DNA of 63,661 nt, counting the filler, from Kipferlia bialata (lineage: Eukaryota), in assembly GCA_003568945.1 (NCBI GenBank). It is 3 parts of 3 records of this genome, joined end to end, with 100 filler letters (N's around TTAATTAATTAA, not from the genome) between each part and the next. Parts side by side here need not be neighbours in the genome. Positions count along the whole stretch, not along the records: positions 1 to 24,932 come from BDIP01000216.1; positions 25,033 to 49,790 come from BDIP01000219.1; 1 more part is not named here. One strand, 5' to 3'. The position numbers and the translations under genes were made by a program. The notes below the pieces were generated by a model that worked only from the letters and a program-made list of their open reading frames with translations, did not search any database and had not been told where the DNA came from. Positions 1 through 63,661 of the stretch are shown in pieces. Position 1 is the stretch's first letter. Every line of letters starts with the position of its first letter.

Positions 1-19
1 GGGGGGGGGGGGGGGGGGG

Positions 20-57
<38 letters not shown>

Positions 58-403
58 CCTGTGTCATTGGTGGTGCTCTCTCCATTGCCCCCGATGCCAT
101 CCGTCTCTGTCTCTTTGGTCTTGACATGGGTGTAGAGACAGAGGCAGAGGCAGACGGAGAGGGAGACACCACCCCTCTGCTCACCCTGGTCACTCTCTTC
201 CCCTTCTTCTGTGGTGTGCTCTTACCCATCAGAACCTGCAACATTAGCTATATGCACTGATGTGTATTAGTATATGTATAAGGTACCTCCAGTATCTCTA
301 TGCCCTCATCGTCTGATATGTCCACCACTTCGCCCATCTCTCCCTCTCCGTCCCTCCTAGGTCTCCGACGGACACTCCCCCGGCCTCTTACACCCTTGGC
401 CAT
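58..403 (-). CDS. 5' part of an unknown multi-exon gene (low-complexity, basic/acidic N-terminus), cut by the contig edge
   Basis: ATG at 403 reads MAKGVRGRGSVRRRPRRDGEGEMGEVVDISDDEGIEILE up to a GT donor. An in-phase acceptor near 235 continues VLMGKSTPQKKGKRVTRVSRG... to a donor near 57. No family recognised. Confidence 0.5.
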
Positions 404-811
404 TCACTCACAGAGACAGAGAGTGGAACGGAGAGTGGTACAGCTACTAGGGCTCTAGAGTGCTCGGAGTGCACAGGCTCTCCCCCCACCTGCACCTAAC
501 GCTCCAACCAACACTTAAGCTCAACCCTAACCTGGATAGAGGAGCTTAAGGGGGTGTCAGGTACCCTCTGGCCCTCAAGTTGAAGAGGGTGCTATGAGTG
601 TGTAGAAAAGGAGGAGCACTGTTTTTGTCTCCTACACCCTTTGCTGGTTCCAAAACAAGTCTTGATGGCCACTGGTCTGTCTAACAACAAGAGGTAAAAG
701 ACTGTCCTATGTCCTCATGTATTTGTTCTTCAGTGACGTATTGGGATCATTTGGTCTTTATGACTTACATGATAAGATTTTGTTGTGTATCAATCCTTCT
801 AACCAATAGAA

Positions 812-2370
812 ATGAAGCTTGCTCTTGCTGCTGTGCTCCTTGCTGTGCTCGTGGTCATTGAGGCCAGGGCCACCCACGGATTCGACCTCTCCTACTACCA
901 GGTACCCATTACCACCCATAACATTGCTTTAGTTGGCTTCTTGGCGTGTGTAGACCAGTTTGACAAATCCTGACCCTGACTCTCGTGTCGTGATTGAGGA
1001 CTGTATGTTAGCACTACTGACCTCAGGGAGACGTCTCCCAGTCCTCCTTCGACTGTCTGAAGAACGACGGCATGCAGTTCGCCATCTTCCAGGTATGAGT
1101 CAATCCCGCCCCATTTGTTACCTTTCCGCAGTGTTTGATGTAAACTTGATGTATGTCCTCTGCTTACGGCCCTTACTCCCACTTACCTCTAGGCCCAGAG
1201 GTCCAACGGAAAGTACAACTCCTACCTGAAGCACCAGTACGACCGCTCCGTCGCTGCCGGCATCAAGTGTACGTGTATGATTCATACTTCTGAGTCTACT
1301 ATCGTATTTCATTCTAAGCCAAATGCTGTCTTCTGACTCCAGACAACGACCACTACGTGTTCCCCGACACCAACAAGGACGCCAAGGTGATTTGGTCTGT
1401 CTGTATCCCTCTCCCTCTCTCTCTCTCTCTCTAATATTATATGTATCCCACTAACTTCAGTCCCAGATCAAGTCCACCATCGCCTCCATGAAGGCTGACG
1501 GTGTGCTCTCCAAGAACATGATCTGGGTGGATATCGAGAACACCGGTATGTATTACAGGGAGTATGAGTTATATGATGTCTGTTCCATTAATGTCTCTGT
1601 ATATCTCACCCCCAGACTACTGGTACAGCTCCCACTCCCAGAACATCCAGTTCCTCAAGGACTTCATCACTGAGGTATATCTTAGTATATACCATATGTT
1701 TAGACTGTGTACCTGGGCTCATTATTGTCTCTAGTCTCCATTTCATTCAGGTCAAGTCTTTGTTTTTGTGTGCCTCTCTCTATATATATGGACTATATCT
1801 AATCAGCTAGGCCAAGTCCCAGTACAGCTACTGCGGCACACTCTCTATATTATATAATAATGTCTTTGTATATATATATATATATATATTTATGGACTAT
1901 ATCTAATGTATCAGGCCAAGTCCCAGTGGAGCGTGTCTCTATATATATATATATGTATGAACTGTACTCTGTATCTTATGTATCAGGCCAAGTCCCAGTG
2001 GAGTGGCTGCGGCACACTCTCTATAATGTATTATAATGTCTTACTTAATTATATAGTTATGTATATGGACTATATCTAATCCCCCAGGCCAAGTCCCAGT
2101 GGAGCGGCTGCGGCACAGTCTCTATATTAGTGTCATTATATATACACATATATATATGTAAGGACTATATCTAATCACCTAGGCCAAGTCCCAGTGGAGT
2201 GGCTGCGGCAACAGGCACGGCTGCATCGGCATCTACACCTCCTCCTCCCAGTGGAGCGCCATCACCGGAGGCACCACCGTACGTAGAAGTCCCTCTCTCT
2301 CTCTCTTTCTTTCTCTCTCCTTTTCCCTCTCTCCTCCTCACCCCCAGGACTCCTTCTTCGCCAGACAATG

Positions 2371-2410
<40 letters not shown>

Positions 2411-2848
2411 AGTATATCACCCCTCACCCCCAGGACTCCTTCTTCGCCAACCTGCAGCTCTGGTACTGCCACTACGACAACAACGCCTCCTTCAGCGACT
2501 TCAAGGTACAGTGTTCATATCCACACATATATTTACATGTGTATATTAGTAGCAATGCTTCTGATGTTCCTCCCTAACTCTCTAGGCCTTCGGCCCCTGG
2601 TCCAAGTCCTAATTATATGGTGTTATATATGTGTATAATTCTTCCTCACCCTAGGCCTTCGGCCCCTGGTCCAAGCCCGCCATGAAGCAGTATACTACAC
2701 AGTTCATATATATGTGTACACTATATATTGATCAGATTATTGAATTGCTTACTTCTAGGCCTTCGGCCCCTGGTCCAAGCCCGCCATGAAGCAGTACACC
2801 GGCACCACCTCCAAGTGCAGCACCCAGATCGACAACGACTGCTACTAA
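812..2848 (+). CDS. Secreted glycoside hydrolase family 25 lysozyme (protist/nematode Lys1-like type), 9 exons
   Basis: Spliced product: MKLALAAVLLAVLVVIEARATHGFDLSYYQ|GDVSQSSFDCLKNDGMQFAIFQ|AQRSNGKYN...|...NMIWVDIENTD...|AKSQWSGCGNRHGCIGIYTSSSQWSAITGGTT|DSFFANLQLWYCHYDNNASFSDFK|AFGPWSKPAMKQYTGTTSKCSTQIDNDCY*. It has a signal peptide and the GH25 motifs G-D-S, WxDxE, GIYT, LWYxHY and FGxWxxPxxKQY. All junctions are GT-AG and in phase. Confidence 0.92.
1745..2210 (+). repeat. Tandem partial copies of the branch point + acceptor + exon start (GCCAAGTCCCAGT...) inside a lysozyme intron
   Basis: AG|GCCAAGTCCCAG occurs at 1811, 1915, 1987, 2088 and at the real exon at 2183. Most copies are preceded by GGACTATATCTAAT and separated by (TA)n. 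Confidence 0.9.
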
Positions 2849-3266
2849 GCACTGGTATATACACTTGCTGAGTTGTATATTAAGACTCTAGAGCAGCTAG
2901 TAGTTGGTCTCTGGATGACTTAGTTATGACTTGGTGATGAGATATTGAATGGTATTGAATTGATATATGTGGATACATGGCTTAGCGTTGGCTCAGTTTG
3001 CCTGAGCATGGAGCTACCTGTAGAATCATAAATTGTGTGTTGTGTCAATGGTGTGTCTGACAGCTATGACTAGGTAATATTACATCTGCAGAAGTCTTGA
3101 AGTCCCATCATAATCTGCAGCACTGGTTCAGTAAATAAACTGGATGCACGTTTCGACTATGCGACCGGGACCCTTTTGTGTTTTTGTCAATCTCGATGTG
3201 CAGTTTGAACCATCTGATGGTCCGTGTTACGTTATCTGCCTCTCTCTCTCTAGGGAGAGCTGAGAT

Positions 3267-5498
3267 ATGCGTACCTTGGCCCCCCTGGGACCCCTAGCGC
3301 TAGTGCTAGTAGCCATATGTGTATTGGCGGTATTGCTCCCTGCGGTTGATGCAAGGGGAGTGAGCTTCAAGCATGCCAAGCATGCCAAGTCTAAGAGTGT
3401 GGGCACAACAGGTATTGTGACCCAGACCAAAGAGGCCCCCACCCTGGCTGAGGGAGAGAGTGGCATTGTGTGGGAGGCTGTCCCAGAGAATGGAGCCCCA
3501 CCCGCAAGGTATCATGGCACTATACACACTGTATTATATATATAGTACATGTTGTATAAAATATGTATGCATATGTGTGTAGCGGGGGAAGCAGTGCCGC
3601 AGAGGGGGTAACCACGGCGCAGCCAATATCCTGGTTATGATTATATGTGGCGCATGTTATATGATCTCATATATATTTTTGTACATGTATATGATTTACA
3701 ATTGGTCAGCATGTAGTGTTGTAGTTGAAGTCTCACTCACTCTGTGGATCCAAGCTATGTATGGTTTGTTTCTTGCTATACTATCTTATCCCCCCCCCCC
3801 CTCCCCCCTAGTTTCCTTATATCCCCCTTGCTCATAGTTGCTGCTATTGGTATTCTCTCTCTTTCTCTCTCTCCCTCCCCACCACTCTCTCTCCATCAAC
3901 CCCCCCTTCACACGTCCATAATAGCTCTATATCCGTGGATCTCAGATCATCTCATTCTCTCTCCCCCATTCCATGTGTCCCCATTCTGACCCCCATAATC
4001 TGTCTATGATAGCGTATATGCTATACCTTCGGGCAGTGCTTGCATACCTGATGATGTGTATCTGGTATCTATTTATGATTCTGCGTGCCTCAGTATCCGT
4101 ATCTTTAATCATCTTCCATGACTTCCCTTTTCTGATCTCCAGGCGCTTAACCAACGTACAGTCATGTATATTAGTATTGTATTCCTCTCTCTGTGTATAT
4201 CCCTATATCCCTCTAGACTATCTATTCTGACCTCCATGCGCTTTGCCAACGTTCTATCATATATACTATTATTGTCTCCTCTCTCTCTTTTTATTTCATT
4301 ATATATCCCCCTAGACCATCTATTCTGACCCCCAGGCGCTATGCCAATGCCCTGCTCAAGGATGACGTGAGGGAGAGGTAGGACATGCATATATGTGTAT
4401 AGTGTACAATAGTTCTCACATTAAGTAATTCACTTAGATATGTATATATACTATGCCAATGCTCTGCTCAAGGATGACGTGAGGGAGAGGTAGGACATGC
4501 ATATATGTGTATAGTATACAATAGTTATCACATTTAGTGATTCACTGAGATATGTATGTGTACTATATGCCAATGCTCTGCTCAAGGATGACGTGAGGGA
4601 GAGGATACACACACACTCACACACACATACACACATACAATCATCTGCGTTTTCTGGGATAAGAAAGACACTTCCCTATATTGGTAATTAGTGGTAGTAG
4701 TTATGTATTCAGATGTATTTTGGGTTTCGGTTCCTCTCCCTCATTACTAAGTATAGGCTGATTGTCCTTGGTAGTACTGACAACATCAACTGTCTCTCTC
4801 TCTCTCTCTCTCTCTCTTCCCATCTGACTGTTTCTCATTCTCTCTACCCCCTTACAATAGGCTAATTGTCTTTGGTGGCACCGATACCATCAACTTCTAC
4901 TCTGACCTGTGGTTCTTCGACATACCCACCCAGATATGGCAGAAGGCTGCTGTTCTAGGTATATAGTTAATATTATAGTATAGTTAGAGTATAGTATAGT
5001 ATAGTTAGATCTGCAAGATGGTATATGAATTCATATTATGGTATATGTATGTAAATATGTTTTTCTTCGACATACCCACCCAGATCTGGCAGAAGGCTGC
5101 TGTGCTAGGTATATATATGTATCTATCTATCTATCTATATATATATATATGAGGAGAGAGAGAGAGACAGGGAGAGAGTACCCACCCAGATATGGCACAA
5201 TGCTGCCGTGCTTGGTATATATATATATATATATGTCTAAATTGATTCCATGGCAATTATATGGAGAGAAGTAGAGAGAGTGTGCCCACCCAGATAGGGG
5301 AGAAGGCAGTTGTGGTAGGTAGTATATATATATATATATGGATAGAGAGAGGGGGAGAGAGTACCTACCCAGATATGGCACAAGTGTACCCACCCAGATA
5401 GGGAAGAAGGCAGCTGTGGTAGGTGTTTTCAAGACTAGTGATAAGTGCTCTATGTACATATGTGCTGTACCCCCAGGCCGTGCTGCCCCAGTGGCATA

Positions 5499-5543
<45 letters not shown>

Positions 5544-6176
5544 CTAAACCTAGGCGCTGAGCCCCCGGGCCGTGCTGCCCCTGTAGCATTCCTAGACGGG
5601 GACAACATCTACGTTGGATTTGGGTTTCAGGTATATTCTTGTTAGATGATATGCGTATCCAACTTACGCACATAAGACGCACGTTTCAACTTTGATTCTA
5701 TTTGTCATTACATGTGTACACCTGACCTTCAGGACGATACCTTCTACTCCGACATGTGGATGATCAACCAGTATACATTATCTCTCTCTCTGTATATATT
5801 ATATATACATATTCATATATATATAATGTATAATATATTTAACCTAGTACCTTACTCCCAAGGATGACACCTTCTACTCCGATATGTGGATGCTCAACCA
5901 GGAGGAGATGATCTGGAACGAGGTCACCACAGACGTCTCACAACGTACGTCTACTATATACTTGACATTATTTCATTGTGTCGCTTGGTATTATTCTTAT
6001 ACATATATATAATACATAATGGATACCATAGTGTCTGTGGTCTGGAACGAGGTCACCACAGACGTCTCACAACAACGTACGTATCAGTTTCGTGATCTGT
6101 CACTCCGGCTCTCTCTCTACAACGTCTTATCTGACTGGTTGCAACGTGTTTTATGCCCAGTGTAGCTATTTATCTG

Positions 6177-6225
<49 letters not shown>

Positions 6226-6288
6226 CTAACACTAGGCTCCAATGTCTTCTATGCCCCTGTGGAGCACCCTGAGACACCTTTCTCTCTT

Positions 6289-6319
<31 letters not shown>

Positions 6320-7072
6320 CTCTTATTAACACCAGGCTCCAATGTCTTCTATGCCCCTGTTGAGCACCCCGACTGGGGCAACTGTCTGCTGATGTTTGGT
6401 GGGATGGTGGGGGACAGCGTGCTCAGAGGTATAGGACACACACACTCACACACGTCGCGTGTCTACCTCTGTTTCCTCTCTCTCTCTCTCTCTCTCTATC
6501 TGCCCCCTAACCCCAGACACCTACCTTTTTGTCCCATCTTCTCTCCCTCTCTCTCACTCTATCCTTATTCCAGACACCTACCTCTTCGAGCCATCCTCTG
6601 ACGGTGGTACCTTCCACTCCATAGACACCACAGAGGCCACAACACCACCCGCATGCAGTAACGGATGTGCAGTTAGCACAGGTATTGTATTGACTTGTTT
6701 GATGTATATTGCTTCAACCCTCACACGAGCTCTTGGCCTTATATGTAGGTATTGGATTATGATTTGAAAACTAACTATGAGGCAACACCGTGTACATGCA
6801 CGGTGGGTATGGTGGTCTGACTAACGAGGGGGAGGAGCTTGTGAACATTGAGACATTCAGGTTCAGGATAGAAGAGAATGGGGACATGGTGAGTATAGTA
6901 TGTATATATATATCCCCCCGATGTGAGTGTATTATAGTGTCCTGCAAATATAGTACTATATTTAGTATAATACTTACATTATGTACACTATATACCACTA
7001 ATTCTGGAACTGGACCTGTGTGGTCCACCCCCTATGTGAATGTATATATACTTCTAATCTAATGTTCTAATC

Positions 7073-7110
<38 letters not shown>

Positions 7111-7559
7111 ACTCATACTAGGACTGGACCTGTGTGTGGTCCACCCCCGATGTGAATGTATATACTCCCATATTATGCATAGTTATGCATAGTACATAAT
7201 AATATATATTTATCTCATTCTAGGACTGGACCTGTGTGTGGTCTGTCCCCGAGGACACCACTGGGGTACAGGTGCCACCTGGGGTGACAGGTACATATAT
7301 ATACAGTAGTATATATGTATGTATATCTATTTATATAGTGTTTACATGTATATATTTATGTATATCTATTTATATAGTGTTTACATGTATGGGTATATAG
7401 TTCACTGTGGTGCAGGTGCCACCTGGGTTTACAGGTGTGTATACATGAGAGTATACCATATATATCATTCTTAAGGATAGACCTTCTATCATTGTGTATC
7501 CTATCAATACATATTGACTCCAGACAAGTGCTGCTACCTGGACGTGACAATGTGTACAC

Positions 7560-7596
<37 letters not shown>

Positions 7597-9422
7597 CATC
7601 CTTCCTTACCATGTATCTCATCCCAGATCAGTGCTGATATATAAATGTGTATTGTACTATTATATATAAGTACATATCATATATAAGATATACATATGTA
7701 TAATAAGCCTCCCTTCTCACCCCAGACCAGTGCTGCTACCTGGACGAGGCAGGAGAGAACCTGCAAGTAGTCTTTGGCTGGCTCTCTTGGTCCGATGCCG
7801 ACTGGATGACTGACCTGTACTCTTTGTATCTGGATCCAACAGGTGTGTGTAGATAATAGTATATACCCATATGTATATATCCCATATGTATATCTAGAAA
7901 TTTTTTCGTGTAAGTGTATATGATTAAGTAGTAGTTTGTATGGTAGGTCAAGTATTGAATCACTGTAGTATAGTATTTCATTATAGTTGTTGATATATAT
8001 AGTTTGTGAATGGTCTCACACTACACTCTGACCCTGCCTCTGTCGTGTGGACCAAGACTTCTGGATGTGAATATTTATATATATATGTATTTTTGTATAT
8101 TTACATTTTCCGTCTCTCTTTCTTGTCCTATATATATATGAATGCATATATAGACTAACTGCAGACTCTGCCCCTGCCTCTGTGGTCTGGACCATGCAGG
8201 ATGCATTCATATATTGTAATATAGCTTATCTTAGTTTCTCTCTTTATATGGATAGATACTTCAGTACTGACTCTAGACTCTGCCCCTGCCTCTGTGGTAT
8301 GGACCAAGCAGGATACTTACACATCGACATGTTTTCATAGTCTCACTCTTGTATCTATGTATTTATATGCATACTAACTGTAGACTCTGCCCCTGCCTCT
8401 GTGGTGTGGACCAAGCAGGATGCAGGATGCAATATATGAAGTATAGTAATGCCTCTGTATTTGTATGCATACTCACTACAGATTCTAGCCCCTCCTCTGT
8501 GGTGTGGACCAAGCAGGATGCAGTTTTAGATAGACATTACTCTCTTTGTCTCTCAATGTCACTGTAGACTCTAACCCCTCCTCTGTGGTATGGACCAAGC
8601 AGGATGCAGACTTAGATAACGAGGACTCGGACGATGTGGTGTATGCAAGGTATAATATAATATTCCCATTTTGTCTCTTGATACATATCATCTAATGTAG
8701 TGTTCTCTCTAACCGATAGAGACTCTGTCCACATGATCACAGACCAGGGACACATATATATATCCATATCTCTCTTTATGCTATATACGTACATACATAT
8801 ATGTATGTATAAGTATGTATATACACTTACCCTCAGAGACTCTGCCCTCATGATCACAGACCAGGGGCGCGGCATAGTCTTTGGAGGTATCTATCTATAT
8901 ATATCTACATATATATATATATATATATATATTCATATTTATATTGTTCATATTTATATATATATATATATAAATATATATATACATCACCATCACAGAC
9001 CATGGGCGCGGCATAGTCTTTGGAGGTATCTATGGTCAATAAATAAGTATATTCATAAACGTATGTATATAAATGTTGTGTTTATGTGTATTTGTATACA
9101 ATGCCTCACTATCATACCAAGGACACAGAATAGTGTACGGAGGTATCAGTGGCATATGTATATATGTGTAAATTAATACATTTTCAGTGAGGGATATACT
9201 ATGTTATCGAGCCTGTTAGTATTATACTGTATGTACGTATGTATAACTATTTACACTCAGGCTGGGGTGAGGAGATTGACAACGACCTGCTCTACGTGTC
9301 TGCCCATGACCCATCCACACCTGGTGCCATAGCGGTGGATGAGATACACAGTGCATACGATGGGGTGCCAGGTATATTAGTGTACATGTATGTAATTTCA
9401 TGATTGTCTCTGTGGCTCATGC

Positions 9423-9463
<41 letters not shown>

Positions 9464-12400
9464 AATATATATATACATATATATCCTCCCTCTATTCTAA
9501 CCTCCAGCCCTTGTCTCTGTGGCCCATGCAACTAGTGGTGACTCCATATACGGGTTCGGAGGACAGACAGACGTGAGTACCTTGTTAATGTCCCGTTGGA
9601 AGTGTATATAGTGCATTGATTTGTATTTCAGAATTATATACAGTTAATTACTTACACACTAGTACAATGACGCCCTCAACACCTTCTTTGGATTCAACAC
9701 ATATATATATGTAGCACTATATGATATGTGTATAAGTATATACAATATTACAATACCCACACTTAACCATCCAGTATAACGATGCCCTCAACACCTTCTT
9801 CGGGTTCAACACAACGTCAAGCACGTGGTTCACACCATCGGCATCAGGTATCAGTATGGATAGTTTCTGTTTGTAGTGATCCTCTGTATATTTTTGTGCA
9901 GATATTTACAGGATTATGTGTTGTATATCATATATGTCGCTGATGTTAGGTGATCTTCCCCCCCTCTATGATGCCATGATGGAGTCCTGTATAATTGTAT
10001 TAGATCTAATATACTGTATGGATATATACACTAGTATATGCACATATACTTATTCTATTCCCCTTATCACAGGTGATCTGCCCCCCTCTAGATATGATGC
10101 CATGATGGAGTCATTTGGACCTGTGCTAGTGCTGTTTGGAGGCCAGGACGCAACAGGTACTGAGTGTAATACAATGTAGTATCCTATGTAGTTTAGTATA
10201 TACTCTGAACAATGAAATATTAATAACAGTGAGTCGTGTAAACTATTCACATATACATATATATAACTAATCCTCAGGTGGATTCCTCGATGACATGTAT
10301 GTGTACCACACATCGACAACACTCATGAAGCTGCTGGTGAGTGTATGTATATACATATTGTATTCCACATATACTCTTCACGAAAATGCTGTTGATTCCA
10401 TATGTGCTATTATCAGCTCTCATGCACTGATGGACGTCTCATGTATACTATCACTCATGCTCAGGAGACCGCCGGCACCCCTCCCTCTGCCAGGACATTC
10501 CTCATATGACCTCTATATACTATATACATTGCATTATATATATGTATTATGTATACTATATTATATATTATATCCCTATATATTCTCTCATATCCAGGAG
10601 ACCACCGGCACCCCTCCCTCTGCCAGGAGCTCAGCTGCCACAACCACAGTGGGTATGTACAGTGTAAACATATAGTACACCATATATATATATAGTATAC
10701 AGTGAATAGTAATATTCGCATATGTATATAGAGAGCCAGGAGTTTTTTTCAGCTGCCACAACAACAGTGGGTGAGTGCATTATATATATATTGTATACAG
10801 TGAATAGTAATATTCGCATATGTATATATATATAGCCAGGAGTTCAGCTGCCACAACAACAGTGGGTATGTATATGGAACATGTAGTATACAGTATATAT
10901 GTATATGCATTTATAGTATCTCTATGTCGTATATTTCTAGGGGCTCAGTTGCCACAACAACAGTGGGTATGTATTCATTGATATATAGACGTCGAATTAC
11001 TCTCTCTCTCTCTCTCTCTCAAACCCCAGGCGAGACCCTCTTCCTCCACGGTGGCCTGACCTCTGCCGGGGTGGATGGGGACCTATTCATGATCAACTAC
11101 ATTGATAAGGTATAGTGTGTATTCTCAATGTACTATGAATATATAAAGTGTTCTATAACTATATGATGGGAGGATGGAGACCTCTTCATGATCAACTACG
11201 AGTGCATTGATAGAGAAAGGAAGTATTACTCTTGATTTGTATGGAATGCATACATATTTGCAATACACTGATCCTAGATCTGGACCCCCCTGACCTCCCT
11301 TGAGACTGAAGGGTGCTCTCCCGTACTACGAACATCCCACAACATGGTGTTCATGCCAGATCCCAACAGTGATCCCGAGGAGACAAGTGAGTTACTATTG
11401 CAATGTCGCCGTCTCTCTCTCTTTCTATCTCCCCACGTCTCGTCATATCTCTCTATTCTCACATTCAGGCACATACTCTCTGTCTGATGGTGATCCATAT
11501 GTCCTCTCTCTCTCTCCCTTTGGATATGTGTGTTTGTATGTATGTATACATCACTCTCTTACCTTCAGGTACCTACTCGCTGTCTATATCAAGACAAGTG
11601 AGTAAGTATTCTCAAATACCGTTCTCTCTCTATGTATATACTAGTTACATATTAGATACATCAAACTCACATTCAGGTACCTACTCCCTGTCTGATGTAG
11701 ATGTGTACAAACAATCCCATTCTCTCTCTCGCTATTTATATGTATATCATTCTAATCTCTAGGCACCTACTCCCTGTCTGATGGTGATCTCTATGTCCTG
11801 TCTGGCCTGGACGAGAGTATGTGGCCGGTGGTGAGTGTATATATTAATATATACTAGTGTATATATTTATATATACATAGTATATGTTATTATAGTGCCT
11901 ATATTGTAGAAATATGAAATCTCTGTGGCAACGTGGATAAGAGGGTATATACATACATACTTCTCACCCGAGAACAGGAATGCATCTTCAATGCCGGTAT
12001 CAGACACACACAACAACACTCATATACATGCATGTACATGTAGCTGTGTAGGAAAGTGCATGTGTAAATCTAACCCCAGAATGGTATCTTCAAGGCAGTG
12101 ATCGACCTGGATGCAGAGACTGTGTGCTGGCAGGTAATGATGATATAGTGCAATTACTTAAGCGTGTGATTAGTATGGTATTTAGACTTACCATCAGACC
12201 TAGGACGACCCCGATGACTACTCTCTCTCTCTATACATACATTTACTGATGGTGCAAATACTATTCATTAGTGCTATATAGAATAGTCTGACACCTAGCA
12301 CGTTCAATATATTTATATATATATATATATATATATTACTATATGATTATATTCTGACACCTAGCACGTGGACGACCCCGATGACGTTGCCCCAGCATAT

Positions 12401-15400
12401 GCAGCTGCACCCGCCGCAGTGATAGGTATAGATATTATATATACATATTTAACATATCTGCCGCAGAATAGGTGGGTTTACAGTGCTCAATATAGTAGTA
12501 GGACATAGAGATAGTGTAAATCTCTCTCTGTCTCTCTGGTCCTCTCTATCTCCACCTCTCTCTGACTCTCTCCCCCTCTCACCTAGGCTCTAGGGTCCTG
12601 TCCACTGGCGGGTCAGGCACAGAGATGAGATCAGAGCCCGGTACGTGACCAAGTGTACGCGATATGTATATATATATTGACACATAAAGAAGGTTACCAA
12701 CATCGCCTGTGGCCTCTATATATATGTTTCATACAAATGTCGTCTGTTGTTAACTTCAGGTATCATTAAGGTTGCCGACTTTGCCCCTGGCCCTGACACC
12801 CCATCTCTGACTGAACTGGCACTGGAGGGAGATACAATGGAGAGGAACAGAATGTCATACATGACGGTATGTAGTGGCAAATACACACACACATATATAT
12901 ACATAGAGAGAGAGAGAGAGATTGTCTGATGAACTGGCACTGGAGAGGAGGTCATACATGACGGTATGTTCTGATGCACTGACTATATTCTATTGTCTAA
13001 GTGATGTTAGTAGATGCATTTTGTACTTATACTCACCCCCAGGGCATGGCCGGCACCTACTATTAACCTATCCTCTGTCCAATATCAGTACATAGTGTAT
13101 ATAAACATGTATCACTCTATACCCTCACCCCCAGGGCATGGCTGGTACCCAATTGATCACCCTGGGTGGGTATCTGGTCAACACAGCAACATCGCCACAG
13201 GTACATATTTATAGATACATACACACACACATATATATAGATGGATAGATAGATGGATACATAGATGGATATGGATATATGGGTATCTGGTCAACACAGC
13301 CACAGGTACCGTGATATAGATTGATATATATGAATATATATAGTGGTATATCTGGTGAACACACCAAAATCGCCACAGGTATATATATGTAGGTACATAA
13401 GGAGTAACAGTTACACTCTTGTCCTCCATCTTACCTTAGGGCAAGAAGGTGCCCTCTGTGTGGGTGACTGACCTATCCCCCATATGTACAGGGGATGGGT
13501 CAGATGACGAGGGGTGCTACCCTTGTACAAAGTGAGTGCACAATATATATATGTGTGTATATATATGTGTGAATATATATAGTGTATAATACACCTGGTC
13601 CCATATGCACAGGGGATGGGTCAGATGACGAGGGGTGCTACCCATGTACAAAGTGAGTATATTAGTATATATGGGTGTACATATATATGTNNNNNNNNNN
13701 NNNNNNNNNNNNNNNNNNNNNNNNNNNNNNNNNNNNNNNNNNNNNNNNNNNNNNNNNNNNNNNNNNNNNNNNNNNNNNNNTATGTACAGGGGATGTGTCA
13801 GATGACGAGGGATGCTACCCATGTACAAAGTGAGTGTATCTACAGGTGTAGTATATTGGTGTATTATTCATACTCCTAACCCCAGGGGTACTGTCTACTC
13901 CTCCGAGACTGGCCAGTGCGAGGCATGTGCAGCTGGGTCATACGCAGCACAGGTAATGTGTACATATATACATATATAGTTTATGTACGGAGTATATAGA
14001 TAGAGTATAATGTGTATGTGAATGTGAGGCATGTACAGCTGGGTCATACGCTGCTCAGGTATTATATAGATGTAGATATACACATAATGTACATATATAC
14101 AAATGGTATTAGTATATAGAAAGTGTATAGTATATATATGAATGTGAGGCATGTGCAGCTTGGGCCCACGCAGCACAGGTATACTATACTTAAATTTAAG
14201 CATAATTAGTGTATATGTATTTACCCTTTAGTGAAATATATTGCACTTCAGGACCTCGTCAAAAGTTCAATCATTGTAATTGATTGAGTTCTAACACATA
14301 CACTGATTGATTCTTGAGGCTAACACTTCAGGACGGCCTGTCTGAGTGCACTGCCTGTCCCATGGGTTTCTACAACCCATACACACACGCAGAGAGCAGG
14401 TGAGTGTAGATGAATATATACCTACATATATATAAATGTATATTCAATACTACCCATACACACACGCAGAGAGCAGGTACATTGATATTTACGATATATT
14501 GACATAGGCGTATTACGCAATGCAATAGCATACCATACACAAAAATATCTTGGGCAAGTGGGCGTATATATATATATCCCTCCGGACCCTCTGTTTTGCT
14601 TGCCCCTCTCTCTCTCTATACTCTCTATACTCTATACTCTTTACTATACACATCTTCAGAATTACTACCTATATATATTTGTAATACATATGGGATTATC
14701 CTACACATTAGTGACCTCAGGATCTTCTGCTTTGCCTGCCCCTCTGGTACCTACATGTATACATACATATATATATACCCATATATCACCCACATATTAC
14801 TAGTATATATATATCCCATTGTGTATAACTCCAGGATCTTCTGCTTTGCCTGTCCCTCTGGTACTTACAACGATGAGATAGGCCAGGCAGAGTGCAAGAC
14901 GTGTTGGGACGGTATGTGTACAAACATATATACACTATATATGCATTGATAGAAGAGTGGGATTATTGTATACATGAGCATGTATGAGATAGGCCTGGCA
15001 GAGTGCAAGGCGTGTTGGGGTGGTACGTATCGGTATATACATTCAGTATTTGTGTGGACACACACACATATATATATATATATAGAAGAGTATGATGGGA
15101 AATACATTATACTTCGGTTTATACTATATTAGCCTTACCCCAGGCTACACCTGCCCTGTTGCCAGCATCACCCCCTCTGAGTCTGACTCTGACACAGACA
15201 CAGTGGTGTCTGTAACACCTGAGCCTCTGGAGGTATATATAGTACATACCTACAAGTATATGTGTCGAATAGTGTATGTATATATACCCTCTGAGTCTGA
15301 CTCTGACACGGATACGGTGGTGTCTGTAACACCCCTTCCCCTAGAGGTATGCTATACATATATATGTATATATATATAGTACATATAGAGAGAGATATGT

Positions 15401-16912
15401 AAGTATATACCCTCTGACTCTGACACGGATACAGTGGTGTCAGTCACACCAGAGCCACTAGAGATACAAATGTACAGTATACATATACCAGTATGAGTGT
15501 ATTCTTGTATTCTTGTATTCTCGTTGCAGTATCATGACTCTGTTTGACCTGTGACATATATTGACTTCTATTGACTTCTAGGTTGACCAGGACAAGGTTG
15601 ACCGGTACCTTAAGCTCCTGTACATCATTCTGGGGGGCATCTGTGCCTCTGGACTTCTAGGTACTACTCTTTCTCTCTCTCTGTTTCTATCCCTTTCTCT
15701 GTTTCGTTCTCACTACATTACTGATCTGTGGCAACAAGGCCCACTCTCTCTCTCTCTCTCTCTCCCTCTCTCTCTTTCTCTATACATCCTTATATTTACA
15801 TATATGTATATTATTACATGTATGTGTGTGTTTGTACGTATTCGTTAACATGCGTACTATCTTTAACTTACACTTATTCTTTACATATTTAGTCTCTGAC
15901 CCCAGTCTCTCTCTCTCCCTCTTTAGGTCATTCTCTCTCTCTCTCTTCTGACCCCAGTTCTTATCTGTGGCAAGACCCACCTGATCAAGAAGATTGATCT
16001 CTTTGCTTTGAACTATGTCTTCACCGTACCAGCAACACTGGGGTGAGTACTCTCAGTGTATACAGTGTATATATATATTGGACTATATATATGTATATAT
16101 TGGTATAGTATATATAGATATATTGGAAATACTCCATTCGCCACGCCAATAGTCATTATATATATACATATATATATATATGTGTGTGTGTGTGCGTTCA
16201 TTCATATGGAAGTGTGAAGAAGAGTAGTATTGATTAATAATACCAGGAGTATGACGACCTGGATCGGCGGCTTCATCTGTTACTCTATAAATACAGAGTA
16301 CATGTATTCAATGTGTTTTACTATCCCTAACCATCAGCTCTAAGACCACCTGGATAGGAGGCTTCTTCTCAGCTGTCTTCATCTGTTCCTTTGTTGTCAT
16401 GGGCTCTGGTCTGGTCATACCCTACCTCTACACAAACATATCAGAGGATAGGGGTCTGGTGCCTCTGTGTCTGGCCTCTACAGTGCTAACTGGCAATATG
16501 ACAGGTACTATACAAATAGTGTATAGTATATGAATATATCGGAGGACAGGTGACTAGTATCCCTTCGATTAGCATCGACGAGCTAGTATGGTGATACCAC
16601 CTCGCTTTCCCTGCATCTCTCTCACTCCCTTATCATACTTGACATGTCCTTCACTGGTCTCTATCTGCATCTCTCCCCATATATATAAGGATATATGTAT
16701 ATATATATATGTATATATTAATAACCCCTTAGTTGACATGGCCTTCACTGGTCAGTTCGATGACTATTCTCTCTCTTCCTCTCTCTCTCTCCCTCTCTCT
16801 CTCTCTCTCTCCCTTTCCATCTATATATACATGTTTGTATCTAACCCCTTAGTTGACATGGCCTTCACTAGTCAATTTGATGACTGTTCTATAAATCTCT
16901 CATCCATATATA

Positions 16913-16946
<34 letters not shown>

Positions 16947-18667
16947 ACCCTCCAGTTGACATGGCCTTCACTGGTCAGTTTGATGACTGTGCCCTGATAG
17001 CCGATGGGGAGTATGGCACATGCTCATCAGATGTGACAGGTACAGGATTGTTATGTTTGAGTATAGCATGAATAATAATATGTGTAGTTGGTATCTCAAG
17101 TAGATGCGTATTTGTATGTCTCACCGTCAGTGACTGCCCCACCTTGACATCCACAATGTATAAGTAGTTATGTATGGATATCGATATTAGTAATGTGTAT
17201 CCTGATGTAGAATACTAGTCTCCTGTCTCACCCTCAGTGACTGTCCCCAGTGACATCAACACTGGGGGTGTGTACACACAGACATGCATGCAGGTGAGTA
17301 GATGATAGGCATATATATAATAGTATTATATACAATATTGTAGACGCATATATTGTAACACACAGACATGCATGCAGGTCAGTTCAAGGAACCCTAAGTT
17401 ATAGTATATGAATATGTATACTGGTGAGGCTTGTATGTGTCTCACTGAGCAACAAACACGAGGCTCTTTCTCTTCCTCTCTTACCCTCAGTCCTCCCTTG
17501 CCTCTGGGACAGCTGACACTACGGCATGTGCAGTCAGAGGTATGGTATCGTATCTATTTTGTTGCCATTATCCACGTCCTCTAATCCCATTGGTGAGTGT
17601 ACTTCTATATTTCGTGTTTATAAGAGAATACTGTGTATTTCGTGTCCACTCATCCTCAGTCGAGATCCAGGACGCCTTGTTGTCCAGCAGAGATTGTATT
17701 ATATTTATATGTCTATATACAGTATATATAAATATGAATAGTGTATCTAATCCTCAGTCGAGATCCAGGATGCCCTGTTGTCCAGCAGAGAGTCCGAGTT
17801 CAGTCTGCAGATTCTGGGGTCGGGGGAGTACTTCGCTTCAGCTATAGGTACGGAAAAGTGTTTGTATGGTGTTGTAAGAATATAGTAGCTATATGTATAC
17901 AGATTATTATTATTTTATTTGTTATTCACTGTAGAGTAACCCCACATGTGTTCTAATATACTCTGTTATATAAATATTTGTTATATAGTACTTCTTACCT
18001 TCAGACTGGGAGGTATCCTCCAATGCATCCAACCCTGGCCAGATATCGAGGTATGTGTATATATATATGTATTGTATTATACTTATATATATATATGCAA
18101 CATTACTATCCTTGCCCCATCTCTAGGTATAGTTACGCGATTCAGTGTCCGGCGGCGGATATGTACGTATATTTACGAAGGTAATTGTACCCCTCCCACA
18201 CCAGCATTGGTGGCACCCTCCTGCCCTACACCGGCATGACATTCAGAGGCACAACGACACCGACAGAGGTACATATAGGAGACGATATATATGTATTCAT
18301 ATGAGAGTACATTGATACTATTCTTAGGTAATCTTTATCCAATCCTCTTTGACCCCCAAGGTATGTAACTTCCTCTCCACCGAATCCTTGTATGACACAG
18401 CAGTACTTGTATATATGTTCAACAGAATTACTAGTGTCCAAAATCTAGATTGGCCTCTTCTCCACCGAGTCCATGTATGACATAGTAACACTGTATCATT
18501 CACACTAAGCTGCTTATATTCTTGTGTAACTCTTCAATAGTCCAGAATATGTCCCCTTACCCATTAGATTGGCCTGTTCTCCACCGAGTCCATGTATGAC
18601 ATTGAGTATGAGGACGAGGGGGAGGACAACCCAAGCACGGGAAGGATCTTTGAGGTATATATATAAG

Positions 18668-18704
<37 letters not shown>

Positions 18705-20319
18705 TGTACTTGATATTCGAGGTATGGACCCTCTGACTCTCTCTCTCTTTTGCTTTCTCTATGTCTTTTCATTTCATCAGTCCATCGAGAATTCGTTGTG
18801 TTTCATTGTATATATATATATGTTTCTTTGTGTGGGTGGTATGGTGTGTGAATGTGGATGTCTCTATGTATACAACAGTATTGTGTTAACCTCTCACCAT
18901 CCAGTTCATTGGCTATGAGAGGGGTACCATGGTTAGCAACGTGGACTTCCACGACGAGAACGGAGTCAGGTAGAGTATGGTTGTATATGTGTACATTAGG
19001 GATTTGAGCTATCTTTGTAATATCGTTACATATGGATAGGTCCAACAAGAGGTGGTTATGCGGTGGTATATATGTTATGCTCTTACCCCCAGTGTCACCT
19101 TCATCCTGGAGAGGAGTGGGGGTTTCCATCTTAGCAGTAACACATATACATGTATTCACTGAATACATATATAGTGTCTGCACTCTCTCTTTTTACTCTT
19201 ACATCAGCGTCACCTTCATCCTGGAGAGGAGTGGGAGTATCCCTTTAAGGAGTAGCGCTTATATATCATAGTTATCATATACTCTCTGTATGAACTGTGT
19301 TACTCTTACCCCAGCGTCACTTTCATCCTGGAGAGGAGTGAGAACGTCCTGTCCTGGAGCAGAAGCATCGTACGTATCATGTCCTGCTCTCTCTCTCTCT
19401 CTCTATATATATACTTATATATATTACTCTCCCTGTATGTTCATATGGTTTATATATCTCACCTCTAGGTCCAAAACCCAGCCGCCTTCGCAGCTGCAAT
19501 CCTTGGTTCATACACTGGTCTCCAGGGTGAGTGGATATATATCATATATTTACCTATATTACATTGGTCTCCAGGGTGAGAGTATATATAGCTACACCCA
19601 AGTACGTATGTGCTCCAGTACAATGTAATTGTAGTCTATCTAGGCTCACCCCCAGGGTCTGGTATTCATGTATTGTGTATCAATATGTAAATGAAAGAAT
19701 ATGCAACAATACGTTATGATACTCACCCCCAGGCATGTTTGGGTCTGGTGTTGGGTATGTCCGCACTGTGTGGGGCTGGGCCAAGGGCAGGTATGTATGT
19801 ATATGTACTATTAGGATTAATACATTCAAGTCGTAATTATCATGAACCTCTCTCACCCCCAGGTGGGGCAAGGAGAAGCTCCAGAAGAAGCTGGCCAGAG
19901 TGCACACCAAGAGCAGCAGAGAGCAGGTACCACTTCTATGGATATCCTTATATCTCTACCCATTCATCAACATACTATGTATTGTATTAATACTATCATT
20001 GTATATGTGTTAACACACCAAGAGCAGCAGAGGCGAGCAGGTGCGTAAGCATGATACCTCCATATATATCTTCAATCGAACTATTCTCCATTCATTAGTA
20101 TATACATACGCATATATAATAGTGTATTTTTGTGTATATATACATTGAGAGCAGCAGAGGCGAGCAGGTGCGCATATGCACACATCCTATCTCCATATCC
20201 CATTCATTCAGATATTGATACATCCTTCCCACGTACGTGATCTATTAGCTCATCCTCAGGTCCCAGCTGGGCCGGGTTACATCAACCCACTGGGAGTAGT
20301 CCCCACTGCAACCGTGTAG
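3267..20319 (+). CDS. Large secreted/membrane protein: signal peptide, many Kelch repeats, Cys-rich ephrin-receptor/GCC2-GCC3-like repeats, then several TM segments
   Basis: Signal peptide MRTLAPLGPLALVLVAICVLAVLLPAVDA. Kelch exons include RLIVFGGTDTINFYSDLWFFDIPTQIW, LLMFGGMVGD, VYMHGGYGG, LVLFGGQD and LFLHGGLT. Cys-rich exons include CEACAAGSYAAQ, CTACPMGFYNP, CFACPSGTYNDEIGQAECKTCWDGYTCP. TM exons are LLYIILGGICASGLL, WIGGFFSAVFICSFVVMGSGLVIPYL and AAFAAAILGSYTGLQGMFG. The last exon is VPAGPGYINPLGVVPTATV*. Not every internal junction was verified. Confidence 0.8.
8017..8610 (+). repeat. Six tandem acceptor/exon-start copies (ACTCTGCCCCTGCCTCTGTGGT..GGACCAAGCAGGA) in a Kelch-gene intron
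   Basis: Copies near 8023, 8165, 8277, 8384 and 8482; the real exon starts near 8568 (DSNPSSVVWTKQDADLDNEDSDDV). Confidence 0.88.
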
Positions 20320-20647
20320 AGAACTCCCATCGCGTAGATTAGCGACGGAATAGTGAAACGGCTTCTGTTCCACATGAATGCCCTATTCATATTCATTTCG
20401 AAGTCCACGCAAACCATGTATCAACTCATAAATGTCTTCCATTTGCGTAAGCTTTGACTTGTAGCTTAGAATCCAAAGAGTATATGTGATAGTAGTATAG
20501 AGAATATGCATCCATGTGCGATTGACCGTGGTTTCTCTATTCCGACCAGCCAATGTATAAATATATGTCGAGGGTCTAATACACCATCATCCCCCTTATG
20601 CAGCACACTCAATGTGTAAGGTACTAGGATAGATAACTCGAGTACAC

Positions 20648-22594
20648 TTACTCCTTCTTCTCCTCCTCCTTCTTCTCGTCCTTCGTCATGGAGTCAAGGA
20701 TGGTCTGAATATAAGGGTGTAGAGGGGGAGAGAGAGAGAGAGAGAGGAGACCGCTGTGATACCTGGAGGGCAGTCTTGACGTTGCCAGTGGCGGGTCCCT
20801 TGGGGAACCTGTGGGGTAAGCGAGGACATAAAGAGAGACAGGGGAATACTTCTGGATACCACACAATATACATGATATATACACACCTGAGGAGGTATGA
20901 CTTTGGCAGGTTGTCCTTCTTCTTGTCGGCCTCCTTCTCTCCCTCCTCCTTCTTCTCCTCCTTCTTGTCGTCATCACCTGGGGTGAGGTTGGTGTATATA
21001 ACACATGCACTGTCGAATACAGTACATAAGAATATATATATATTTGTATATATACACAGTACCTGGCATGGGGACTGCTGCTGCATAGTTGACCAGGGCC
21101 AGCTGCACAAAGTTACCCTCCCTGTCGCCTAGAGTGAGAAGAGAAGCATGTCAAAAGAGACTGGGATATGTAAGATATCCGTATAGAGAAGATATCATTG
21201 CATATATCTTGAGAGAGAGAGATAGAGCCATGTACCTAGGGACAGGGATGCTGTGATGGGAGCATTGAGGACAAGCACACCGGTCCTCTCACGCCTGGGG
21301 TGAGAAGGGGAGAGAATTTACACAAATGGGTTGCAGCACTTAACAATCAGAGACAAACGAAAGAATTCTTAGGATCACCATCCTTTAACGCAAGAGCGCA
21401 AATATATACAAGAATAATATTATGTACTAATATGTATACACTCAACCATACCTGAACACCAGTCTGCCACCCTCGCCCTCCTCGGCCTTGTTGACCTGGG
21501 GGTCAGGGGGAGATGGTATAAATGATAACATNNNNNNNNNNNNNNNNNNNNNNNNNNNNNNNNNNNNNNNNNNNNNNNNNNNNNNNNNNNNNNNNNNNNN
21601 NNNNNTATGTAAGTAAAGAGAGTCCTCCTCGGCCTTGTTGACCTGGGGGTCAGGGGGAGAGAAGATCTATATATTCAATGCATATAAATAATATACACAA
21701 TAAGTATAACACACCTTGAGGGTACCGGTTCCCAGCTCCACCCACTGGCCTGACTCCCCAATGGCATAGCACTTGGCACGCTCGGAGGCCATGGCCTTCT
21801 CTCCCTCCTGGGGGTTGGACGTACGGTGGAGGGAGGGTCATATATATAGTAAAGTATAATAGAAATAGCAGATATTTATGAAGTATATCAGCATACCTCG
21901 CCAGTGGCCACTACCACAATGGCACATAATACACACACACACACATATATATATACATATATACATACACACCTCTCCTGTGGCCACTGCCACGATGGGT
22001 GCCTTGGCCTTGGGCTTCTCGGGCGAGGCAGGCTTCTGGAGGTGAGGGGTGACATATACAATACACATATATATGAACCTATCATTCTGCTTCCACACAC
22101 TTCAACCATATCCTGCTCGTTCTCTCATGTATTCATATCTTATATATACCTCCTCCTCCTTGGTCTCCTCCTTCTCAGTGTTCTATATATACATTTATAC
22201 ATATATATATATATGTGTGTGAGTGTATAATCTACCTATCCACATATATATCTATCCATATATGGTATATACCTCCTCCTCCTTGGCCTCCTCCTTCTTC
22301 TCAGTGTTCCATGCGGCAGGGGGCTTGAACTTGAAGTCACCTGGGGTTATACAACATATCATACCATATCTACTACTACATATTATATATACAAGTGGGA
22401 ATATATATGTATTATTAATTATACCTGTGCCGAATGCAAAGGAGTAGTCTGGCTTAGACATCTACTAATACAGAGTATATATAGAGTAAATGCAGTGTAC
22501 ATATATATATATATCCTAACCTGTGCCGAATGCAAAGGAGTAGTCTGGCTTAGACATCTACTAATACACAGTACATATAGAGTAAATGCAGCGC

Positions 22595-22632
<38 letters not shown>

Positions 22633-23291
22633 CCTAACCTGTGCCGAATGCAAATGAGTAGTCTGGCTTCTTGTCGGTGGGCTGGTTCTGGCCAAAGTGG
22701 AACCCAGAGATCACGGGCTTCTAGAGATTAGATAGAGAGAAAGGGAGAACCATAGTATATGGGAGAGAGCGAAAGGGAGGGAGAGAGTGCAACCCAGATA
22801 TCACAGGCTTCCATAGATTAGAGAAAGAAGGGGGAGAGAGAGAGAGAGAGAGGTATTGCAGGGGAGACAGACCCTTACCTCAACTAGCTTCTCCTCCTCC
22901 CTCACCCCCCTCCCTCTCTCTATATAAATATACATATGTATATATACTTGTATCAATATATCTTTACCTCAACTGGCTTCGCCTCCTCCTCCTCCTCCTC
23001 AACGGGCTTCTCCTCCTGGGGGTTAGAACAAGGGTGTTAGAAGCAGAGAGAGAGGGAGAGAAAAAGAGAGGGAGACAGAGAGACAGAGAGACAGAGAGGA
23101 AGAGAGAGATGTAGTGGGGATGTATATACCTCCTTGGGCTCCTCCTTCTGCTTGACCACGTCATGTATATATATACACATATATATATTAATGTATACAT
23201 ATATATGCATACCTCCTTGGACTCCTCCTTCTGCTTGAACAGGTCAACCTGGGGCATGGGGGCAGCGGCCTGGAAGGTAAGGGTGTGTATA

Positions 23292-23329
<38 letters not shown>

Positions 23330-24049
23330 TAGCAGCCTGGTACACTAGTATGTATGGAGATAGATAGCTAGAAAGATTCATGGTACGCCTGGCTGTAAGG
23401 ATGCTGAAAGTGTAGAGAACGAGTGGGAGTGAATGGGTATCTAGTGATATGGTGAATCCATAGAAGAGATACAGTATCAACTGTGTTCAATGACGCTACA
23501 CAAATAACACGTTAAGCGTATAAGAAGTCAGACTGTATATAATCCGACCCGTGTCTCAGCGTAAACGATACGAGTACCGGGGGATGCACACAGTCCAGCC
23601 ACATCAAGATACGATGGATTGATTACAAGTGGTACTGGTATGTACCACCTACTCCCTCTACACCCAAATGTATACACTATAATGCACACAAATCCTCCCT
23701 ACCTTTACTGGCTTGGCGAAGTTGAATGCGAAGGGGGCACCGGCGTTGAATGCAAAGGTGTTGGCGGGGGTGGCCTCTGGGGCCTTGGCATCGAAGGAGA
23801 TGGCCGTCTTCTTCACCTTGGGCTGGCCGTCCTTGTTCAGACGACGCCTGGCCTTCAGAATCACACGCTCCTTCAGCACCTCGGGGGCGGCAGTGCCCTC
23901 CTCAGCGTCGCCAAGGGAGTTGGCATCCTTATCCACAGGCTGCTTCTCAAAGGAATCCCTAGGGTCAATGGCGGTGTAAAGAGTGCACTGCAGCGGCCCA
24001 CACTGCTCTGGCCTTACCTATCAATGGGGTCTGCCCTACGCTTTCCCAT
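20648..24049 (-). CDS. NUP50: Nup50/Nup2-like nucleoporin (importin-alpha-binding N-terminus, FG-like repeats, C-terminal RanBD)
   Basis: Spliced N-terminus MGKRRADPIDR|DSFEKQPVDKDANSLGDAEEGTAAPEVLKERVILKARRR matches the Nup50 pattern (KR...A.EVLKxRxIxKAxRR). FAFN/FAFG/FKFK motifs follow. C-terminal RanBD-like exons: VATGE|EGEKAMASERAKCYAIGESGQWVELGTGTLK|VNKAEEGEGGRLVFR|RERTGVLVLNAPI. Confidence 0.8.
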
Positions 24050-24358
24050 CTCTCTGGCGAAGAAGGCAAACACAGATGTTGCTCTGGACCCTTTGGCTAT
24101 GGTATGAAAAACACTAGACCCTTTTCTCGTATGGTTCTGATTTACGGGAGACATGATATACACGATATATTAGCACTCCCTTCACTCTACATAGAGCATC
24201 TATCTCACAGTGAGACCGCCTGCCTTACTAGTCCATCCATTGAGCATAAGTGTAGACAGAGACCCTTACTCTATTCTTTCTCTCTCAGGGAAATCTTTGG
24301 TTTGGTATCCATACCAGCCTATTTCTCTCTCTCTGACAGAGAGTCTCTGTCTCCCTAT

Positions 24359-24686
24359 TCATCGCGATACCCCATCTTTGCCAGTCCCTCTCTGGCCATG
24401 GCTATATCGGCATCCAGGGACTCCCTTGCTCCCTTGGCCTGGGTTAGTATAGAAATACCATGTATTGTTGAATATGGAATTAGTATCAGTATTTTACAAT
24501 GACCTCTCTTCTAAGAGTGTAAAGAGAGAGTATCTTCACTTGAGTATACTCTGGATACCAACATATGTCACACAATGATAAATAGTGATCAATGTTAGAT
24601 GTGAATACCTCTGGGTAGTGCATCAGGTGGTACCCGATGTACACACTGGTGAACAGAAGGACAATGGTCCCAAGGGCAAGGCATAG
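24359..24686 (-). CDS. DPM3: Dolichol-phosphate mannosyltransferase subunit 3, last two exons (5' end unresolved, near the contig edge)
   Basis: LCLALGTIVLLFTSVYIGYHLMHYPE|AKGARESLDADIAMAREGLAKMGVSR* matches the DPM3 pattern of a TM helix ending in GY followed by A.ELxxxIxEARxDLxxxG. Confidence 0.75.
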
Positions 24687-24890
24687 CTGAGGTGTCAGAG
24701 AGAGTGGTACAGGGAGAGAGATAGAAGGACAATGGTCCCACGTATTTAGGAGAGATCTGTGGCATATACTTGGGAGAGAAAGAGAGATGGAGAGAAAAGG
24801 ACAGATAGAACACCAGCGTGGAGACAAATACATTAGGAAACCGGTGTCAATAACTATTTGGCTTGGGAGTGGTGACAGTGTGTGAGTGGT

Positions 24891-24928
<38 letters not shown>

Positions 24929-24931
24929 CCA

Positions 24932-25032
24932 ANNNNNNNNNNNNNNNNNNNNNNNNNNNNNNNNNNNNNNNNNNNNTTAATTAATTAANNNNNNNNNNNN
25001 NNNNNNNNNNNNNNNNNNNNNNNNNNNNNNNN
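24932..25032. other. Artificial contig-join linker (N-run, TTAATTAATTAA, N-run)
   Basis: A six-frame-stop 12-mer flanked by Ns; genes on both sides are truncated. Confidence 0.95.
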
Positions 25033-25145
25033 AAATTTACTATAAAAATGTATATGTATGTATAGTTAACACCATCAATTAGAATGACAATTTGGTGTAA
25101 AAGGCTAATTACCTTGTACATCTACTTGTATATATATGCCAATAC

Positions 25146-27192
25146 CTTGTACATTCTGCCGTATAGGCCGTAGTTGGGTGTGGAGGAGTGAGTGATGATC
25201 AAGGAGTTGGACAGGGACTGCACACAGTAGCACTGCTCCACAGGGTGGTTGACGATGCTGACATTAAGGGTGTAGAGAAGGAGAGAGAGAGAGAGAGTAA
25301 TACCACGGGGTGATTGACGACATGATAAAAAGATTTTCAAGGTGTAGAGAGAGAGAGAGAGAGAGAGTACCTCGTGATGACGTCCTGGTTGGGGTCTGAC
25401 ACCTCGCTGATGGGGGAGGGGACATTGACCTAAGGGTGAGTATATATATGTGTATATGTATATATATATATATATATACATATTAGTATTGTAATAAGAG
25501 TATCTCTCTATACATCTGACACCTCGCTGATGGGGGAGGGGACATTGACCTATTGTTAGCATTATTCTATATACTGTATTTGTATATATGACATATATAG
25601 TAGTAGTATATATATATATCTGACACCTCACTGATGGGGGAGGGGACATTGACCTAGGGGTAAGGTATATATGCTACATACCTATCCATTGCATACACAT
25701 GTTATCCGTATACACATACATATATACAGTATATCACTATGCCCATACCTCCCACATGACCAGCTGCTTGTCCTCATACACATGTATGTATAAACTATAT
25801 ATTCATCCAATACTAATATACTACTACTCTCTATATATACAAATATAGTATATTTCATATACCGATCTATATTCATGTAGATATACATATTATTAAAAAA
25901 ATACCTCCCACATGACCAGCTGCTTGTCCTCAGCGGAGGTGACAAAGTGCCTGGGGTAAGATGTATATATACATACAATTAATATACATTATATCAGTAG
26001 ATATTCAGGGAGAGAGGTGAAAAAGTGCCTGGAGGGGAAGATGTATTCTATAGAGAGATAATACACATCAGTACAACAAATAGAGCTTTCAATAGTATCA
26101 CACTAATATATATACACACACATACACAGTGTATATATTATACACATACCTTCTGTCCTGGAGCCATGAGATGGCCACCACTGCGGCATCATGGGACTGG
26201 TATTAGGGGTGTAGGGAGAGAGAGAGGGAGAGAGAGAGAGAGAGAGAAAGAGATTGCCTGGCATCATGGGACTGATGATTAGGGGTATAAGAGGGATATA
26301 CACATTGACACACACACACACAAACCAATACAATACACTCACCCTGTACTGCAGGTATGCCTCCTCGCTGATCTCCAGGGCACCCTCACCGGCAAGGGTG
26401 CGCTGCTGGGGGTCAGTATATATACAATATAATATAGTATATATACAATATAGTATATACTAGAGAAAGAGAGAGAGAGCGAAGGCACCGCCTAGAGTGC
26501 GCTGCTGGGGGTCAGACACATACTATTACACTATATATGTATATGTGTATGTATATACTTGAGCAGAAGGATGGGAGTACTTGGTGCGCTGCTGGGGGTC
26601 AGTACCATTGTAGTACTATATTGTATTACTCTAGAGTAACCCTACCAATATCCATAAAGAGAGAGAGAGAGAGAGAGTACCTTCTCCTCCTCGTGCGAGG
26701 GTATCTTCCAGCACCCAACCATCCTGTTCTGACCACCAACCATGATGATGCTGTCATCGTCTGACAATAAGGGTGTAGAGGGAGAGAGAAAGGGTNNNNN
26801 NNNNNNNNNNNNNNNNNNNNNNNNNNNNNNNNNNNNNNNNNNNNNNNNNNNNNNNNNNNNNNNNNGAAGTAATCATGATGATGCTGTCATCGTCTGACAA
26901 TAAGGGTGTAGAGGGAGAGAATTAAGGGTGTAGAGGGAGAGAATAGAATAATGAGTTTAGTGTGTGAGAAAATATGGGTGAAGAGGGAGAGAAGGGTGTA
27001 GGGGAGAGAGTACACACCTGGTACAAACGACAGACACTGGGGCTTGATGTTGATGCAGCTCTCTCTCTCTATATATATATATACTCTATGTGTTTATATG
27101 TATGTACATTACACTACATATATATACATTGTGTATATACACACCTGGCACAAATGACAGGCACTGGGGCTTTGTGCTGAGGCTGAGGGCAG

Positions 27193-27236
<44 letters not shown>

Positions 27237-27685
27237 GTGTACATCTGGTACAATAAGGGTGTAGAGGGAGAGAGAGAGAGAGTATATACCTGGCACAAAT
27301 GACAGACACTGGGGCTTGGTGTTGAGGCTGAGGGCAGCTATGCATGTGCCCTGGGCCACGTTCCAGATACGCACACGCCTGGTATTAAGGGTGTAGAGGG
27401 TAAAGAGGGTGTAGAGAGTATTAAGGGTGTAGAGGGTATCAACGGTGTAGAGGGTATTAAGGGTGTAGAGGGTATTAAGGGTGTAGAGGGTATCAAGGGT
27501 GTAGAGGGTATTAACAAGAGTGCACATAAGTGTGCTGTGTAGAGAGATACTGGGAGCATATATGCAGTGAAATACCTGTCGAATCCAGCTGTGGCCAGTC
27601 TGGTGCCACCTCTCTCTCTCTCTCTCTCTCTGTATATATATATATATAAATATACCTGTCGAATCCAGCTGTGGCCAGTCTGGTA

Positions 27686-27727
<42 letters not shown>

Positions 27728-27879
27728 ATATATATATACACAGCACACTGTATAGAATATACATAGGAATACCTGTCGAATCCGGCTGTGGCCAGTCTGG
27801 TACCGTCCTCGGACCAGATGACACTGGGGGTGGGATACACATAGATAATAGAGAGAGAGAGAGACAGAGAGAGAGAGAG

Positions 27880-27923
<44 letters not shown>

Positions 27924-29190
27924 CTGCCGTCCTCGGATCACATGACACTGATATACTTTACAAAACATAGCAGTAAGAAGAAGGCCGACGAGAGAGAGAG
28001 AGAGAGAATGAGAGAGAGAGATAGAGAATTACGTACGATGTGATGGGGCGTGTGTGGCCGTGGAATGTACGGATACATGGGAACCGGCCAGTAAGGCCCT
28101 TCTGGCTCTGGGGGTCATTATATAGAGGGTTTCATTTGAATAGGTCATTATAATAAGGGAGGGGAGGTCATTAGATTAAGAGAGGTACTCATTATAATAT
28201 GGAGTTATAGTTAGGACGAACTATATTGAAGAATGCAGGCCCTTCTGGCTCTGGGTGTCATTATAATAAGGGGGGAATCATTAGAATAGATAGAGTGGAG
28301 TCTACATATAGTCTACTGAAAAGAATGGGAAGAGTCATCAGAAGAAATATGAAAACAGCTAACACAATATATATATATATACAATATTACACCTTGTTCT
28401 GCATAGTGCCCATGATTCCGTCCTGCACATATAGTAAAAAGTATTTTTATATATATATAATACATATATTGTAGTATATAAACATATATATACCGTGTTC
28501 TGCATAGTGCCCATGATGCCATCCTGCACATAGATTCTAATAATATATACTATTCACACTTCTGATACCTTGTATATATATATATGCATAATACTACTAC
28601 TATTTTTTACTACATTATAATACCTTGTTTTGCATGGTGCCCATGATCCCATCCTGCACGTTGGTACTGGAGGTATCCCAGAGCTTGACCTTGCCATCCA
28701 TGCCACCTGGGTATTAAGGGTGCAGGGGGAGAGAGAAGGGGTGTAGAGGGAGAAAGAAAGGGTGTAGGGGGAGAGAGAAAGGGTGTAGGGGGGAAGAGAG
28801 AGAGAGAGAGAGAGAGAGGTATCCCAGAGCTTGACCTTGCCATCCATGCCACCTGACATTAAGGGTGTAGAGGGGGAGAGAAAGGGTGTAGAGGGAGAGA
28901 GAAGGGGTGTAGGGAGAGAGAGAGAAAGGGTGTAGGGGGAGAGAGAGAAAGGGTGAAGAGAGTCACTATACCTGACACAAACATATATAGTATACATACT
29001 AACCTGATACAAACATGTGACCACTCTAACTCTCTCTCTCTATCAATATATGTGTACATACATGTATATGTATATGTCTCCTTACCTGATACAAACATGT
29101 GGCCACTCTTGGGTGCCCATACCAGGGCACTGACACCCTTGGGGTGGGCATTGACCCAGGTGTGACAGCAGTGCCTGAAATAAGGGTGTA

Positions 29191-29225
<35 letters not shown>

Positions 29226-29437
29226 GAATCGACCCAGGTGAGGCAGCAGTGCCTAGTGTCTAAAGGGTGTAGAGGGAGAGAGAACAATACCTGCTGCACA
29301 CTGACAGGTACCGGTTGTATATATTTATATACATTGGAAATTTGGACAGATAGAGGGGGAGAGAGAGAGAGAGGGGTACCTAGGCACCGTAGCTCTGACT
29401 CTGGTACATATACCATATACTATACTAAATAGTATAT

Positions 29438-29492
<55 letters not shown>

Positions 29493-29501
29493 CATACATA
29501 C

Positions 29502-29532
<31 letters not shown>

Positions 29533-30976
29533 TATAGACATATACCTAGGCACTGTGGCACTGACTCTGGTTGGGAATATATACCATATATATACATATC
29601 AGAGTGAGAGATACACATGGGTACATACATACATACATACATACATACCTATATACATAGTATTATAATATACATTTATACAATATATATACATATATAT
29701 ACCTAGGCACTGTGGCACTGACCCTGGTTGGGTATATACATATAATATACTATATGGTATATGAATACATATATATACATATCAGAGTGAGAGAGATAGA
29801 AATAAGAGTGTAGGAAGAGAGAGAGAGAGAGAGAGAGGTACCTAGGCACTGTGGCACTGACTCTGGTTGGGTCATCTGGCATGACATGCTGCATGGCATC
29901 GGGGACCTTGGTATTAAGGGTGCAGAAGGAGAGAATAAAGGGTGTAGAGGGAGAGAGATGCATGACACGCTGCTGCATCGGGGACCTGTATTAACTTAAT
30001 ACTATTAAGTGTGTAGAGGGAGAGAGTAAAGGGTGTAGAGGGGGAGAGAGAGGCATGACATGCTGCATGGCATCGGGGACCTGCATATTAGGGGTGTAGA
30101 GGGAGAGAATAAAGGGTGTAGAGGAAGAGAGAGAGGCATGACATGCTGCATGGCATCGGGGACCTTGATATTTAGGGTGTAGAGGGGGAGAGATGTGTAG
30201 ATATGTATACACACAGTGTGTATGTCCTTTCCGGTGCCTTGTACTGGGTATATACATATACACACATATACATTAATATATTCATAGAAAAATACAGTAG
30301 CTAACTTCCCTCTCTCTCTATATATATATGTGTATGGGATGGATGTATACACACCTGAGTGTATGTCATCCCCAGTGCCTTGTACTGGGCTGGGTATATA
30401 CATGTACAATGCATATATATTTATATATATATGTATATACATTCGTGTATAATATTGTATCCAATGCATTAATATATATATGTAAATTGTATATATATAT
30501 ACCTGTGTGTATGTCCTTCCGAGTGCCTTGTACTGGGCTGGGTTGTGCCACTCGGAGTAGGGCCTGGAGGGTAAGTACATATATAGAGTATACACTATAT
30601 ATATACATACAAAACATATAATAATAATATATATACGTGTGCTGGGTTGTGCCACTCGGAGTAGGGTCTGGAAGGTAAGAGTGAATGCAGTCATATAAAT
30701 GAATACATACTTGTATACATGCCTTTGTAGGTCTGGAAGGTCAGAGGAAATACAAAAACTATAGGAGACATGTAAAACACACACATATATTCATATCAAT
30801 ACTCTCTCTCAATATATATTCACATTCGCAGAGTTATATGTGTATGAGCTTGTACCTTGCCTCAACCTCCGGGGCACGCCTCTCTCTCTCTCTCTCTCTC
30901 TCTATAAATATAGATAGGTATATAAATAGTTAGGTCTATGTGTATGCCACTGTACCTAGCCTCGACCTCCAGGGCA

Positions 30977-31014
<38 letters not shown>

Positions 31015-31148
31015 GATATTTATATATATATATATATATAGTATTGTATTCATTAGTATACCTAGCCTCGACCTCCAGGGCACGTCTGCGCTCATCGGCC
31101 TCGGCCTGACATAAGGCAAAAACAATAAGGGTCTAGATATATACACAC

Positions 31149-31183
<35 letters not shown>

Positions 31184-31599
31184 AAGAAAGAACACACTGC
31201 GCTCATCGGCCTCGGCCTGGGGGTTAGAGATACCAATAGCACTTAATAATAATAATAATGATAATTAATATCTATATTGTAGCATATACAAATATTGGGA
31301 AGGTATGCGCTCATCGGCCTCGGCCTGGGGGGTTAGATAGACATACACAGATAGTTAGATAGACATATATATAGTTAGATAGACATATATATAGTTAGAT
31401 AGACATATATAAGGTTATATATAGTTAGATGGAGAGAGAGAGAGAGAGAGAGAGAGCTCACCGGCTTCGGCCTGGGGGTTAGAGATATAGGCACCACACA
31501 TACATGGTATATATTGAATATATATACACATATACACTGTATATATACACTGTATATACCCCCATCGTATTTTCATAGTCCTTGGCCTCCTGTTCAACA

Positions 31600-31631
<32 letters not shown>

Positions 31632-31632
31632 A

Positions 31633-31672
<40 letters not shown>

Positions 31673-31735
31673 TATATATACTGTATATACACCTCCATTC
31701 TCTTGTCATAGTCCTTGGCCTCCTGCTCAACAGCA

Positions 31736-31777
<42 letters not shown>

Positions 31778-32196
31778 CTGTATATATACCTCCATTCTCT
31801 TGTCATAGTCCTTGGCCTCCTGTTCAACAGCAGCCAGCTCCTCAGCAGTGGGGTCCTCGGCTCTCCTAGTCATTAGATTAAGGCAAAGTCATTAGATTTA
31901 GAATTATATCATTAGAATAAGAACATAACAGCAGCCAGCTCCTCAGCAGTGGGATCCTCAGCCCGCCTAGTCATTAGATTAAGGCACAATCATAGAGTAA
32001 GACATATGTCAATATGATGTAATGTATCCTTACGAGTCAATATTATAGATTAGTTTTGCTCTATTCACAGGTCAATATAGATTAGTGATGAAGTCATTAT
32101 ATTAGTACCTCTTGGCCTCTCTGGCCATCTCGGCTGTGTCGAATGGGTTGTATCCACCCTTGACACCAGTGTCCTCCTAGTAATGAGTAAAGGGGC

Positions 32197-32242
<46 letters not shown>

Positions 32243-34872
32243 CCTTGACACCAGTGTCCTCCAATTAATGAGAAAAGGGGCTAGAGGGGGAGAGAGAGAA
32301 TGCAAAACACCCATATGCCAATCTCCTTCTCCCTCGCCTTGTCTCTCTCTCTCGAAAACGCCAATTCTCAAATAGATATTTCCATTGCTGTTGATAACGA
32401 TTCAATATATATACATATTTATATATATATACCTTCTCGCCAGTCTCCTTCTCCCTCCGCCTCTTCTTGGCAACCTGACGCCTGGCCTGATTGTGAGATA
32501 TGCACACATCAGATATACATACACATATATACTCACCTGGTTACGCACTCCCTCTGTGAACAGGAACTCTCTCTCTCTCTCTCTCTATCATATAGCATAT
32601 ATATTAATATATATATATATGTATAGTACATACACTATATACTCACCTGATTGCGCACTCCCTCTGTGAACAGCAATACTCTCTCTCTCTCTCTCTCTCC
32701 ATATATATATATATATAATATTAATATATATACAAACATATGTATTTATACCTGGTTGCGCACTCCCTCTGTGAACAGGAACTCTCTCTCTCTCTCCCCC
32801 CCCCCCCTCCCCCCTTCCCTCTCTTTCAATATTCACATATATATAAACAATTGTATATATGTGTATAGTACATATACGAACCTGGTTGCGCACTCCCTCT
32901 GTGAACAGGAACTCTGCCTGTGCGTCCTGAAATAAGGGTGTAGAGAGAGAGAGAGAGACAGACGCACCCATACAACAATACCCATAAATACACACATTAA
33001 TATTCATATTCTCCCATACCTTGACGTGCTTGGCCACCACTGCGTGCTTGGCATGGGTGACAGAGGCAGCATAGCCTGGTATTAAGGGTGTAGAGAGAGA
33101 GAGAGAGAGAGAGTAGGCATGGGTGACAGAGGCAGCATAGCCTGGAAATAAGGGTGTAGAGAGAGAGAGATGGAGAGAGAGTGCACATGGGTGACACAAG
33201 CAGCAACTACACACACACACACACATATATATATCTACAATACTAATTTTACCTGATCAAAGAAGGGATTGAGATATATATACCCTACTTGCCGTCTGCA
33301 TGTTCACAGGGTTGACCTCCTCTATATATATATACAATACTATATAATGTGCATATATAGGTATATAGGTGAATACTATCTCTGACCTGCTGTCTGCATT
33401 TTCAAGGGGTTCACCTCCTCCTGCACCACGGCCAATATACTATCAATATCTATATACTACACTTAACACATACTCGTATTTATATACATATAGTATATAT
33501 CATTTCCCTACCTGCCGTCTGCACATTGAGTGGATTGACCTCCTCCTGCACCACAGCAAGGTGGCATATATATATTATATACTATATACACTATATATAA
33601 TAATACACCATACTCAATACAGCTGATGATAAGGGCCTAGCGAGGGAGAGAGCTATATATTACCTGCCGTCTGCATATTGAGTGGATTGACCTCCTCCTG
33701 CACCACGGCCAGATGGCATATATACTATATACTATTTAATTATTATTTAATTATTATTTAATTTACTATATATACTATATACCTAACACATATATGTATG
33801 TATACATATAGTGTATACATACCTGCTGTCTGCATATTGAGTGGATTGACCTCCTCCTGCACCACAGCCAGATGGCCAACAGGTGCATATATACTATATA
33901 CACTATATATACTACACTATATACATATACACATAGTATCTATATACCTGCTGTCTGCATGTTCAAAGGGTTCACCTCCTCCTGCACCACAGCCAGGTGG
34001 CACAGATACTATATATACTACACTACATACTATATGCATATACAGCTGATGTTAAGGGTCTAGAGAGGGGGAGAGAGAGAATACCTGCTGTCTGCATGTT
34101 CAAGGGGTTCACCTCCTCCTGCACCACAGCCAGGTGGCCAACAGGCACGTTGATGGCGCCACTCGCAATGAGCTTCTCTCTGGTGTTAGAGAGAGAGATA
34201 GAGAGACAGAGAGAGAGAGACAGGTACGTTGATGGCGCCACTCGCAATGAGCTTCTCCCTAGGGTTAGAGGAAGAGAGAGATAGATAGATAGAGAGATAG
34301 AGAGAGAGGCACAGTGATGGCGCCACTCGCAATGAGCTTCTCCCTAGGGTTAGACATATACATACAGGCAAATATATATATAAGGAGAGAGAGAGAGAGA
34401 GAGAATCACAATGAGCTTCTCCCTGTAGTGTTAGAGGAAGAGGCGAGAGAGACTATCTGTTGTATTAGAGAGAACGGAAGCCTATGGGGAAGACCGGGAG
34501 CTTCTCCCCTGTATGAGAGAGACAGGGATAGATTGCGGGAGAAAGAGGAGCATCAATAATAGTTGCGCTTGCAATCAACGGACGGACACAGACGGAGAGA
34601 GAGAGAGAGAGAGAGTACTAGAGGGGGGGGGGGGGGAGGTATATACATTATCTATTCACTACTAGTCTAAGTCAATATGTCAACAGCATACAAATATGTC
34701 ACAACGTGAGATATGACAGAAAACGTCATTGGTGATATGCAGTAGAGACTGCTAGATGCAACAGAGACACCCAACTCACGTACAGGATGCAGTCGAACAC
34801 GGATCTGATGGCTGGATCGTTCCGTCTGATGTTGCCAACCTCCTCGCAGACACGGCATTGGATGCTCCCCAT
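25146..34872 (-). CDS. PRP17: Pre-mRNA-processing factor 17 / CDC40 (WD40 splicing factor), 3'-truncated at the contig end
   Basis: Spliced segments INVPVGHLAVVQEEVNPLNMQTA, AEFLFTEGVRNQ, YSEWHNPAQYKALGRTYTQVP and ATVPRHCCHTWVNAHPKGVSALVWAPKSGHMFVSGGMDGKVKLWD parallel CDC40 (GPENPF; F.FEQQRR; YDYQGRSY; LPKK.IH.W.GHTKGVS). Further WD40 exons: CIRTFHGHTRPITS, WSEDGTRLATAGFDRRVRIWN, HFVTSAEDKQLVMWE. The start codon at 34872 is tentative. Confidence 0.82.
27383..27512 (+). repeat. About 7 copies of an 18-nt minisatellite (TATTAAGGGTGTAGAGGG) in a PRP17 intron
   Basis: Direct repeats visible at 27383-27512; they produce the spurious TLYTLN ORF. Confidence 0.9.
33286..34140 (-). repeat. About 7 tandem copies of an exon 3' end plus donor (EEVNPLNMQTA|GT) in a PRP17 intron
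   Basis: Real donor near 34084; copies end near 33948, 33823, 33664, 33511, 33387 and 33290. Confidence 0.88.
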
Positions 34873-35175
34873 TCTGACACACAAACAGTCCCTGGGGCTA
34901 CCTTTCTCTTGGCTTATTGGGCTTCTGGGTTAGCGACGCAACTACAGGGGCCCAGGTGAGTGGTGATTGGTGGCAGGTTCCTCAATCTGACTCTATGAAT
35001 AGGCACCGATGTGTCACAACAATCTACGCTGATTGGCTCTAATCAATCAATGAGTGTAGACGAATCAGAATAATTGATTTCATATCATATGCCGCCGGAG
35101 TGGCTTTTCGGCTTCCCTTCGGCTACTATGCCGTTGTTGCACCCGATATATACCCAGACAACCTATAGTTCATAG

Positions 35176-37273
35176 ATGGCTCCCAGGTAGTATATTGTGA
35201 CGCTACTCTGTACTATTTAGAAATTCGTATATAGGCACATTTCGAAATCAGAAACAAAAGTGAAGAAGAACTAGGGTTTAGCTGGAGTTGCGGCAACTGT
35301 TGCCTATCGCTCGCTTGTATTTCTTCATCTGTGTCATACAGACCGGTCATCACTATTTCGAGAACACACACTTGTCTGATCCTGCTTGCCTAGGTGGGTG
35401 TGGCCATCAGATATGCCGGTGGCTGCAGATGTGGTGGCTGAGACCGACTATGGGCTGTACCCCTTTGAGAGTGAGGAGCACTATGCCCTGTGGGTGGAGG
35501 AGGAGAGAGAGAGGGAGGGGGAGAACTCATCAGACCCGACTGGAGGTGAGGAGGGCCCGGGTCAGGGCGTGGCCAGTATGACAGAGGAACACATGCGGCG
35601 GCGATACTTCAGGTATAGATAGACTCCTCCCCATTCCTGTCATCTATTAAGAACTCACTCACCACCTAGGCTAATGGTGAACAGTAATCTTGCATACTAC
35701 CCTGACGAGCCTGTGTATCGGTCGGCAGCGGAGGAGGCAGAGGCAGAGACACAGGGAGACGTAGACGGAGAGGGTCAGACCAAAGAGACGTTCCTCACTA
35801 GGTATGAACACATGTGGTCTCTCATTCCTGGCCATGATTCATTCTTACCATCAGGCGACTCTCCCAGTGGCTGGCAACTGCTAGCAAACAGCTCAATGGA
35901 GTAGGTATGGTGTGTCAGTGTCTGGATCTCTGTCTTCAGTCCTCTCCTGACCTCTAGGTGACTTCCTGGCGCCCTACCTCCCAGAGCTGGACATCGCCAC
36001 CTTCTGGCTCAACACAGTCAACGCGCTCATGGCTGTGCTCTCCCTCATAGCCCCTGCAGCATCTAGGTATGTAGTAGTGCAATATGCATGTCTCTCTGCT
36101 CTCTCATTCCAGACCCACCGTCCGGCTGTTCCTGCTCATCAGCTGCCTGACTTGCTTTGCATTCCCCCTGCTGGTGGTGGCTGTGGAAGTGGGTACGGGT
36201 AGTTGTTCTGTAGTTCTAGCCTCTCTCCATATGTATTCTAGTCTCTCTACATTGTAATATCACTTCTATTCAGCACCTCCTTCTGACCCTCCAGGCACCG
36301 CCTCCCTCCCCTCCCAGCTCCCATACCTTCCCTCCTTCCAGTATCTAGTACTGGCACTGGGTATGTGTCGATCCACATCTGCCTCCCTCTATGTATGAAT
36401 ATGAATATACATACAACATTGGCTCCTCTCCCCTCTCTGCCTGGTCCTATCCCTGCCCCACCCCAGTGTTCATCCCCGACGGATACATCACAGTCATAGC
36501 CAGTGTGGGTCTGTCCTCCTGTCTCCAGAGTGTGCTCATACTGCCGGCACTCAGTGCTCGCATACCAGCACTCAGAGAGGTACGCCCATATGTGATCATT
36601 GTATAGGCAGTGTTTATACATTCGACTACACACTGGTAATGGTCCACTACCGGAACTTACACTCCCTGTTTTGCATATACATTGCCCTTACCCTAGGTAC
36701 AACTGGTGCGTGTTCTGTCCAGCAAGAGGGCCCTGCTGATGTACTTCAGTGGCACAGTCATAGCGGCAGTGGAGACACTAGGTACACATACCCATACCCA
36801 CTTCTCTCCATATAACCCCCCCCCCCTCATGTCCAGGTTTGCTCGAGTGCCTGTGCCGGTCTCTGCTGGGTGTACAGTACACAGTCAAGCTGCTGGTCTA
36901 TGTAGCATTCATATGCCTCAGGTACTGGGAACACTGCTTTTGCTTCTACTCCTGGACTCTTCCACTTGAGCATGACTACATACTATAGTATGTACACTCT
37001 TGTTTGTACTCACCCCCAGAATGAGGGACAATGCAGTGCTGCAAGGGTTCATGCACACTCTCAAGGATAAGGTGCGGCATAGTCTAATCATGCAGTCATC
37101 GCCCCCTGCTTCTTCTCCTCCCTCACCCCTAGGTAGAGGCCATCCCACGTGTGGGCCCTGTGTCTGTCAAGATTGGGGAGCTTGTGTCTCACACGGTGTC
37201 ACACTTTGTGACAGGCAGCTACAGTCAGCCAGAGGTTGTGGCAGAGGCAGAGCCACTGTCGGAGCAGGAGTGA
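35176..37273 (+). CDS. Multi-pass membrane protein with an acidic N-terminus, possibly TMEM33/Pom33-like
   Basis: MAPR|WVWPSDMPVAADVVAETDYG... followed by hydrophobic exons (FWLNTVNALMAVLSLIAP; LFLLISCLTCFAFPLLVVAV; LPSFQYLVLAL; LLVYVAFICL|RMRDNAVLQGFMHTLKDK|VE), ending AEPLSEQE*. The gene structure is fairly clear; the family assignment is weak. Confidence 0.55.
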
Positions 37274-37643
37274 GGGGTTGTCAGTGTATTTGTCCCCAGG
37301 CTGAGCTCTGACAATGTGTGAGAGAGATCAGTCCTTTTGGGTATATTGTTTCATAAGAGTGTGTGCGTGTGTGCTGTGTATAGATACATCAGGTTTCATT
37401 TATTGTGGTCTCCTGGCATATTGAGCACATATCCCCTACACCTTCTGTTCAACGAGGGAGACGATGTAGATGAAAATTCACAATCCTGTGTTTCTACCTC
37501 CGATGCATCGGCGTGACAAGCATCAGTATTGAGTATGAGTATTGACTACGGACAGCTGTCTGCTGGGAAATGGGCCATCTCAGTGACAGAAGCCTTAGCA
37601 CTGTCTCTGGTTACTATAATACGGTGGTCTACCCATTCCGTCC

Positions 37644-39569
37644 TCACTCGATGTCGCTGTCTATCGAGTCAGCCTCGGTGTCAAACGTAGACTCATGCAC
37701 CTAAAGGTGAGGAGTGGCACTCTAAACAGAGATATGGTGTGTAGTCAAGTGAGAAGAGACAAGAGAACACTGAAGCGACTGCGACATCCTCCCTGTCCCC
37801 ACCTCGTACTCGTCCTCCTCCAGTTCAGACCCGGAGTCCACAAGGGTCTGGCCAATCTACACGGTCAGGGAGGTGATGGAGAGGGGGTTAGTAGCAGAAA
37901 GAGAGACTGCAAGACCGTACCGGGCTAGCCATGAACTCTGCTGTCATGCCTGGGTTGCCATCGAGCAGTAGGTGGATGAGAGAGGGCATAACCTCCACTC
38001 CGTTGATGGTCTCCCCACCCCTGGGGTCAGGCTATCCGTACTGAAATATTCTGTATATATGTAACCTGTTTGACCATCACCACCCCGTACCCTGTGAATG
38101 AGGCCAGCTCTACCAGGCCCTGCTCACTCAGCTCATTCCTAGACAGGTCTATGCCCACCAGCTCCTGTAGACCCACCAGGTGCTTGCGGATAACCTGGGT
38201 GAGCCCGGGGGTCGCAACACTATGGTGACACAACAATGCAAGTAAACTGTGAACAGTACATATACATATCCTGTACCTCTACAATCCTGTCTGGCAGACC
38301 ACATGATGCCAGGGCCAGCATGGTCATGTTGTCCATGGACCCCACACACTCCAGCACTGTGGGGCCATGGGCCTGGGGGTGGGGGTGGGGGTGGGGAATA
38401 GGGGATAGAGGGAAGATAGTGTGACAGATATTCAAAGTGTTAGGTAGAGGTACAAGGAGTGAGACACACTACACTATGTACCTCTCCGAAGTTGTTCTTG
38501 TTCAGAAGCAGAGTCTCCAGGCCCGTGCTCTGCCTATTGTGAGGGGGAGCGTATGAGAGAAATCAACAAGAGACAGGTGCACTCACCTCAGTGTGGTGAT
38601 GAGAGCATTGACAGACCCTTCGGAGTCGATGCCTGGGGTTGGAGGATATGCATACTGATATACAAAGAGAGATAGAGGGCCGTGCCTGCCTCCGACAGGT
38701 CCAAGAACTCTAGCTGGGACAGAGACACCCACTCAGACAGAGAGGAGAGGGCCTAGGGGTGAGGGGTCTTCATCGTGAAGTGTGAGAGAGTTCCCGGAAT
38801 CAATGTCCGTTTGACTGTCAGTGGTGACAGAGCTACGATCCACCCACCTCCTGTGAAACCAAGTGTCCCCCTCCCAGAGATATGGCTGATAGTACCACAC
38901 CACTCTCCTTCAGGGCATCAAGAACATCACCTGGGGGGAGACAAGAACACTGCAGACTCACCCTACCCTCTGACAACAAGTATGGTGACTCCCCATACCT
39001 GAGATGGGTGCGTTCCCTGTCATGTAGAGCTGGGTGACACAGGGGGGCAGGGCACGGCAGATGGTGCAAAGGGTCTCTGTCGACATCTCGCAGTCACTGT
39101 GGTCAGAGCACGTGGATACATAGAGAGGGGGTTGTAGTGGAAGACTCTGTAGCCCCACCTGATGCCGAGTGTCGTAAGTGCTGTCAAGGTGGGAAGGACT
39201 GCTGCCAGGGCAAGGCCTCCCTCGTCTCCCATGCCGCACCGGCTGAGAGTCAGAGACAGGAGAGAGAGAGAGAGAGAGTATGTCACCCACCCCATCTGCA
39301 GGGACAGCACTGTGCTGGGCATGTGGGCAACCAGGGCTGCGGCACCTGCAGGGGTCAGGGGGTTCTCCTCCACATTCACATCCTCCAGTGTCACCATGGA
39401 GCCTAGGACGCCACCCAGGGCCTAGGGGTGAGGCAGGGCAAGAAGGAAGGGAGAAGAGGAGCTGGGGCATGATAATTATGTGACATATACTGACCTCAGC
39501 TCCCACAGCGCCAATGTTGTTCTCTGGCACAGAGAATATCATAAGGTTGGGCCCAATGCCGTTCTCTGA
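37644..39569 (-). CDS. RI-like leucine-rich-repeat protein with acidic tail (RanGAP-like), 5' end missing
   Basis: LRR exons ENNIGAVGAEAL, VNVEENPLTPAGAAAL, RCGMGDEGGLALAAVL, LLLNKNNFGE, IDLSRNELSEQGL and LLLDGNPG, then the acidic end DSGSELEEDEYE|VHESTFDTEADSIDSDIE*. The LRR call is solid. RanGAP identity is inference, because the catalytic N-terminal part is absent. Confidence 0.7.
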
Positions 39570-39666
39570 CTGTGAGTGATGACAGTGTGTGTTACATAGG
39601 GGGGGGGGGGGGGGGCACCCCCCCCCACCCGCCCCTATGTATATATCTATCTATCTAACCCCCAGG

Positions 39667-41354
39667 TGGCTATGGCTACTCCGTCAATGTGGATGTAGAC
39701 GATGGAGTGGATGACGAGACATACGGCAGGATGTTCAAGCCCATCCTCCAGTCATGCATAGACCACTACAGGTATTATATAGATAGATAGTCTTGCATAC
39801 GTTAATACATGGGTAGTACGTATTTATATATTTGTATATATTTATGTAGAATACATTTGTTGGTATGTTCAAGCCCATCCTCCAGTCATGCATAGACCAC
39901 TACAGGTACGATATATATGGATGTATATATATATATATATATATATAGATGGACAGTCTTCCATCAGTCATGCATAGACCACTACAGGTAAAATATAATA
40001 CAAGTCAATATATACCTCATGCATTTGTGATGCATTTGTGATGCAGCGTAGTGATGTCCTCTCTCTCTCTCTCTCTACACCCTTAATGTGAATCTCACTC
40101 CCAGACCCTCTGCCATTGTGATGCAGTGCGGTGCTGTCGTCTCTCTCTCTCTCTCTCTACACCCTTAGCGTGTATCTCACCCCCAGACCCTCTGCCATTG
40201 TGATGCAGTGTGGTTATGTTCTCTCTCTCTCTCTCTGCTCCCTTTATGAATTCCTCACCCCCAGGCCCTCTGCCATTGTGATGCAGTGTGGTGCTGACTC
40301 TCTCTCTCTCTCTCTCTACACATTTACTATATGTCTCACCCCCAGGCCCTCTGCCATTGTGATGCTGTTCTCTCTCTCTCTCTCTCTCTCTACATATACA
40401 CATTTACTATAGTCTCACCCCCAGACCCTCTGCCATTGTGATGCAGTGTGGTGCTGACTCTCTGGCCAATGACAGGTACGAGGCACTCTCAGATATACTA
40501 TATATATATATGTAAATATATATATATATGCATATATGTGCCGTCAGTGATATACTCCCTGGCCAATGACAGGTACGGGGCATGTTATATCGTAATTCGT
40601 TATTTCAATACTATGTACGTATCATAACGTCACCCGTGATAGTATAATTGCACAGAGATTGAGGTGGAGAATGGTAACTCGATATATTCATACATGTTCT
40701 GTTGTTGTCCTCTTCCATGTTACATATCATTCATATACCTCTATATATACTGATGCCTCTCACCCCAGACTTGGCTCCTTCAACCTGACCCTCAACGGGC
40801 ACGGGGACTGTGTGCAGGTTTGTTACAGATACATCTATTTGTTACTGACATGTATATATGCCAGTGTTCCTCCCCTTTTTCGCCATGTCAGTTTCACCCA
40901 CATACCCCCCCCCCCCTCTCTCTCTCTATGTATATACCTCTCACCCTCTAGACCGTTGCCTCCTATGGCCTCCCCACCCTCTCTCTCCCTCTTTCTCTCT
41001 CTCTATCTGTCTCCCTCTCTCCACCCCCCTCGCCTCTTTTACCCATATAATCACCATACCCTTATCCCGTCTCACCCTCTAGACCGTTGCCTCCTATGGC
41101 CTGCCCACCCTGTTCCTGGGAGGGGGAGGGTACACTCCAAGGTATATATATGTATATACTACCAATAACTAGTGATGACAGTTGTAAATAGCATTGTACT
41201 CACGCCACACTATTGTCATCAGCAAGTCTTTGTCGTGTTACTCTCTCTATATATATCTTTCTCTTTAGATGTATACGTATCTGCACGCATCTTACACCCC
41301 AGGAATGTGTCCAAGTGCTGGACCTACGAGACCGCCCTCCTTGCTGGCACCCAG

Positions 41355-41391
<37 letters not shown>

Positions 41392-42144
41392 GTCGCTCAC
41401 ACCCTCTCCCACAGTTTGACTACTATCTTTGACTACTATATGTTGGTAACGTAATTATATATGTGTATTATCTGTATCGCACTCACTGCCAGCTCTCCGA
41501 GGAGATCCCCTACAATGGGTTCTATGAGTTCTTTGGCCCCGACTACACCCTTTCGGTGCTACCCAGTAACTGCCAGAACATGAACACAGATAGACAGGTA
41601 TATCTATGCTCTCTCTCTCTCTTTCTTTCTCCCCCCTCCCCATCCCCCTTACCCCCCTATTCACCTTCAGATTGAGGACAAGGTCCTTATATATCTCTCT
41701 CTCTCCTTCTGTCTCTCTTCCCCTATACCCCTTTTAACCACCAGATTGAGGACAAGGTCCGTATGGTGACTGAGCGGTTACGCTCTCTGCCCAATGCCCC
41801 AGGTACAGACATCTCTCTCTCTCTCTCTCTCTCTACATATATATATATATATATATCATATTCTTGTGTATAAGAGAATATGATATATATATAGTATAAC
41901 TGTGTCGATTACACTCACTCTTAGGTGTTGCCCATGGCCGTACCAACCTGGACGCTGCCCCCATAGCTGGAAAGGGTGAGTACTCTCTCTCTCTATATAT
42001 ATATAAATGTATGTGAGTACACACACACACTCTCTCTCTCTCTCTCTGTCTCTCTCTGTCTCTCTCTGTCTCACCCTAGACATGTTCTCCGACTCTGCCG
42101 TTGCCGAGAAGAGGGACGAGGAGGCCGATGTTGCTATGGACTAG
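39667..42144 (+). CDS. Class I histone deacetylase (Rpd3/HDAC1-3 family), C-terminal half only
   Basis: GYGYSVNVDVDDGVDDETYGRMFKPIL...HYR|PSAIVMQCGADSLANDR|LGSFNLTLNGHGDCV...LFLGGGGYTPR|NVSKCWTYETA...EEIPYNGFYEFFGPDYTL...NMN...ERLRSLPNAP|GV...DVAMD* contains the diagnostic class I motifs QCGADSL, GGGGYT, CWTYET and FGPDY. Confidence 0.93.
40095..40475 (+). repeat. Five tandem acceptor/exon-start copies (CTCACCCCCAG|ACCCTCTGCCATTGTGATGCAG) in an HDAC intron
   Basis: Copies near 40104, 40186, 40265 and 40346; the real exon starts near 40425. Copies are separated by (CT)n. Confidence 0.9.
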
Positions 42145-42673
42145 ACACACAGCAAGAGAGAGAGAGTATGGACTAGAGATATTAGCAGGGAGAGAGAGAG
42201 AGATGTGTACCTATGGGCTAGAGAGACCAGATGCGAGATGGAGGCCGAGAGAGATGGAGAGGGTTACTCCGGTCCATTTGGTTGGAGAGACAGATCACTT
42301 ATGATACGATGAGTATGTATGTGTTTGGATGTACATCCATCTGATGATTGGTTGGCCCGTCTCGTAGCACATCTATAGTGTATCTGAGGGGGGAGAGAGA
42401 GAGAGAGAGAACGTCTATGGTGTATCTGAGTCCATGGTCAAGAATAGACATTTCTAAGTAGTCTCCTTCTCAACAGCTGTTACTGACGTTCTACTGATGT
42501 ATATGATTCGGTAGACGTCGTGACGGACGGGATATTCAACCGCGTCTCTTCACTCGTTTCACAAGAGAAATCGGAGAATCGGAGAATCGGAGGGATTGGC
42601 TGTCCAACGTGCCCCTCTCTCAGACACTGTTACCAACATCAACACATCCTATCTGTCCAAGGAGTACCAAGTA

Positions 42674-42904
42674 ATGGTGGTCGGAGAGAGAACTTACAGG
42701 TGAGTAGTAGAGGATTGAAGTGTGTATATACAGTATATGTATTACCCTATGCATACTATATGTTACATACAGTAACTATATCTATGACCCCCCCCCCCCT
42801 CTCCCTTCCATCTCCCTCACTCAGGTGCCAAGCATTGGGTACCGGTGTATGTGCCATGGGCACCAGTCAGCAGTAGGAAGATGATGTGAGTATCTACTAC
42901 CCAA

Positions 42905-42944
<40 letters not shown>

Positions 42945-43944
42945 TTTTGTCTCCCGATGAGCATTATGTGGTGTCTCTCTTAGGTTGTTGCATGGTTAAG
43001 TAGGCTCGCCCTAGCTATTGGTATGTGTGATATTTCGAATATATATGCACGTCACCCCCAATCCACCAAGAGTTGTAAGTATGTGTGTGTACCGCCACCC
43101 ATTCTCACCCCCAGCCTCTGGACCCCCATGAGTACCTGATCTCCGTCGACATCAAGCCCAGTGAGCGGAAGCTGCTGCAGCGCATGTACCTGCCTGTGAG
43201 GCAGACCCAACTGAACAGCAGAGACATCGCAGCCATGGTGGAGGGTACGGCATGATGCAGTCTCTACACTGTCGTGGTTGACAGTCACTATAACTATACC
43301 CTGTACATCTCCCCCTCCCCACCCCACCCACCCCCAGCCAAGTTCCCTCTGACCTATGCCGACAGGACATACAAGGTACACCTATATGTGTATGTATACA
43401 TATACATTGACAGGAAGTATGAGGCGTGTATGGTAGTGTATATTCATAGGTTTCTTTACTGAGTATCATATGAGGCTGTCTGACCGCACACTCACCCCAG
43501 ACCCCGGGTCTCCTCAAGGTCCTGACCTCCCGCACCTGTGGGCATCGCTTTGCTAGGGTGCTCGACTCATTCTCAGAGGTCCAGCTGGCCAAGGTGGGTG
43601 GCCTGTCAATGCAATGTATAGTGTACCATTCCAATACAGATACCCCGAGACATATACCCATATACATACATGTCGTACCGATACTTAACCCACCCACCAC
43701 TCCCTCACCCCCAGCTCGTGGACTCTGCCTCGTCCCATGGCCCTTTGACCCAGAGGGCACCCTACAGGATAGACCAGGAGGGGGTGAGTGGGGTGGCATA
43801 CATATACAGTGTATATATATAAATATATCCTCATGTATGTGTCCCTGATACCCCCTCACCCCCAGACCCGTCTGAACATCAAGGACGTGTTCACCTCTGC
43901 CCACCTATGTCTCATCATGCCCATAGGACCACAGGCTCTCAAGG

Positions 43945-43981
<37 letters not shown>

Positions 43982-45285
43982 AGGGCCCAGGCACTCAAGG
44001 AACAGGGGGGGGGGGGGTAGGAACTGACACTTCTATATGTGAGTCTAGGCTCGGCTATGCTAGGATATGTTTCTCCCTTTCACATATATACCCGTGTCCC
44101 ATGTGTCTATGTGCCCTCCCCCCAGCACCAGCACCAGGCCAGTACCCAGGCCAGTACCCAGGCCAGTAGCCAGGGAGTGCCCTCAGTGCCTATGGACAGC
44201 ATGGGTAGGGCCTGGGTATTATTTGTGTATATAGATAGATAGAATGGTAGCATATATATTGTTATACACGATATTACTTCATGCCGTACACTAATCATGC
44301 ATATACCCACCCCCAGCCGGTCTCCCCCTGCCCTCCCCTCTCGACCTGTCCATGCACCATGGGGTGGCAGGGGTCACCCACCAGACAGCCGTGGCCTCGC
44401 CCCCCTCCATCCCCCCCAGCGGTATGGGCTCATCCAGCATAGACGGCATGGAGGGTGTGGGTGGGCTAGAGGAGCAGAGGGAGAGGGAGAGAGAGAGAGA
44501 GAGAGACAGGAACAGGCGCATGATGCAGACCCTCGAGATGGGTACCCGCACTGACAGGCCTGCCTCTGATGCACCCCCCCAGGGCACAGGCTGGATGGGC
44601 CCTAACGCCACGGGGACAGAGAGACCCCCCCTCTCAGGCACCATGTACTCAGGAGAGGGGTACACCCTGGCACAGACACAGAAGGGGCAGGGCGAGAGAG
44701 AGGGCGAGAGGACCCAGGGCCCCCTATCCCAGCCCCCCCTCCTGCCCACCAACCCCCATGCCCACCCCACAGTGCCTACGGTGCCTACAGACGGCATACC
44801 CAGGGTCAGGGTGCCCAGGGGGTCCAGGGAGAGAGAGACAGGGCCTGAGGGCGAGGACCAGGTGGATGCGTACGTGGCCACCTCAGCCTCTGAGTACACT
44901 GTGTGCCTCGATGTCAAGCCCAGCCAGAGGAAGTGCCTTGAGAGGCTGTACTTCACCATGGCCAAGGACTCTCTGTCTGTGGCCAACCTAGCATTGAGGG
45001 TGCAGGCATACTTCCCAGCGGAGTATGGCGGGGTCACATACGAGGTGGGTGGGGTGATGTAGAGCCATGAGTGTTGTCTCTCTCTGATCATGTCTCTAAT
45101 GTATTTCACACAACCCCCGTCCCCCCTGACCCCAGTACCCTGATGAGATCCATGTTCTGACCAACAGATCCATCGGCCACAAGCAGGCACCCACGCTAGG
45201 GTAGGGGGAATCGTGTAATATGTGTGAATTATTTACCTAGTGAGCGTCTGAAAGAGTGAGTACATGTGTGTATTTATAGATAATT

Positions 45286-45334
<49 letters not shown>

Positions 45335-46132
45335 ACCCCCAGATCTCTCTCAGACATTGTGCTTAAGCAGATAGCATTCAGGCAGGAGTCACGCACACCA
45401 GGTATGGGTACATGTGCATTGGTGTGTGTACACTGATGCTGATACTGAATGCTGTTTCAGACAGGACTCACACACCAAGTGAATGTGCATACTTTGTATC
45501 AGTATCAGTTGTTTTGCGGATCCTTGTATATCCCCCTGTGCGTCTCTCCCCCCAGGCATGCTTGTGTCCAGACACGAGTACGTCAGTGACAACGGCATGG
45601 GCTACACAATATCAAGGTGCGGATGGGGATAGGGTGTTGGCATACACACATGGACACCTGTAGTATGTGATCTCTATCCCTAGCCCACCCCAGACACAAC
45701 TTCGACTCGGCCCACATCTCTGTGTTTGTGAGGGTGGGGGGCGGCACCCCAGACCCAGCCTCCATGACCACCCTGCCAGGCACTACGGTGCACAGGTATG
45801 GGAGGATGTATATATGTATATATATATGTACATATATCTATCTATCACCACCCTGTCAGGCACAGTGGTGCACAGGTATGCACATGGGAGTGTATGGATG
45901 GGTTGACGTGTGTATATGTTCACTGTATATATATTCTAATTCCTGTGTATGGTGTTTGGTGTAAATTCTCACCCACCCACCCACCTCAAGTATATATATA
46001 TGTATAGGCATGAGTTGGTATATGTACCCTACCCACCCCCAGGCCCAAGAGGAAGTACACCAAGGTGTCTCCTACCGCCAAGGACGTTCCCCCTCCCCCC
46101 CCTCCCTCCCAGGGGGTGGGGGAGAGAGACAG
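42674..46132 (+). CDS. Orphan protein with two copies of an unrecognised ~120-aa domain and a PKRKYTK basic motif; start uncertain, 3' end lost at a poly-C tract
   Basis: In-phase GT-AG exons from about 43115 onward; the internal repeat is described in the findings. Confidence 0.7.
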
Positions 46133-46204
46133 GTAGGGGGGCTGTATGTTGTTGCAATGTGCAATTGTATCTGCAAACGTCCACATGAATGTATCCAAAC
46201 TGCT

Positions 46205-46248
<44 letters not shown>

Positions 46249-46310
46249 CCATCACCCCCCCCTCATAGTGTATAGTGACCGAAAGACATAGGCACACTCC
46301 TCACTCCCAG

Positions 46311-49300
46311 GCTATGCACCCAAGTCTGTCTCCCCCGACCCATCTGAGTCCACTGTCTCCTTTGACAGCACTGTTGTAGCTGGTACCACCCTGGACATGA
46401 GTGTTGTGCTCAGGGACAGTGGGGGTAGTGTTGTATCGGACCAGACGACAGTCACTGCCACCCTCAGTATGGGCACCCTGTCCCACTCCTATGAGGCCAC
46501 CTATGAGTCCAGCTTCCAGACATACCTCATCGCTGCCACTGCTCCTACCAGAGCAGGGGACTGGGTGGTGAGTGTGGGGTACACGGGCACCTCCGCCTTC
46601 ATAGCTGATGCCGGTACCATGTCAGTGGTCCCCTCTGCCTTCAGTGCCGCCAAGTCTAGTGTCTCTGGACCCACTGGACCCTTATCAGTGGGGGAGGAGG
46701 TGGCAGTGTACATAGACCCCATGGACGCATTCGGCAATGCAGTCACTACCAACCTCGCTCCCGTTATCACTGCCACTCTCACTCTCTCTGGCCAGTTAGA
46801 CGTGGCAATGGCCGGTGCATACAACACCGACTCAGGGCTCTATACATACACTGGCACCTCTGCTGTGGCCGGGTCCAGCACTGTCGAGGTTGTGTACATG
46901 GATCAGACCTCTGTGGGTTCAGTGGTGGTCCTATACGTGTCCACCAGCAACCCCTACCCCAGCGTTACTCTTGCTGAGTCGAGTGTCACTGCCGGGGAGA
47001 GTGAATCTCTCACTCTCACTGTACAGGATGCGGGAGGGGTGGGACTGACTGCTGAGTCAGTGGAGCTCAGTGTCTACTCCGACCTCTCTGCCTCAGTATA
47101 TCTAGGGCACTCGGGGGATGGTGTGTATACAGGGTCCCTTCCTGTACCCACTGATGCCGTGGGTACCCTTACCATATACGGAAGGGTCCAGGGGGGGTCA
47201 TACCCTGGGTCTGGATACACCCTCACCACCTTCCAGTACAGTGTGTCTGTGCTGCCCAGGGTGCCTAGCTGTACCATCACTAGCACTACACAGGGTGTAG
47301 TAGGGACATCCACAGCACTGGAGGTCACTGTCCTTGATGGGTCCTCCTCCCCCATCACCTGTCTCTCCCTCAGTGTCAGTCACTCCGCCGACATGTCTGG
47401 GAGTGTGTCTCTCTCCCACTCTGCAGATGGCAAGTATGGCGGAAGTGTCACTCTGCCTACTGTGGCCACAGAGAGTCACACCCTCTATGCGCAGTCAACA
47501 GAGGGGTGTGGGTACGGCCAGAGCACATTCCCTCTTGCCTTCACTGTAGACCCCTCCACCCCAGACCCCTCCACCTCCACTGTTACTGTGCCCTCTTCCT
47601 CTGTACAGGCAGGTGAAGAGTTCACAGTGCAGGTGTTACTCAAGGATGAGTACAGTAACACAGTGTCCACCGGGGTGGCACTCACTGTCTCCTTCACCGT
47701 GGGGTCTGAGGTTGTACCCATTGTGGCTGCATATGACGCAGGGACTGCTCTGTACACTGTCACCAGCACCGATGCTATAGACCATGTGGCAGGGACCCAC
47801 ACCCTCAGTATAGGCATCACAGACAGTCCCTCCTTCATGACAGATGCTGGGTCTGTGACAGTCACAGGGGAGGTGGCTGTCCCAGACGCCACGATGACCG
47901 GGTTCAACCTCTTCCTGCCCTCCTCCGACATATCCTATGGCAGTGTGTTCACAGCCACTGTTGTGCTCATGGACGCCTCCTTCACAGCCATCCCCTGGTC
48001 CACCACTGTCACCTTCACATTCACTCAGGAGGGGTCCACGCCTGTCTCCATCGAGGCCGTGTATGACACCAACACCAAGGTGTACACTGTCACCAGCACA
48101 TCCTCTGTACACAGTGTCCCAGGCACATACACAGTGGGGATAGGCTACACTGGGGTGCCTGATTTCATCAGTGAGGCAGGCACTGTCACTGTACTCCCCC
48201 TCGCAGCCTATGCAGACTTCTCTGATGTGCTGCTCTCTGCCAGTACCGTCGAGACAGGTACTCAGTTCACAGTCAGTGTGGTCCTCAGAGATAACAGCTT
48301 CAACGTGCTGGCCACTGAGACGACAGTCACTGTCACATTCACGGTGGGGCAGACTTCAGTACCCATCGTGGCTACATATGACTCAGGCACTGCAACATAC
48401 ACAGTCAGCAGCACTGCAGCTGTGGATGAGGTGGTAGGGGTTCACACAATCTCCGTTGGGTATACTGGGGTCCCCCTCTTCAAGACCGCCTCTGTCACTG
48501 TCAGTGCCCCTGCCACTCCAGATCCAAGTGCATCAGCTGTCACCATCAACACCCCCCAGGTGGCAGGGGCGGCATTCGATGTCTATGTGCAGCTGAAGGA
48601 CGAGTCAGGTGTTGACATTCCTACTGAGACCACTGTGACTGGTACACTCACGATGGGGGAGACCAGCCTGCCCTTCACTGCGACATACCTGGCTGCCGGG
48701 CCTGTGTACACCCTCTCATGCACTGCCACTAAGGCCGGTGTGTACACTGTCAGTATCGCATACACGGACACCCCCTCCTTCATCACCAATGCTGGTACCG
48801 TTACCATTGTACCAGCCGCCATCAGTGCTGCAGCATCAAGGGTTGGCAGTCCCAGCCCTGCCTCAGTCTCTGCAGGGGAGTCCGTCTCTGTGGATGTGAC
48901 TGTCAGTGACTCATACGGCAACCTCATCCCTGTAGATGGGTCCTCCCTCCCCAGCTTCACAGGTGTCATGACCCAGGGTGCGACACAGGCACCCATGAGT
49001 GGAGCACTGGGGGCAGCTGCCAGTACATACACATTCACAGGGACGTTCACCTCCTCAGGCACCGTATCCATTGGTGTATCCTATGACTCTGCATCAGTTG
49101 GAACCACCACTTTTGTTGTCACTGGATCTGCCCCTGATGGGTCTGCCAGTACTGTCTCCCTCCCTGACTCTGCTGTGCCCTCAGGATTCGGGTTCACACT
49201 CTCTGTCATGCTCAGGGATCAGTACTCCAACCCCACCTCCGCTGACACTGGTGTGACTGCCACATTCACCCAGGGCGGTAGTGCAGTGACCATTGATGCC

Positions 49301-49790
49301 ACTGCCTCTGTCTCATCGGTGGGACTGTACATTGTCACTAGTACCAGTGCTGTACACAGCGTGGAGGGGGACCACACTGTGAGTATAGGTGTCGACTCGA
49401 TATCTTCATTCATTACAAGTGCTGGGACTGTCACCATATCTGCCCCTCTGGTACCAGATGGCTCCCAGTCCGTGGTGACCCTCCCATCAGAAGACGTGGT
49501 GGCTGGGGAGGAGTGTGAGGTGTCAGTGGCACTCAAGGACGAGTCTGGGGTGGCCATTGCCATAGACACAGCCAATGTCACAGTCACATTCACTCTGGAT
49601 ACCACTGTGGTACCTAGATCAGCTGTGTTTGACTCAACTACCGAGAAATACATTGCCACGGCGGCACTCTCTCTTGCTGGAGACTACACTGTTAGTGTAG
49701 GTGTGACTGGCACACCAGCTCTCATCCCCTCTGCAGGCACTATCACTATCGTGCCAGGCAGCATCAGCCCCACCCACTGTGTGGTGTCTG
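46311..49790 (+). CDS. Tandem Ig-like (filamin / invasin Big_1-like) beta-sandwich repeats in a single ~3.5 kb exon; both ends of the gene missing
   Basis: An ORF of over 1100 codons with ~100-aa repeats: PDPSxSTVxxP..V.AG..FTVxVxLxDxxGN...TVTxTFT...YTVxxT..AGx(Y/H)TxSIGY...AGTVTV. It is Ser/Thr/Val-rich, preceded by a CTCACTCCCAG acceptor, and runs into the linker. Confidence 0.85.
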
Positions 49791-49890
49791 NNNNNNNNNN
49801 NNNNNNNNNNNNNNNNNNNNNNNNNNNNNNNNNNTTAATTAATTAANNNNNNNNNNNNNNNNNNNNNNNNNNNNNNNNNNNNNNNNNNNN
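49791..49890. other. Artificial contig-join linker (N-run, TTAATTAATTAA, N-run)
   Basis: Same linker as at 24932-25032. Confidence 0.95.
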
Positions 49891-50077
49891 TACAATGAGC
49901 CCCCCCTAAACCCCCCCCCCCCCCCCCATCATACTTTAATGTCATCAGCCATAACCATTCGAGACAGTCTCTCTCCCTGTCTCTCTCTCTCTGTGTATTC
50001 ATTGTTCACATATTGGTGTCTCTACTCCTTCCTCCTCTCACCCCAGGTCCCCTGGTCTCCACACCAGACAGCCCACA

Positions 50078-53056
50078 ATGGCAGAGAGGATCAAGGTGGG
50101 GACTGACTCACTTGCCGGTTGACACATTATTGTACTCTTTCCCGCTCTAGTTCCCTCTATGTCTCTTGTTCACAGACTGCCTCAAGAGTGGTGTCCCCTC
50201 TGTATCTCCCTCACTCTTTGTGCATTGGGTGATTTCTTTGGTGGTATTCATAGATATATACTCTAATCCACAGGCTGCCTGGAGAGTGATGCCCCTTGTC
50301 ACCAAGGTCACGTTCTACACGATATGTGCCCTGTGGCTCTTGAGTGTCTTCTTTGACGCCATGATCACTTACGGGTGAGTGTTATATCACATATGGGTGG
50401 GTGTAGCTAGTGGTTACTGTGTATTTGTTGTTTACGTAAGAAGGATAGAGGAAATAGCTTTAATTGATTCCTGTGTCGATATGCTACCTCTCTCTGTATA
50501 TATCCTCACTCCCCTCAGGTGTTCCCAGCCGAGCCTGGTCTTCCTGAGTGGACAGTGTACGTAAGAACTCTCTCTCTCTTCTTCCTTTTCTCTGTTTCTG
50601 TGCATCTCTCTCTCTCTCTCTCTCTGTGTCTCTCTTGTCTCTGTCTCTTCTCCTCTCTCCTCTTGGTTGTCTTCCATAGTGCATTGTACTGCACCCGTTG
50701 TCTTCATATACTTTCAAGGACACTTACTCTACATGTGCATCCCCTCCCCTATATATATACCCCTGTCTATCTCACATCAGTGTGGCGGCTGGTCACCCCC
50801 CCCTTCCTCCACCTCACCATCTGGCACCTACTTTTCAACGCACTCACCCTGCTGTTCACTGGATACAGGTACACATGGACATACATATATTCACTGATGC
50901 ATATCCATCCCACTAGTTGTCACACCTGTGCCTATATTATCCATGTTTGTATCTAGTTGATCTATTTCCTTTCCATGCCTGTTCCCAACAGGGTATTCTC
51001 GGTGCTGTCTATCTCTTCTTCTCCATCCATAATACTCTCTCTCTATCTATATATTATGGATAGCAGCTAATCGTCAGGCTTGAGCGCCGCATTGGCTCTG
51101 CCCGTATGCTGCACATGATGTCCATGACCATCATCCTCATCAGTGTGCTCAATGTAGGGATCTCATTCATCCTGGCATCCAACCCACTCTACTCGGTATG
51201 TAGTTGCATGCGTGTATACATCTATCTTTGTTATGTTGGCAGTGTATATCAGCTTCTATCCTATTATGGATATCACTAGTTCCTCTCATCATCCCTCAGA
51301 GTGTATCCCCCTCCTAACCCAGATCAATACCTTCTTCTACGAGTGTGCCGTTGGGTATTCTGGGGTCCTGTTTGCATTTGTGGTCGTGGACATCAGGTAC
51401 TGTACTGTGGTCATACCCTTTTCTCTCTTCTTTGTTCTGCTATCTATTGTGGTAGCTAATTGGTCACCTCTTCTTCAGCATGTATCTGTGTAGTCATGCC
51501 GATGCTGCCTTCTAGCCATATAGCATGAGGTTGTATATATATTTAGATATATATATGCCGTGCACTCACCCCAGGGACGCTGGGATCCAGACCATCCCCT
51601 TCTGCTTCCTGTTCAACATCCCAGGTCGGTATATGTTATATATATGGATATATACAGTGATATATATATATGTATATCACTGATCATCTACTAGGTAGGT
51701 GTATAGTATACATGATATATAATATATATGTATCACTGCTCAACATCCCAGGTCGGTATATGTTATATTAGTATATAAGATAATCACTGCTCCATCTAGC
51801 AGGTAGTTCCATTATACATATGTATACATATACGTCTGGTCCGAAGTTCCACTATTGAAACATGTTCATTTTGCCAGATCCCAGGAGTAGAGATATTTAC
51901 CCACTATTGTATATTCTCTGAGTACTACAGTGTATGTTCTCAGCTCTCATCCCAGGCTGGCTGTATCCCTTCATCCTGCTACTGTTTGTGCAGCTGATGA
52001 TGATGCAAGTGTCTCTCATCAGTCACTGCCTGGGCATTCTAGTGGGTGAGTGTCCCTATAGCTGTATAGCTGGTTGTTGGGGGAGTGCTATCTTTATAGT
52101 GTAGTGTCATAGACATACGTAAATATACAATGTGCTCCCCCCTCAATGTCACCATCTCTCTGTCTGTCACCTATCTGTCTATCTGTCTATCTGTCTATCC
52201 TTTGTTGACACCCAGGGTATATGTGGAGTTGGTTCCTGAGAGGCATCATGATCGACAAGAAGGCTAAGGTGGGTGCTATGTAGTTTGCATAGTATTATCT
52301 CTATATCTGTGTCTACTGCATCAAAGTGTGTCCCTAGATTTGCTTGGATTTGTCATATCTAATGACTCTCTTGCCTCTACCCTTCAGGCCTATGAGAAGT
52401 TTGTCTTCCCTGACATTGCACTCAAGCACCCTGGGTTTGTGCCACTCTCGGAGGTATGCAGAGTGTGTTGGCAGTTTGAGTAATTACTAGTGTGTCATCT
52501 TCCATTCAAGGGGTTATTGAGTACTTGTACCATTTCTACAGTGTATAATTACTTATTATACATTGATACTACAGTTGTCATTTCTCTTGGGGTGCTCTCT
52601 TGGTCAATCATTGGATATTACTCTATTCCCTCTCTATTTCGCTACCTTCAGGCCATATCCGATGGGTGCAACAAGCCAGACCGGACAATCAAGCCCACAA
52701 ACGTCCAGAACGGAAGGTGTGTTGCTTGATACATTTTCACTGGATGCCCCTCTACTACAGACGCTCTATATGCTCTCAATACTTTTTACCCCCCCCCCTT
52801 CTCACCCCCAGTCTGTCTGCCAGACACAGCAGCGGCATAGACCTCAGGAGGTATGGTAGCATCATATACATTCAATCCTCACTCTGTACACTTAACCAGC
52901 TGTCATGAATGAATATTGATGATCCTCTGTATGCCTCTCATCTCCAGGGGCACCGTCGACCACTCCATCGAGTCGCAGAGGCCTGTGCCCCCTAAGGGAA
53001 AGAAGGACAAGAAGGAGAAGAAGAAGTTCACTGGGAAGGGGAGGACTATGAATTAG
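50078..53056 (+). CDS. Rhomboid intramembrane serine protease (RHBDD1/RHBDL4-like)
   Basis: MAERIK|AAWRVMPLVTK...GQ|LWRLVTPPFLHLTIWHLLFNALTL...LERRIGS...CAVGYSGVLFA...WLYPFILLLFVQLM...SLISHCLGILVGY. It has the WR motif, HxxxxHxxxN, the catalytic GxSG and the TM6 His, and ends KKFTGKGRTMN*. Confidence 0.9.
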
Positions 53057-53211
53057 GACTGATTGGCTGCCAATAGATTGGATGATTTGGATAGTATATG
53101 ACACGACACCAGTGCATCTATTCTGAAGGTATATCCCTGTGTCAACTGTATATTAGTGTCACGTGGTTAGCTACCACTGCATCTCGTTCGTCTCTCTCCC
53201 TATATCTAAAG

Positions 53212-56200
53212 CTACCACCTGCCCTCGTTCTCTTTCAACCTCCTCCGGCGCTGTTTTAGCCACCCCACCAGATCCTCGCTGTGTGCAGGTACAAACACCC
53301 TCACAAACTCAGTCAGTACACCTATGAACACCTCCTCTCTCTTGACCCGTGTCCTCATGACCACATTCAGAGAGTGCTTGTCCAGGGTGTCCAGGTTGCC
53401 CAGACACACGTTGGCACCACTCGTTGCTGCAGGCCCCAGGCTAGACCCACCCAGGTTGGGGAGTGTGGTCTTGGATACAAGAGAGGGCTCGAGACTGTTG
53501 GACGTGTACAGCTGGTGGAGCCTTGGACACATGTTCTGAAGGGTCAAGAACCGCAGATTGCCCTGGGATTAGATGGGTAGTGGCGGGTAACTATAATCGG
53601 AATGTTGGGGAGAAAGTACGTATGAACAACAGTGCGACATACACATACATACCTTGGTCACGCCCATGAGATAGTCTATCAGGGCATGGGTGTTCTCGTC
53701 CTTGGCACTCCTGTGGGACCAGGCCTGGGGTCACAATAGGTATGATTGAAGACTATAACTATGCTTGGTTCCAAGCACCAGTATTTGCCATGATACACTG
53801 ACAGCGTATACATATATGTGTACCTCATGTACTTGGAATGCTGCGTAGTAGTGCCACTGCCTGGCCATGTGCAGTACCCCACTCAGCATGTATCTCAGAA
53901 TGACACCCGACACCGTCTTGGGGCCTGGGTGAGTGATATTGCCATATCAACTATACTATAAACACAGAACAATATACCTCACTGTGTGTGATATATGAAT
54001 CCATGTAGAGTAGATATAGTTCCGTGAATGCATGTTTCCATTAATATCTACAAGCACAGTGGAACACTACCCCTCACCTGGGTCACTGTGCCTGATGTAC
54101 AGTCTGTCCACACCAGGGTCATCCACCTAGGGGTCAGGCTAGCTATAAGCAGTGAGTATACTGACATGCTCTACTTACCGGGAGGAATCTAGCTAGCTGT
54201 TCTGCCAGTGTCTCATGGCTACCCCCTGTCCCTACCATAACATCAGCGGTTAGGGTTCGCCAGCCTGACATGTTAGTGTATACTGTTAATGTGTATCTGT
54301 AAGTATATATTTGTCAATATATACTGTTGGGGTGGGAGACTCCAAGAGTGGTACACTCATATACTCACTCTCTGCACACTACTAGAACACATAGGGACGC
54401 TTGTACAGTAAGAAGTGTCATGCAGGTATTACTATACACAATACATTACGTTATACTCATGACAGGTGGGCCCACTCACCAGGATAGTAGGGGGCAACCC
54501 TGACTATGCGCTCCAGTAGAAGGAATATTGAGGTTGAGTGCTCTGTCAAACAATCAGACGTGTCACTGGAGTGAAAATGGAAGGTTATCAGTAATTGACA
54601 GTGAGTGGCCTATGCTACATAATACCTTGCCCTGCATCTGCACACCATGTAGTATATACTCAAGTATAGACATGGTGGTTACTATATATATATAAGTATA
54701 TGAGTCATATAGTATATGACCCTCACCTCTCCCCTGTTCTGTAGACCATGGCTATGGGATGGTTAGAGAATACCACCATCATGTCACTCAGTTGAGGTCT
54801 GTCCACGTGGATGAAGAAGGCTGGGGTGGGAGAGATGGGTATACTCATTAACAGAGAATACATGAGGGCCAGTATGTATATGGAATGACGGAGTCAAATG
54901 GATATGACGTGATTGGCGTATGACAACAATTGGTCAGACCGTGGTTCATAGGTATGTGCATGTATGAATAGTAGTCAGACACCGCCCACCTCCCACGAGC
55001 AGAGCCAGACACACTCCATCTGTGAACCAACTACCCTCTCCACGCATCCTATCGAGGAACCTGTAGGTCAGTATACTCACGTATACACACACTATATATA
55101 GTCTATATGTATGTATCTGAATGTAAAGGAGGGGGCAAAAAGAGAAAAGACATTGTTACGTCACTACCAGAAGAGAACCATACGGTAGCCTGGGAATCGC
55201 GTAAGAGAATATATAATGATACCTGTTCAGAAAGACTAGCATCCCAATCGTGTAGGCAGGACATATTATGTGGTACTCGGGTATCAAGGGCTCTCCTGCG
55301 AGAAACAGCCTAACCAGAGCCAGTCTAGCGTCGCCTTCTATCAACCCAAGGCGGTCGACTGATCGTCAGTGGCCGAGTGAACAGTATATATGACAGGGTA
55401 CAGAGCTATAATACCCCAGACACTCGTCATCGTGGGGATCCATTCGTAGTGATGATCACTGAGTGCATACTGATAGAAGAGGGAGAATGCCACTTCAAGT
55501 CATATATCATACATATCACTATTGATACGACTATCATTGGTGCAAATACCTATTTGAAGTGCAACATGAGATACTGGGAAGGCATCTCTCTCCCTCTCAC
55601 ACCATGTTGACGTCTGAGTCCGCCCTCTCACGACACTGGCATATGAGTGGTTGTATTGTAATACTAGGAACTCAATACAAGGACTGAACACTGTCTCAGA
55701 ATACTCTCTGAATTCTGAATGTATCAAAGTGACAATGTATCTATAAGTAGAATGAAATGACTGCTGGTATACCGCTATATGCATACCCTTCAATACTTCC
55801 CCACATATCGTCGTGACTCTCCAACCAGCATCGAGCATTGTCAAGGGATGGCACTGGTATGTCCATGGCATTGGCAGGTAGGAAGGGGCGCACCTGATGG
55901 GCAGTGGCTGCCGCCGCTGCTACTAATGTGAGGCTGTGATACTGCACTGAACTAGATGACTGCCTGAAGCTGCAGAAGGATATATGACCTGACAGCATAA
56001 TGACAGTGTCCACAGCTGCCATGCATATACAAATCACATGCATGACAATGAGTTGCAGAGACCGCTATATACATATATGATAGTAATATATATGTCAATA
56101 TACATATATATATGATAGTAGGGTCTCACCGCTGCCAGGGTCGTCTGACTCCATGTGCATCTCCCTCGGCATAAGCTCCACACGGCCAACCTTAGCATTA

Positions 56201-59200
56201 GTACCAGTATATACACTAGGACAATTTCTGGGATATAACTACACATAGGCTGGCACTGATATCTACTTGCCTTAGTGCGACTGGAGATGTAGTATGACCC
56301 ATAGAACTCAACGAACCCCTCCTCGTTGGGGTACAGTGGATAGAAGAACCTGTGTCAGTGGAAGGCCATTGCATTTGTGGAGTATCAGTGACACTGAATC
56401 AGTGTCACAGGAGTATCTCACCTCATGTGCCATATTATATATATATATATATAAATACACACATATATATTAATACTTACTATATGGATACTTATATATA
56501 CACTCATCACTATCTCACCTCCTGTGCCGGATTGGACCCTCCCATGTAGAGTTGGGAGCAGTCAACTTAACAAGAGTGAGCCCTGGGGTGAATAGAATAC
56601 TAGTGGGAGCCTATGCATGACCCAATACTGTATGAGAGAGGATTCAGTATCCATATCATTGATATGGACCGTATCAACCCACAATACACCAGGTATACAG
56701 TGTAGTATCTTGTGTATACTATACACGAGTTACTCTGTGTGGCTACCACATATACTCTATCTATGCTTCCTATTGGTCATCTACTACTATAACCTACCCT
56801 GTGAACCCTCCATGGCATATTGGTCAGCAAGCTCTGCCTTACTAGGCGCCGCATACGGAGGGGCGTCCATGGCAATTCTGCAGATGAGATAAGTCTTTTC
56901 AAAAGTAACCCACCAATGGGGAAGGCTTTCTAACGGGTGTACCTATGTAAATATCAGATCTGTATATATCTGTATGTATCAGATACATCTGTATATACTG
57001 CCTCTTCTATGCCTATATATACCTGAAAGTCTCCGAGAGGTGCAGGTCATCAGGGCGGTTTAGAATTCTAGCTGAATGTCAGATCAAGGGATATATACAC
57101 TGATTACAAACACCTCTATGGCGTCAAGTTCAGACAGTATAAGAGCAACCCACCAGTTAGTGCTGGGGATACCACTCACTCTATCTATCTATCTATCTAA
57201 CCTGTCAGGCCGTCTTTGGTTGTGTGTGCGTCTGACAGTGTCAGAGTGTTGATAGCCCAGTGTGTGTACCTGAGGGTTATATGGGGCTATTTTGGGTAAT
57301 GATAAATACAGAGGCATCTATCTAGGTATAAGCATGTATAGATATGCATGTGCATGCAGTGCTTGAATGTCTACATACATATATTTACATGTACTCACGG
57401 GTTAAAGAAGTCGTCCTGGGTCCCCTCCGTCCTGTCCCTGTCCACTATGTAGCAGGGCAGGGGGTGGTGCCTCAGACGCCAGAGAGGGTGGTGCCGCTGG
57501 AGGTCATATACTGTCCTGGTGACCAGACTAGTCCGAAGGGCACTGGAGTGAGACAAACACTGGGCTGTTATAGTATAGAAACTCTCTTCACATCAGAGCC
57601 TACCTTAGATGGTGTCTTGTTCTGATTAGTGGATGCAGACCGGCCTCTGACAGCACAGTGAGTATGTTGCTGTATGGACTCTCTGCATGCAGAGGCCTCT
57701 TTGGGGTATCAGCCACAACCTCATCCATATCCATGGAGTCACAGGACGAGGTGGAGGTTCGCCGCCACCTACAGTATCAGACAAGTCAAGCGCTGTGCAT
57801 ATATACAGTACCTATATATGTATGTGATATTCAGTCTATACATAGTAGCATATGGGACGGAAGTCTCCGTATAGTGTCAACATGCTGGAGTACCCTCTCT
57901 CTCATCAGTATTGTGCGTATATGGTACTAAATATATATGGTTCAGTGTGCCTCACACAAACAAGGTCAGTGCTATACCCTTGATACTTCCATACCTACTT
58001 GTCCCTGCCAGCACAGTACCCTCCACCCTTGGTTGGTGGTCACTGGAGCTCAACCTGAATGCGTTAGCAGTATACATATATATACAATTATGTGTCCAAC
58101 TCACACAATTAGCTGATATACTGTCTTCTTACCCATTGATGTCCTCGAGGATGGTGTCCTCTATGTCTGTGGGAGTCTCCAGGGCACAAGCCTGAGCCAT
58201 GCTACAGGATGCTGAAGTATTGGAATATATATGCTGAAGTATTGATACGGATACTGATAATGCCCATGCTGCACGATGCATGGTACTAGACTCATCATCA
58301 AATACACATACTCTCTTGGGTCACATCAACTGTCACATATAGTATGACAACTGTACACTGTAGACCTACATGTACGTACTTGCTCTACTATGTGGCAGGG
58401 ACGGCGGCTTAAGGGAGCTCCGGATACTGTCTACCGACAGTCGTCGCAGCCTACTGCTAGATGACCCAGATCCAGGTGTGTGTGTGGATATGGCGCCACT
58501 TGTAGGCCCATACCCACTGCAGGGCCTGGCACCTGGTGGTCAGTGTACAAGGATACGTATCATATCAACCACTGAGAATTGTATAGAACAATGAAATCTC
58601 ACAGAGTGTCAGCTTCATGAGTAGCCCTGTATGGAGAGGGGTATACTAATAGTGTCTGGTGTTACCTGAGTATTGGGGGGACTCCAACAGTGTGAACTCC
58701 TCTGGGACTGTCCACTGATCACCCTGGTGGATCAAGGAGCTAAAGCCTACGGTATCAGTATGAGTAGGAGTCTAGGGGTAGGAAGGGAGCTATAGTACAG
58801 TATACACTCATAGTACACATGTAAGCAGTGCTCAAATTGGGGGTGAATCTGTTAGCACCGTACCTCTATCGTACTTCTCCTGTGCCGCCTTGAGTCTTGT
58901 CAGCAGAGCTGATCCCAGGTTGCCACTCTTAAAGCATGCAAAGAAGGCCAGACACAGCCTAGGGTTAAGCACAGCAAAATTGTATCTTCTCTCATACAAA
59001 CACAATTACCTTGATAGCACAGTCAGTTCTGTCTGCAGCGCTATGCCGTTCTGCTGCACCACCAGCAGTGACACTCTCACGGGCATCTCCTGCCACAAGG
59101 AGTCATTGAACATGGCCCTGACCACTCTCCTGCACCGTGAGATGCAACAGTACCATACTCTAGTAGTATATAGTTTAGAGTACAGTAGGGTCGTGCATAT

Positions 59201-60923
59201 ACACCAGACTTCCACCCACCAGAACATCCTGAGTCTGACTGACACCAGGTGTGAGTGCTCATCCAAGGGTTGGACCGATGCCACAAACCCAGTGTACTCG
59301 GGGAGACTGTCCATAGCTGGGGTTACAGGTACATCACATATGTGTTATCACAATTGGTATATCTGAACACACACAGAGGACTAGGTACAGTGTTATGTTT
59401 ACCCTCTTGATAGTGTGCCCCCATGTTGAAGTGATACTCCTCGGTCAGGTCCCTCATAACAGTGGCTATGTACAGCGGTGTCACACTGTTCTTGATGCAG
59501 AACAGAAAGAGGACCGATGACCCCAGGGTGTACTCGAGGACTCTGACGCTGTGCCAGAGGGTAGAGAGGCAGCCTGACAAGAACACACTCTCCAAGGCTG
59601 CAGTGAGAGTCCAGGTGTTAAATATCTATATCAGAAACACCTGTTGCTTGCATTCCAGCCCTACATCCAACTCCCTGTTTAGAGTTAACCATGGCACCTG
59701 CTAGTATAGCTGTCTTGAAGGGTACTATGCCCCTGACCCCCTCCGTGCCGAGTGGTCTGATGCACAATGGGCCCAGGGCTGAGATGGCCTCATGGGTCAA
59801 TACTCGGTTGGTGCAACTGGGGTGGGTGGAGGGTATTGACTACACTCAAACCTGTATTACATGTATTAGTAAACACAGTATATATATACACATCCAGCAA
59901 CTATACTCAATACCTCTCTGCCTCAACCAGGTATGCAGTCATTACCACACTCCCTATCCCAACCAGCCATGATGTGATATCCACAGGGTGGCATATGCAG
60001 TAGGTGCAGAGGCCTTTGATGCTACTTGGAGTCTGATCCTCCTGGACACTGGATAGCATCCTTGGACATAAAGGTAGTACCTGTTGTCATAAGGTGGTCG
60101 AAAGAGTGCCACAAACACGGGTACACCCCATATTTGAGTGTATAGGAATAAATACTTATGTATATATATATATAACACTCTAGTCGATTCTCATATTCCC
60201 ACTACAATTGAGAGGCACTCAGCACTTACCAGACATAGCCCTTGACAAGAAGTACCCCCCAGAAGCAATGGTGCATCATACTCTATAGAATACTATATAC
60301 TATGTAGCAGAGAGGACATTGATGAATGTGTTTATACATGAGCAGAGTCAGAGTACTCAATATACACAATAAGGGAGTCATACCTCTACAGCACTCCCTA
60401 CTAGAAGCAGCCAGCATAGCACCCTATGCACATCCAGTGCCCTGTCCCTATGCACACTGGGCAGGTTGATACGACATATACCCCTGACAGTAAGAGATTC
60501 TCTCTCTCTTAATGTTGCCCGGAGATATATTTGATATATCAAAACATATGAAACCATGTAACAGTAGTGTTCAATCCGCTGTATCACCTCAGCGCTGTCA
60601 AGGGCGGGTAGAGGAGTGCCAAGTGGAAGGTTTGTCCTAAGAAGTGCACCAAGAGAAAGGCACATACTGTGAGTTAGATATGCTTTCGTAGTGCCATGGA
60701 TAGAGCCAACAGCAACGATAGGGAGTGCAGTAAGCAATATGTGTCGGTATACCACAATCAGTATAAAGACAAACTGAGTCTTCCCCCATATCAACTGTTA
60801 ACATGTCTACAGTAGCAATCACGCATCAGATATAGTATAGACATGGAGGGTAACTTCATAGACCCATACTTACATGAGTGTAGCAGATAGAGGTACACAG
60901 TTCGCCTGTTGCACGTCGTCATG
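53212..60923 (-). CDS. Run of short-intron coding exons of unknown function; probably two genes, split near 55240-55430
   Basis: Many consecutive in-phase exons with canonical branch point/acceptor signals, e.g. ALESVFLSGCLSTLWHSVRVLEYTLG..., AMDSLPEYTGFVASVQPL..., FFYPLYPNEEGFVEFYGSYY..., AWSHRSAKDENTHALIDYLMGVTK|GNLRFLTLQNMCPRLHQLY. No family recognised; boundaries approximate. Confidence 0.55.
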
Positions 60924-61479
60924 CCTTCCTCTCTCTCTCTCTCTCTGCTACTCACTCTCTAGCGACTTATGAGATGATAAGTGTGTGTGAGAGAGAGAGA
61001 GTGGGGCATGGACAGCAGATGCGAACCTCAGGGGTGGATGAGGGTATCTATACACTGTAACTGCAGTGTGATACCCACATACTCAGGAATGCTTTCGCGT
61101 CATAAAGGTCACTCTAAGAGGGTGGTAGCGGACCGAGGGTCGCACCAATAGAATCCCATGACTCTCTAGAGGCTTGGTATGAAACACAAGAGAAGAGGAT
61201 AGACTGCAATCAATGATGATACGACGTTTGGACGTCTGAAGAATGCAAAGGGTGTTCCTGACTCTACTATTATATTAATACCTTCTCACCTTCATACACA
61301 GTGTGCTGTGGCAATCATCACATCGCGTGAGACCCAGTGCTTCTATACACTCCCTCGTGGATAGTTAGAGGTCTCTATTGAGTGTCTGTTGACGTGATCT
61401 AGGGACCATCTTCGGTAGTAGGGTCAAAGAGAGTGAGGGAAGGGGGACTGGACTCTAGCAGAGGCAGGGAGAGAGAGAG

Positions 61480-63211
61480 ATGGTGTGGGATGCCTTCCGG
61501 GTGTGTGTGATGAGGGATGTCAAGGACCTGGCTGGGTTCTGCACCACCAAGGCCAAGAACCTGGAGAGGTATGGGATGGCACTTGATAGGATCACCTCTT
61601 TCACTCTCACTCCCCTATATGTGATGGGACGTACACCCACCCTATGAACCACTGAGTCAAATACCCACTGACACTACAAGATGCCCCTCTCTTTGACTTG
61701 TCTCTCTTCCCCCCCTTCTCTCTCTGTCTCCTCCCCCCTGCATCTATCACTTTCACGCTGTCAGTCTGACACTTACCACTGGGATGTATGATTCACTATT
61801 GTGCTCATGTCACACGCATAGATATACTAGAGGGCTCTTTTCTCCTATCTCTCAGTGTATATGTGTGTATGGGTTTAGTATTGTCTCACCCAGGGCTGTC
61901 CTGGTCATATCCCCAGATGGCCGCATCATTGTGTCCCCACAGACAGAGGTGTGGCATATATGTATATATATGTGTGTGTGTGTATATGTATGTATATATC
62001 CACATTATGATGCATGTATAGCTACTTTTTCTCTCTCTCTCTAAGAGTTTAACCATTGCTCCTGGTTTGTACCCAATTGGAGTCAGCATTACTCTCTCTC
62101 CCCTTGCACCCTTACTCCAGGCTGCCCCTCTTGATGTCAAGATGAGGGGCATCTCTCTCTCTCTCTCTCTCCCCTTAGACCCTTACTCCAGGCTGCCCCT
62201 CTTGGTGTCAAGATGAGGGGCAGTGTGTCCCACTCACACACGGACAGAATGGCGGGGGGGATGAGCGAAGGTATCCACAAGTGTATGTATACATCTCTGT
62301 CAGCTCATGTGTCATTCATAGTTGTATACATGGGAGTACTTGTGATATATTTATTATACATTAGTACAGGTGCAAGGAATGAGAGACAGTTGTAGATTGT
62401 CCTGTAACTGTTTCTGTGTCTCTGTGTGATGTGTTATCATCCACTGTGTCTCCAATACTCCCAAAGGGAGCCCATATTAAATTCTTGTGTATATATAGTA
62501 TTCCTATTCATATATATATCTCTCTCTCTCTATATCTGCATATCTATATATATGTCAATCTATATATACACACATTGATACATCTCCCTCACCCACAGAG
62601 AGGGCGTCAGGCATCAGTGCTGTTGTGCTGGATGGACAGGTATGCATACCCAGACACCATTGTGCAAATACCTATGATATATATCATAAGTCTATACACA
62701 TTCTATATATGTTTTGTTATTTATTCAATTTCACATATATACGTGTGTGTGGACATATACCCTCCCACCCAGGACCTTGCGAAGTGTTTCTAACGTATGT
62801 AGATGTACACACCTCTTTATATATCCCTCTTATATGGATTGACATTCCCACTCCAGGACCTTGCGAATGCACAAGCACCAATGTATACATATTATATATA
62901 GATATATATATATGATTAGTGCTTGATGGACTCACCCCAGGACCTTGCCAAGCGTGCTGGTGCCAAGGCCATGGAGATTGGCATGTCTCTGTACAAGAAG
63001 GTGTATAGCTATAGACATATATATATGTATTCTACTATATACATATGCTGCTAGGTATATTAAGGCCATGGAGATTGGCATGTCTCTGTACAAGAAGGTA
63101 TGCGTGTATGTATATACATATATATGGATATGAATGCTACCATATAATGACGTGTATACTCTCACTCTTAGGAAACCAACGCTGCCTTGCCCCTGGCCAT
63201 GTTTGCAGCTA
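61480..63211 (+). CDS. 5' part of an unknown multi-exon gene, probably truncated at the window/contig end
   Basis: MVWDAFRVCVMRDVKDLAGFCTTKAKNLER|AVLVISPDGRIIVSPQTE|AAPLGVKMRGSVSHSHTDRMAGGMSE|...|DLAKRAGAKAMEIGMSLYKK|ETNAALPLAMFAAR, with GT-AG junctions and stuttered junction copies. Confidence 0.6.
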
Positions 63212-63611
63212 GGTAGTAGTATGTAGTATATGGTAACCTTTGTACCCCATTGTTCTGTGCTATGCGGTTTGTACATCAAGTGCAGTTGTATATTATTACC
63301 ATTCTAGAGTGCTTGCTCATGTTTTATTGTTACATTCTCTCTCATCTTATATTGTAACATTCTCTCTTTTTTTCTCTCTTTTTTTTCTCTCTACTAGCTA
63401 TTGATACCATTTGATTCTTATCAGAGTCGAGTCCTATCTCATCCTTCCCCTTTTCCCATAGTATTCTACTTATATCCATTATGGTGTCTGATAGTATCTT
63501 GTCCATTGTGGTGTGTACGATCGTTAACCACAGGGTTGGCATCAGTGTCGAGTCTTGTCTCATTATGCCCAGCAAGCGGAATAGACGGTCAGAAGAACAC
63601 GCGTACGTAAC

Positions 63612-63643
<32 letters not shown>

Positions 63644-63661
63644 ACCCCTCCCCTCTCCATC

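What the first reader, a model, noticed from the sequence alone, without database searches (positions are those of the whole stretch)
1675..41760. Introns built from stuttered copies of their own splice junctions (decoy acceptor and donor arrays)
Seen: in the lysozyme, Kelch, Nup50, PRP17 and HDAC genes, and more weakly in the rhomboid and last genes, long introns consist of 2-7 tandem units of one of two kinds. One kind is branch point + AG + the first 10-50 nt of the NEXT exon (e.g. 1811-2183, 8023-8568, 16729-16956, 40104-40425). The other is the last 15-60 nt of the PREVIOUS exon + GT (e.g. 10627-10970, 15180-15463, 33290-34140, 39730-39990). Units are separated by (CT)n/(TA)n. Acceptor copies stop before the exon's donor. 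Only the last acceptor copy and the first donor copy give a full reading frame. Inference: a locus-wide junction-duplication process drives intron growth, and the spliceosome must skip many near-perfect decoy sites, implying strict exon definition, recursive use of the sites, or abundant unproductive isoforms. I do not know this as a described genome-wide architecture.
Basis: partly seen in the sequence, partly recalled or inferred. Interest (0 to 1): 0.82.

Follow-up and report, generated by a model that had tools for sequence, protein, structure and literature searches.

The report
Introns stacked with former splice junctions
In a free-living protist, 69 of 151 introns examined hold stacked partial copies of their own exon borders, which the RNA examined skips; the copies differ from the live border the way two working versions of a gene do, so they likely arose by recombination between divergent chromosomes rather than by simple stutter and decay.

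Summary
Real. In 12 modelled genes, 69 of 151 introns hold 143 copies of the adjacent exon end (about 1.5 expected by chance); the units make up 44% of intron sequence and occur on all three joined scaffolds. RNA contigs from two samples use the last acceptor, and DNA unitigs run through the arrays at single-copy depth. A protein search names the organism as Kipferlia bialata. The unit type is known: amphioxus "mirages", which this scan has also noted in single genes of several invertebrates. New here are the density and the divergence pattern. Copies differ from the live exon mostly at synonymous sites (4-fold/0-fold ratio 4.5; neutral decay allows at most 2). Their intron flanks differ at about 45% of sites, yet AG/GT, branch point and consensus are kept. 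So they diverged while functional. Most likely mechanism (inferred): about 100-nt template-switch duplications at CT/TA microsatellites, often between divergent haplotypes, with selection keeping only single-junction units. The excess is absent in two genes and weak on the acceptor side. Genome-wide extent, minor decoy use and allelic origin are untested. New variant of a known kind; interest 0.7.

The parts
812..2848 (+). Secreted lysozyme-like gene (label recalled; no Pfam hit on single exons), 9 exons; 7 acceptor copies in 3 of 8 introns
   Evidence: spliced joints in X2, X3, X4
1675..2182 (+). Intron with four acceptor copies (1811, 1915, 1987, 2088); live acceptor at 2183
   Evidence: 508-nt GT..AG joint in three RNA-type runs
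2506..2758 (+). Intron with two acceptor copies (2586, 2655); live acceptor at 2759
   Evidence: X3 record 12 goes from 2503 to 2757
3267..20319 (+). Kelch-repeat membrane protein gene, 47 exons; 63 copies in 33 of 46 introns
   Evidence: equals public protein P0002 except one 5-aa acceptor choice; piece lengths of X2 record 11 fit exons 1-13
8025..8567 (+). Five acceptor copies, each with a different branch-point spelling; they record earlier codons of the exon
   Evidence: X1 unitig 7612-8313 spans three copies with no difference
10653..10970 (+). Three donor copies; donors alternate between the two common consensus forms
15233..15463 (+). Two donor-side copies; 8 of 8 differences from the exon are synonymous
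16639..16955 (+). Three acceptor copies
20648..24049 (-). Nup50 gene, 14 exons; 8 copies in 6 of 13 introns
   Evidence: my 353-aa model is the exact C-terminal part of P0001
24933..25032 (.). N-padded linker between scaffolds
   Evidence: sequence
25146..34872 (-). PRP17-like WD40 gene (label recalled; only weak WD hits), 21 exons, cut by the scaffold end; 50 copies in 18 of 20 introns
   Evidence: open frame only, no RNA laid here
33076..34084 (-). 1009-nt intron: six donor copies, then two acceptor copies; copies 2-4 share a cluster of synonymous changes, and every copy has a different sequence after its donor
35670..39421 (.). Two genes (membrane protein on +, LRR-like on -; labels recalled) with short introns and no copies: internal control
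   Evidence: the LRR-like model loses frame after exon 8
39666..42144 (+). 3' half of a class I HDAC gene; 10 copies in 4 of 8 introns, including donor copies 39865 and 39965 and acceptor copies 40036-40347
   Evidence: Pfam PF00850 at E 0.012, below cut-off
43115..46132 (+). Unnamed gene; 2 donor copies in 11 introns
49791..49890 (.). Second N-padded linker between scaffolds
50078..53056 (+). Rhomboid gene; 1 donor copy in 12 introns
61894..63212 (+). Last (partial) gene; 2 copies by alignment, plus short acceptor copies near 62770-62870

Best explanation
The arrays are real tandem duplications of about 100 nt that each span one splice junction, and they likely arise when DNA repair or recombination synthesis leaves an exon, passes through a CT/TA microsatellite and re-enters the neighbouring intron, often on a divergent copy of the chromosome. 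Shown: one-junction units, strand-symmetric breakpoints, dominant RNA using the exon-adjacent unit, and copies that differ from the live junction only in ways a working junction tolerates. Inferred: (1) selection removes units that carry a whole exon or a whole intron; (2) the unit joined to the complete exon is chosen by exon definition, because only it has a partner site across the exon; (3) each copy was a working allele of the junction until it was stranded, which explains synonymous-only codon changes and different but valid splice signals; (4) young arrays also grow by same-chromatid slippage and then decay neutrally (HDAC, lysozyme-like gene).
For: Acceptor and donor types are equally common (73 vs 70), as random placement predicts; whole-exon units (15-21% expected) and whole-intron units (7-22%) were not seen. 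(CT)3 follows 42 of 73 acceptor breaks and 0 of 70 donor breaks; its complement (GA)3 precedes 18 of 70 donor breaks and 1 of 73 acceptor breaks, a DNA-strand symmetry. A spliced-cDNA template is rejected: AG is present in 14 of 15 and GT in 48 of 50 cases where the joined exon could not supply it. 137 of 248 distinct differences are synonymous, against 0.27 neutral and 0.43-0.45 if the live exon also drifts (p 5e-5 to 1e-3; junction bootstrap 0.48-0.63). 4-fold sites differ at 0.152, 0-fold sites at 0.034, ratio 4.5 (3.0-6.7); copy against copy 4.1; the excess p4-2p0 is flat over ranks (0.09, 0.11, 0.10), as a difference present at birth predicts. Identity drops at the junction: AG/GT 0.90-0.96, next intron bases 0.44-0.66; 17 copies with a perfect exon part have 45% flank mismatch. 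Yet the branch motif is kept (46 of 69; live 27 of 45; random AG 11%) and position -3 stays a pyrimidine in 51 of 52 although 17 differ. Decoy signal scores exceed all 500 random-mutation simulations. Metamonads lack NHEJ and are argued to rely on homologous recombination (PMC8516963 passages).
Against: No second haplotype was seen: no variant letters are listed in X1 over 700-10480. The synonymous excess is absent in the lysozyme-like gene (0 of 27 4-fold sites) and HDAC (2 of 46). It is weak on the acceptor side (offset CI -0.02 to 0.08) and strong on the donor side (0.07-0.18; permutation p 0.03), an asymmetry the model does not predict. The implied allelic divergence (about 10% at 4-fold sites, 25-45% in flanks) is very high. 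Divergence also rises with distance from the live junction (3.9, 6.1, 7.4, 11.2%), so time matters too. (GA)n is rare in copy-free introns (0.9% of windows), so it may form at the break rather than serve as a landing site. Differences within an array are not independent. All of it rests on 151 introns.
Confidence: 0.55

Rival explanations
1. Reserve copies: arrays collapse or convert often enough that any copy can become the live junction, so selection keeps its codons and splice signals while the rest of the flank drifts.
For: Explains both constraints without divergent alleles. Changes that parsimony places on the copy side are 26 of 43 synonymous against 0.25 expected; block duplications can blur that polarity.
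Against: Predicts fewer 0-fold changes near the junction; they are flat along the copy (0.023-0.036 beyond the first three bases; small counts). Collapse fast enough to be selected should also erase old arrays (inference).
Confidence: 0.15
2. Plain mirages: same-chromatid slippage, then neutral decay, with hypermutable low-complexity flanks.
For: Fits the HDAC and lysozyme-like arrays, the rank gradient, some near-identical spacers and the link with microsatellite content per gene.
Against: Caps the 4-fold/0-fold ratio at 2 (observed 3.0-6.7) and cannot keep flank changes inside the consensus.
Confidence: 0.12
3. The copies work in splicing now: nested or recursive removal, or regulated unproductive splicing.
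For: Signals are as strong as live ones. In all 17 introns with both types the donor copies lie before the acceptor copies, so inner introns are possible.
Against: Does not explain codon-level constraint: use gives a stop or frameshift in 52 of 58 and 55 of 55 cases, and unit lengths show no multiple-of-three bias. The donor-first order also follows from duplication geometry. Dominant contigs join across arrays.
Confidence: 0.08
4. Intron ends are borrowed from other introns (an Introner-like or conversion process), with the exon piece duplicated as a target site.
For: One 3'-end motif closes 10 live introns in two genes on two scaffolds and occurs 33 times, sense strand only. One copy's flank matches another intron's end better than its own (score 24 vs 14).
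Against: Flanks resemble their own live flank more than other introns of the same gene (mean 7.2 vs 0.8 and 5.4 vs 1.3). It gives no synonymous excess.
Confidence: 0.07
5. Assembly artefact: allelic versions of a junction wrongly placed in tandem.
For: The copies look like alleles; only short-read contigs could be laid; X1 may be the source sample.
Against: X1 unitigs run unbranched through exon and copies (1445-1857, 3790-4381, 5554-5941, 7612-8313) with no differences at depth 365-425, like the flanking record at 407; 0.96 of sampled words are held.
Confidence: 0.03

Closest known systems
Amphioxus 'mirage' minisatellites (Adh3, globins BflGb6/BflGb9, troponin C, PGBD5; PMC3087553 and PMC3902484, passages read)
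   Same: Tandem units spanning an exon-intron boundary, at 5' or 3' boundaries, 10-160 bp, many keeping AG/GT, normal mRNA unaffected.
   Different: Reported from a handful of genes, with units 81-100% identical in BflGb6 and mechanism unclear. Here: 46% of introns examined, in a protist; identity steps down at the junction; differences are biased to synonymous sites; breakpoints have a CT/GA strand polarity. The passages read mention none of these; their supplementary alignments were not opened and could bear on this.
[quoted passage not shown]
   Same: Short intragenic tandem duplication rescued by splicing.
   Different: There exonic sequence is duplicated and a new intron appears. Here existing junctions are duplicated and existing introns lengthen; no intron-gain signature in 151 introns.
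Recursive splicing and decoy exons of animals (recalled, no call)
   Same: Splice-site-like sequences inside introns that are absent from mature mRNA.
   Different: Those are not tandem copies of the adjacent exon end; use of the copies here is untested.
Introner elements (PMC9860276, search listing only)
   Same: Shared intron-end sequence across introns (PRP17-like and Nup50 genes).
   Different: The sharing covers about 25 nt of 3' end, not whole introns; inverted repeats and target duplications were not looked for.

Membership tests
Mirage minisatellite | Tandem duplication spanning an exon-intron boundary | tested here: met
   143 copies, all at the adjacent exon end; spacer homology above the 95th null percentile in 19 of 67 and 14 of 57
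Mirage minisatellite | Both 5' and 3' boundaries; unit of tens to about 160 bp | tested here: met
   73 and 70 units; medians 101 and 112 nt
Mirage minisatellite | Many units keep AG/GT but the regular mRNA is made | tested here: met
Mirage minisatellite | High identity along the whole unit, concerted evolution | tested here: inconclusive
   Seen in some arrays; in most the intron part differs at 25-45%
Mirage minisatellite | Copy-number polymorphism or somatic instability | not testable with these tools
   One DNA run only
Intron gain by tandem duplication | Intron ends resemble the opposite exon ends | tested here: not met
   2 vs 2.0 expected and 5 vs 2.7 expected of 151
Recursive splicing | Ratchet-point junction or lariat reads | not testable with these tools
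   Only contigs were available
Introner | Near-identical whole introns in unrelated genes | tested here: inconclusive
   Shared 3' ends in 10 live introns; only 28-nt ends were compared

The most novel reading that the evidence does not exclude
Kipferlia introns are a genome-wide archive of former working splice junctions: recombination between strongly diverged haplotypes strands one allele's junction beside another's, thousands of times over. One genome would then record past allelic diversity and genetic exchange in a metamonad, a group in which sex has not been observed directly, and its reduced spliceosome must pick one site among several equally good ones at about half of its introns.
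Probability: 0.4. Interest if true: 0.87.

Novelty: new variant of a known kind. Interest (0 to 1): 0.7.

Why it matters
It gives a route to intron lengthening that accounts for 44% of intron sequence here. It offers many natural pairs of a used and an unused site with equal consensus strength, in an organism reported to keep 87 of 174 spliceosomal proteins and no recognisable snRNA candidates (PMC6679479 passages), so exon definition can be tested directly. If the copies are stranded alleles, they are evidence of recombination between divergent haplotypes in a group where neither sex nor parasex had been seen directly (PMC8516963 passage). The same synonymous-site test can be put to animal mirages, whose origin is described as unclear. 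In practice the copies mislead gene finders: my weakly penalised predictor called many of them as exons.

Tried and rejected
No whole genome was held, so no genome-wide count. RNA and DNA contigs were laid on 700-10480 only; the other arrays have no read support. No run was on record as RNA; spliced GT..AG joints show that X2-X4 hold spliced transcripts. Bins without RNA cover were not counted as evidence unless a contig joins across them. Two metagenome pattern scans gave 0 hits and 3 hits; the 3 loci show none of this intron architecture and were dropped. A homology search with the Ig-repeat exon found nothing. Spliced-cDNA templating: rejected. Translation of copies: rejected by frame. CpG or sequence context as the cause of the synonymous excess: it persists (106 of 209 non-CpG changes). 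Intron gain from these duplications: no signal. Start- and stop-codon-spanning copies, which a generic duplication model predicts: none reached the threshold of 24 in 5 starts and 9 stops (best score 20), a point against pure randomness. Intron-only units near 100 nt are nearly absent; expected share 1-23% depending on the ancestral intron length assumed, so inconclusive. Canestro 2002 and Gao & Lynch 2009 could not be read. Ten paper searches showed no description of these arrays in Kipferlia or of a synonymous bias in mirages; one search was too broad to inform. In PMC5874029 'tandem' occurs 0 times, and sections 7 and 12 do not mention them; its supplements were not opened.
Full report
What was done. 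No whole genome was held. I read the window, drafted gene models with a small predictor and curated 12 genes with 151 introns by coordinates. Checks: my Nup50 model is the exact C-terminal 353 aa of public protein P0001, and my Kelch model equals P0002 except for one 5-aa acceptor choice. The source names both as Kipferlia bialata proteins. Pfam on single exons confirmed Kelch, NUP50 and rhomboid and weakly HDAC; the lysozyme, PRP17, DPM3 and LRR labels are recalled. One control gene loses frame after exon 8, and one gene at 55.5-61.3 kb was not modelled.

The observation. Aligning each intron to its two flanking exons gave 143 copies at a threshold passed by 0.5% of 3020 unrelated pairs: 69 heads of the next exon, 60 tails of the previous exon, 14 decayed copies near those ends. 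They lie in 69 of 151 introns, add 100 nt per copy and fill 15,225 of 34,363 intron bases. A model-free scan agrees: of 180 near repeats, 129 touch these copies and 27 are intron parts of the same arrays. The window is three scaffolds joined by linkers, with 42 of 68, 24 of 60 and 3 of 23 introns affected. Density is gene-specific: 18 of 20 introns in the PRP17-like gene, none of 28 in three genes with low microsatellite content.

Real in DNA, skipped in RNA. Over 700-10480, X1 unitigs run unbranched and without differences through exons and copies at depth 365-425; X1 may be the source sample, and no long reads were listed. Contigs of X2, X3 and X4 (two samples) all join across the 508-nt intron to the last of five acceptors. 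X3 record 12 also skips the copies at 2348, 2586 and 2655. The piece lengths of X2 record 11 fit Kelch exons 1-13 (partly by arithmetic, as the table was cut). Contigs drop rare variants, so minor use is open. Use of a copy would give a stop or frameshift in 52 of 58 acceptor and 55 of 55 donor cases.

How units form. Units are 101 and 112 nt at the median, with no multiple-of-three bias. Random placement of such units predicts equal acceptor and donor types, as seen, and also 15-21% whole-exon and 7-22% whole-intron units, which were not seen. I infer that selection removes them. The broken exon end abuts (CT)3 in 42 of 73 acceptor units and 0 of 70 donor units, and (GA)3 in 18 of 70 donor units and 1 of 73 acceptor units: one signature on opposite strands, which points to DNA synthesis, not RNA. 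A spliced template is excluded. Copies nearest the live junction are the most alike (26 of 35 arrays). Against pure randomness, no start- or stop-spanning copy passed threshold.

The unexpected part. If a copy rots neutrally while the exon drifts synonymously, at most 43-45% of differences should be synonymous; 137 of 248 (55%) are. Four-fold sites differ at 0.152 and 0-fold sites at 0.034, ratio 4.5 (bootstrap 3.0-6.7). Copy against copy the ratio is 4.1, and the excess is flat across ranks. It holds for each of the four bases. On the intron side identity falls at once from 0.90-0.96 (AG/GT, which were not in the query) to 0.44-0.66, and 17 copies with a perfect exon part have 45% flank mismatch. 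The changes stay inside the consensus: branch motif in 46 of 69 copies against 27 of 45 live sites and 11% of random AGs; pyrimidine at -3 in 51 of 52; signal scores above all 500 random-mutation simulations, with matrices trained on other introns. This is how two working versions of a junction diverge. Limits: no excess in the lysozyme-like and HDAC genes, an acceptor-side interval that includes zero, heterogeneity among junctions (p 0.008) and no second haplotype in hand.

Mechanism. I favour (0.55) template switching during homologous-recombination repair or meiosis, often onto a divergent homologue, so that one allele's junction is stranded beside another's; exon definition would then pick the unit attached to a complete exon. 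Only 8 of 60 acceptor copies have a donor-like GT behind them. Metamonads lack NHEJ and keep meiotic genes, though sex had not been observed (PMC8516963 passages). Rivals: selection through collapse and conversion (0.15), plain slippage and decay (0.12), present use in splicing (0.08), borrowed intron ends (0.07), misassembly (0.03).

What is known. Earlier notes of this scan on animal genes led me to the term 'mirage'; I checked it in passages of PMC3087553 and PMC3902484. The unit meets three mirage features, one is inconclusive and one untestable. Ten paper searches and the parts read of PMC5874029 and PMC6679479 showed no description of such arrays in this organism. Two key papers were not held and no supplements were opened. 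PMC5874029 gives 124,912 introns for the species; 151 is a small, non-random sample, chosen because a reader flagged it.

Verdict. Observation confirmed; interpretation partly supported; a new variant of a known kind. The density and the signature of divergence under function are the surprising parts. Interest 0.7.

Noticed in passing
window 20704-33165 (- strand) and 40073-40158: A shared intron 3'-end motif closes 9 introns of the PRP17-like gene and one of Nup50, and occurs in HDAC copies; 33 hits, all sense strand; it is itself repeated 7.4 times at 27381-27514. Possible copying between introns.
   Followed up: partly
window 24357-24686 (-): A small DPM3-like gene (label recalled) lies upstream of Nup50; public protein P0001 fuses the two, probably an annotation error.
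   Followed up: partly
window 5848-5862: Public protein P0002 uses an acceptor 15 nt upstream of mine; piece lengths in X2 record 11 fit the shorter exon.
   Followed up: yes
window 39599-39615, 42906-42944, 46206-46247: Long G or C runs; the HDAC gene lacks its 5' half right after the first, so scaffolds may be misjoined at these runs.
   Followed up: no
window 42135-42200: Degenerate repeats of the HDAC stop-codon region separated by (AG)n; alignment score 20, below my threshold.
   Followed up: partly
window 46311-49790 (+): An uninterrupted 3.5-kb exon of Ig/filamin-like repeats in an otherwise intron-dense region; no relatives found at near lengths.
   Followed up: partly
window, all 151 introns: The branch-point A sits 7-8 nt from the intron end in 84 of the 102 introns with a motif match, like the fused branch point and acceptor described for diplomonads; one GC donor (38685) and one GAG acceptor (6781).
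   Followed up: partly
window 8025-8649: The copies preserve earlier amino-acid states of the live exon (Ala, then Ser, then Asn at one codon, by my reading).
   Followed up: partly

Follow-up and report, generated by a model that had tools for sequence, protein, structure and literature searches.

In Kipferlia bialata, the segment that starts at position 9663 of the window, by which we mean the whole stretch of 63,661 nucleotides analysed here, repeats part of an intron-exon junction in tandem and is not used by the one RNA contig seen. Its likely source is another functional but diverged allele of the copied exon, and not the present exon that adjoins it. The feature is real, far exceeds chance and belongs to a gene-wide pattern; the mechanism proposed for it is likely but unproven.

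The copy at 9663 and its exon in KIPB_001496

KIPB_001496 of K. bialata was the single protein found by protein search at 100% identity to a 55-residue exon of the host gene, and it maps exactly on 47 GT-AG exons (Table 1). This exact mapping fixes the reading frame, so that all five differences between the copy and the exon at 9775 (copy/exon letters C/T, T/C, C/T, T/C and A/G) lie at codon position 3 and are silent; the copy and the exon have the translation YNDALNTFFGFN(T) in common. With an AG directly adjacent to it (9661-9662, compared to 9773-9774 for the real exon) and 39 of the 73 exon nucleotides aligned at an offset of 112 nt (9663-9701 against 9775-9813), the copy has the composition of a partial-exon tandem duplication. 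The preliminary description had pointed to a decoy with five of five synonymous differences that runs into (TA)n. The differences were confirmed in full; AT-rich sequence does follow the copy, but only as a short (AT)5 and not as a long (TA)n. The term decoy fits as well, since the acceptor of the copy has a score as high as that of the real one, yet the RNA contig takes the latter. The best donor behind the copy is weak (score 1.9 vs. 3.3 for the 5th percentile of real donors), and use of the acceptor at 9662 shifts the frame and leads to a stop codon. A recursive splice site is ruled out by the letters AG/TA at 9661-9664, where no GT directly follows the AG.

Two sequencing runs, X1 (DNA) and X2, were viewed as contigs over positions 4800-10500 only; X2 is RNA by our guess, and its contig 9 (4197 nt) joins the GT-AG exons of this region without alternative letters. 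Between 9371 and 10073 this contig holds 138 nt, equal to the exons 9508-9572 and 9775-9847 together, and X2 has zero depth in the bin with the copy and a depth equivalent to ~70 nt in the bin with the exon. An mRNA joining the TAC AAT GAC variant to the rest of the exon, which the preliminary description suggested to look for, was not found at contig level, as X2 uses 9775; contigs drop rare forms and the X2 contig therefore shows the main mRNA form only.

A similar pair had been reported at 5733 and 5862. The three silent changes and the I/L difference are present, but the real exon starts at 5863, one base away. Since leucine is common to two paralogs, the isoleucine arose in the copy. The X2 contig enters this exon at 5863 and neither at 5733 nor at 5848, where annotated KIPB_001496 starts the exon 15 nt early with an additional YLTPK; the two paralogs likewise favour 5863.

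Taken alone, the pair 9663/9775 has a chance of 5e-4 if all differences are neutral and of 6e-3 if silent drift of the real exon is allowed for. At least three silent and no replacement differences were found in 3 of 114 anchored copies, and as the pair was chosen afterwards from many, the argument is based on the counts across the window.

Table 1. Positions of the copies, their exons and neighbouring elements in the window.
Feature	Position	Strand	Basis or remark
Host gene KIPB_001496, 47 exons	3267..20319	+	Kelch repeats and ephrin-receptor-like Cys repeats; exact protein mapping
Upstream exon, end phase 0	9508..9572	+	Protein mapping; RNA length arithmetic
Acceptor of the copy, branch-point-like CTTAC to AG, score 5.8	9651..9662	+	Unused in RNA contig
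9663 copy, first 39 of 73 nt of next exon	9663..9701	+	5 silent, 0 replacement differences
(AT)5 tract at free end of the copy	9701..9710	+	Sequence; putative junction
Real acceptor, score 5.5	9762..9774	+	Protein mapping; RNA contig
Real exon, phase 0, used in RNA contig	9775..9847	+	Protein mapping; RNA contig
5733 copy, acceptor-side	5733..5771	+	3 silent differences and L>I vs. exon
Real exon of second pair	5863..5944	+	RNA contig start; paralog comparison
Five acceptor-side copies of exon 8568-8649, similarity graded	8025..8532	+	Intron-exon alignment
Six donor-side copies of exon 34179-34085, two interleaved silent-site classes	33290..34001	-	Intron-exon alignment

Partial copies in the introns of five genes

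The window contains 292 local repeats, and five genes that hold most of them were chosen for modelling, which resulted in 98 exons, all open and bounded by GT-AG. An automatic gene finder predicted 83 instead of 47 exons in a test gene because it mistook copies for mini-exons, and the models were therefore curated by hand; four of the five were hand-made without RNA, and all counts come from this window. Alignment of each intron to its two flanking exons yielded 140 fragments, of which 26 were excluded as unanchored or too short, and clustered mismatches in two copies were masked for the rate ratio. This left 114 splice-site-anchored partial copies (59 acceptor, 55 donor) in 72 families and 93 introns. 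At least one anchored copy was present in 59 of the 93 introns, the 114 copies amount to ~1.2 per intron, and intron length increased by ~105 nt per copy, with a median of 124 nt for introns without and 295 nt for introns with copies. In the modelled genes, copies make up much of the intron length.

None of the 114 copies comprises a complete exon (maximum 93%), compared to ~15% expected under a simple random-placement model. Their splice sites score near the real ones, and a strong partner site within 170 nt was found for only 5 of 59 acceptor and 4 of 55 donor copies. A branch motif of the type CTVAC or CTTAC lies within 16 nt of the acceptor AG in 66 of the 93 introns of the five genes. Mutually exclusive exons were rejected because not one of the 114 copies is complete with acceptor and donor; the RNA contig shows real exons only, but rare forms are dropped from contigs. 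Intron gain by tandem genomic duplication was rejected as well, as the part common to the 9663 copy and exon 9775 contains no AG/GT in register and only 13 of the 114 copies contain one. Introner elements are not a suitable explanation either, since each copy matches its own adjoining exon and the region 9508-9850 shares no 21-mer with the rest of the window.

Outward from the free end, (TC)n tracts of at least four units were found in 39 of 114 copies (acceptor side 24 of 59, donor side 15 of 55), vs. none of 114 for (GA)n of the same minimal length on either strand. Compound tracts ran from TC to TA or from TA to GA 15 times and in the reverse order twice, and 15 of 21 sense-strand (GA)n tracts in modelled introns sit directly before a donor-side copy. 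This strand-symmetric polarity points to a process at a 3' end at the DNA level and not to splicing.

Several other observations were made in the window. Donor-side copies of a 42-nt exon at 4339-4603 are only 3-4 nt short at the acceptor end and come closest to a whole-exon copy. Intron-only duplications of similar style occur at 7309-7390 and, on the minus strand, at 27380-27530 and 28700-28950, the latter two being tandem runs of an acceptor-tail unit that resembles CCCTCTACACCCTT. The density of local repeats depends strongly on the gene, with 90 in 25000-30000 vs. 3 in 35000-40000 and 8 in 45000-63661. An open stretch of 1158 codons with Filamin/Ig-like repeats (46313-49786) is intronless in an otherwise intron-dense genome. 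The genes at 812-2848 (+), 20648-23958 (-), 25146-34179 (-) and 39666-42144 (+) resemble those for a GH25 lysozyme, a Ran-binding nucleoporin, a Prp17/CDC40-like WD40 protein and a histone deacetylase, respectively; single-exon Pfam scans gave matches only for the histone deacetylase exon (weak) and the long Ig-like exon. The window consists of three joined scaffolds, so that gene order across the N-flanked TTAATTAATTAA spacers at 24933-25032 and 49791-49890 is meaningless.

The silent excess and its possible sources

Unique differences between copies and exons amounted to 108 silent and 82 replacement changes, which corresponds to a replacement/silent rate ratio of 0.20-0.22 (bootstrap 0.16-0.29; 0.21 when stratified by base pair and CpG). 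The bias extends to acceptor-side copies, as the preliminary description had proposed, with a ratio of 0.17 in acceptor and 0.24 in donor families. Individual genes had ratios of 0.50, 0.25, 0.57, 0.17 and 0.0, and the values of 0.50 and 0.57 come from two genes with few copies (3 and 6 families). Nearest copies alone gave 70 silent to 40 replacement differences (P 5e-7 against 0.40), and 61:39 remained after the pairs at 9663 and 5733 as well as the richest family were removed (P 2e-5 against 0.40). Some silent bias is expected because a working exon tolerates only silent change, so that a decaying adjoining copy would yield a ratio of 0.5. Clonal duplication and decay simulated under the same detection rules gave 0.54, with a minimum of 0.32 in 150 runs, and reached ~0.22 only with added silent divergence, the observed ratio there being 0.20. 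The copies thus fail the expectation of at least 0.5 for a single lineage. We argue that gene conversion or collapse within a clone would likewise give 0.5, and rejected both on this ground.

Divergence reached 0.195 at silent and 0.043 at replacement sites, with a silent excess of 0.11 per site. For 21 copies with related intron flanks, divergence was 0.178 in the flanks, as far as low-complexity alignments allow, 0.190 at silent sites and 0.020 at replacement sites (8 seen, 36 expected). Among 38 replacement cases in the Kelch gene, paralogs agreed with the residue of the real exon in 14, with that of the copy in 1 and with both in 1, and 22 were uninformative. The replacements had BLOSUM scores equal to random, being no more conservative than chance, and the copies contained two stops and four indels, three of them frameshifting. 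The replacement differences therefore look like later decay of the copies, which are under no protein selection now.

The simplest source of the silent excess would be diverged working alleles joined by recombination, as far as can be judged from sequence comparison. Adjacent copies differed from each other by 57 silent and 38 replacement changes (ratio 0.23). Informative sites were interleaved and not ladder-like in 11 of 17 cases (7 of the 11 from one family), and 17 of 70 copy pairs had the free end in common; such mosaic order and common junctions within arrays are the pattern expected of interallelic exchange. In the array that follows exon 34179-34085, GTC AAT CCA CTC AAT is present in three copies where the exon has GTG AAC CCC TTG AAC, and these copies are flanked on both sides by exon-like ones. 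A predicted split into sister- and homolog-templated copies was absent by flank class, as the silent rate was equal (0.19) in copies with unrelated and related flanks. A refresh that starts at the splice site would pile up replacements at the free end, but they were not clearly enriched there (0.54 vs. 0.48, P 0.19). No alternative letters indicating a second haplotype were seen in the X1 and X2 contigs over 4800-10500, and metagenome scans with a protein query and an acceptor-motif query found nothing, so that we infer the allelic donor only.

Clonal tandem duplication followed by decay would need no such second haplotype, provided that working exons change silently several times faster than copies residing in introns, be it by exon-specific mutagenesis or by shifting codon selection. 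Some families do form ladders (6 of 17 sites), copies of higher rank are more diverged (rho 0.37), and CpG transitions were counted in 23 of 107 differences at silent sites, compared to 3 of 74 at replacement sites. However, the ratio is still 0.21 under CpG strata, changes occurred in both directions (C>T 32, T>C 19), and differences private to the inner copy, 13 silent to 8 replacement, also depart from expectation (0.26; P 6e-4). In addition, intron flanks are as diverged as silent sites and replacement sites are not, and with equal rates the explanation is rejected by the simulation, which together make it rather unlikely.

Alternatively, copies might sometimes be translated via alternative or non-canonical splicing and be maintained by protein-level selection. 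The strength of their splice sites is compatible with this idea, rare isoforms would be lost from contigs, and the 13 copies with in-register AG/GT, in which a chimeric splice is possible, are more silent-biased (29:10). We nevertheless judge it quite improbable, because the 101 copies without AG/GT still show 110:74, offsets are spread evenly across frames (34/45/35), and the replacements are derived in the copy and radical. Stops and frameshifting indels in the copies, the frameshift at acceptor 9662 and the exclusive presence of real exons in the RNA contig also argue against translation.

That two alleles of a heterozygous sample were placed in tandem during assembly would explain a silent bias, as allelic differences would show one, and the assembly is built from short reads according to parts of PMC5874029. 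The preliminary description had made its case dependent on both versions occurring on one DNA molecule. This was observed for 5733/5863, which are both carried by X1 contig 2, and not for 9663/9775, where X1 has a hole (9766-9956) and no bridging contig; X1 is, moreover, possibly the source of the window itself. Such an artefact is nonetheless very unlikely: independently assembled X1 contigs over 5554-5941, 7612-8313 and 8285-8534 (contigs 5 and 6 for the latter two) have 0 differences and a normal depth of 377-412, with 294-416 as the range of the eight listed X1 contigs. Copy and exon thus adjoin in these places, and the depth is not halved. A misjoin at 9663/9775 is also unlikely, since 9508-9850 contains no gap and no 21-mer repeated within the window and the longest run common to copy and exon is 17 nt. 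Furthermore, up to six different copies lie beside one exon, some of them with stops, and RNA shows a single version. A nearly identical paralog at another genomic locus as the template, for which one could invoke that the gene has paralogs and that the search in a fragmented assembly was less than genome-wide, is the least credible explanation, since the closest paralogs found are 36-47% identical and thus too distant as donors (e.g. GTVLNTLLAFN at the place of 9663/9775), no close short fragment was found and the pattern recurs in five unrelated genes.

A possible origin and its implications

On balance, we consider it fairly probable that the copies are tandem duplications with microsatellite junctions, carry one splice site each and derive from haplotypes ~11% apart at silent sites. 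A unit of ~80-150 nt ending inside an exon would first be duplicated, probably through the repair of a break or a template switch on microhomology between microsatellites; the junction holds a (TA)n or (TC)n tract. Metamonads are described in parts of PMC8516963 as lacking canonical NHEJ and retaining meiotic genes, and were inferred there to lean on homologous recombination. Subsequently, only copies with one splice site may survive: exon recognition needs both sites, so that a copy of a complete exon would be included by splicing and then purged, and copies with a single site are tolerated for this reason. Exon definition and loss of whole-exon copies may thus explain the absence of complete copies. 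Recombination between haplotypes ~11% apart at silent sites would then place copy and exon on different allelic lineages, either at duplication, by unequal pairing of the copy with the exon of the other haplotype, or through an exchange of alleles later on; for most of the path that separates them, copy and exon would consequently have been coding sequence. The last step, which can be followed in the replacement differences, is random decay of the copy, amounting to ~4% at replacement sites. A more speculative version, which we regard as possible but doubtful, is that in Kipferlia, which lacks canonical end joining, breaks inside exons are routinely healed by (TC)n(TA)n extension of the 3' end and re-priming on the homolog, whereby the exon end of another haplotype is brought in and the old one is archived in the intron.

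Internal (intragenic) tandem duplication, reportedly treated by Gao and Lynch in 2009, is similar when it spans a splice site, as a short head-to-tail repeat of intron end and exon part creates a spare splice site. In contrast to it, the copies described here occur at ~1.2 per intron, never include a whole exon and have a silent bias beyond one lineage. Intron gain by tandem genomic duplication also involves tandem copies of exon sequence with splice signals, but here existing introns grow by ~105 nt per copy and no new intron was shown. Mutually exclusive exons such as SCN exons 5a/5b are adjoining copies that differ mainly at silent sites as well; those are both used and have both splice sites, whereas Kipferlia copies have one site, occur in any frame and decay. 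Microhomology-mediated or polymerase-theta repair and breaks at TA repeats similarly give rise to short tandem duplications whose junctions are microsatellites or microhomologies. With regard to scars of polymerase theta or alternative end joining, the analysis covered the junction sequence; the strand-symmetric polarity of (TC)n then (TA)n and the allelic signature were derived from this window. Finally, the copies resemble animal pseudoexons and decoy splice sites in providing strong, unused intronic splice sites.

The genome paper on K. bialata reports 124,912 GU-AG introns and a SPAdes assembly, and does not mention such intronic copies in the parts of its main text that cover introns and assembly (PMC5874029). 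Kipferlia is not named in the main text of PMC9860276 according to a term search, and no description of such copies was found in the literature, mostly open-access main texts.

Gene finders and read mapping are misled by the copies. Intron definition is the main mode of splicing in protists according to parts of PMC2397502; in contrast, strong acceptors that are left unused in front of the used one, in introns of ~100-700 nt, point to exon definition. The spliceosome of K. bialata is reduced to 87 of 174 proteins, as stated in parts of PMC6679479, and the skipping of strong acceptors in short introns would turn this species into a natural test case for exon definition among protists. Sex is unobserved in metamonads according to parts of PMC8516963, and copies from two haplotypes would imply recombination in such a group. 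If the silent excess is allelic, thousands of copy/exon pairs per genome could be used to estimate recombination and ancestral diversity. If exon ends are indeed archived, introns would be stacks of former alleles, rendered harmless by exon definition, a single genome would provide past diversity (~0.1 per silent site) together with proof of metamonad recombination, and the same process may build microsatellite-rich introns. Copies of exon starts or ends that differ mostly at silent positions in most introns of five genes would, if they descend from diverged working versions of the gene, make one genome a record of past recombination.

Follow-up and report, generated by a model that had tools for sequence, protein, structure and literature searches.

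Tandem duplicates of exon-intron boundaries, termed mirages, have been described in amphioxus, where they occur in Adh3, the globin genes BflGb6 and BflGb9, troponin C and PGBD5 (PMC3087553, PMC3902484). In the sections of these reports that deal with them, mirages repeat the donor or the acceptor side of an exon, mostly keep GT or AG, and are apparently ignored by splicing; their turnover is thought to proceed by unequal crossing-over (PMC3087553, PMC3902484). So far, mirages have been regarded as the debris of duplications, with an origin that is unclear.

Kipferlia bialata is a free-living flagellate, a fornicate (Metamonada). We analysed a stretch of 63,661 nucleotides of its genome (hereafter the window), intron-dense eukaryotic DNA presented as three blocks with N spacers between them. 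Exon edges are copied there into introns, and the copies fit the mirage layout: they span the boundary, lie head to tail in the adjacent intron, come in donor and acceptor types, and keep GT or AG. As described below, it is well supported that they are former working exon edges.

Results

Exon-edge copies in the window

The gene set consisted of 12 genes modelled in this window, with 185 introns. The Kelch gene was modelled from the public protein P0001 (KIPB_001496, Kipferlia bialata), with one exon start shifted by 15 nt, in frame; seven genes were curated by hand from our own parse and four were used as parsed. P0001 was the single protein matched, at 100%, by a 55-residue exon, and it maps to 47 exons at 3267-20319. 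Its Pfam domains are Kelch and ephrin-receptor-like Cys-rich, so that the original prediction, which spoke of a Kelch gene, named it rightly. Seven single exons from the other genes gave no Pfam match. From their translations, the WD40 gene at 33286..34001 is presumably Prp17/CDC40-like; we likewise take the genes with copies at 1793..2115 and 39865..40368 to be lysozyme-like and histone-deacetylase-like, respectively, and a further gene with copies to be RanBP-like. The host gene and the main arrays are as follows.

3267..20319, + strand: host gene of 47 exons, encoding P0001 (KIPB_001496), a membrane protein with Kelch and ephrin-receptor-like Cys-rich domains; 62 exon-edge copies in 34 of 46 introns
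8016..8532, + strand: five copies of the acceptor side, with branch point, AG and exon start, upstream of exon 11 of the Kelch gene; three of them read A against N352 in the exon, the residue that two paralogs have
33286..34001, - strand: six donor-side copies of two interleaved types in the WD40 gene
1793..2115, + strand: four acceptor-side copies in the presumed lysozyme-like gene; few differences, synonymous excess absent
39865..40368, + strand: two donor-side and five acceptor-side copies in the presumed histone-deacetylase-like gene; few differences, synonymous excess absent

Copies were searched by local alignment of each exon edge against its own intron at three stringencies. The middle stringency gave 138 copies in 68 of the 185 introns, and the other two gave 145 and 132. 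Five control pairings gave none, as did the four uncurated gene models. The copies form 85 families of one to six members and have a median of 30 exonic nt. The repeat unit spans the exon-intron junction in 64 of 67 donor copies and 68 of 71 acceptor copies, with GT kept in 60/64 of the former and AG in 60/68 of the latter. In all 57 pairs of a donor and an acceptor copy, the donor copy comes first. Copy-bearing introns are rich in TA/CT repeats and microsatellites (0.22 versus 0.05 of bases), and a microsatellite lies within 14 nt of the free end in 80 of 138 copies (57 expected). The flank could be aligned in 17 of 129 copies; whole-unit, minisatellite-like similarity is thus found in a minority, and the majority share just the exon core and the splice signal.

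Thirteen indels were found in the copies, five in frame and eight out of frame, with no overall in-frame excess; the in-frame ones make up 5/7 in donor copies and 0/6 in acceptor copies. The public gene model P0001, itself a prediction, uses the first donor and the last acceptor, and no copy site. Exon-edge copies mislead gene finders: an unconstrained parse called many of them as micro-exons. Tandemly duplicated mutually exclusive exons were considered and rejected, the copies being half-exons (median 30 exonic nt) with two stops and 8/13 indels out of frame.

Two copies in intron 31 of the Kelch gene

The observation at the origin of this work concerns the end of exon 31, which is copied twice in the following intron.

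15144..15232, + strand: exon 31, the resident (annotated) exon; the copies have its final 60 nt as parent
15233..15581, + strand: intron 31, GT...AG, with TA-rich spacers separating the copies
15287..15350, + strand: the nearer of the two exon-end copies, with 60 exonic nt and an intact GT
15410..15465, + strand: farther copy (the third copy of the original prediction), alignable from 15413, donor dead (AT)
15582..15660, + strand: exon 32, the downstream exon

The exon end (15194-15232) reads ACA GAC ACA GTG GTG TCT GTA ACA CCT GAG CCT CTG GAG|GT (TDTVVSVTPEPLE). In the frame of P0001, the farther copy (15425-15463) shows 7 differences in 39 nt; all of them are synonymous and at third codon positions, and AT stands after the copy where the exon has GT. 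Alignment therefore confirms what had been reported for this copy. Over 51 nt, it still has seven synonymous and no amino-acid differences. The nearer copy (15308-15346, alignable from 15287) carries six synonymous differences and GAG>CTT (E>L), and its GT is intact; no branch point or acceptor was seen by eye at its free end. Against the parent, the longest exact matches of these two copies measure 23 and 14 nt.

Seven synonymous differences out of seven have a probability of 3-7e-5 for a neutral copy compared with a frozen exon, and of 0.004 if the exon too drifts synonymously. Because the window holds 138 copies, such a case could have been picked, and a window-wide test was needed.

Copies differ from their exons mainly at synonymous sites

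Mismatches at codon positions 1, 2 and 3 numbered 62, 59 and 197 over 1359 codons. With the 138 copies (85 families), pS was 0.198, pN 0.043 and dN/dS 0.19, ranging from 0.16 to 0.23 across the three stringencies. The window-wide pN/pS was 0.19-0.22 (family bootstrap 0.16-0.30), and 0.23 with Kelch intron 31 excluded. When each change was counted once per family, 143.5 synonymous and 122.5 non-synonymous changes were obtained (P=5.5e-9 against a ratio of 0.5). Using the nearest copy only (85 independent copies), the counts were 97:71 (P=1.8e-8). Comparison of copy with copy gave a pN/pS of 0.25. Changes private to the exon were 15:0 and three-state sites 6:0; variants private to the inner copy were 21:20 (P=9e-5 against neutrality). 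The original prediction had described differences at synonymous sites only. This is true of copy 15425-15463 and does not extend to the class, where 137 of the 322 differences alter the encoded amino acid.

The original prediction had also taken a dN/dS near 1 as the neutral expectation; the window gives a pN/pS of about 0.2. That null was in fact too generous. Because the exon itself drifts at silent sites, the proper null is close to 0.5; when neutral copies of constrained exons were passed through our alignment pipeline, pN/pS came to 0.44-0.49. This pipeline null also rules out alignment bias as the cause of the synonymous excess. Frame error was ruled out since the two wrong frames gave 2.14 and 1.57. 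Mutation bias was ruled out by strata of base and context, in which fourfold sites differ 4.1-4.9 times as often as non-degenerate sites, and by a symmetric spectrum at fourfold sites (GC>AT 49, AT>GC 42).

These values bear on the simplest explanation, namely that the copies are ordinary tandem duplication debris, each a neutral copy of a constrained exon, and that intron 31 was a lucky example. Such debris could account for intron 31 taken alone (7/7 has a P of 0.004 under that null, among 138 copies) and it fits the lysozyme-like (3:5) and HDAC-like (3:6) genes, where the excess is absent; in the RanBP-like gene (7:9) the excess is not significant. The signal comes mainly from two genes that hold 108 of the 138 copies (0.19 and 0.13). 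As an account of the copies, debris is nevertheless scarcely credible: the observed 0.22 (bootstrap 0.16-0.30) lies well below the null of 0.44-0.49, fixing k at 2 costs 15 log-likelihood units (85 independent copies), and the junction step described in the next section is left unexplained. For this window, the duplication-debris null is rejected.

Splice signals of the copies changed without losing strength

Divergence from the resident edge is stepped in the way expected between alleles, with 3-7% at GT/AG, 4% at amino-acid sites, 20% at synonymous sites and 41% at the adjacent intron bases. Donor positions +3 to +6 differ in 42% of cases (n=256) and acceptor positions -3 to -8 in 41% (n=408), as compared to 56-58% for unrelated introns. 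Simple in-place ageing at 4% predicts about 8% at the junction-flanking intron bases, and the junction step is equally present in copies without any amino-acid change. Signal scores of copies and real sites were 1.60 and 1.23 at donors, and 3.35 and 3.84 at acceptors. Unselected simulated change scored -0.30 (donor) and -0.61 (acceptor), and 0/401 unselected simulations attained the score of the copies, at donors (60) as well as at acceptors (59). A branch-point motif was present in 52 of 59 acceptor copies. Splice signals that are about 40% changed without loss of strength indicate that the signal of each copy changed under selection to work. Overall, a pN/pS of about 0.2, below the null of 0.44-0.49, and signals 40% changed at kept strength sustain the proposal of the original prediction that both versions diverged as working edges.

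Amino-acid changes in the copies appear unselected

The 97 single-base amino-acid changes were not more conservative than random ones (BLOSUM -0.53 versus -0.61 expected, P=0.33). Two stops were found, with 4.5 expected. Residues invariant in four paralogs were struck by 9 of 57 changes (20% expected), and the loss of GT/AG (3-7%) was similar to pN. There was no evidence that the copies had kept ancestral residues, 6 of 57 matching a paralog where 5.9 were expected. From the nearest to the farthest copy, at shared sites, synonymous differences rose from 34 to 47 and non-synonymous ones from 12 to 35 (Fisher one-sided P=0.045, two-sided 0.085). We read this pattern as two layers, an offset of about 0.13-0.15 that was filtered at the protein level and was there when the copy arose, and neutral decay of about 0.04 on top of it. 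The per-copy correlation of pS with pN (rho 0.06) has no power in this respect, since a shared-clock model predicts just 0.09-0.10. Together, the stepped divergence and the unselected amino-acid changes point to a long coding phase followed by a short decay.

Could the copies be under selection now, as splice sites or alternative coding edges in stepwise or alternative splicing, or through conversion into the exon that purges bad ones? Such selection would agree with the retention of GT/AG in 60/64 donor and 60/68 acceptor copies that score like real sites, with signals still strong despite 40% change, and with an exon-like core much better preserved than the flanks (alignable in 17/129). We consider it unlikely, since the amino-acid changes are not conservative (P=0.33; 2 stops versus 4.5 expected), strike 9/57 times at paralog-invariant residues (20% expected) and are accompanied by frame-breaking indels in 8 of 13 cases. 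GT/AG is lost at the pN level, half-exon copies have no partner site, no copy is part of the public gene model, and conversion within one lineage gave simulated ratios of 0.52-0.62. Of the two roles that the original prediction gave to the intron, the fossil record thus finds support in the coding and splicing imprint; the reservoir is not supported, given the random-like amino-acid changes, the stops and the out-of-frame indels.

Single-lineage histories and the source of the copies

Single-lineage simulations included duplication, unequal exchange, conversion and promotion in 19 settings. Ratios were 0.49-0.83 in all but three. These three, with fast promotion, reached 0.25-0.46, yet with a pS of just 0.045-0.084. 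A pS near 0.19 with a pN near 0.04 was reached in none of the 19 settings, so that the original idea of copies cycling in and out of the functional position, taken as a process within one chromosome lineage, is not supported.

Another single-lineage history is that the copies are snapshots, that is, tandem duplicates of the then-resident edge, with the free positions of the working edge changing 3-4 times faster than those of the copies. The cause could lie in error-prone repair from an RNA template, in selection for difference from the copies, or in a slower pace of change in the copies. Removing a best-case functional path leaves 16:47 (ratio 0.9), which looks neutral in a test that is uncalibrated and biased towards that outcome; the data are therefore also compatible with snapshots. 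In the same direction go the exon-private changes (15:0) and the graded series seen in some arrays (8016-8532). Likelihoods fail to separate a shared fast clock (k about 4.6) from an allelic offset, the two models fitting equally well. Several observations make snapshots improbable, however. From nearest to farthest copy, the synonymous rise is just 1.4-fold and the non-synonymous one 2.9-fold. The variants private to the inner copy (21:20) depart from neutrality, and the fourfold-site spectrum has no direction. Bases beside GT/AG, which lie beyond an mRNA template, are 41% different, and every copy carries a good signal of its own. Finally, copy types are interleaved at 33286-34001, where one type carries five successive recoded synonymous codons (VNPLN), TTG>CTC among them.

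A source outside the locus, either paralogs or another lineage through an old hybrid, or a layout made of mis-assembled haplotypes or strains, is very improbable. Four paralogs do exist; they share 44-47% identity at the copied residues as compared to 90% for the copies (569/634 codons), and no shorter relative of residues 800-940 was found. A hybrid source would be indistinguishable here from very divergent alleles. Six copies lie in introns with N gaps, as mis-assembly might produce. The tandem layout is nonetheless unlikely to be an assembly artefact, judging from the sequence: an exact copy-parent match of at least 55 nt occurs in 0/138 copies, copies begin mid-exon after intron-like DNA, unlike any working allele, and three states at six synonymous sites imply more than two sources.

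A population toy model was run in 11 settings, three runs each. Without recombination, the ratio was 0.53. With crossing-over between edge and array, it was 0.22-0.31 at theta 0.05-0.2 and 0.73 at theta 0.02. With inter-allelic birth at theta 0.15, pS was 0.20 and pN 0.04, with far/near ratios of 1.43 and 3.2, close to the observed 1.38 (synonymous) and 2.9 (non-synonymous). Less in favour of alleles, synonymous counts were Poisson-like (dispersion 1.0; 1.07-1.85 in the toy allelic runs). Since a chromosome would have one working edge at a time, two selected units are expected to have diverged on different chromosomes. Alleles, the other option in the original prediction, fit best: the copies probably were working exon edges of other alleles, brought in by inter-allelic recombination or repair.

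Discussion

The copies bear the imprint of selection on both the protein and the splice signal. Each was therefore once a working edge, most simply on another chromosome. An allelic origin could come about as follows. Breaks or slippage in TA/CT-rich introns would be repaired from a misaligned homologue, which would add about 30 nt of the homologue's exon edge together with its own intron end. Such one-junction duplications would be tolerated because splicing appears to take the first donor and the last acceptor, a choice that would need exon definition. The newborn copy would already differ by the allele distance, which amounts to about 13-15% at synonymous sites and about 40% at the intron bases that flank the junction. 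It would then decay neutrally (about 4%) and be displaced from the exon or lost, the copies being by-products with no present function.

An allelic origin would require very high diversity, of about 13-15% at synonymous sites. A metagenome scan with P0001 for a second allele gave 101 pattern matches, of which none was confirmed, and the P0001 sequence cluster has one member. According to the relevant sections of PMC8516963, sexual or parasexual processes are unobserved in Metamonada and meiotic genes are retained; fornicates lack Rad51A and have two Dmc1 paralogs, and metamonads lack NHEJ. Dmc1 is described as stabilising mismatched joints (PMC6719624, in part), and mismatch tolerance of the Dmc1 type, or the fornicate recombination gene set, may drive the copying. 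Of 174 spliceosomal proteins, 87 are reportedly retained in K. bialata (PMC6679479, in its account of the spliceosome). Tentatively, and with somewhat less confidence than for the window, we extend the allelic reading to the genome: thousands of intronic copies may be pieces of other alleles acquired through mismatch-tolerant Dmc1 recombination. One genome would then hold a population sample with synonymous diversity above 10%, inter-homologue recombination (sex or parasex) would occur in a metamonad, and a reduced spliceosome would rely on exon definition to tell true sites from decoys of equal strength.

If the copies come from other alleles, a single assembly is enough to read allelic diversity and recombination, in a group in which sex is reported as unobserved (PMC8516963, in part), and the copies may be a trace of sex in Metamonada. 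The 120 decoy sites, as strong as real ones, form a natural assay of splice-site choice.

Within the literature searched, from which many journals are absent, neither Kipferlia exon-edge copies nor a class-wide synonymous bias in mirages was found. Such copies are unmentioned in the overview section of the K. bialata genome paper and in the corresponding part of PMC6679479. Compared with amphioxus mirages, the host is a metamonad protist, 68 of 185 introns are concerned, and the units are mostly not clean tandem repeats (flank alignable in 17/129). In amphioxus, concerted evolution with 81-100% identity is described, and the sections on mirages contain no word on synonymous bias, selected splice-signal divergence or allelic origin (PMC3087553, PMC3902484). 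The origin of introns by internal gene duplication (Rogers; Gao and Lynch 2009, as cited in a passage of PMC3087553) likewise involves short intragenic duplications with splice signals. The Kipferlia copies, in contrast, lie inside existing introns, and no new intron is shown.

Two other systems are related in mode. At human GC-rich minisatellites, Jeffreys and colleagues reportedly found inter-allelic, polar transfer of repeats; as in the mode proposed here, units are added at one array end from the other allele. The Kipferlia units differ in being half-exons that have a past as coding sequence and are set apart by variable spacers of microsatellite DNA, and they are known from sequence alone. 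In antigenic variation, silent cassettes act by gene conversion; archives of this kind promote diversity at the amino-acid level and supply sequence to the expressed copy. Like the Kipferlia copies, silent cassettes are partial copies of coding sequence that are not expressed themselves and have a relative in an expressed locus, whereas in Kipferlia the differences are mostly silent, the genes are housekeeping-like and the copies decay. Overall, the structure is of a known kind, that of mirages. New within the literature searched is the imprint of coding and splicing that it bears in a metamonad protist. The same test on codons and splice signals can be applied to animal mirages.

Distribution of exon-edge copies among genes

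Intronic copies of the adjoining exon edge and its splice signal were found in 50 of the 65 introns of the Kelch and WD40 genes. None was present in the 65 introns of four genes located at 35413-39542 and 53212-61295, and these introns are short and microsatellite-poor. There appear to be two intron regimes in the K. bialata genome.

The gene at 812-2848, which we take to encode a lysozyme-like secreted protein, has a GC3 of 0.91. Synonymous divergence is low in the copies of this gene, as would be expected under strong codon bias. A single intron-free reading frame of 3.5 kb occurs at 46311-49790, amid an otherwise intron-dense region; judged by eye, it encodes Ig/filamin-like repeats. The gene model built here gave no open frame joining it to upstream exons.

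The Kelch/Cys-rich membrane protein has four paralogs in Kipferlia (P0002-P0005), which share 46-53% identity with it in the C-terminal half. Among its 15 matches, no relative from outside Kipferlia bialata covered the full region.

Assembly gaps and joins

N runs flank the TTAATTAATTAA spacer at 24933-25032 and 49791-49890, showing that the window consists of three separate scaffolds and that neighbours across the joins are unlinked. Assembly gaps also lie within copy arrays (13691-13780, 21532-21605 and 26797-26866). Six of the 138 copies are near-identical and adjoin such gaps; they may be scaffolding duplicates, and they contribute few differences.

Splice-site choice and branch points

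Across the 185 introns of the window, the decoy scored at least as high as the real site in 37 of 60 cases for donors and in 27 of 60 for acceptors. Yet, in the predicted gene model, the first donor and the last acceptor are used despite such decoys. Such a pattern suggests that a reduced spliceosome recognises splice sites by exon definition.

In the public model of the Kelch gene, exon 5 begins at 5848 (region 5848-5863). Because of an upstream copy and a branch-point motif, we suggest that the true acceptor (AAG) lies 15 nt downstream, in frame.

Many WD40-gene acceptors have in common a near-identical ACACCCTTA-type stretch, tandemly repeated in places (27380-27520, 28710-28960). A branch-point-like motif was observed at most 20 nt from the intron end in 148 of the 185 introns of the window. 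In this respect, these Kipferlia introns resemble those of diplomonads, where the branch point is near the AG.

Follow-up and report, generated by a model that had tools for sequence, protein, structure and literature searches.

Introns of the free-living fornicate Kipferlia bialata hold partial copies of the exons that flank them, and these copies differ from their exons with a marked excess of silent changes. In the window analysed here (the whole 63,661-nucleotide stretch, made up of three K. bialata scaffolds with N-flanked 12-base linkers at 24933-25032 and 49791-49890), 135 half-exon copies occupy 63 of the 107 introns of six genes, and none is a complete exon. An initial annotation had described one such array in PRP17, where two synonymous 'dialects' of a single peptide are interleaved. 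Such arrays are not peculiar to PRP17, and the dialects are an extreme case of a genome trait, not a PRP17 device. The reading that we favour, with a probability of about 0.55, is that junction duplications arising at microsatellites are tolerated by exon-centric splicing and refreshed by recombination from diverged alleles.

Half-exon copies in the introns of six genes

The Kipferlia genome is described as a short-read, 51-Mb, intron-rich assembly that is probably diploid, judging from k-mers (PMC5874029). Six genes were catalogued, three from the annotation and three hand-built as open frames with AG/GT boundaries, and each exon was aligned to its own flanking introns. The annotated proteins KIPB_001514, KIPB_001496 and KIPB_001497 were placed letter for letter by spliced alignment, again with AG/GT boundaries, the first 170 coding bases of KIPB_001497 lying outside the range searched. 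The PRP17 gene model, KIPB_001514 (21 exons, 25146..34872, minus strand, 3' end off the scaffold), carries 48 half-exon copies in 16 of its 20 introns, the kelch-repeat membrane protein gene KIPB_001496 (47 exons, 3267..20316, plus strand) 61 copies in 33 of 46, and the NUP50/RanBP1-domain gene KIPB_001497 (14 mapped exons, 20651..24083, minus strand) eight copies in 6 of 13. The hand-built models, all on the plus strand, are a 9-exon gene at 812..2848 with seven acceptor-side copies, a 9-exon model at 39666..42144 with ten copies and a 13-exon model at 50078..53056 with just one copy in 12 introns; we take these to be lysozyme-like, histone deacetylase-like (HDAC-like) and rhomboid-like, respectively. 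Pfam scans of two short exons gave no match. The identification of KIPB_001514 as PRP17 is sound: its best natural full-length matches are Prp17 chains, over residues 57-466 and 73-464 with E values of 1e-30 to 6e-33, and the match to Prp17/CDC40 covers the N-terminal region and the WD40 propeller.

The copies are arranged with strict polarity. Those of the upstream exon reach its 3' end in 59 of 66 cases and are then followed by GT in 55, and those of the downstream exon reach its 5' start in 63 of 69 and are preceded by AG in 54. Both AG and GT at the exon's own ends are found in none of the 135, and donor copies lie before acceptor copies in 17 of 17 introns. The control, 2850 non-adjacent exon-intron pairs, returned 10 matches. 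This two-sided polarity would be expected if short tandem duplications arose frequently and did no harm only where they crossed a single splice junction.

Introns are longer the more copies they hold (rho 0.80; medians 132 and 299 bases), by about 96 bases per copy, and of the 29203 intron bases in the six gene models, 4329 (about 15%) belong to exon copies. The free ends of donor copies fall at TA or GA tracts in 38 of 66 cases (GA in 17 of 66, against a background of 1.5%) and those of acceptor copies at CT tracts in 29 of 69 (background 8%), and repeats are locally denser where microsatellites are denser (rho 0.75). Indels are present in 10 of the 135 copies. The intron part of the units has an ungapped divergence of 0.46-0.48 against 0.63-0.67 for background, values that are qualitative only, being inflated by microsatellite indels. 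Arrays are patchy along the genome: no local direct repeats occur in the 2.5-kb bins of 35001-37500, 42501-45000 and 52501-60000, which are intron-rich with few microsatellites. The figure of 59% of introns therefore overstates prevalence, since several such bins have no repeats and the genes were partly chosen for visible ones. The nearest approach to whole-exon duplicates is at 4451-4489 and 4566-4603 (plus strand), where copies span 90-93% of a 42-base exon and lack the AG, and at least five acceptor-side copies precede a 51-base exon of the HDAC-like gene (40036-40463, plus strand).

Two versions of PRP17 exon 2

The array first noticed is that of PRP17 exon 2 (95 nt, residues 30-62, 34085..34179, minus strand, as are all its copies), whose exact spliced alignment has AG before and GT after it and whose sequence defines version A. 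A search across the window with its 54-base core, at a cut-off of at least 30 of 54 matches, recovered the exon (34137-34084), together with six copies whose starts lie at 34000, 33875, 33716, 33564, 33439 and 33341; the sole other match was an unrelated GAG-rich exon. These donor-side copies hold the last 33-61 exon bases, and five end in GT in register, the seventh unit having decayed. Copy 2 (33948..34001), the 3' half of the exon plus GT, is version A with one synonymous change. Version B is represented by copy 3 (33823..33883; seven synonymous and no amino-acid changes), copy 4 (33664..33717; nine and none) and copy 5 (33512..33565; eight and one), copy 6 (33387..33434) has a version A core with a GCC codon shared with B and one amino-acid change, and copy 7 (33290..33322) is an A/B mosaic and the most decayed. 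Three or four copies of the 5' part lie upstream, at 34220..34258 (with its AG), 34307..34343 and 34406..34422 (short), with a further remnant from 34508; all begin with G where the exon has A, a silent difference (CTA/CTG across the junction).

The sequence comparison made in the initial annotation is confirmed in its details. Copy 3 differs from the real exon in six codons (seven bases), all synonymous and including TTG to CTC; GTC AAT CCA CTC is common to copies 3, 4 and 5; and GTG AAC CC is found in the exon and in copies 2 and 6. The two versions, 7-9 bases apart and nearly all of these synonymous, are indeed interleaved, the assembled order of exon and copies 2-7 being A, A, B, B, B, A, mosaic; the contig comparison covered 25040-30440, and the copy order at exon 2 rests on the assembly. 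Copies 2 and 7 have CCT, a third state. Taking donor and acceptor sides together, 13 of 17 distinct variants are synonymous, as are all ten of those common to at least two copies, and the four amino-acid changes are each private to one copy. The peptide contains a mini-repeat with 9-base spacing (TGAAC twice in A, TCAAT twice in B), so that the six codon changes are not independent and slippage could have copied some of them. This is moreover the most diverged of 80 catalogued arrays and is therefore a picked extreme.

Recombination among the copies, also claimed at the outset, is supported by eleven pairs of sites that fail the four-gamete test and by the presence of A and B cores on related spacers. 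Spacer 1 (34001..34084, minus strand; acceptor score 12.5 bits) is homologous to spacer 4 (33565-33663), with 67 matches and 17 mismatches in 84 aligned bases (z 7.6), and both contain an acceptor-like CAG; this is the one clearly homologous pair of the 15 in the array. Had copy 4 been neutral since the two spacers split, 4.4 amino-acid-changing differences would be expected, whereas it has nine synonymous and none that alter the peptide (P 0.009). On this sequence evidence, version B must have spent the greater part of its history as coding sequence.

Two haplotypes set in tandem, or switched, during assembly could mimic such a pattern. The genome is a short-read diploid assembly (PMC5874029), the exon with spacer 1 and copy 4 with spacer 4 resemble allelic segments, and the exon 2 array is known from the assembly alone, the contigs having been compared over 25040-30440. 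Nevertheless, no exact repeat in 33250-34560 is longer than 40 bases, all six spacers differ, and a single 705-base DNA contig spans a neighbouring array without a difference, which makes misassembly unlikely. Furthermore, copy 4 lacks the 5' half of the exon, the array on that 705-base contig shows three states at one Gly codon while matching unique exons in depth, and an artefact would have to respect the polarity of all 135 copies. We regard it as highly improbable. Units in the array are spaced 98-159 bases apart, and Tandem Repeats Finder reports it as 2.9 copies at 77%.

An excess of silent differences

The bias towards synonymous change is also seen in the catalogue as a whole. There are 217 distinct variants, 138 of them at third positions and 125 synonymous; neutral decay of the copies predicts 59 synonymous variants, and silent drift of the exon on top of it 89. 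The observed number was never reached by either null in 3000 draws, nor by three context-matched nulls in 2000 draws each. The ratio of zero-fold to four-fold divergence (d0/d4) is 0.18 (bootstrap over 80 arrays 0.11-0.28), or 0.20 without exon 2, and 0.24 when copy is compared with copy. In simulations, all eight single-lineage settings of mutation and conversion gave 0.47-1.05, whereas templates drawn from alleles with 10-30% silent divergence gave 0.10-0.33. Neutral decay and single-lineage conversion are thus ruled out by the nulls and the simulations, and it is likely that most of the divergence between copies arose in coding sequence, because the observed 0.18 lies below the 0.47 or more of single-lineage models. 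Of the original proposal of two long-diverged coding versions, the coding history of B therefore stands, supported by copy 4 and by this ratio. That there are exactly two lineages is not supported, as a two-class and a continuous model of divergence fit equally (AIC 366.6 and 366.9).

Base composition, neighbouring-base context and CpG were each ruled out by tests as the cause of the excess. CpG accounts for 15 of 160 silent differences, and one of 101 zero-fold CpG sites differs. The silent flux is balanced (74 AT-site and 86 GC-site differences), a state that matches coding sequence in equilibrium. The excess is absent in the lysozyme-like gene (0/26 four-fold, 4/127 zero-fold) and in the HDAC-like gene (3/47 and 9/197), both of which are small samples. 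In the lysozyme-like gene, whose product is taken to be secreted, GC3 is 0.91 and seven copies are without four-fold differences, which would be expected if strong codon bias limits allelic variation.

The same figures could arise within a single lineage if copies were time-ordered snapshots of an exon whose silent sites evolve at 4-5 times the rate of identical sequence in the intron, through mutation, repair or a shifting codon preference. Simulation with this factor gives 0.21-0.23, a fit as good as that of alleles, and distal copies are the more diverged, silent divergence by copy rank being 0.15, 0.19 and 0.25. However, we know of no reason for a 4-5-fold gap in rate over 100 bases of identical sequence, the CpG counts offer no explanation, and the interleaving and the four-gamete failures require recombination regardless, all of which renders this account quite unlikely.

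Variants common to copies of PRP17 are biased in the same direction. Fourteen of 43 synonymous variants are shared, compared with none of 21 amino-acid variants (P 0.003); all 21 of the latter are private to one copy, many are radical and one is a stop. The kelch gene shares variants with no silent bias (P 0.79), and zero-fold divergence is 1.5% in the conserved PRP17 against 4.0% in the kelch gene (bootstrap P 0.001). The amino-acid variants show no tendency beyond random towards conservative change (P 0.21), and so the contrast between the two genes may reflect the age of their copies.

Cryptic, or second-order, selection would read these observations differently: if untranslated copies frequently recombined into the working exon, amino-acid changes in them would be purged. 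Zero-fold divergence is low, and lower in the more conserved gene, the cores are mosaic, and no second allele in the strain is required. Against this, the exchange that we estimate from the silent divergence of 0.18 is only about ten times the mutation rate, so that cryptic selection needs a population diversity above that of the allele model, and the private changes in PRP17 include radical ones and a stop. The number of stops across the copies (two, with five expected) is not decisive. We consider this explanation unlikely.

Splicing and the probable silence of the copies

The copies carry splice sites that differ little in strength from the real ones. Decoy donors have a median of 8.8 bits against 9.5 for real donors, and 35 of 59 equal or exceed the real site to which they correspond; among decoy acceptors, whose scores are somewhat lower, 27 of 63 do so. 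In favour of a reading in which alternative or unusual splicing brings the copies into translation, and so under direct selection as protein, stand this strength of the decoy donors and the presence of an acceptor-like site at most 150 bases upstream of 11 of the 59 donor copies. One such arrangement, at 33948-34045 on the minus strand, is a 98-base cryptic exon in which the strong spacer 1 acceptor (12.5 bits) is paired with copy 2's donor (12.4 bits); its acceptor is also kept in spacer 4. It contains stops in the PRP17 frame, and it could be a poison exon in a splicing-factor gene or a decayed relic.

Several observations weigh against translation. Besides these stops, no copy has both splice sites at the exon's own ends, and ten have indels. 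A spliced contig of 1728 nt (25040-30440), from a single sample in a sequencing run that we guess to be RNA and in which minor isoforms would be hidden, joins only the real PRP17 exons 10-21 and includes none of the 19 catalogued copies in the 11 introns. All eight exon pieces listed align at a constant offset of 45 with no other letter, which means that nothing has been inserted across these introns, and the 633 bases that the contig has upstream agree in length with 588 in the model plus 45; this concerns the main isoform, exon 2 being outside the compared range. Direct selection on translated copies is accordingly very hard to credit, and the copies are likely silent and untranslated. Since they are half-exons without acceptors and probably go untranslated, nothing in them is 'preserved' for use. 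A low dN/dS is no proof of translation.

A proposed course of duplication, tolerance and refreshment

The allele-refreshment reading may be set out as a series of steps. Duplicated stretches of about 100-150 bases, with their ends at (TA)n, (GA)n or (CT)n tracts, would copy an exon end together with its splice site, a mechanism suggested by the observed pattern of free ends. The spliceosome would then choose the first donor and the last acceptor, that is, the nearest pair across the exon, as it does at exons 10-21 and presumably at exon 2, and half-copies would be harmless for this reason; whole-exon duplicates are presumably purged. The exon-derived cores are mosaic and far younger than the spacers, which implies repeated exchange. 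In the next step, templates would include the working exons of other alleles, diverged by roughly 0.1-0.3 at silent sites, whether the setting is an outcrossing population or a diploid that is hybrid or long heterozygous; the transfer would take place between homologues, through unequal exchange or conversion. In human minisatellites, repeat units are known to pass from one allele to another. Refreshment from diverged working alleles would explain why copies keep the peptide yet differ at silent sites. Between refreshes private random changes would build up in each copy, as is observed in PRP17.

The diverged allele itself is not seen in the DNA-type contigs over 25040-30440, where seven other letters are listed and none is exonic, exons 10-21 offering about 190 silent sites; the depth of unique pieces there is even, at 385-439 in seven of eight. 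This counts only weakly against it, because contigs drop variants and repeats were skipped, and the strain may be inbred or may have lost heterozygosity in the PRP17 region. Version B might instead come from a PRP17 paralogue or homeologue elsewhere, by ectopic conversion. The genome is diploid by k-mers according to its description (PMC5874029), and a hybrid origin would make every gene two-versioned. Yet a paralogue with the second dialect, for which the initial annotation suggested a search, did not emerge: among seven candidates from the annotated proteins, one protein, in a cluster of one, matches the exon peptide. The silent excess is also found in two unrelated genes, and a homeologue in a hybrid would be indistinct from the allele-refreshment explanation, so that a separate source elsewhere in the genome appears very unlikely.

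If refreshment from alleles is true, silent diversity near 0.1-0.2 and inter-allelic exchange could be read from one assembly. A wider version, possible though on balance doubtful, is that introns throughout the genome archive half-exons, which exchange sequence with working exons often enough, and in a large enough population, for the genetic code to constrain DNA that is not translated; a single haploid assembly would then record the allelic diversity of the species, and the constraint would partly be second-order selection on silent copies.

Relation to known systems

The donor-side layout is already known from single human genes. In F7 intron 7, CBS, LMNB2, PDGF and 6-16, boundary minisatellites have a unit that spans the exon-intron boundary, so that the donor is reiterated in the intron, and for the F7 type only the most upstream donor is described as normally used (PMC1557585). 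Likewise, the first unit of the PRP17 exon 2 array spans the boundary and holds the authentic donor. In the main PRP17 isoform the first donor is used at exons 10-21. The F7 type, however, is confined to few genes, regular units and the donor side, whereas in Kipferlia 63 of the 107 catalogued introns are involved on donor and acceptor sides, with units of half an exon, irregular microsatellite spacers and a silent excess beyond neutral decay. Internal gene duplication, together with intron gain through tandem duplication (Gao and Lynch 2009, as cited in PMC4974935), similarly involves short tandem duplications within genes that include exon and intron sequence. In Kipferlia, by contrast, no new intron or exon is gained and existing introns lengthen.

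The choice of sites fits a rule of proximity that is exon-centric, by which sites nearest across the exon beat sites nearer across the intron, and which is reported alongside intron-centric choice in human short introns (PMC9225289). Kipferlia uses the first donor and last acceptor as this rule would have it, but does so in protist introns mostly of 100-700 bases, unlike human short introns. Natural decoy sites in their thousands, donors as well as acceptors, would put exon definition to the test against intron definition in this fornicate, for which preliminary searches are reported to have given no snRNA candidates (PMC6679479).

Two further comparisons concern the silent state of the copies. 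The silent conversion cassettes of trypanosome VSG, Borrelia vls and Neisseria pilS store amino-acid diversity for surface antigens. Kipferlia copies are likewise silent, partial, beside the working gene and mosaic by recombination, but the variation that they hold is silent and belongs to housekeeping genes, and they seem to be recipients of sequence, not donors. Storage of amino-acid variation as in donor cassettes does not agree with the low d0/d4 or with the fact that the shared PRP17 variants are all synonymous. Tandem and mutually exclusive exon duplicates are whole exons that are spliced in; the Kipferlia copies resemble them in being intragenic with mostly synonymous differences, but are halves that lack one splice site. 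With no whole exon among 135 copies, and no copy in the RNA-type contig (in which minor isoforms are not visible), the copies do not fit this class either. A scan of metagenome contigs with the KIPB_001514 protein gave 26 pattern matches, none confirmed as a relative.

In a literature search conducted mostly at the level of abstracts, with few subscription papers and no supplements, we found no description of such Kipferlia arrays, nor of two-sided arrays with a silent excess in most introns of microsatellite-rich genes. The main text of the genome paper has no occurrence of 'duplicat' (PMC5874029), and half-exon arrays are thus a route of intron growth absent from that text. In practice, half-exon copies can mislead gene prediction and read mapping.

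Other features of the window

The 5' part of the HDAC-like gene is apparently missing upstream of a poly-G run near 39600. A frame of 1184 codons without introns, at 46292-49846 on the plus strand, encodes repeated beta-rich units and runs into the scaffold end, in a genome that is otherwise intron-dense. At 27381-27514, immediately ahead of an acceptor, an 18-base unit with a branch-point-like motif recurs 7.4 times, and the DNA contigs differ there.
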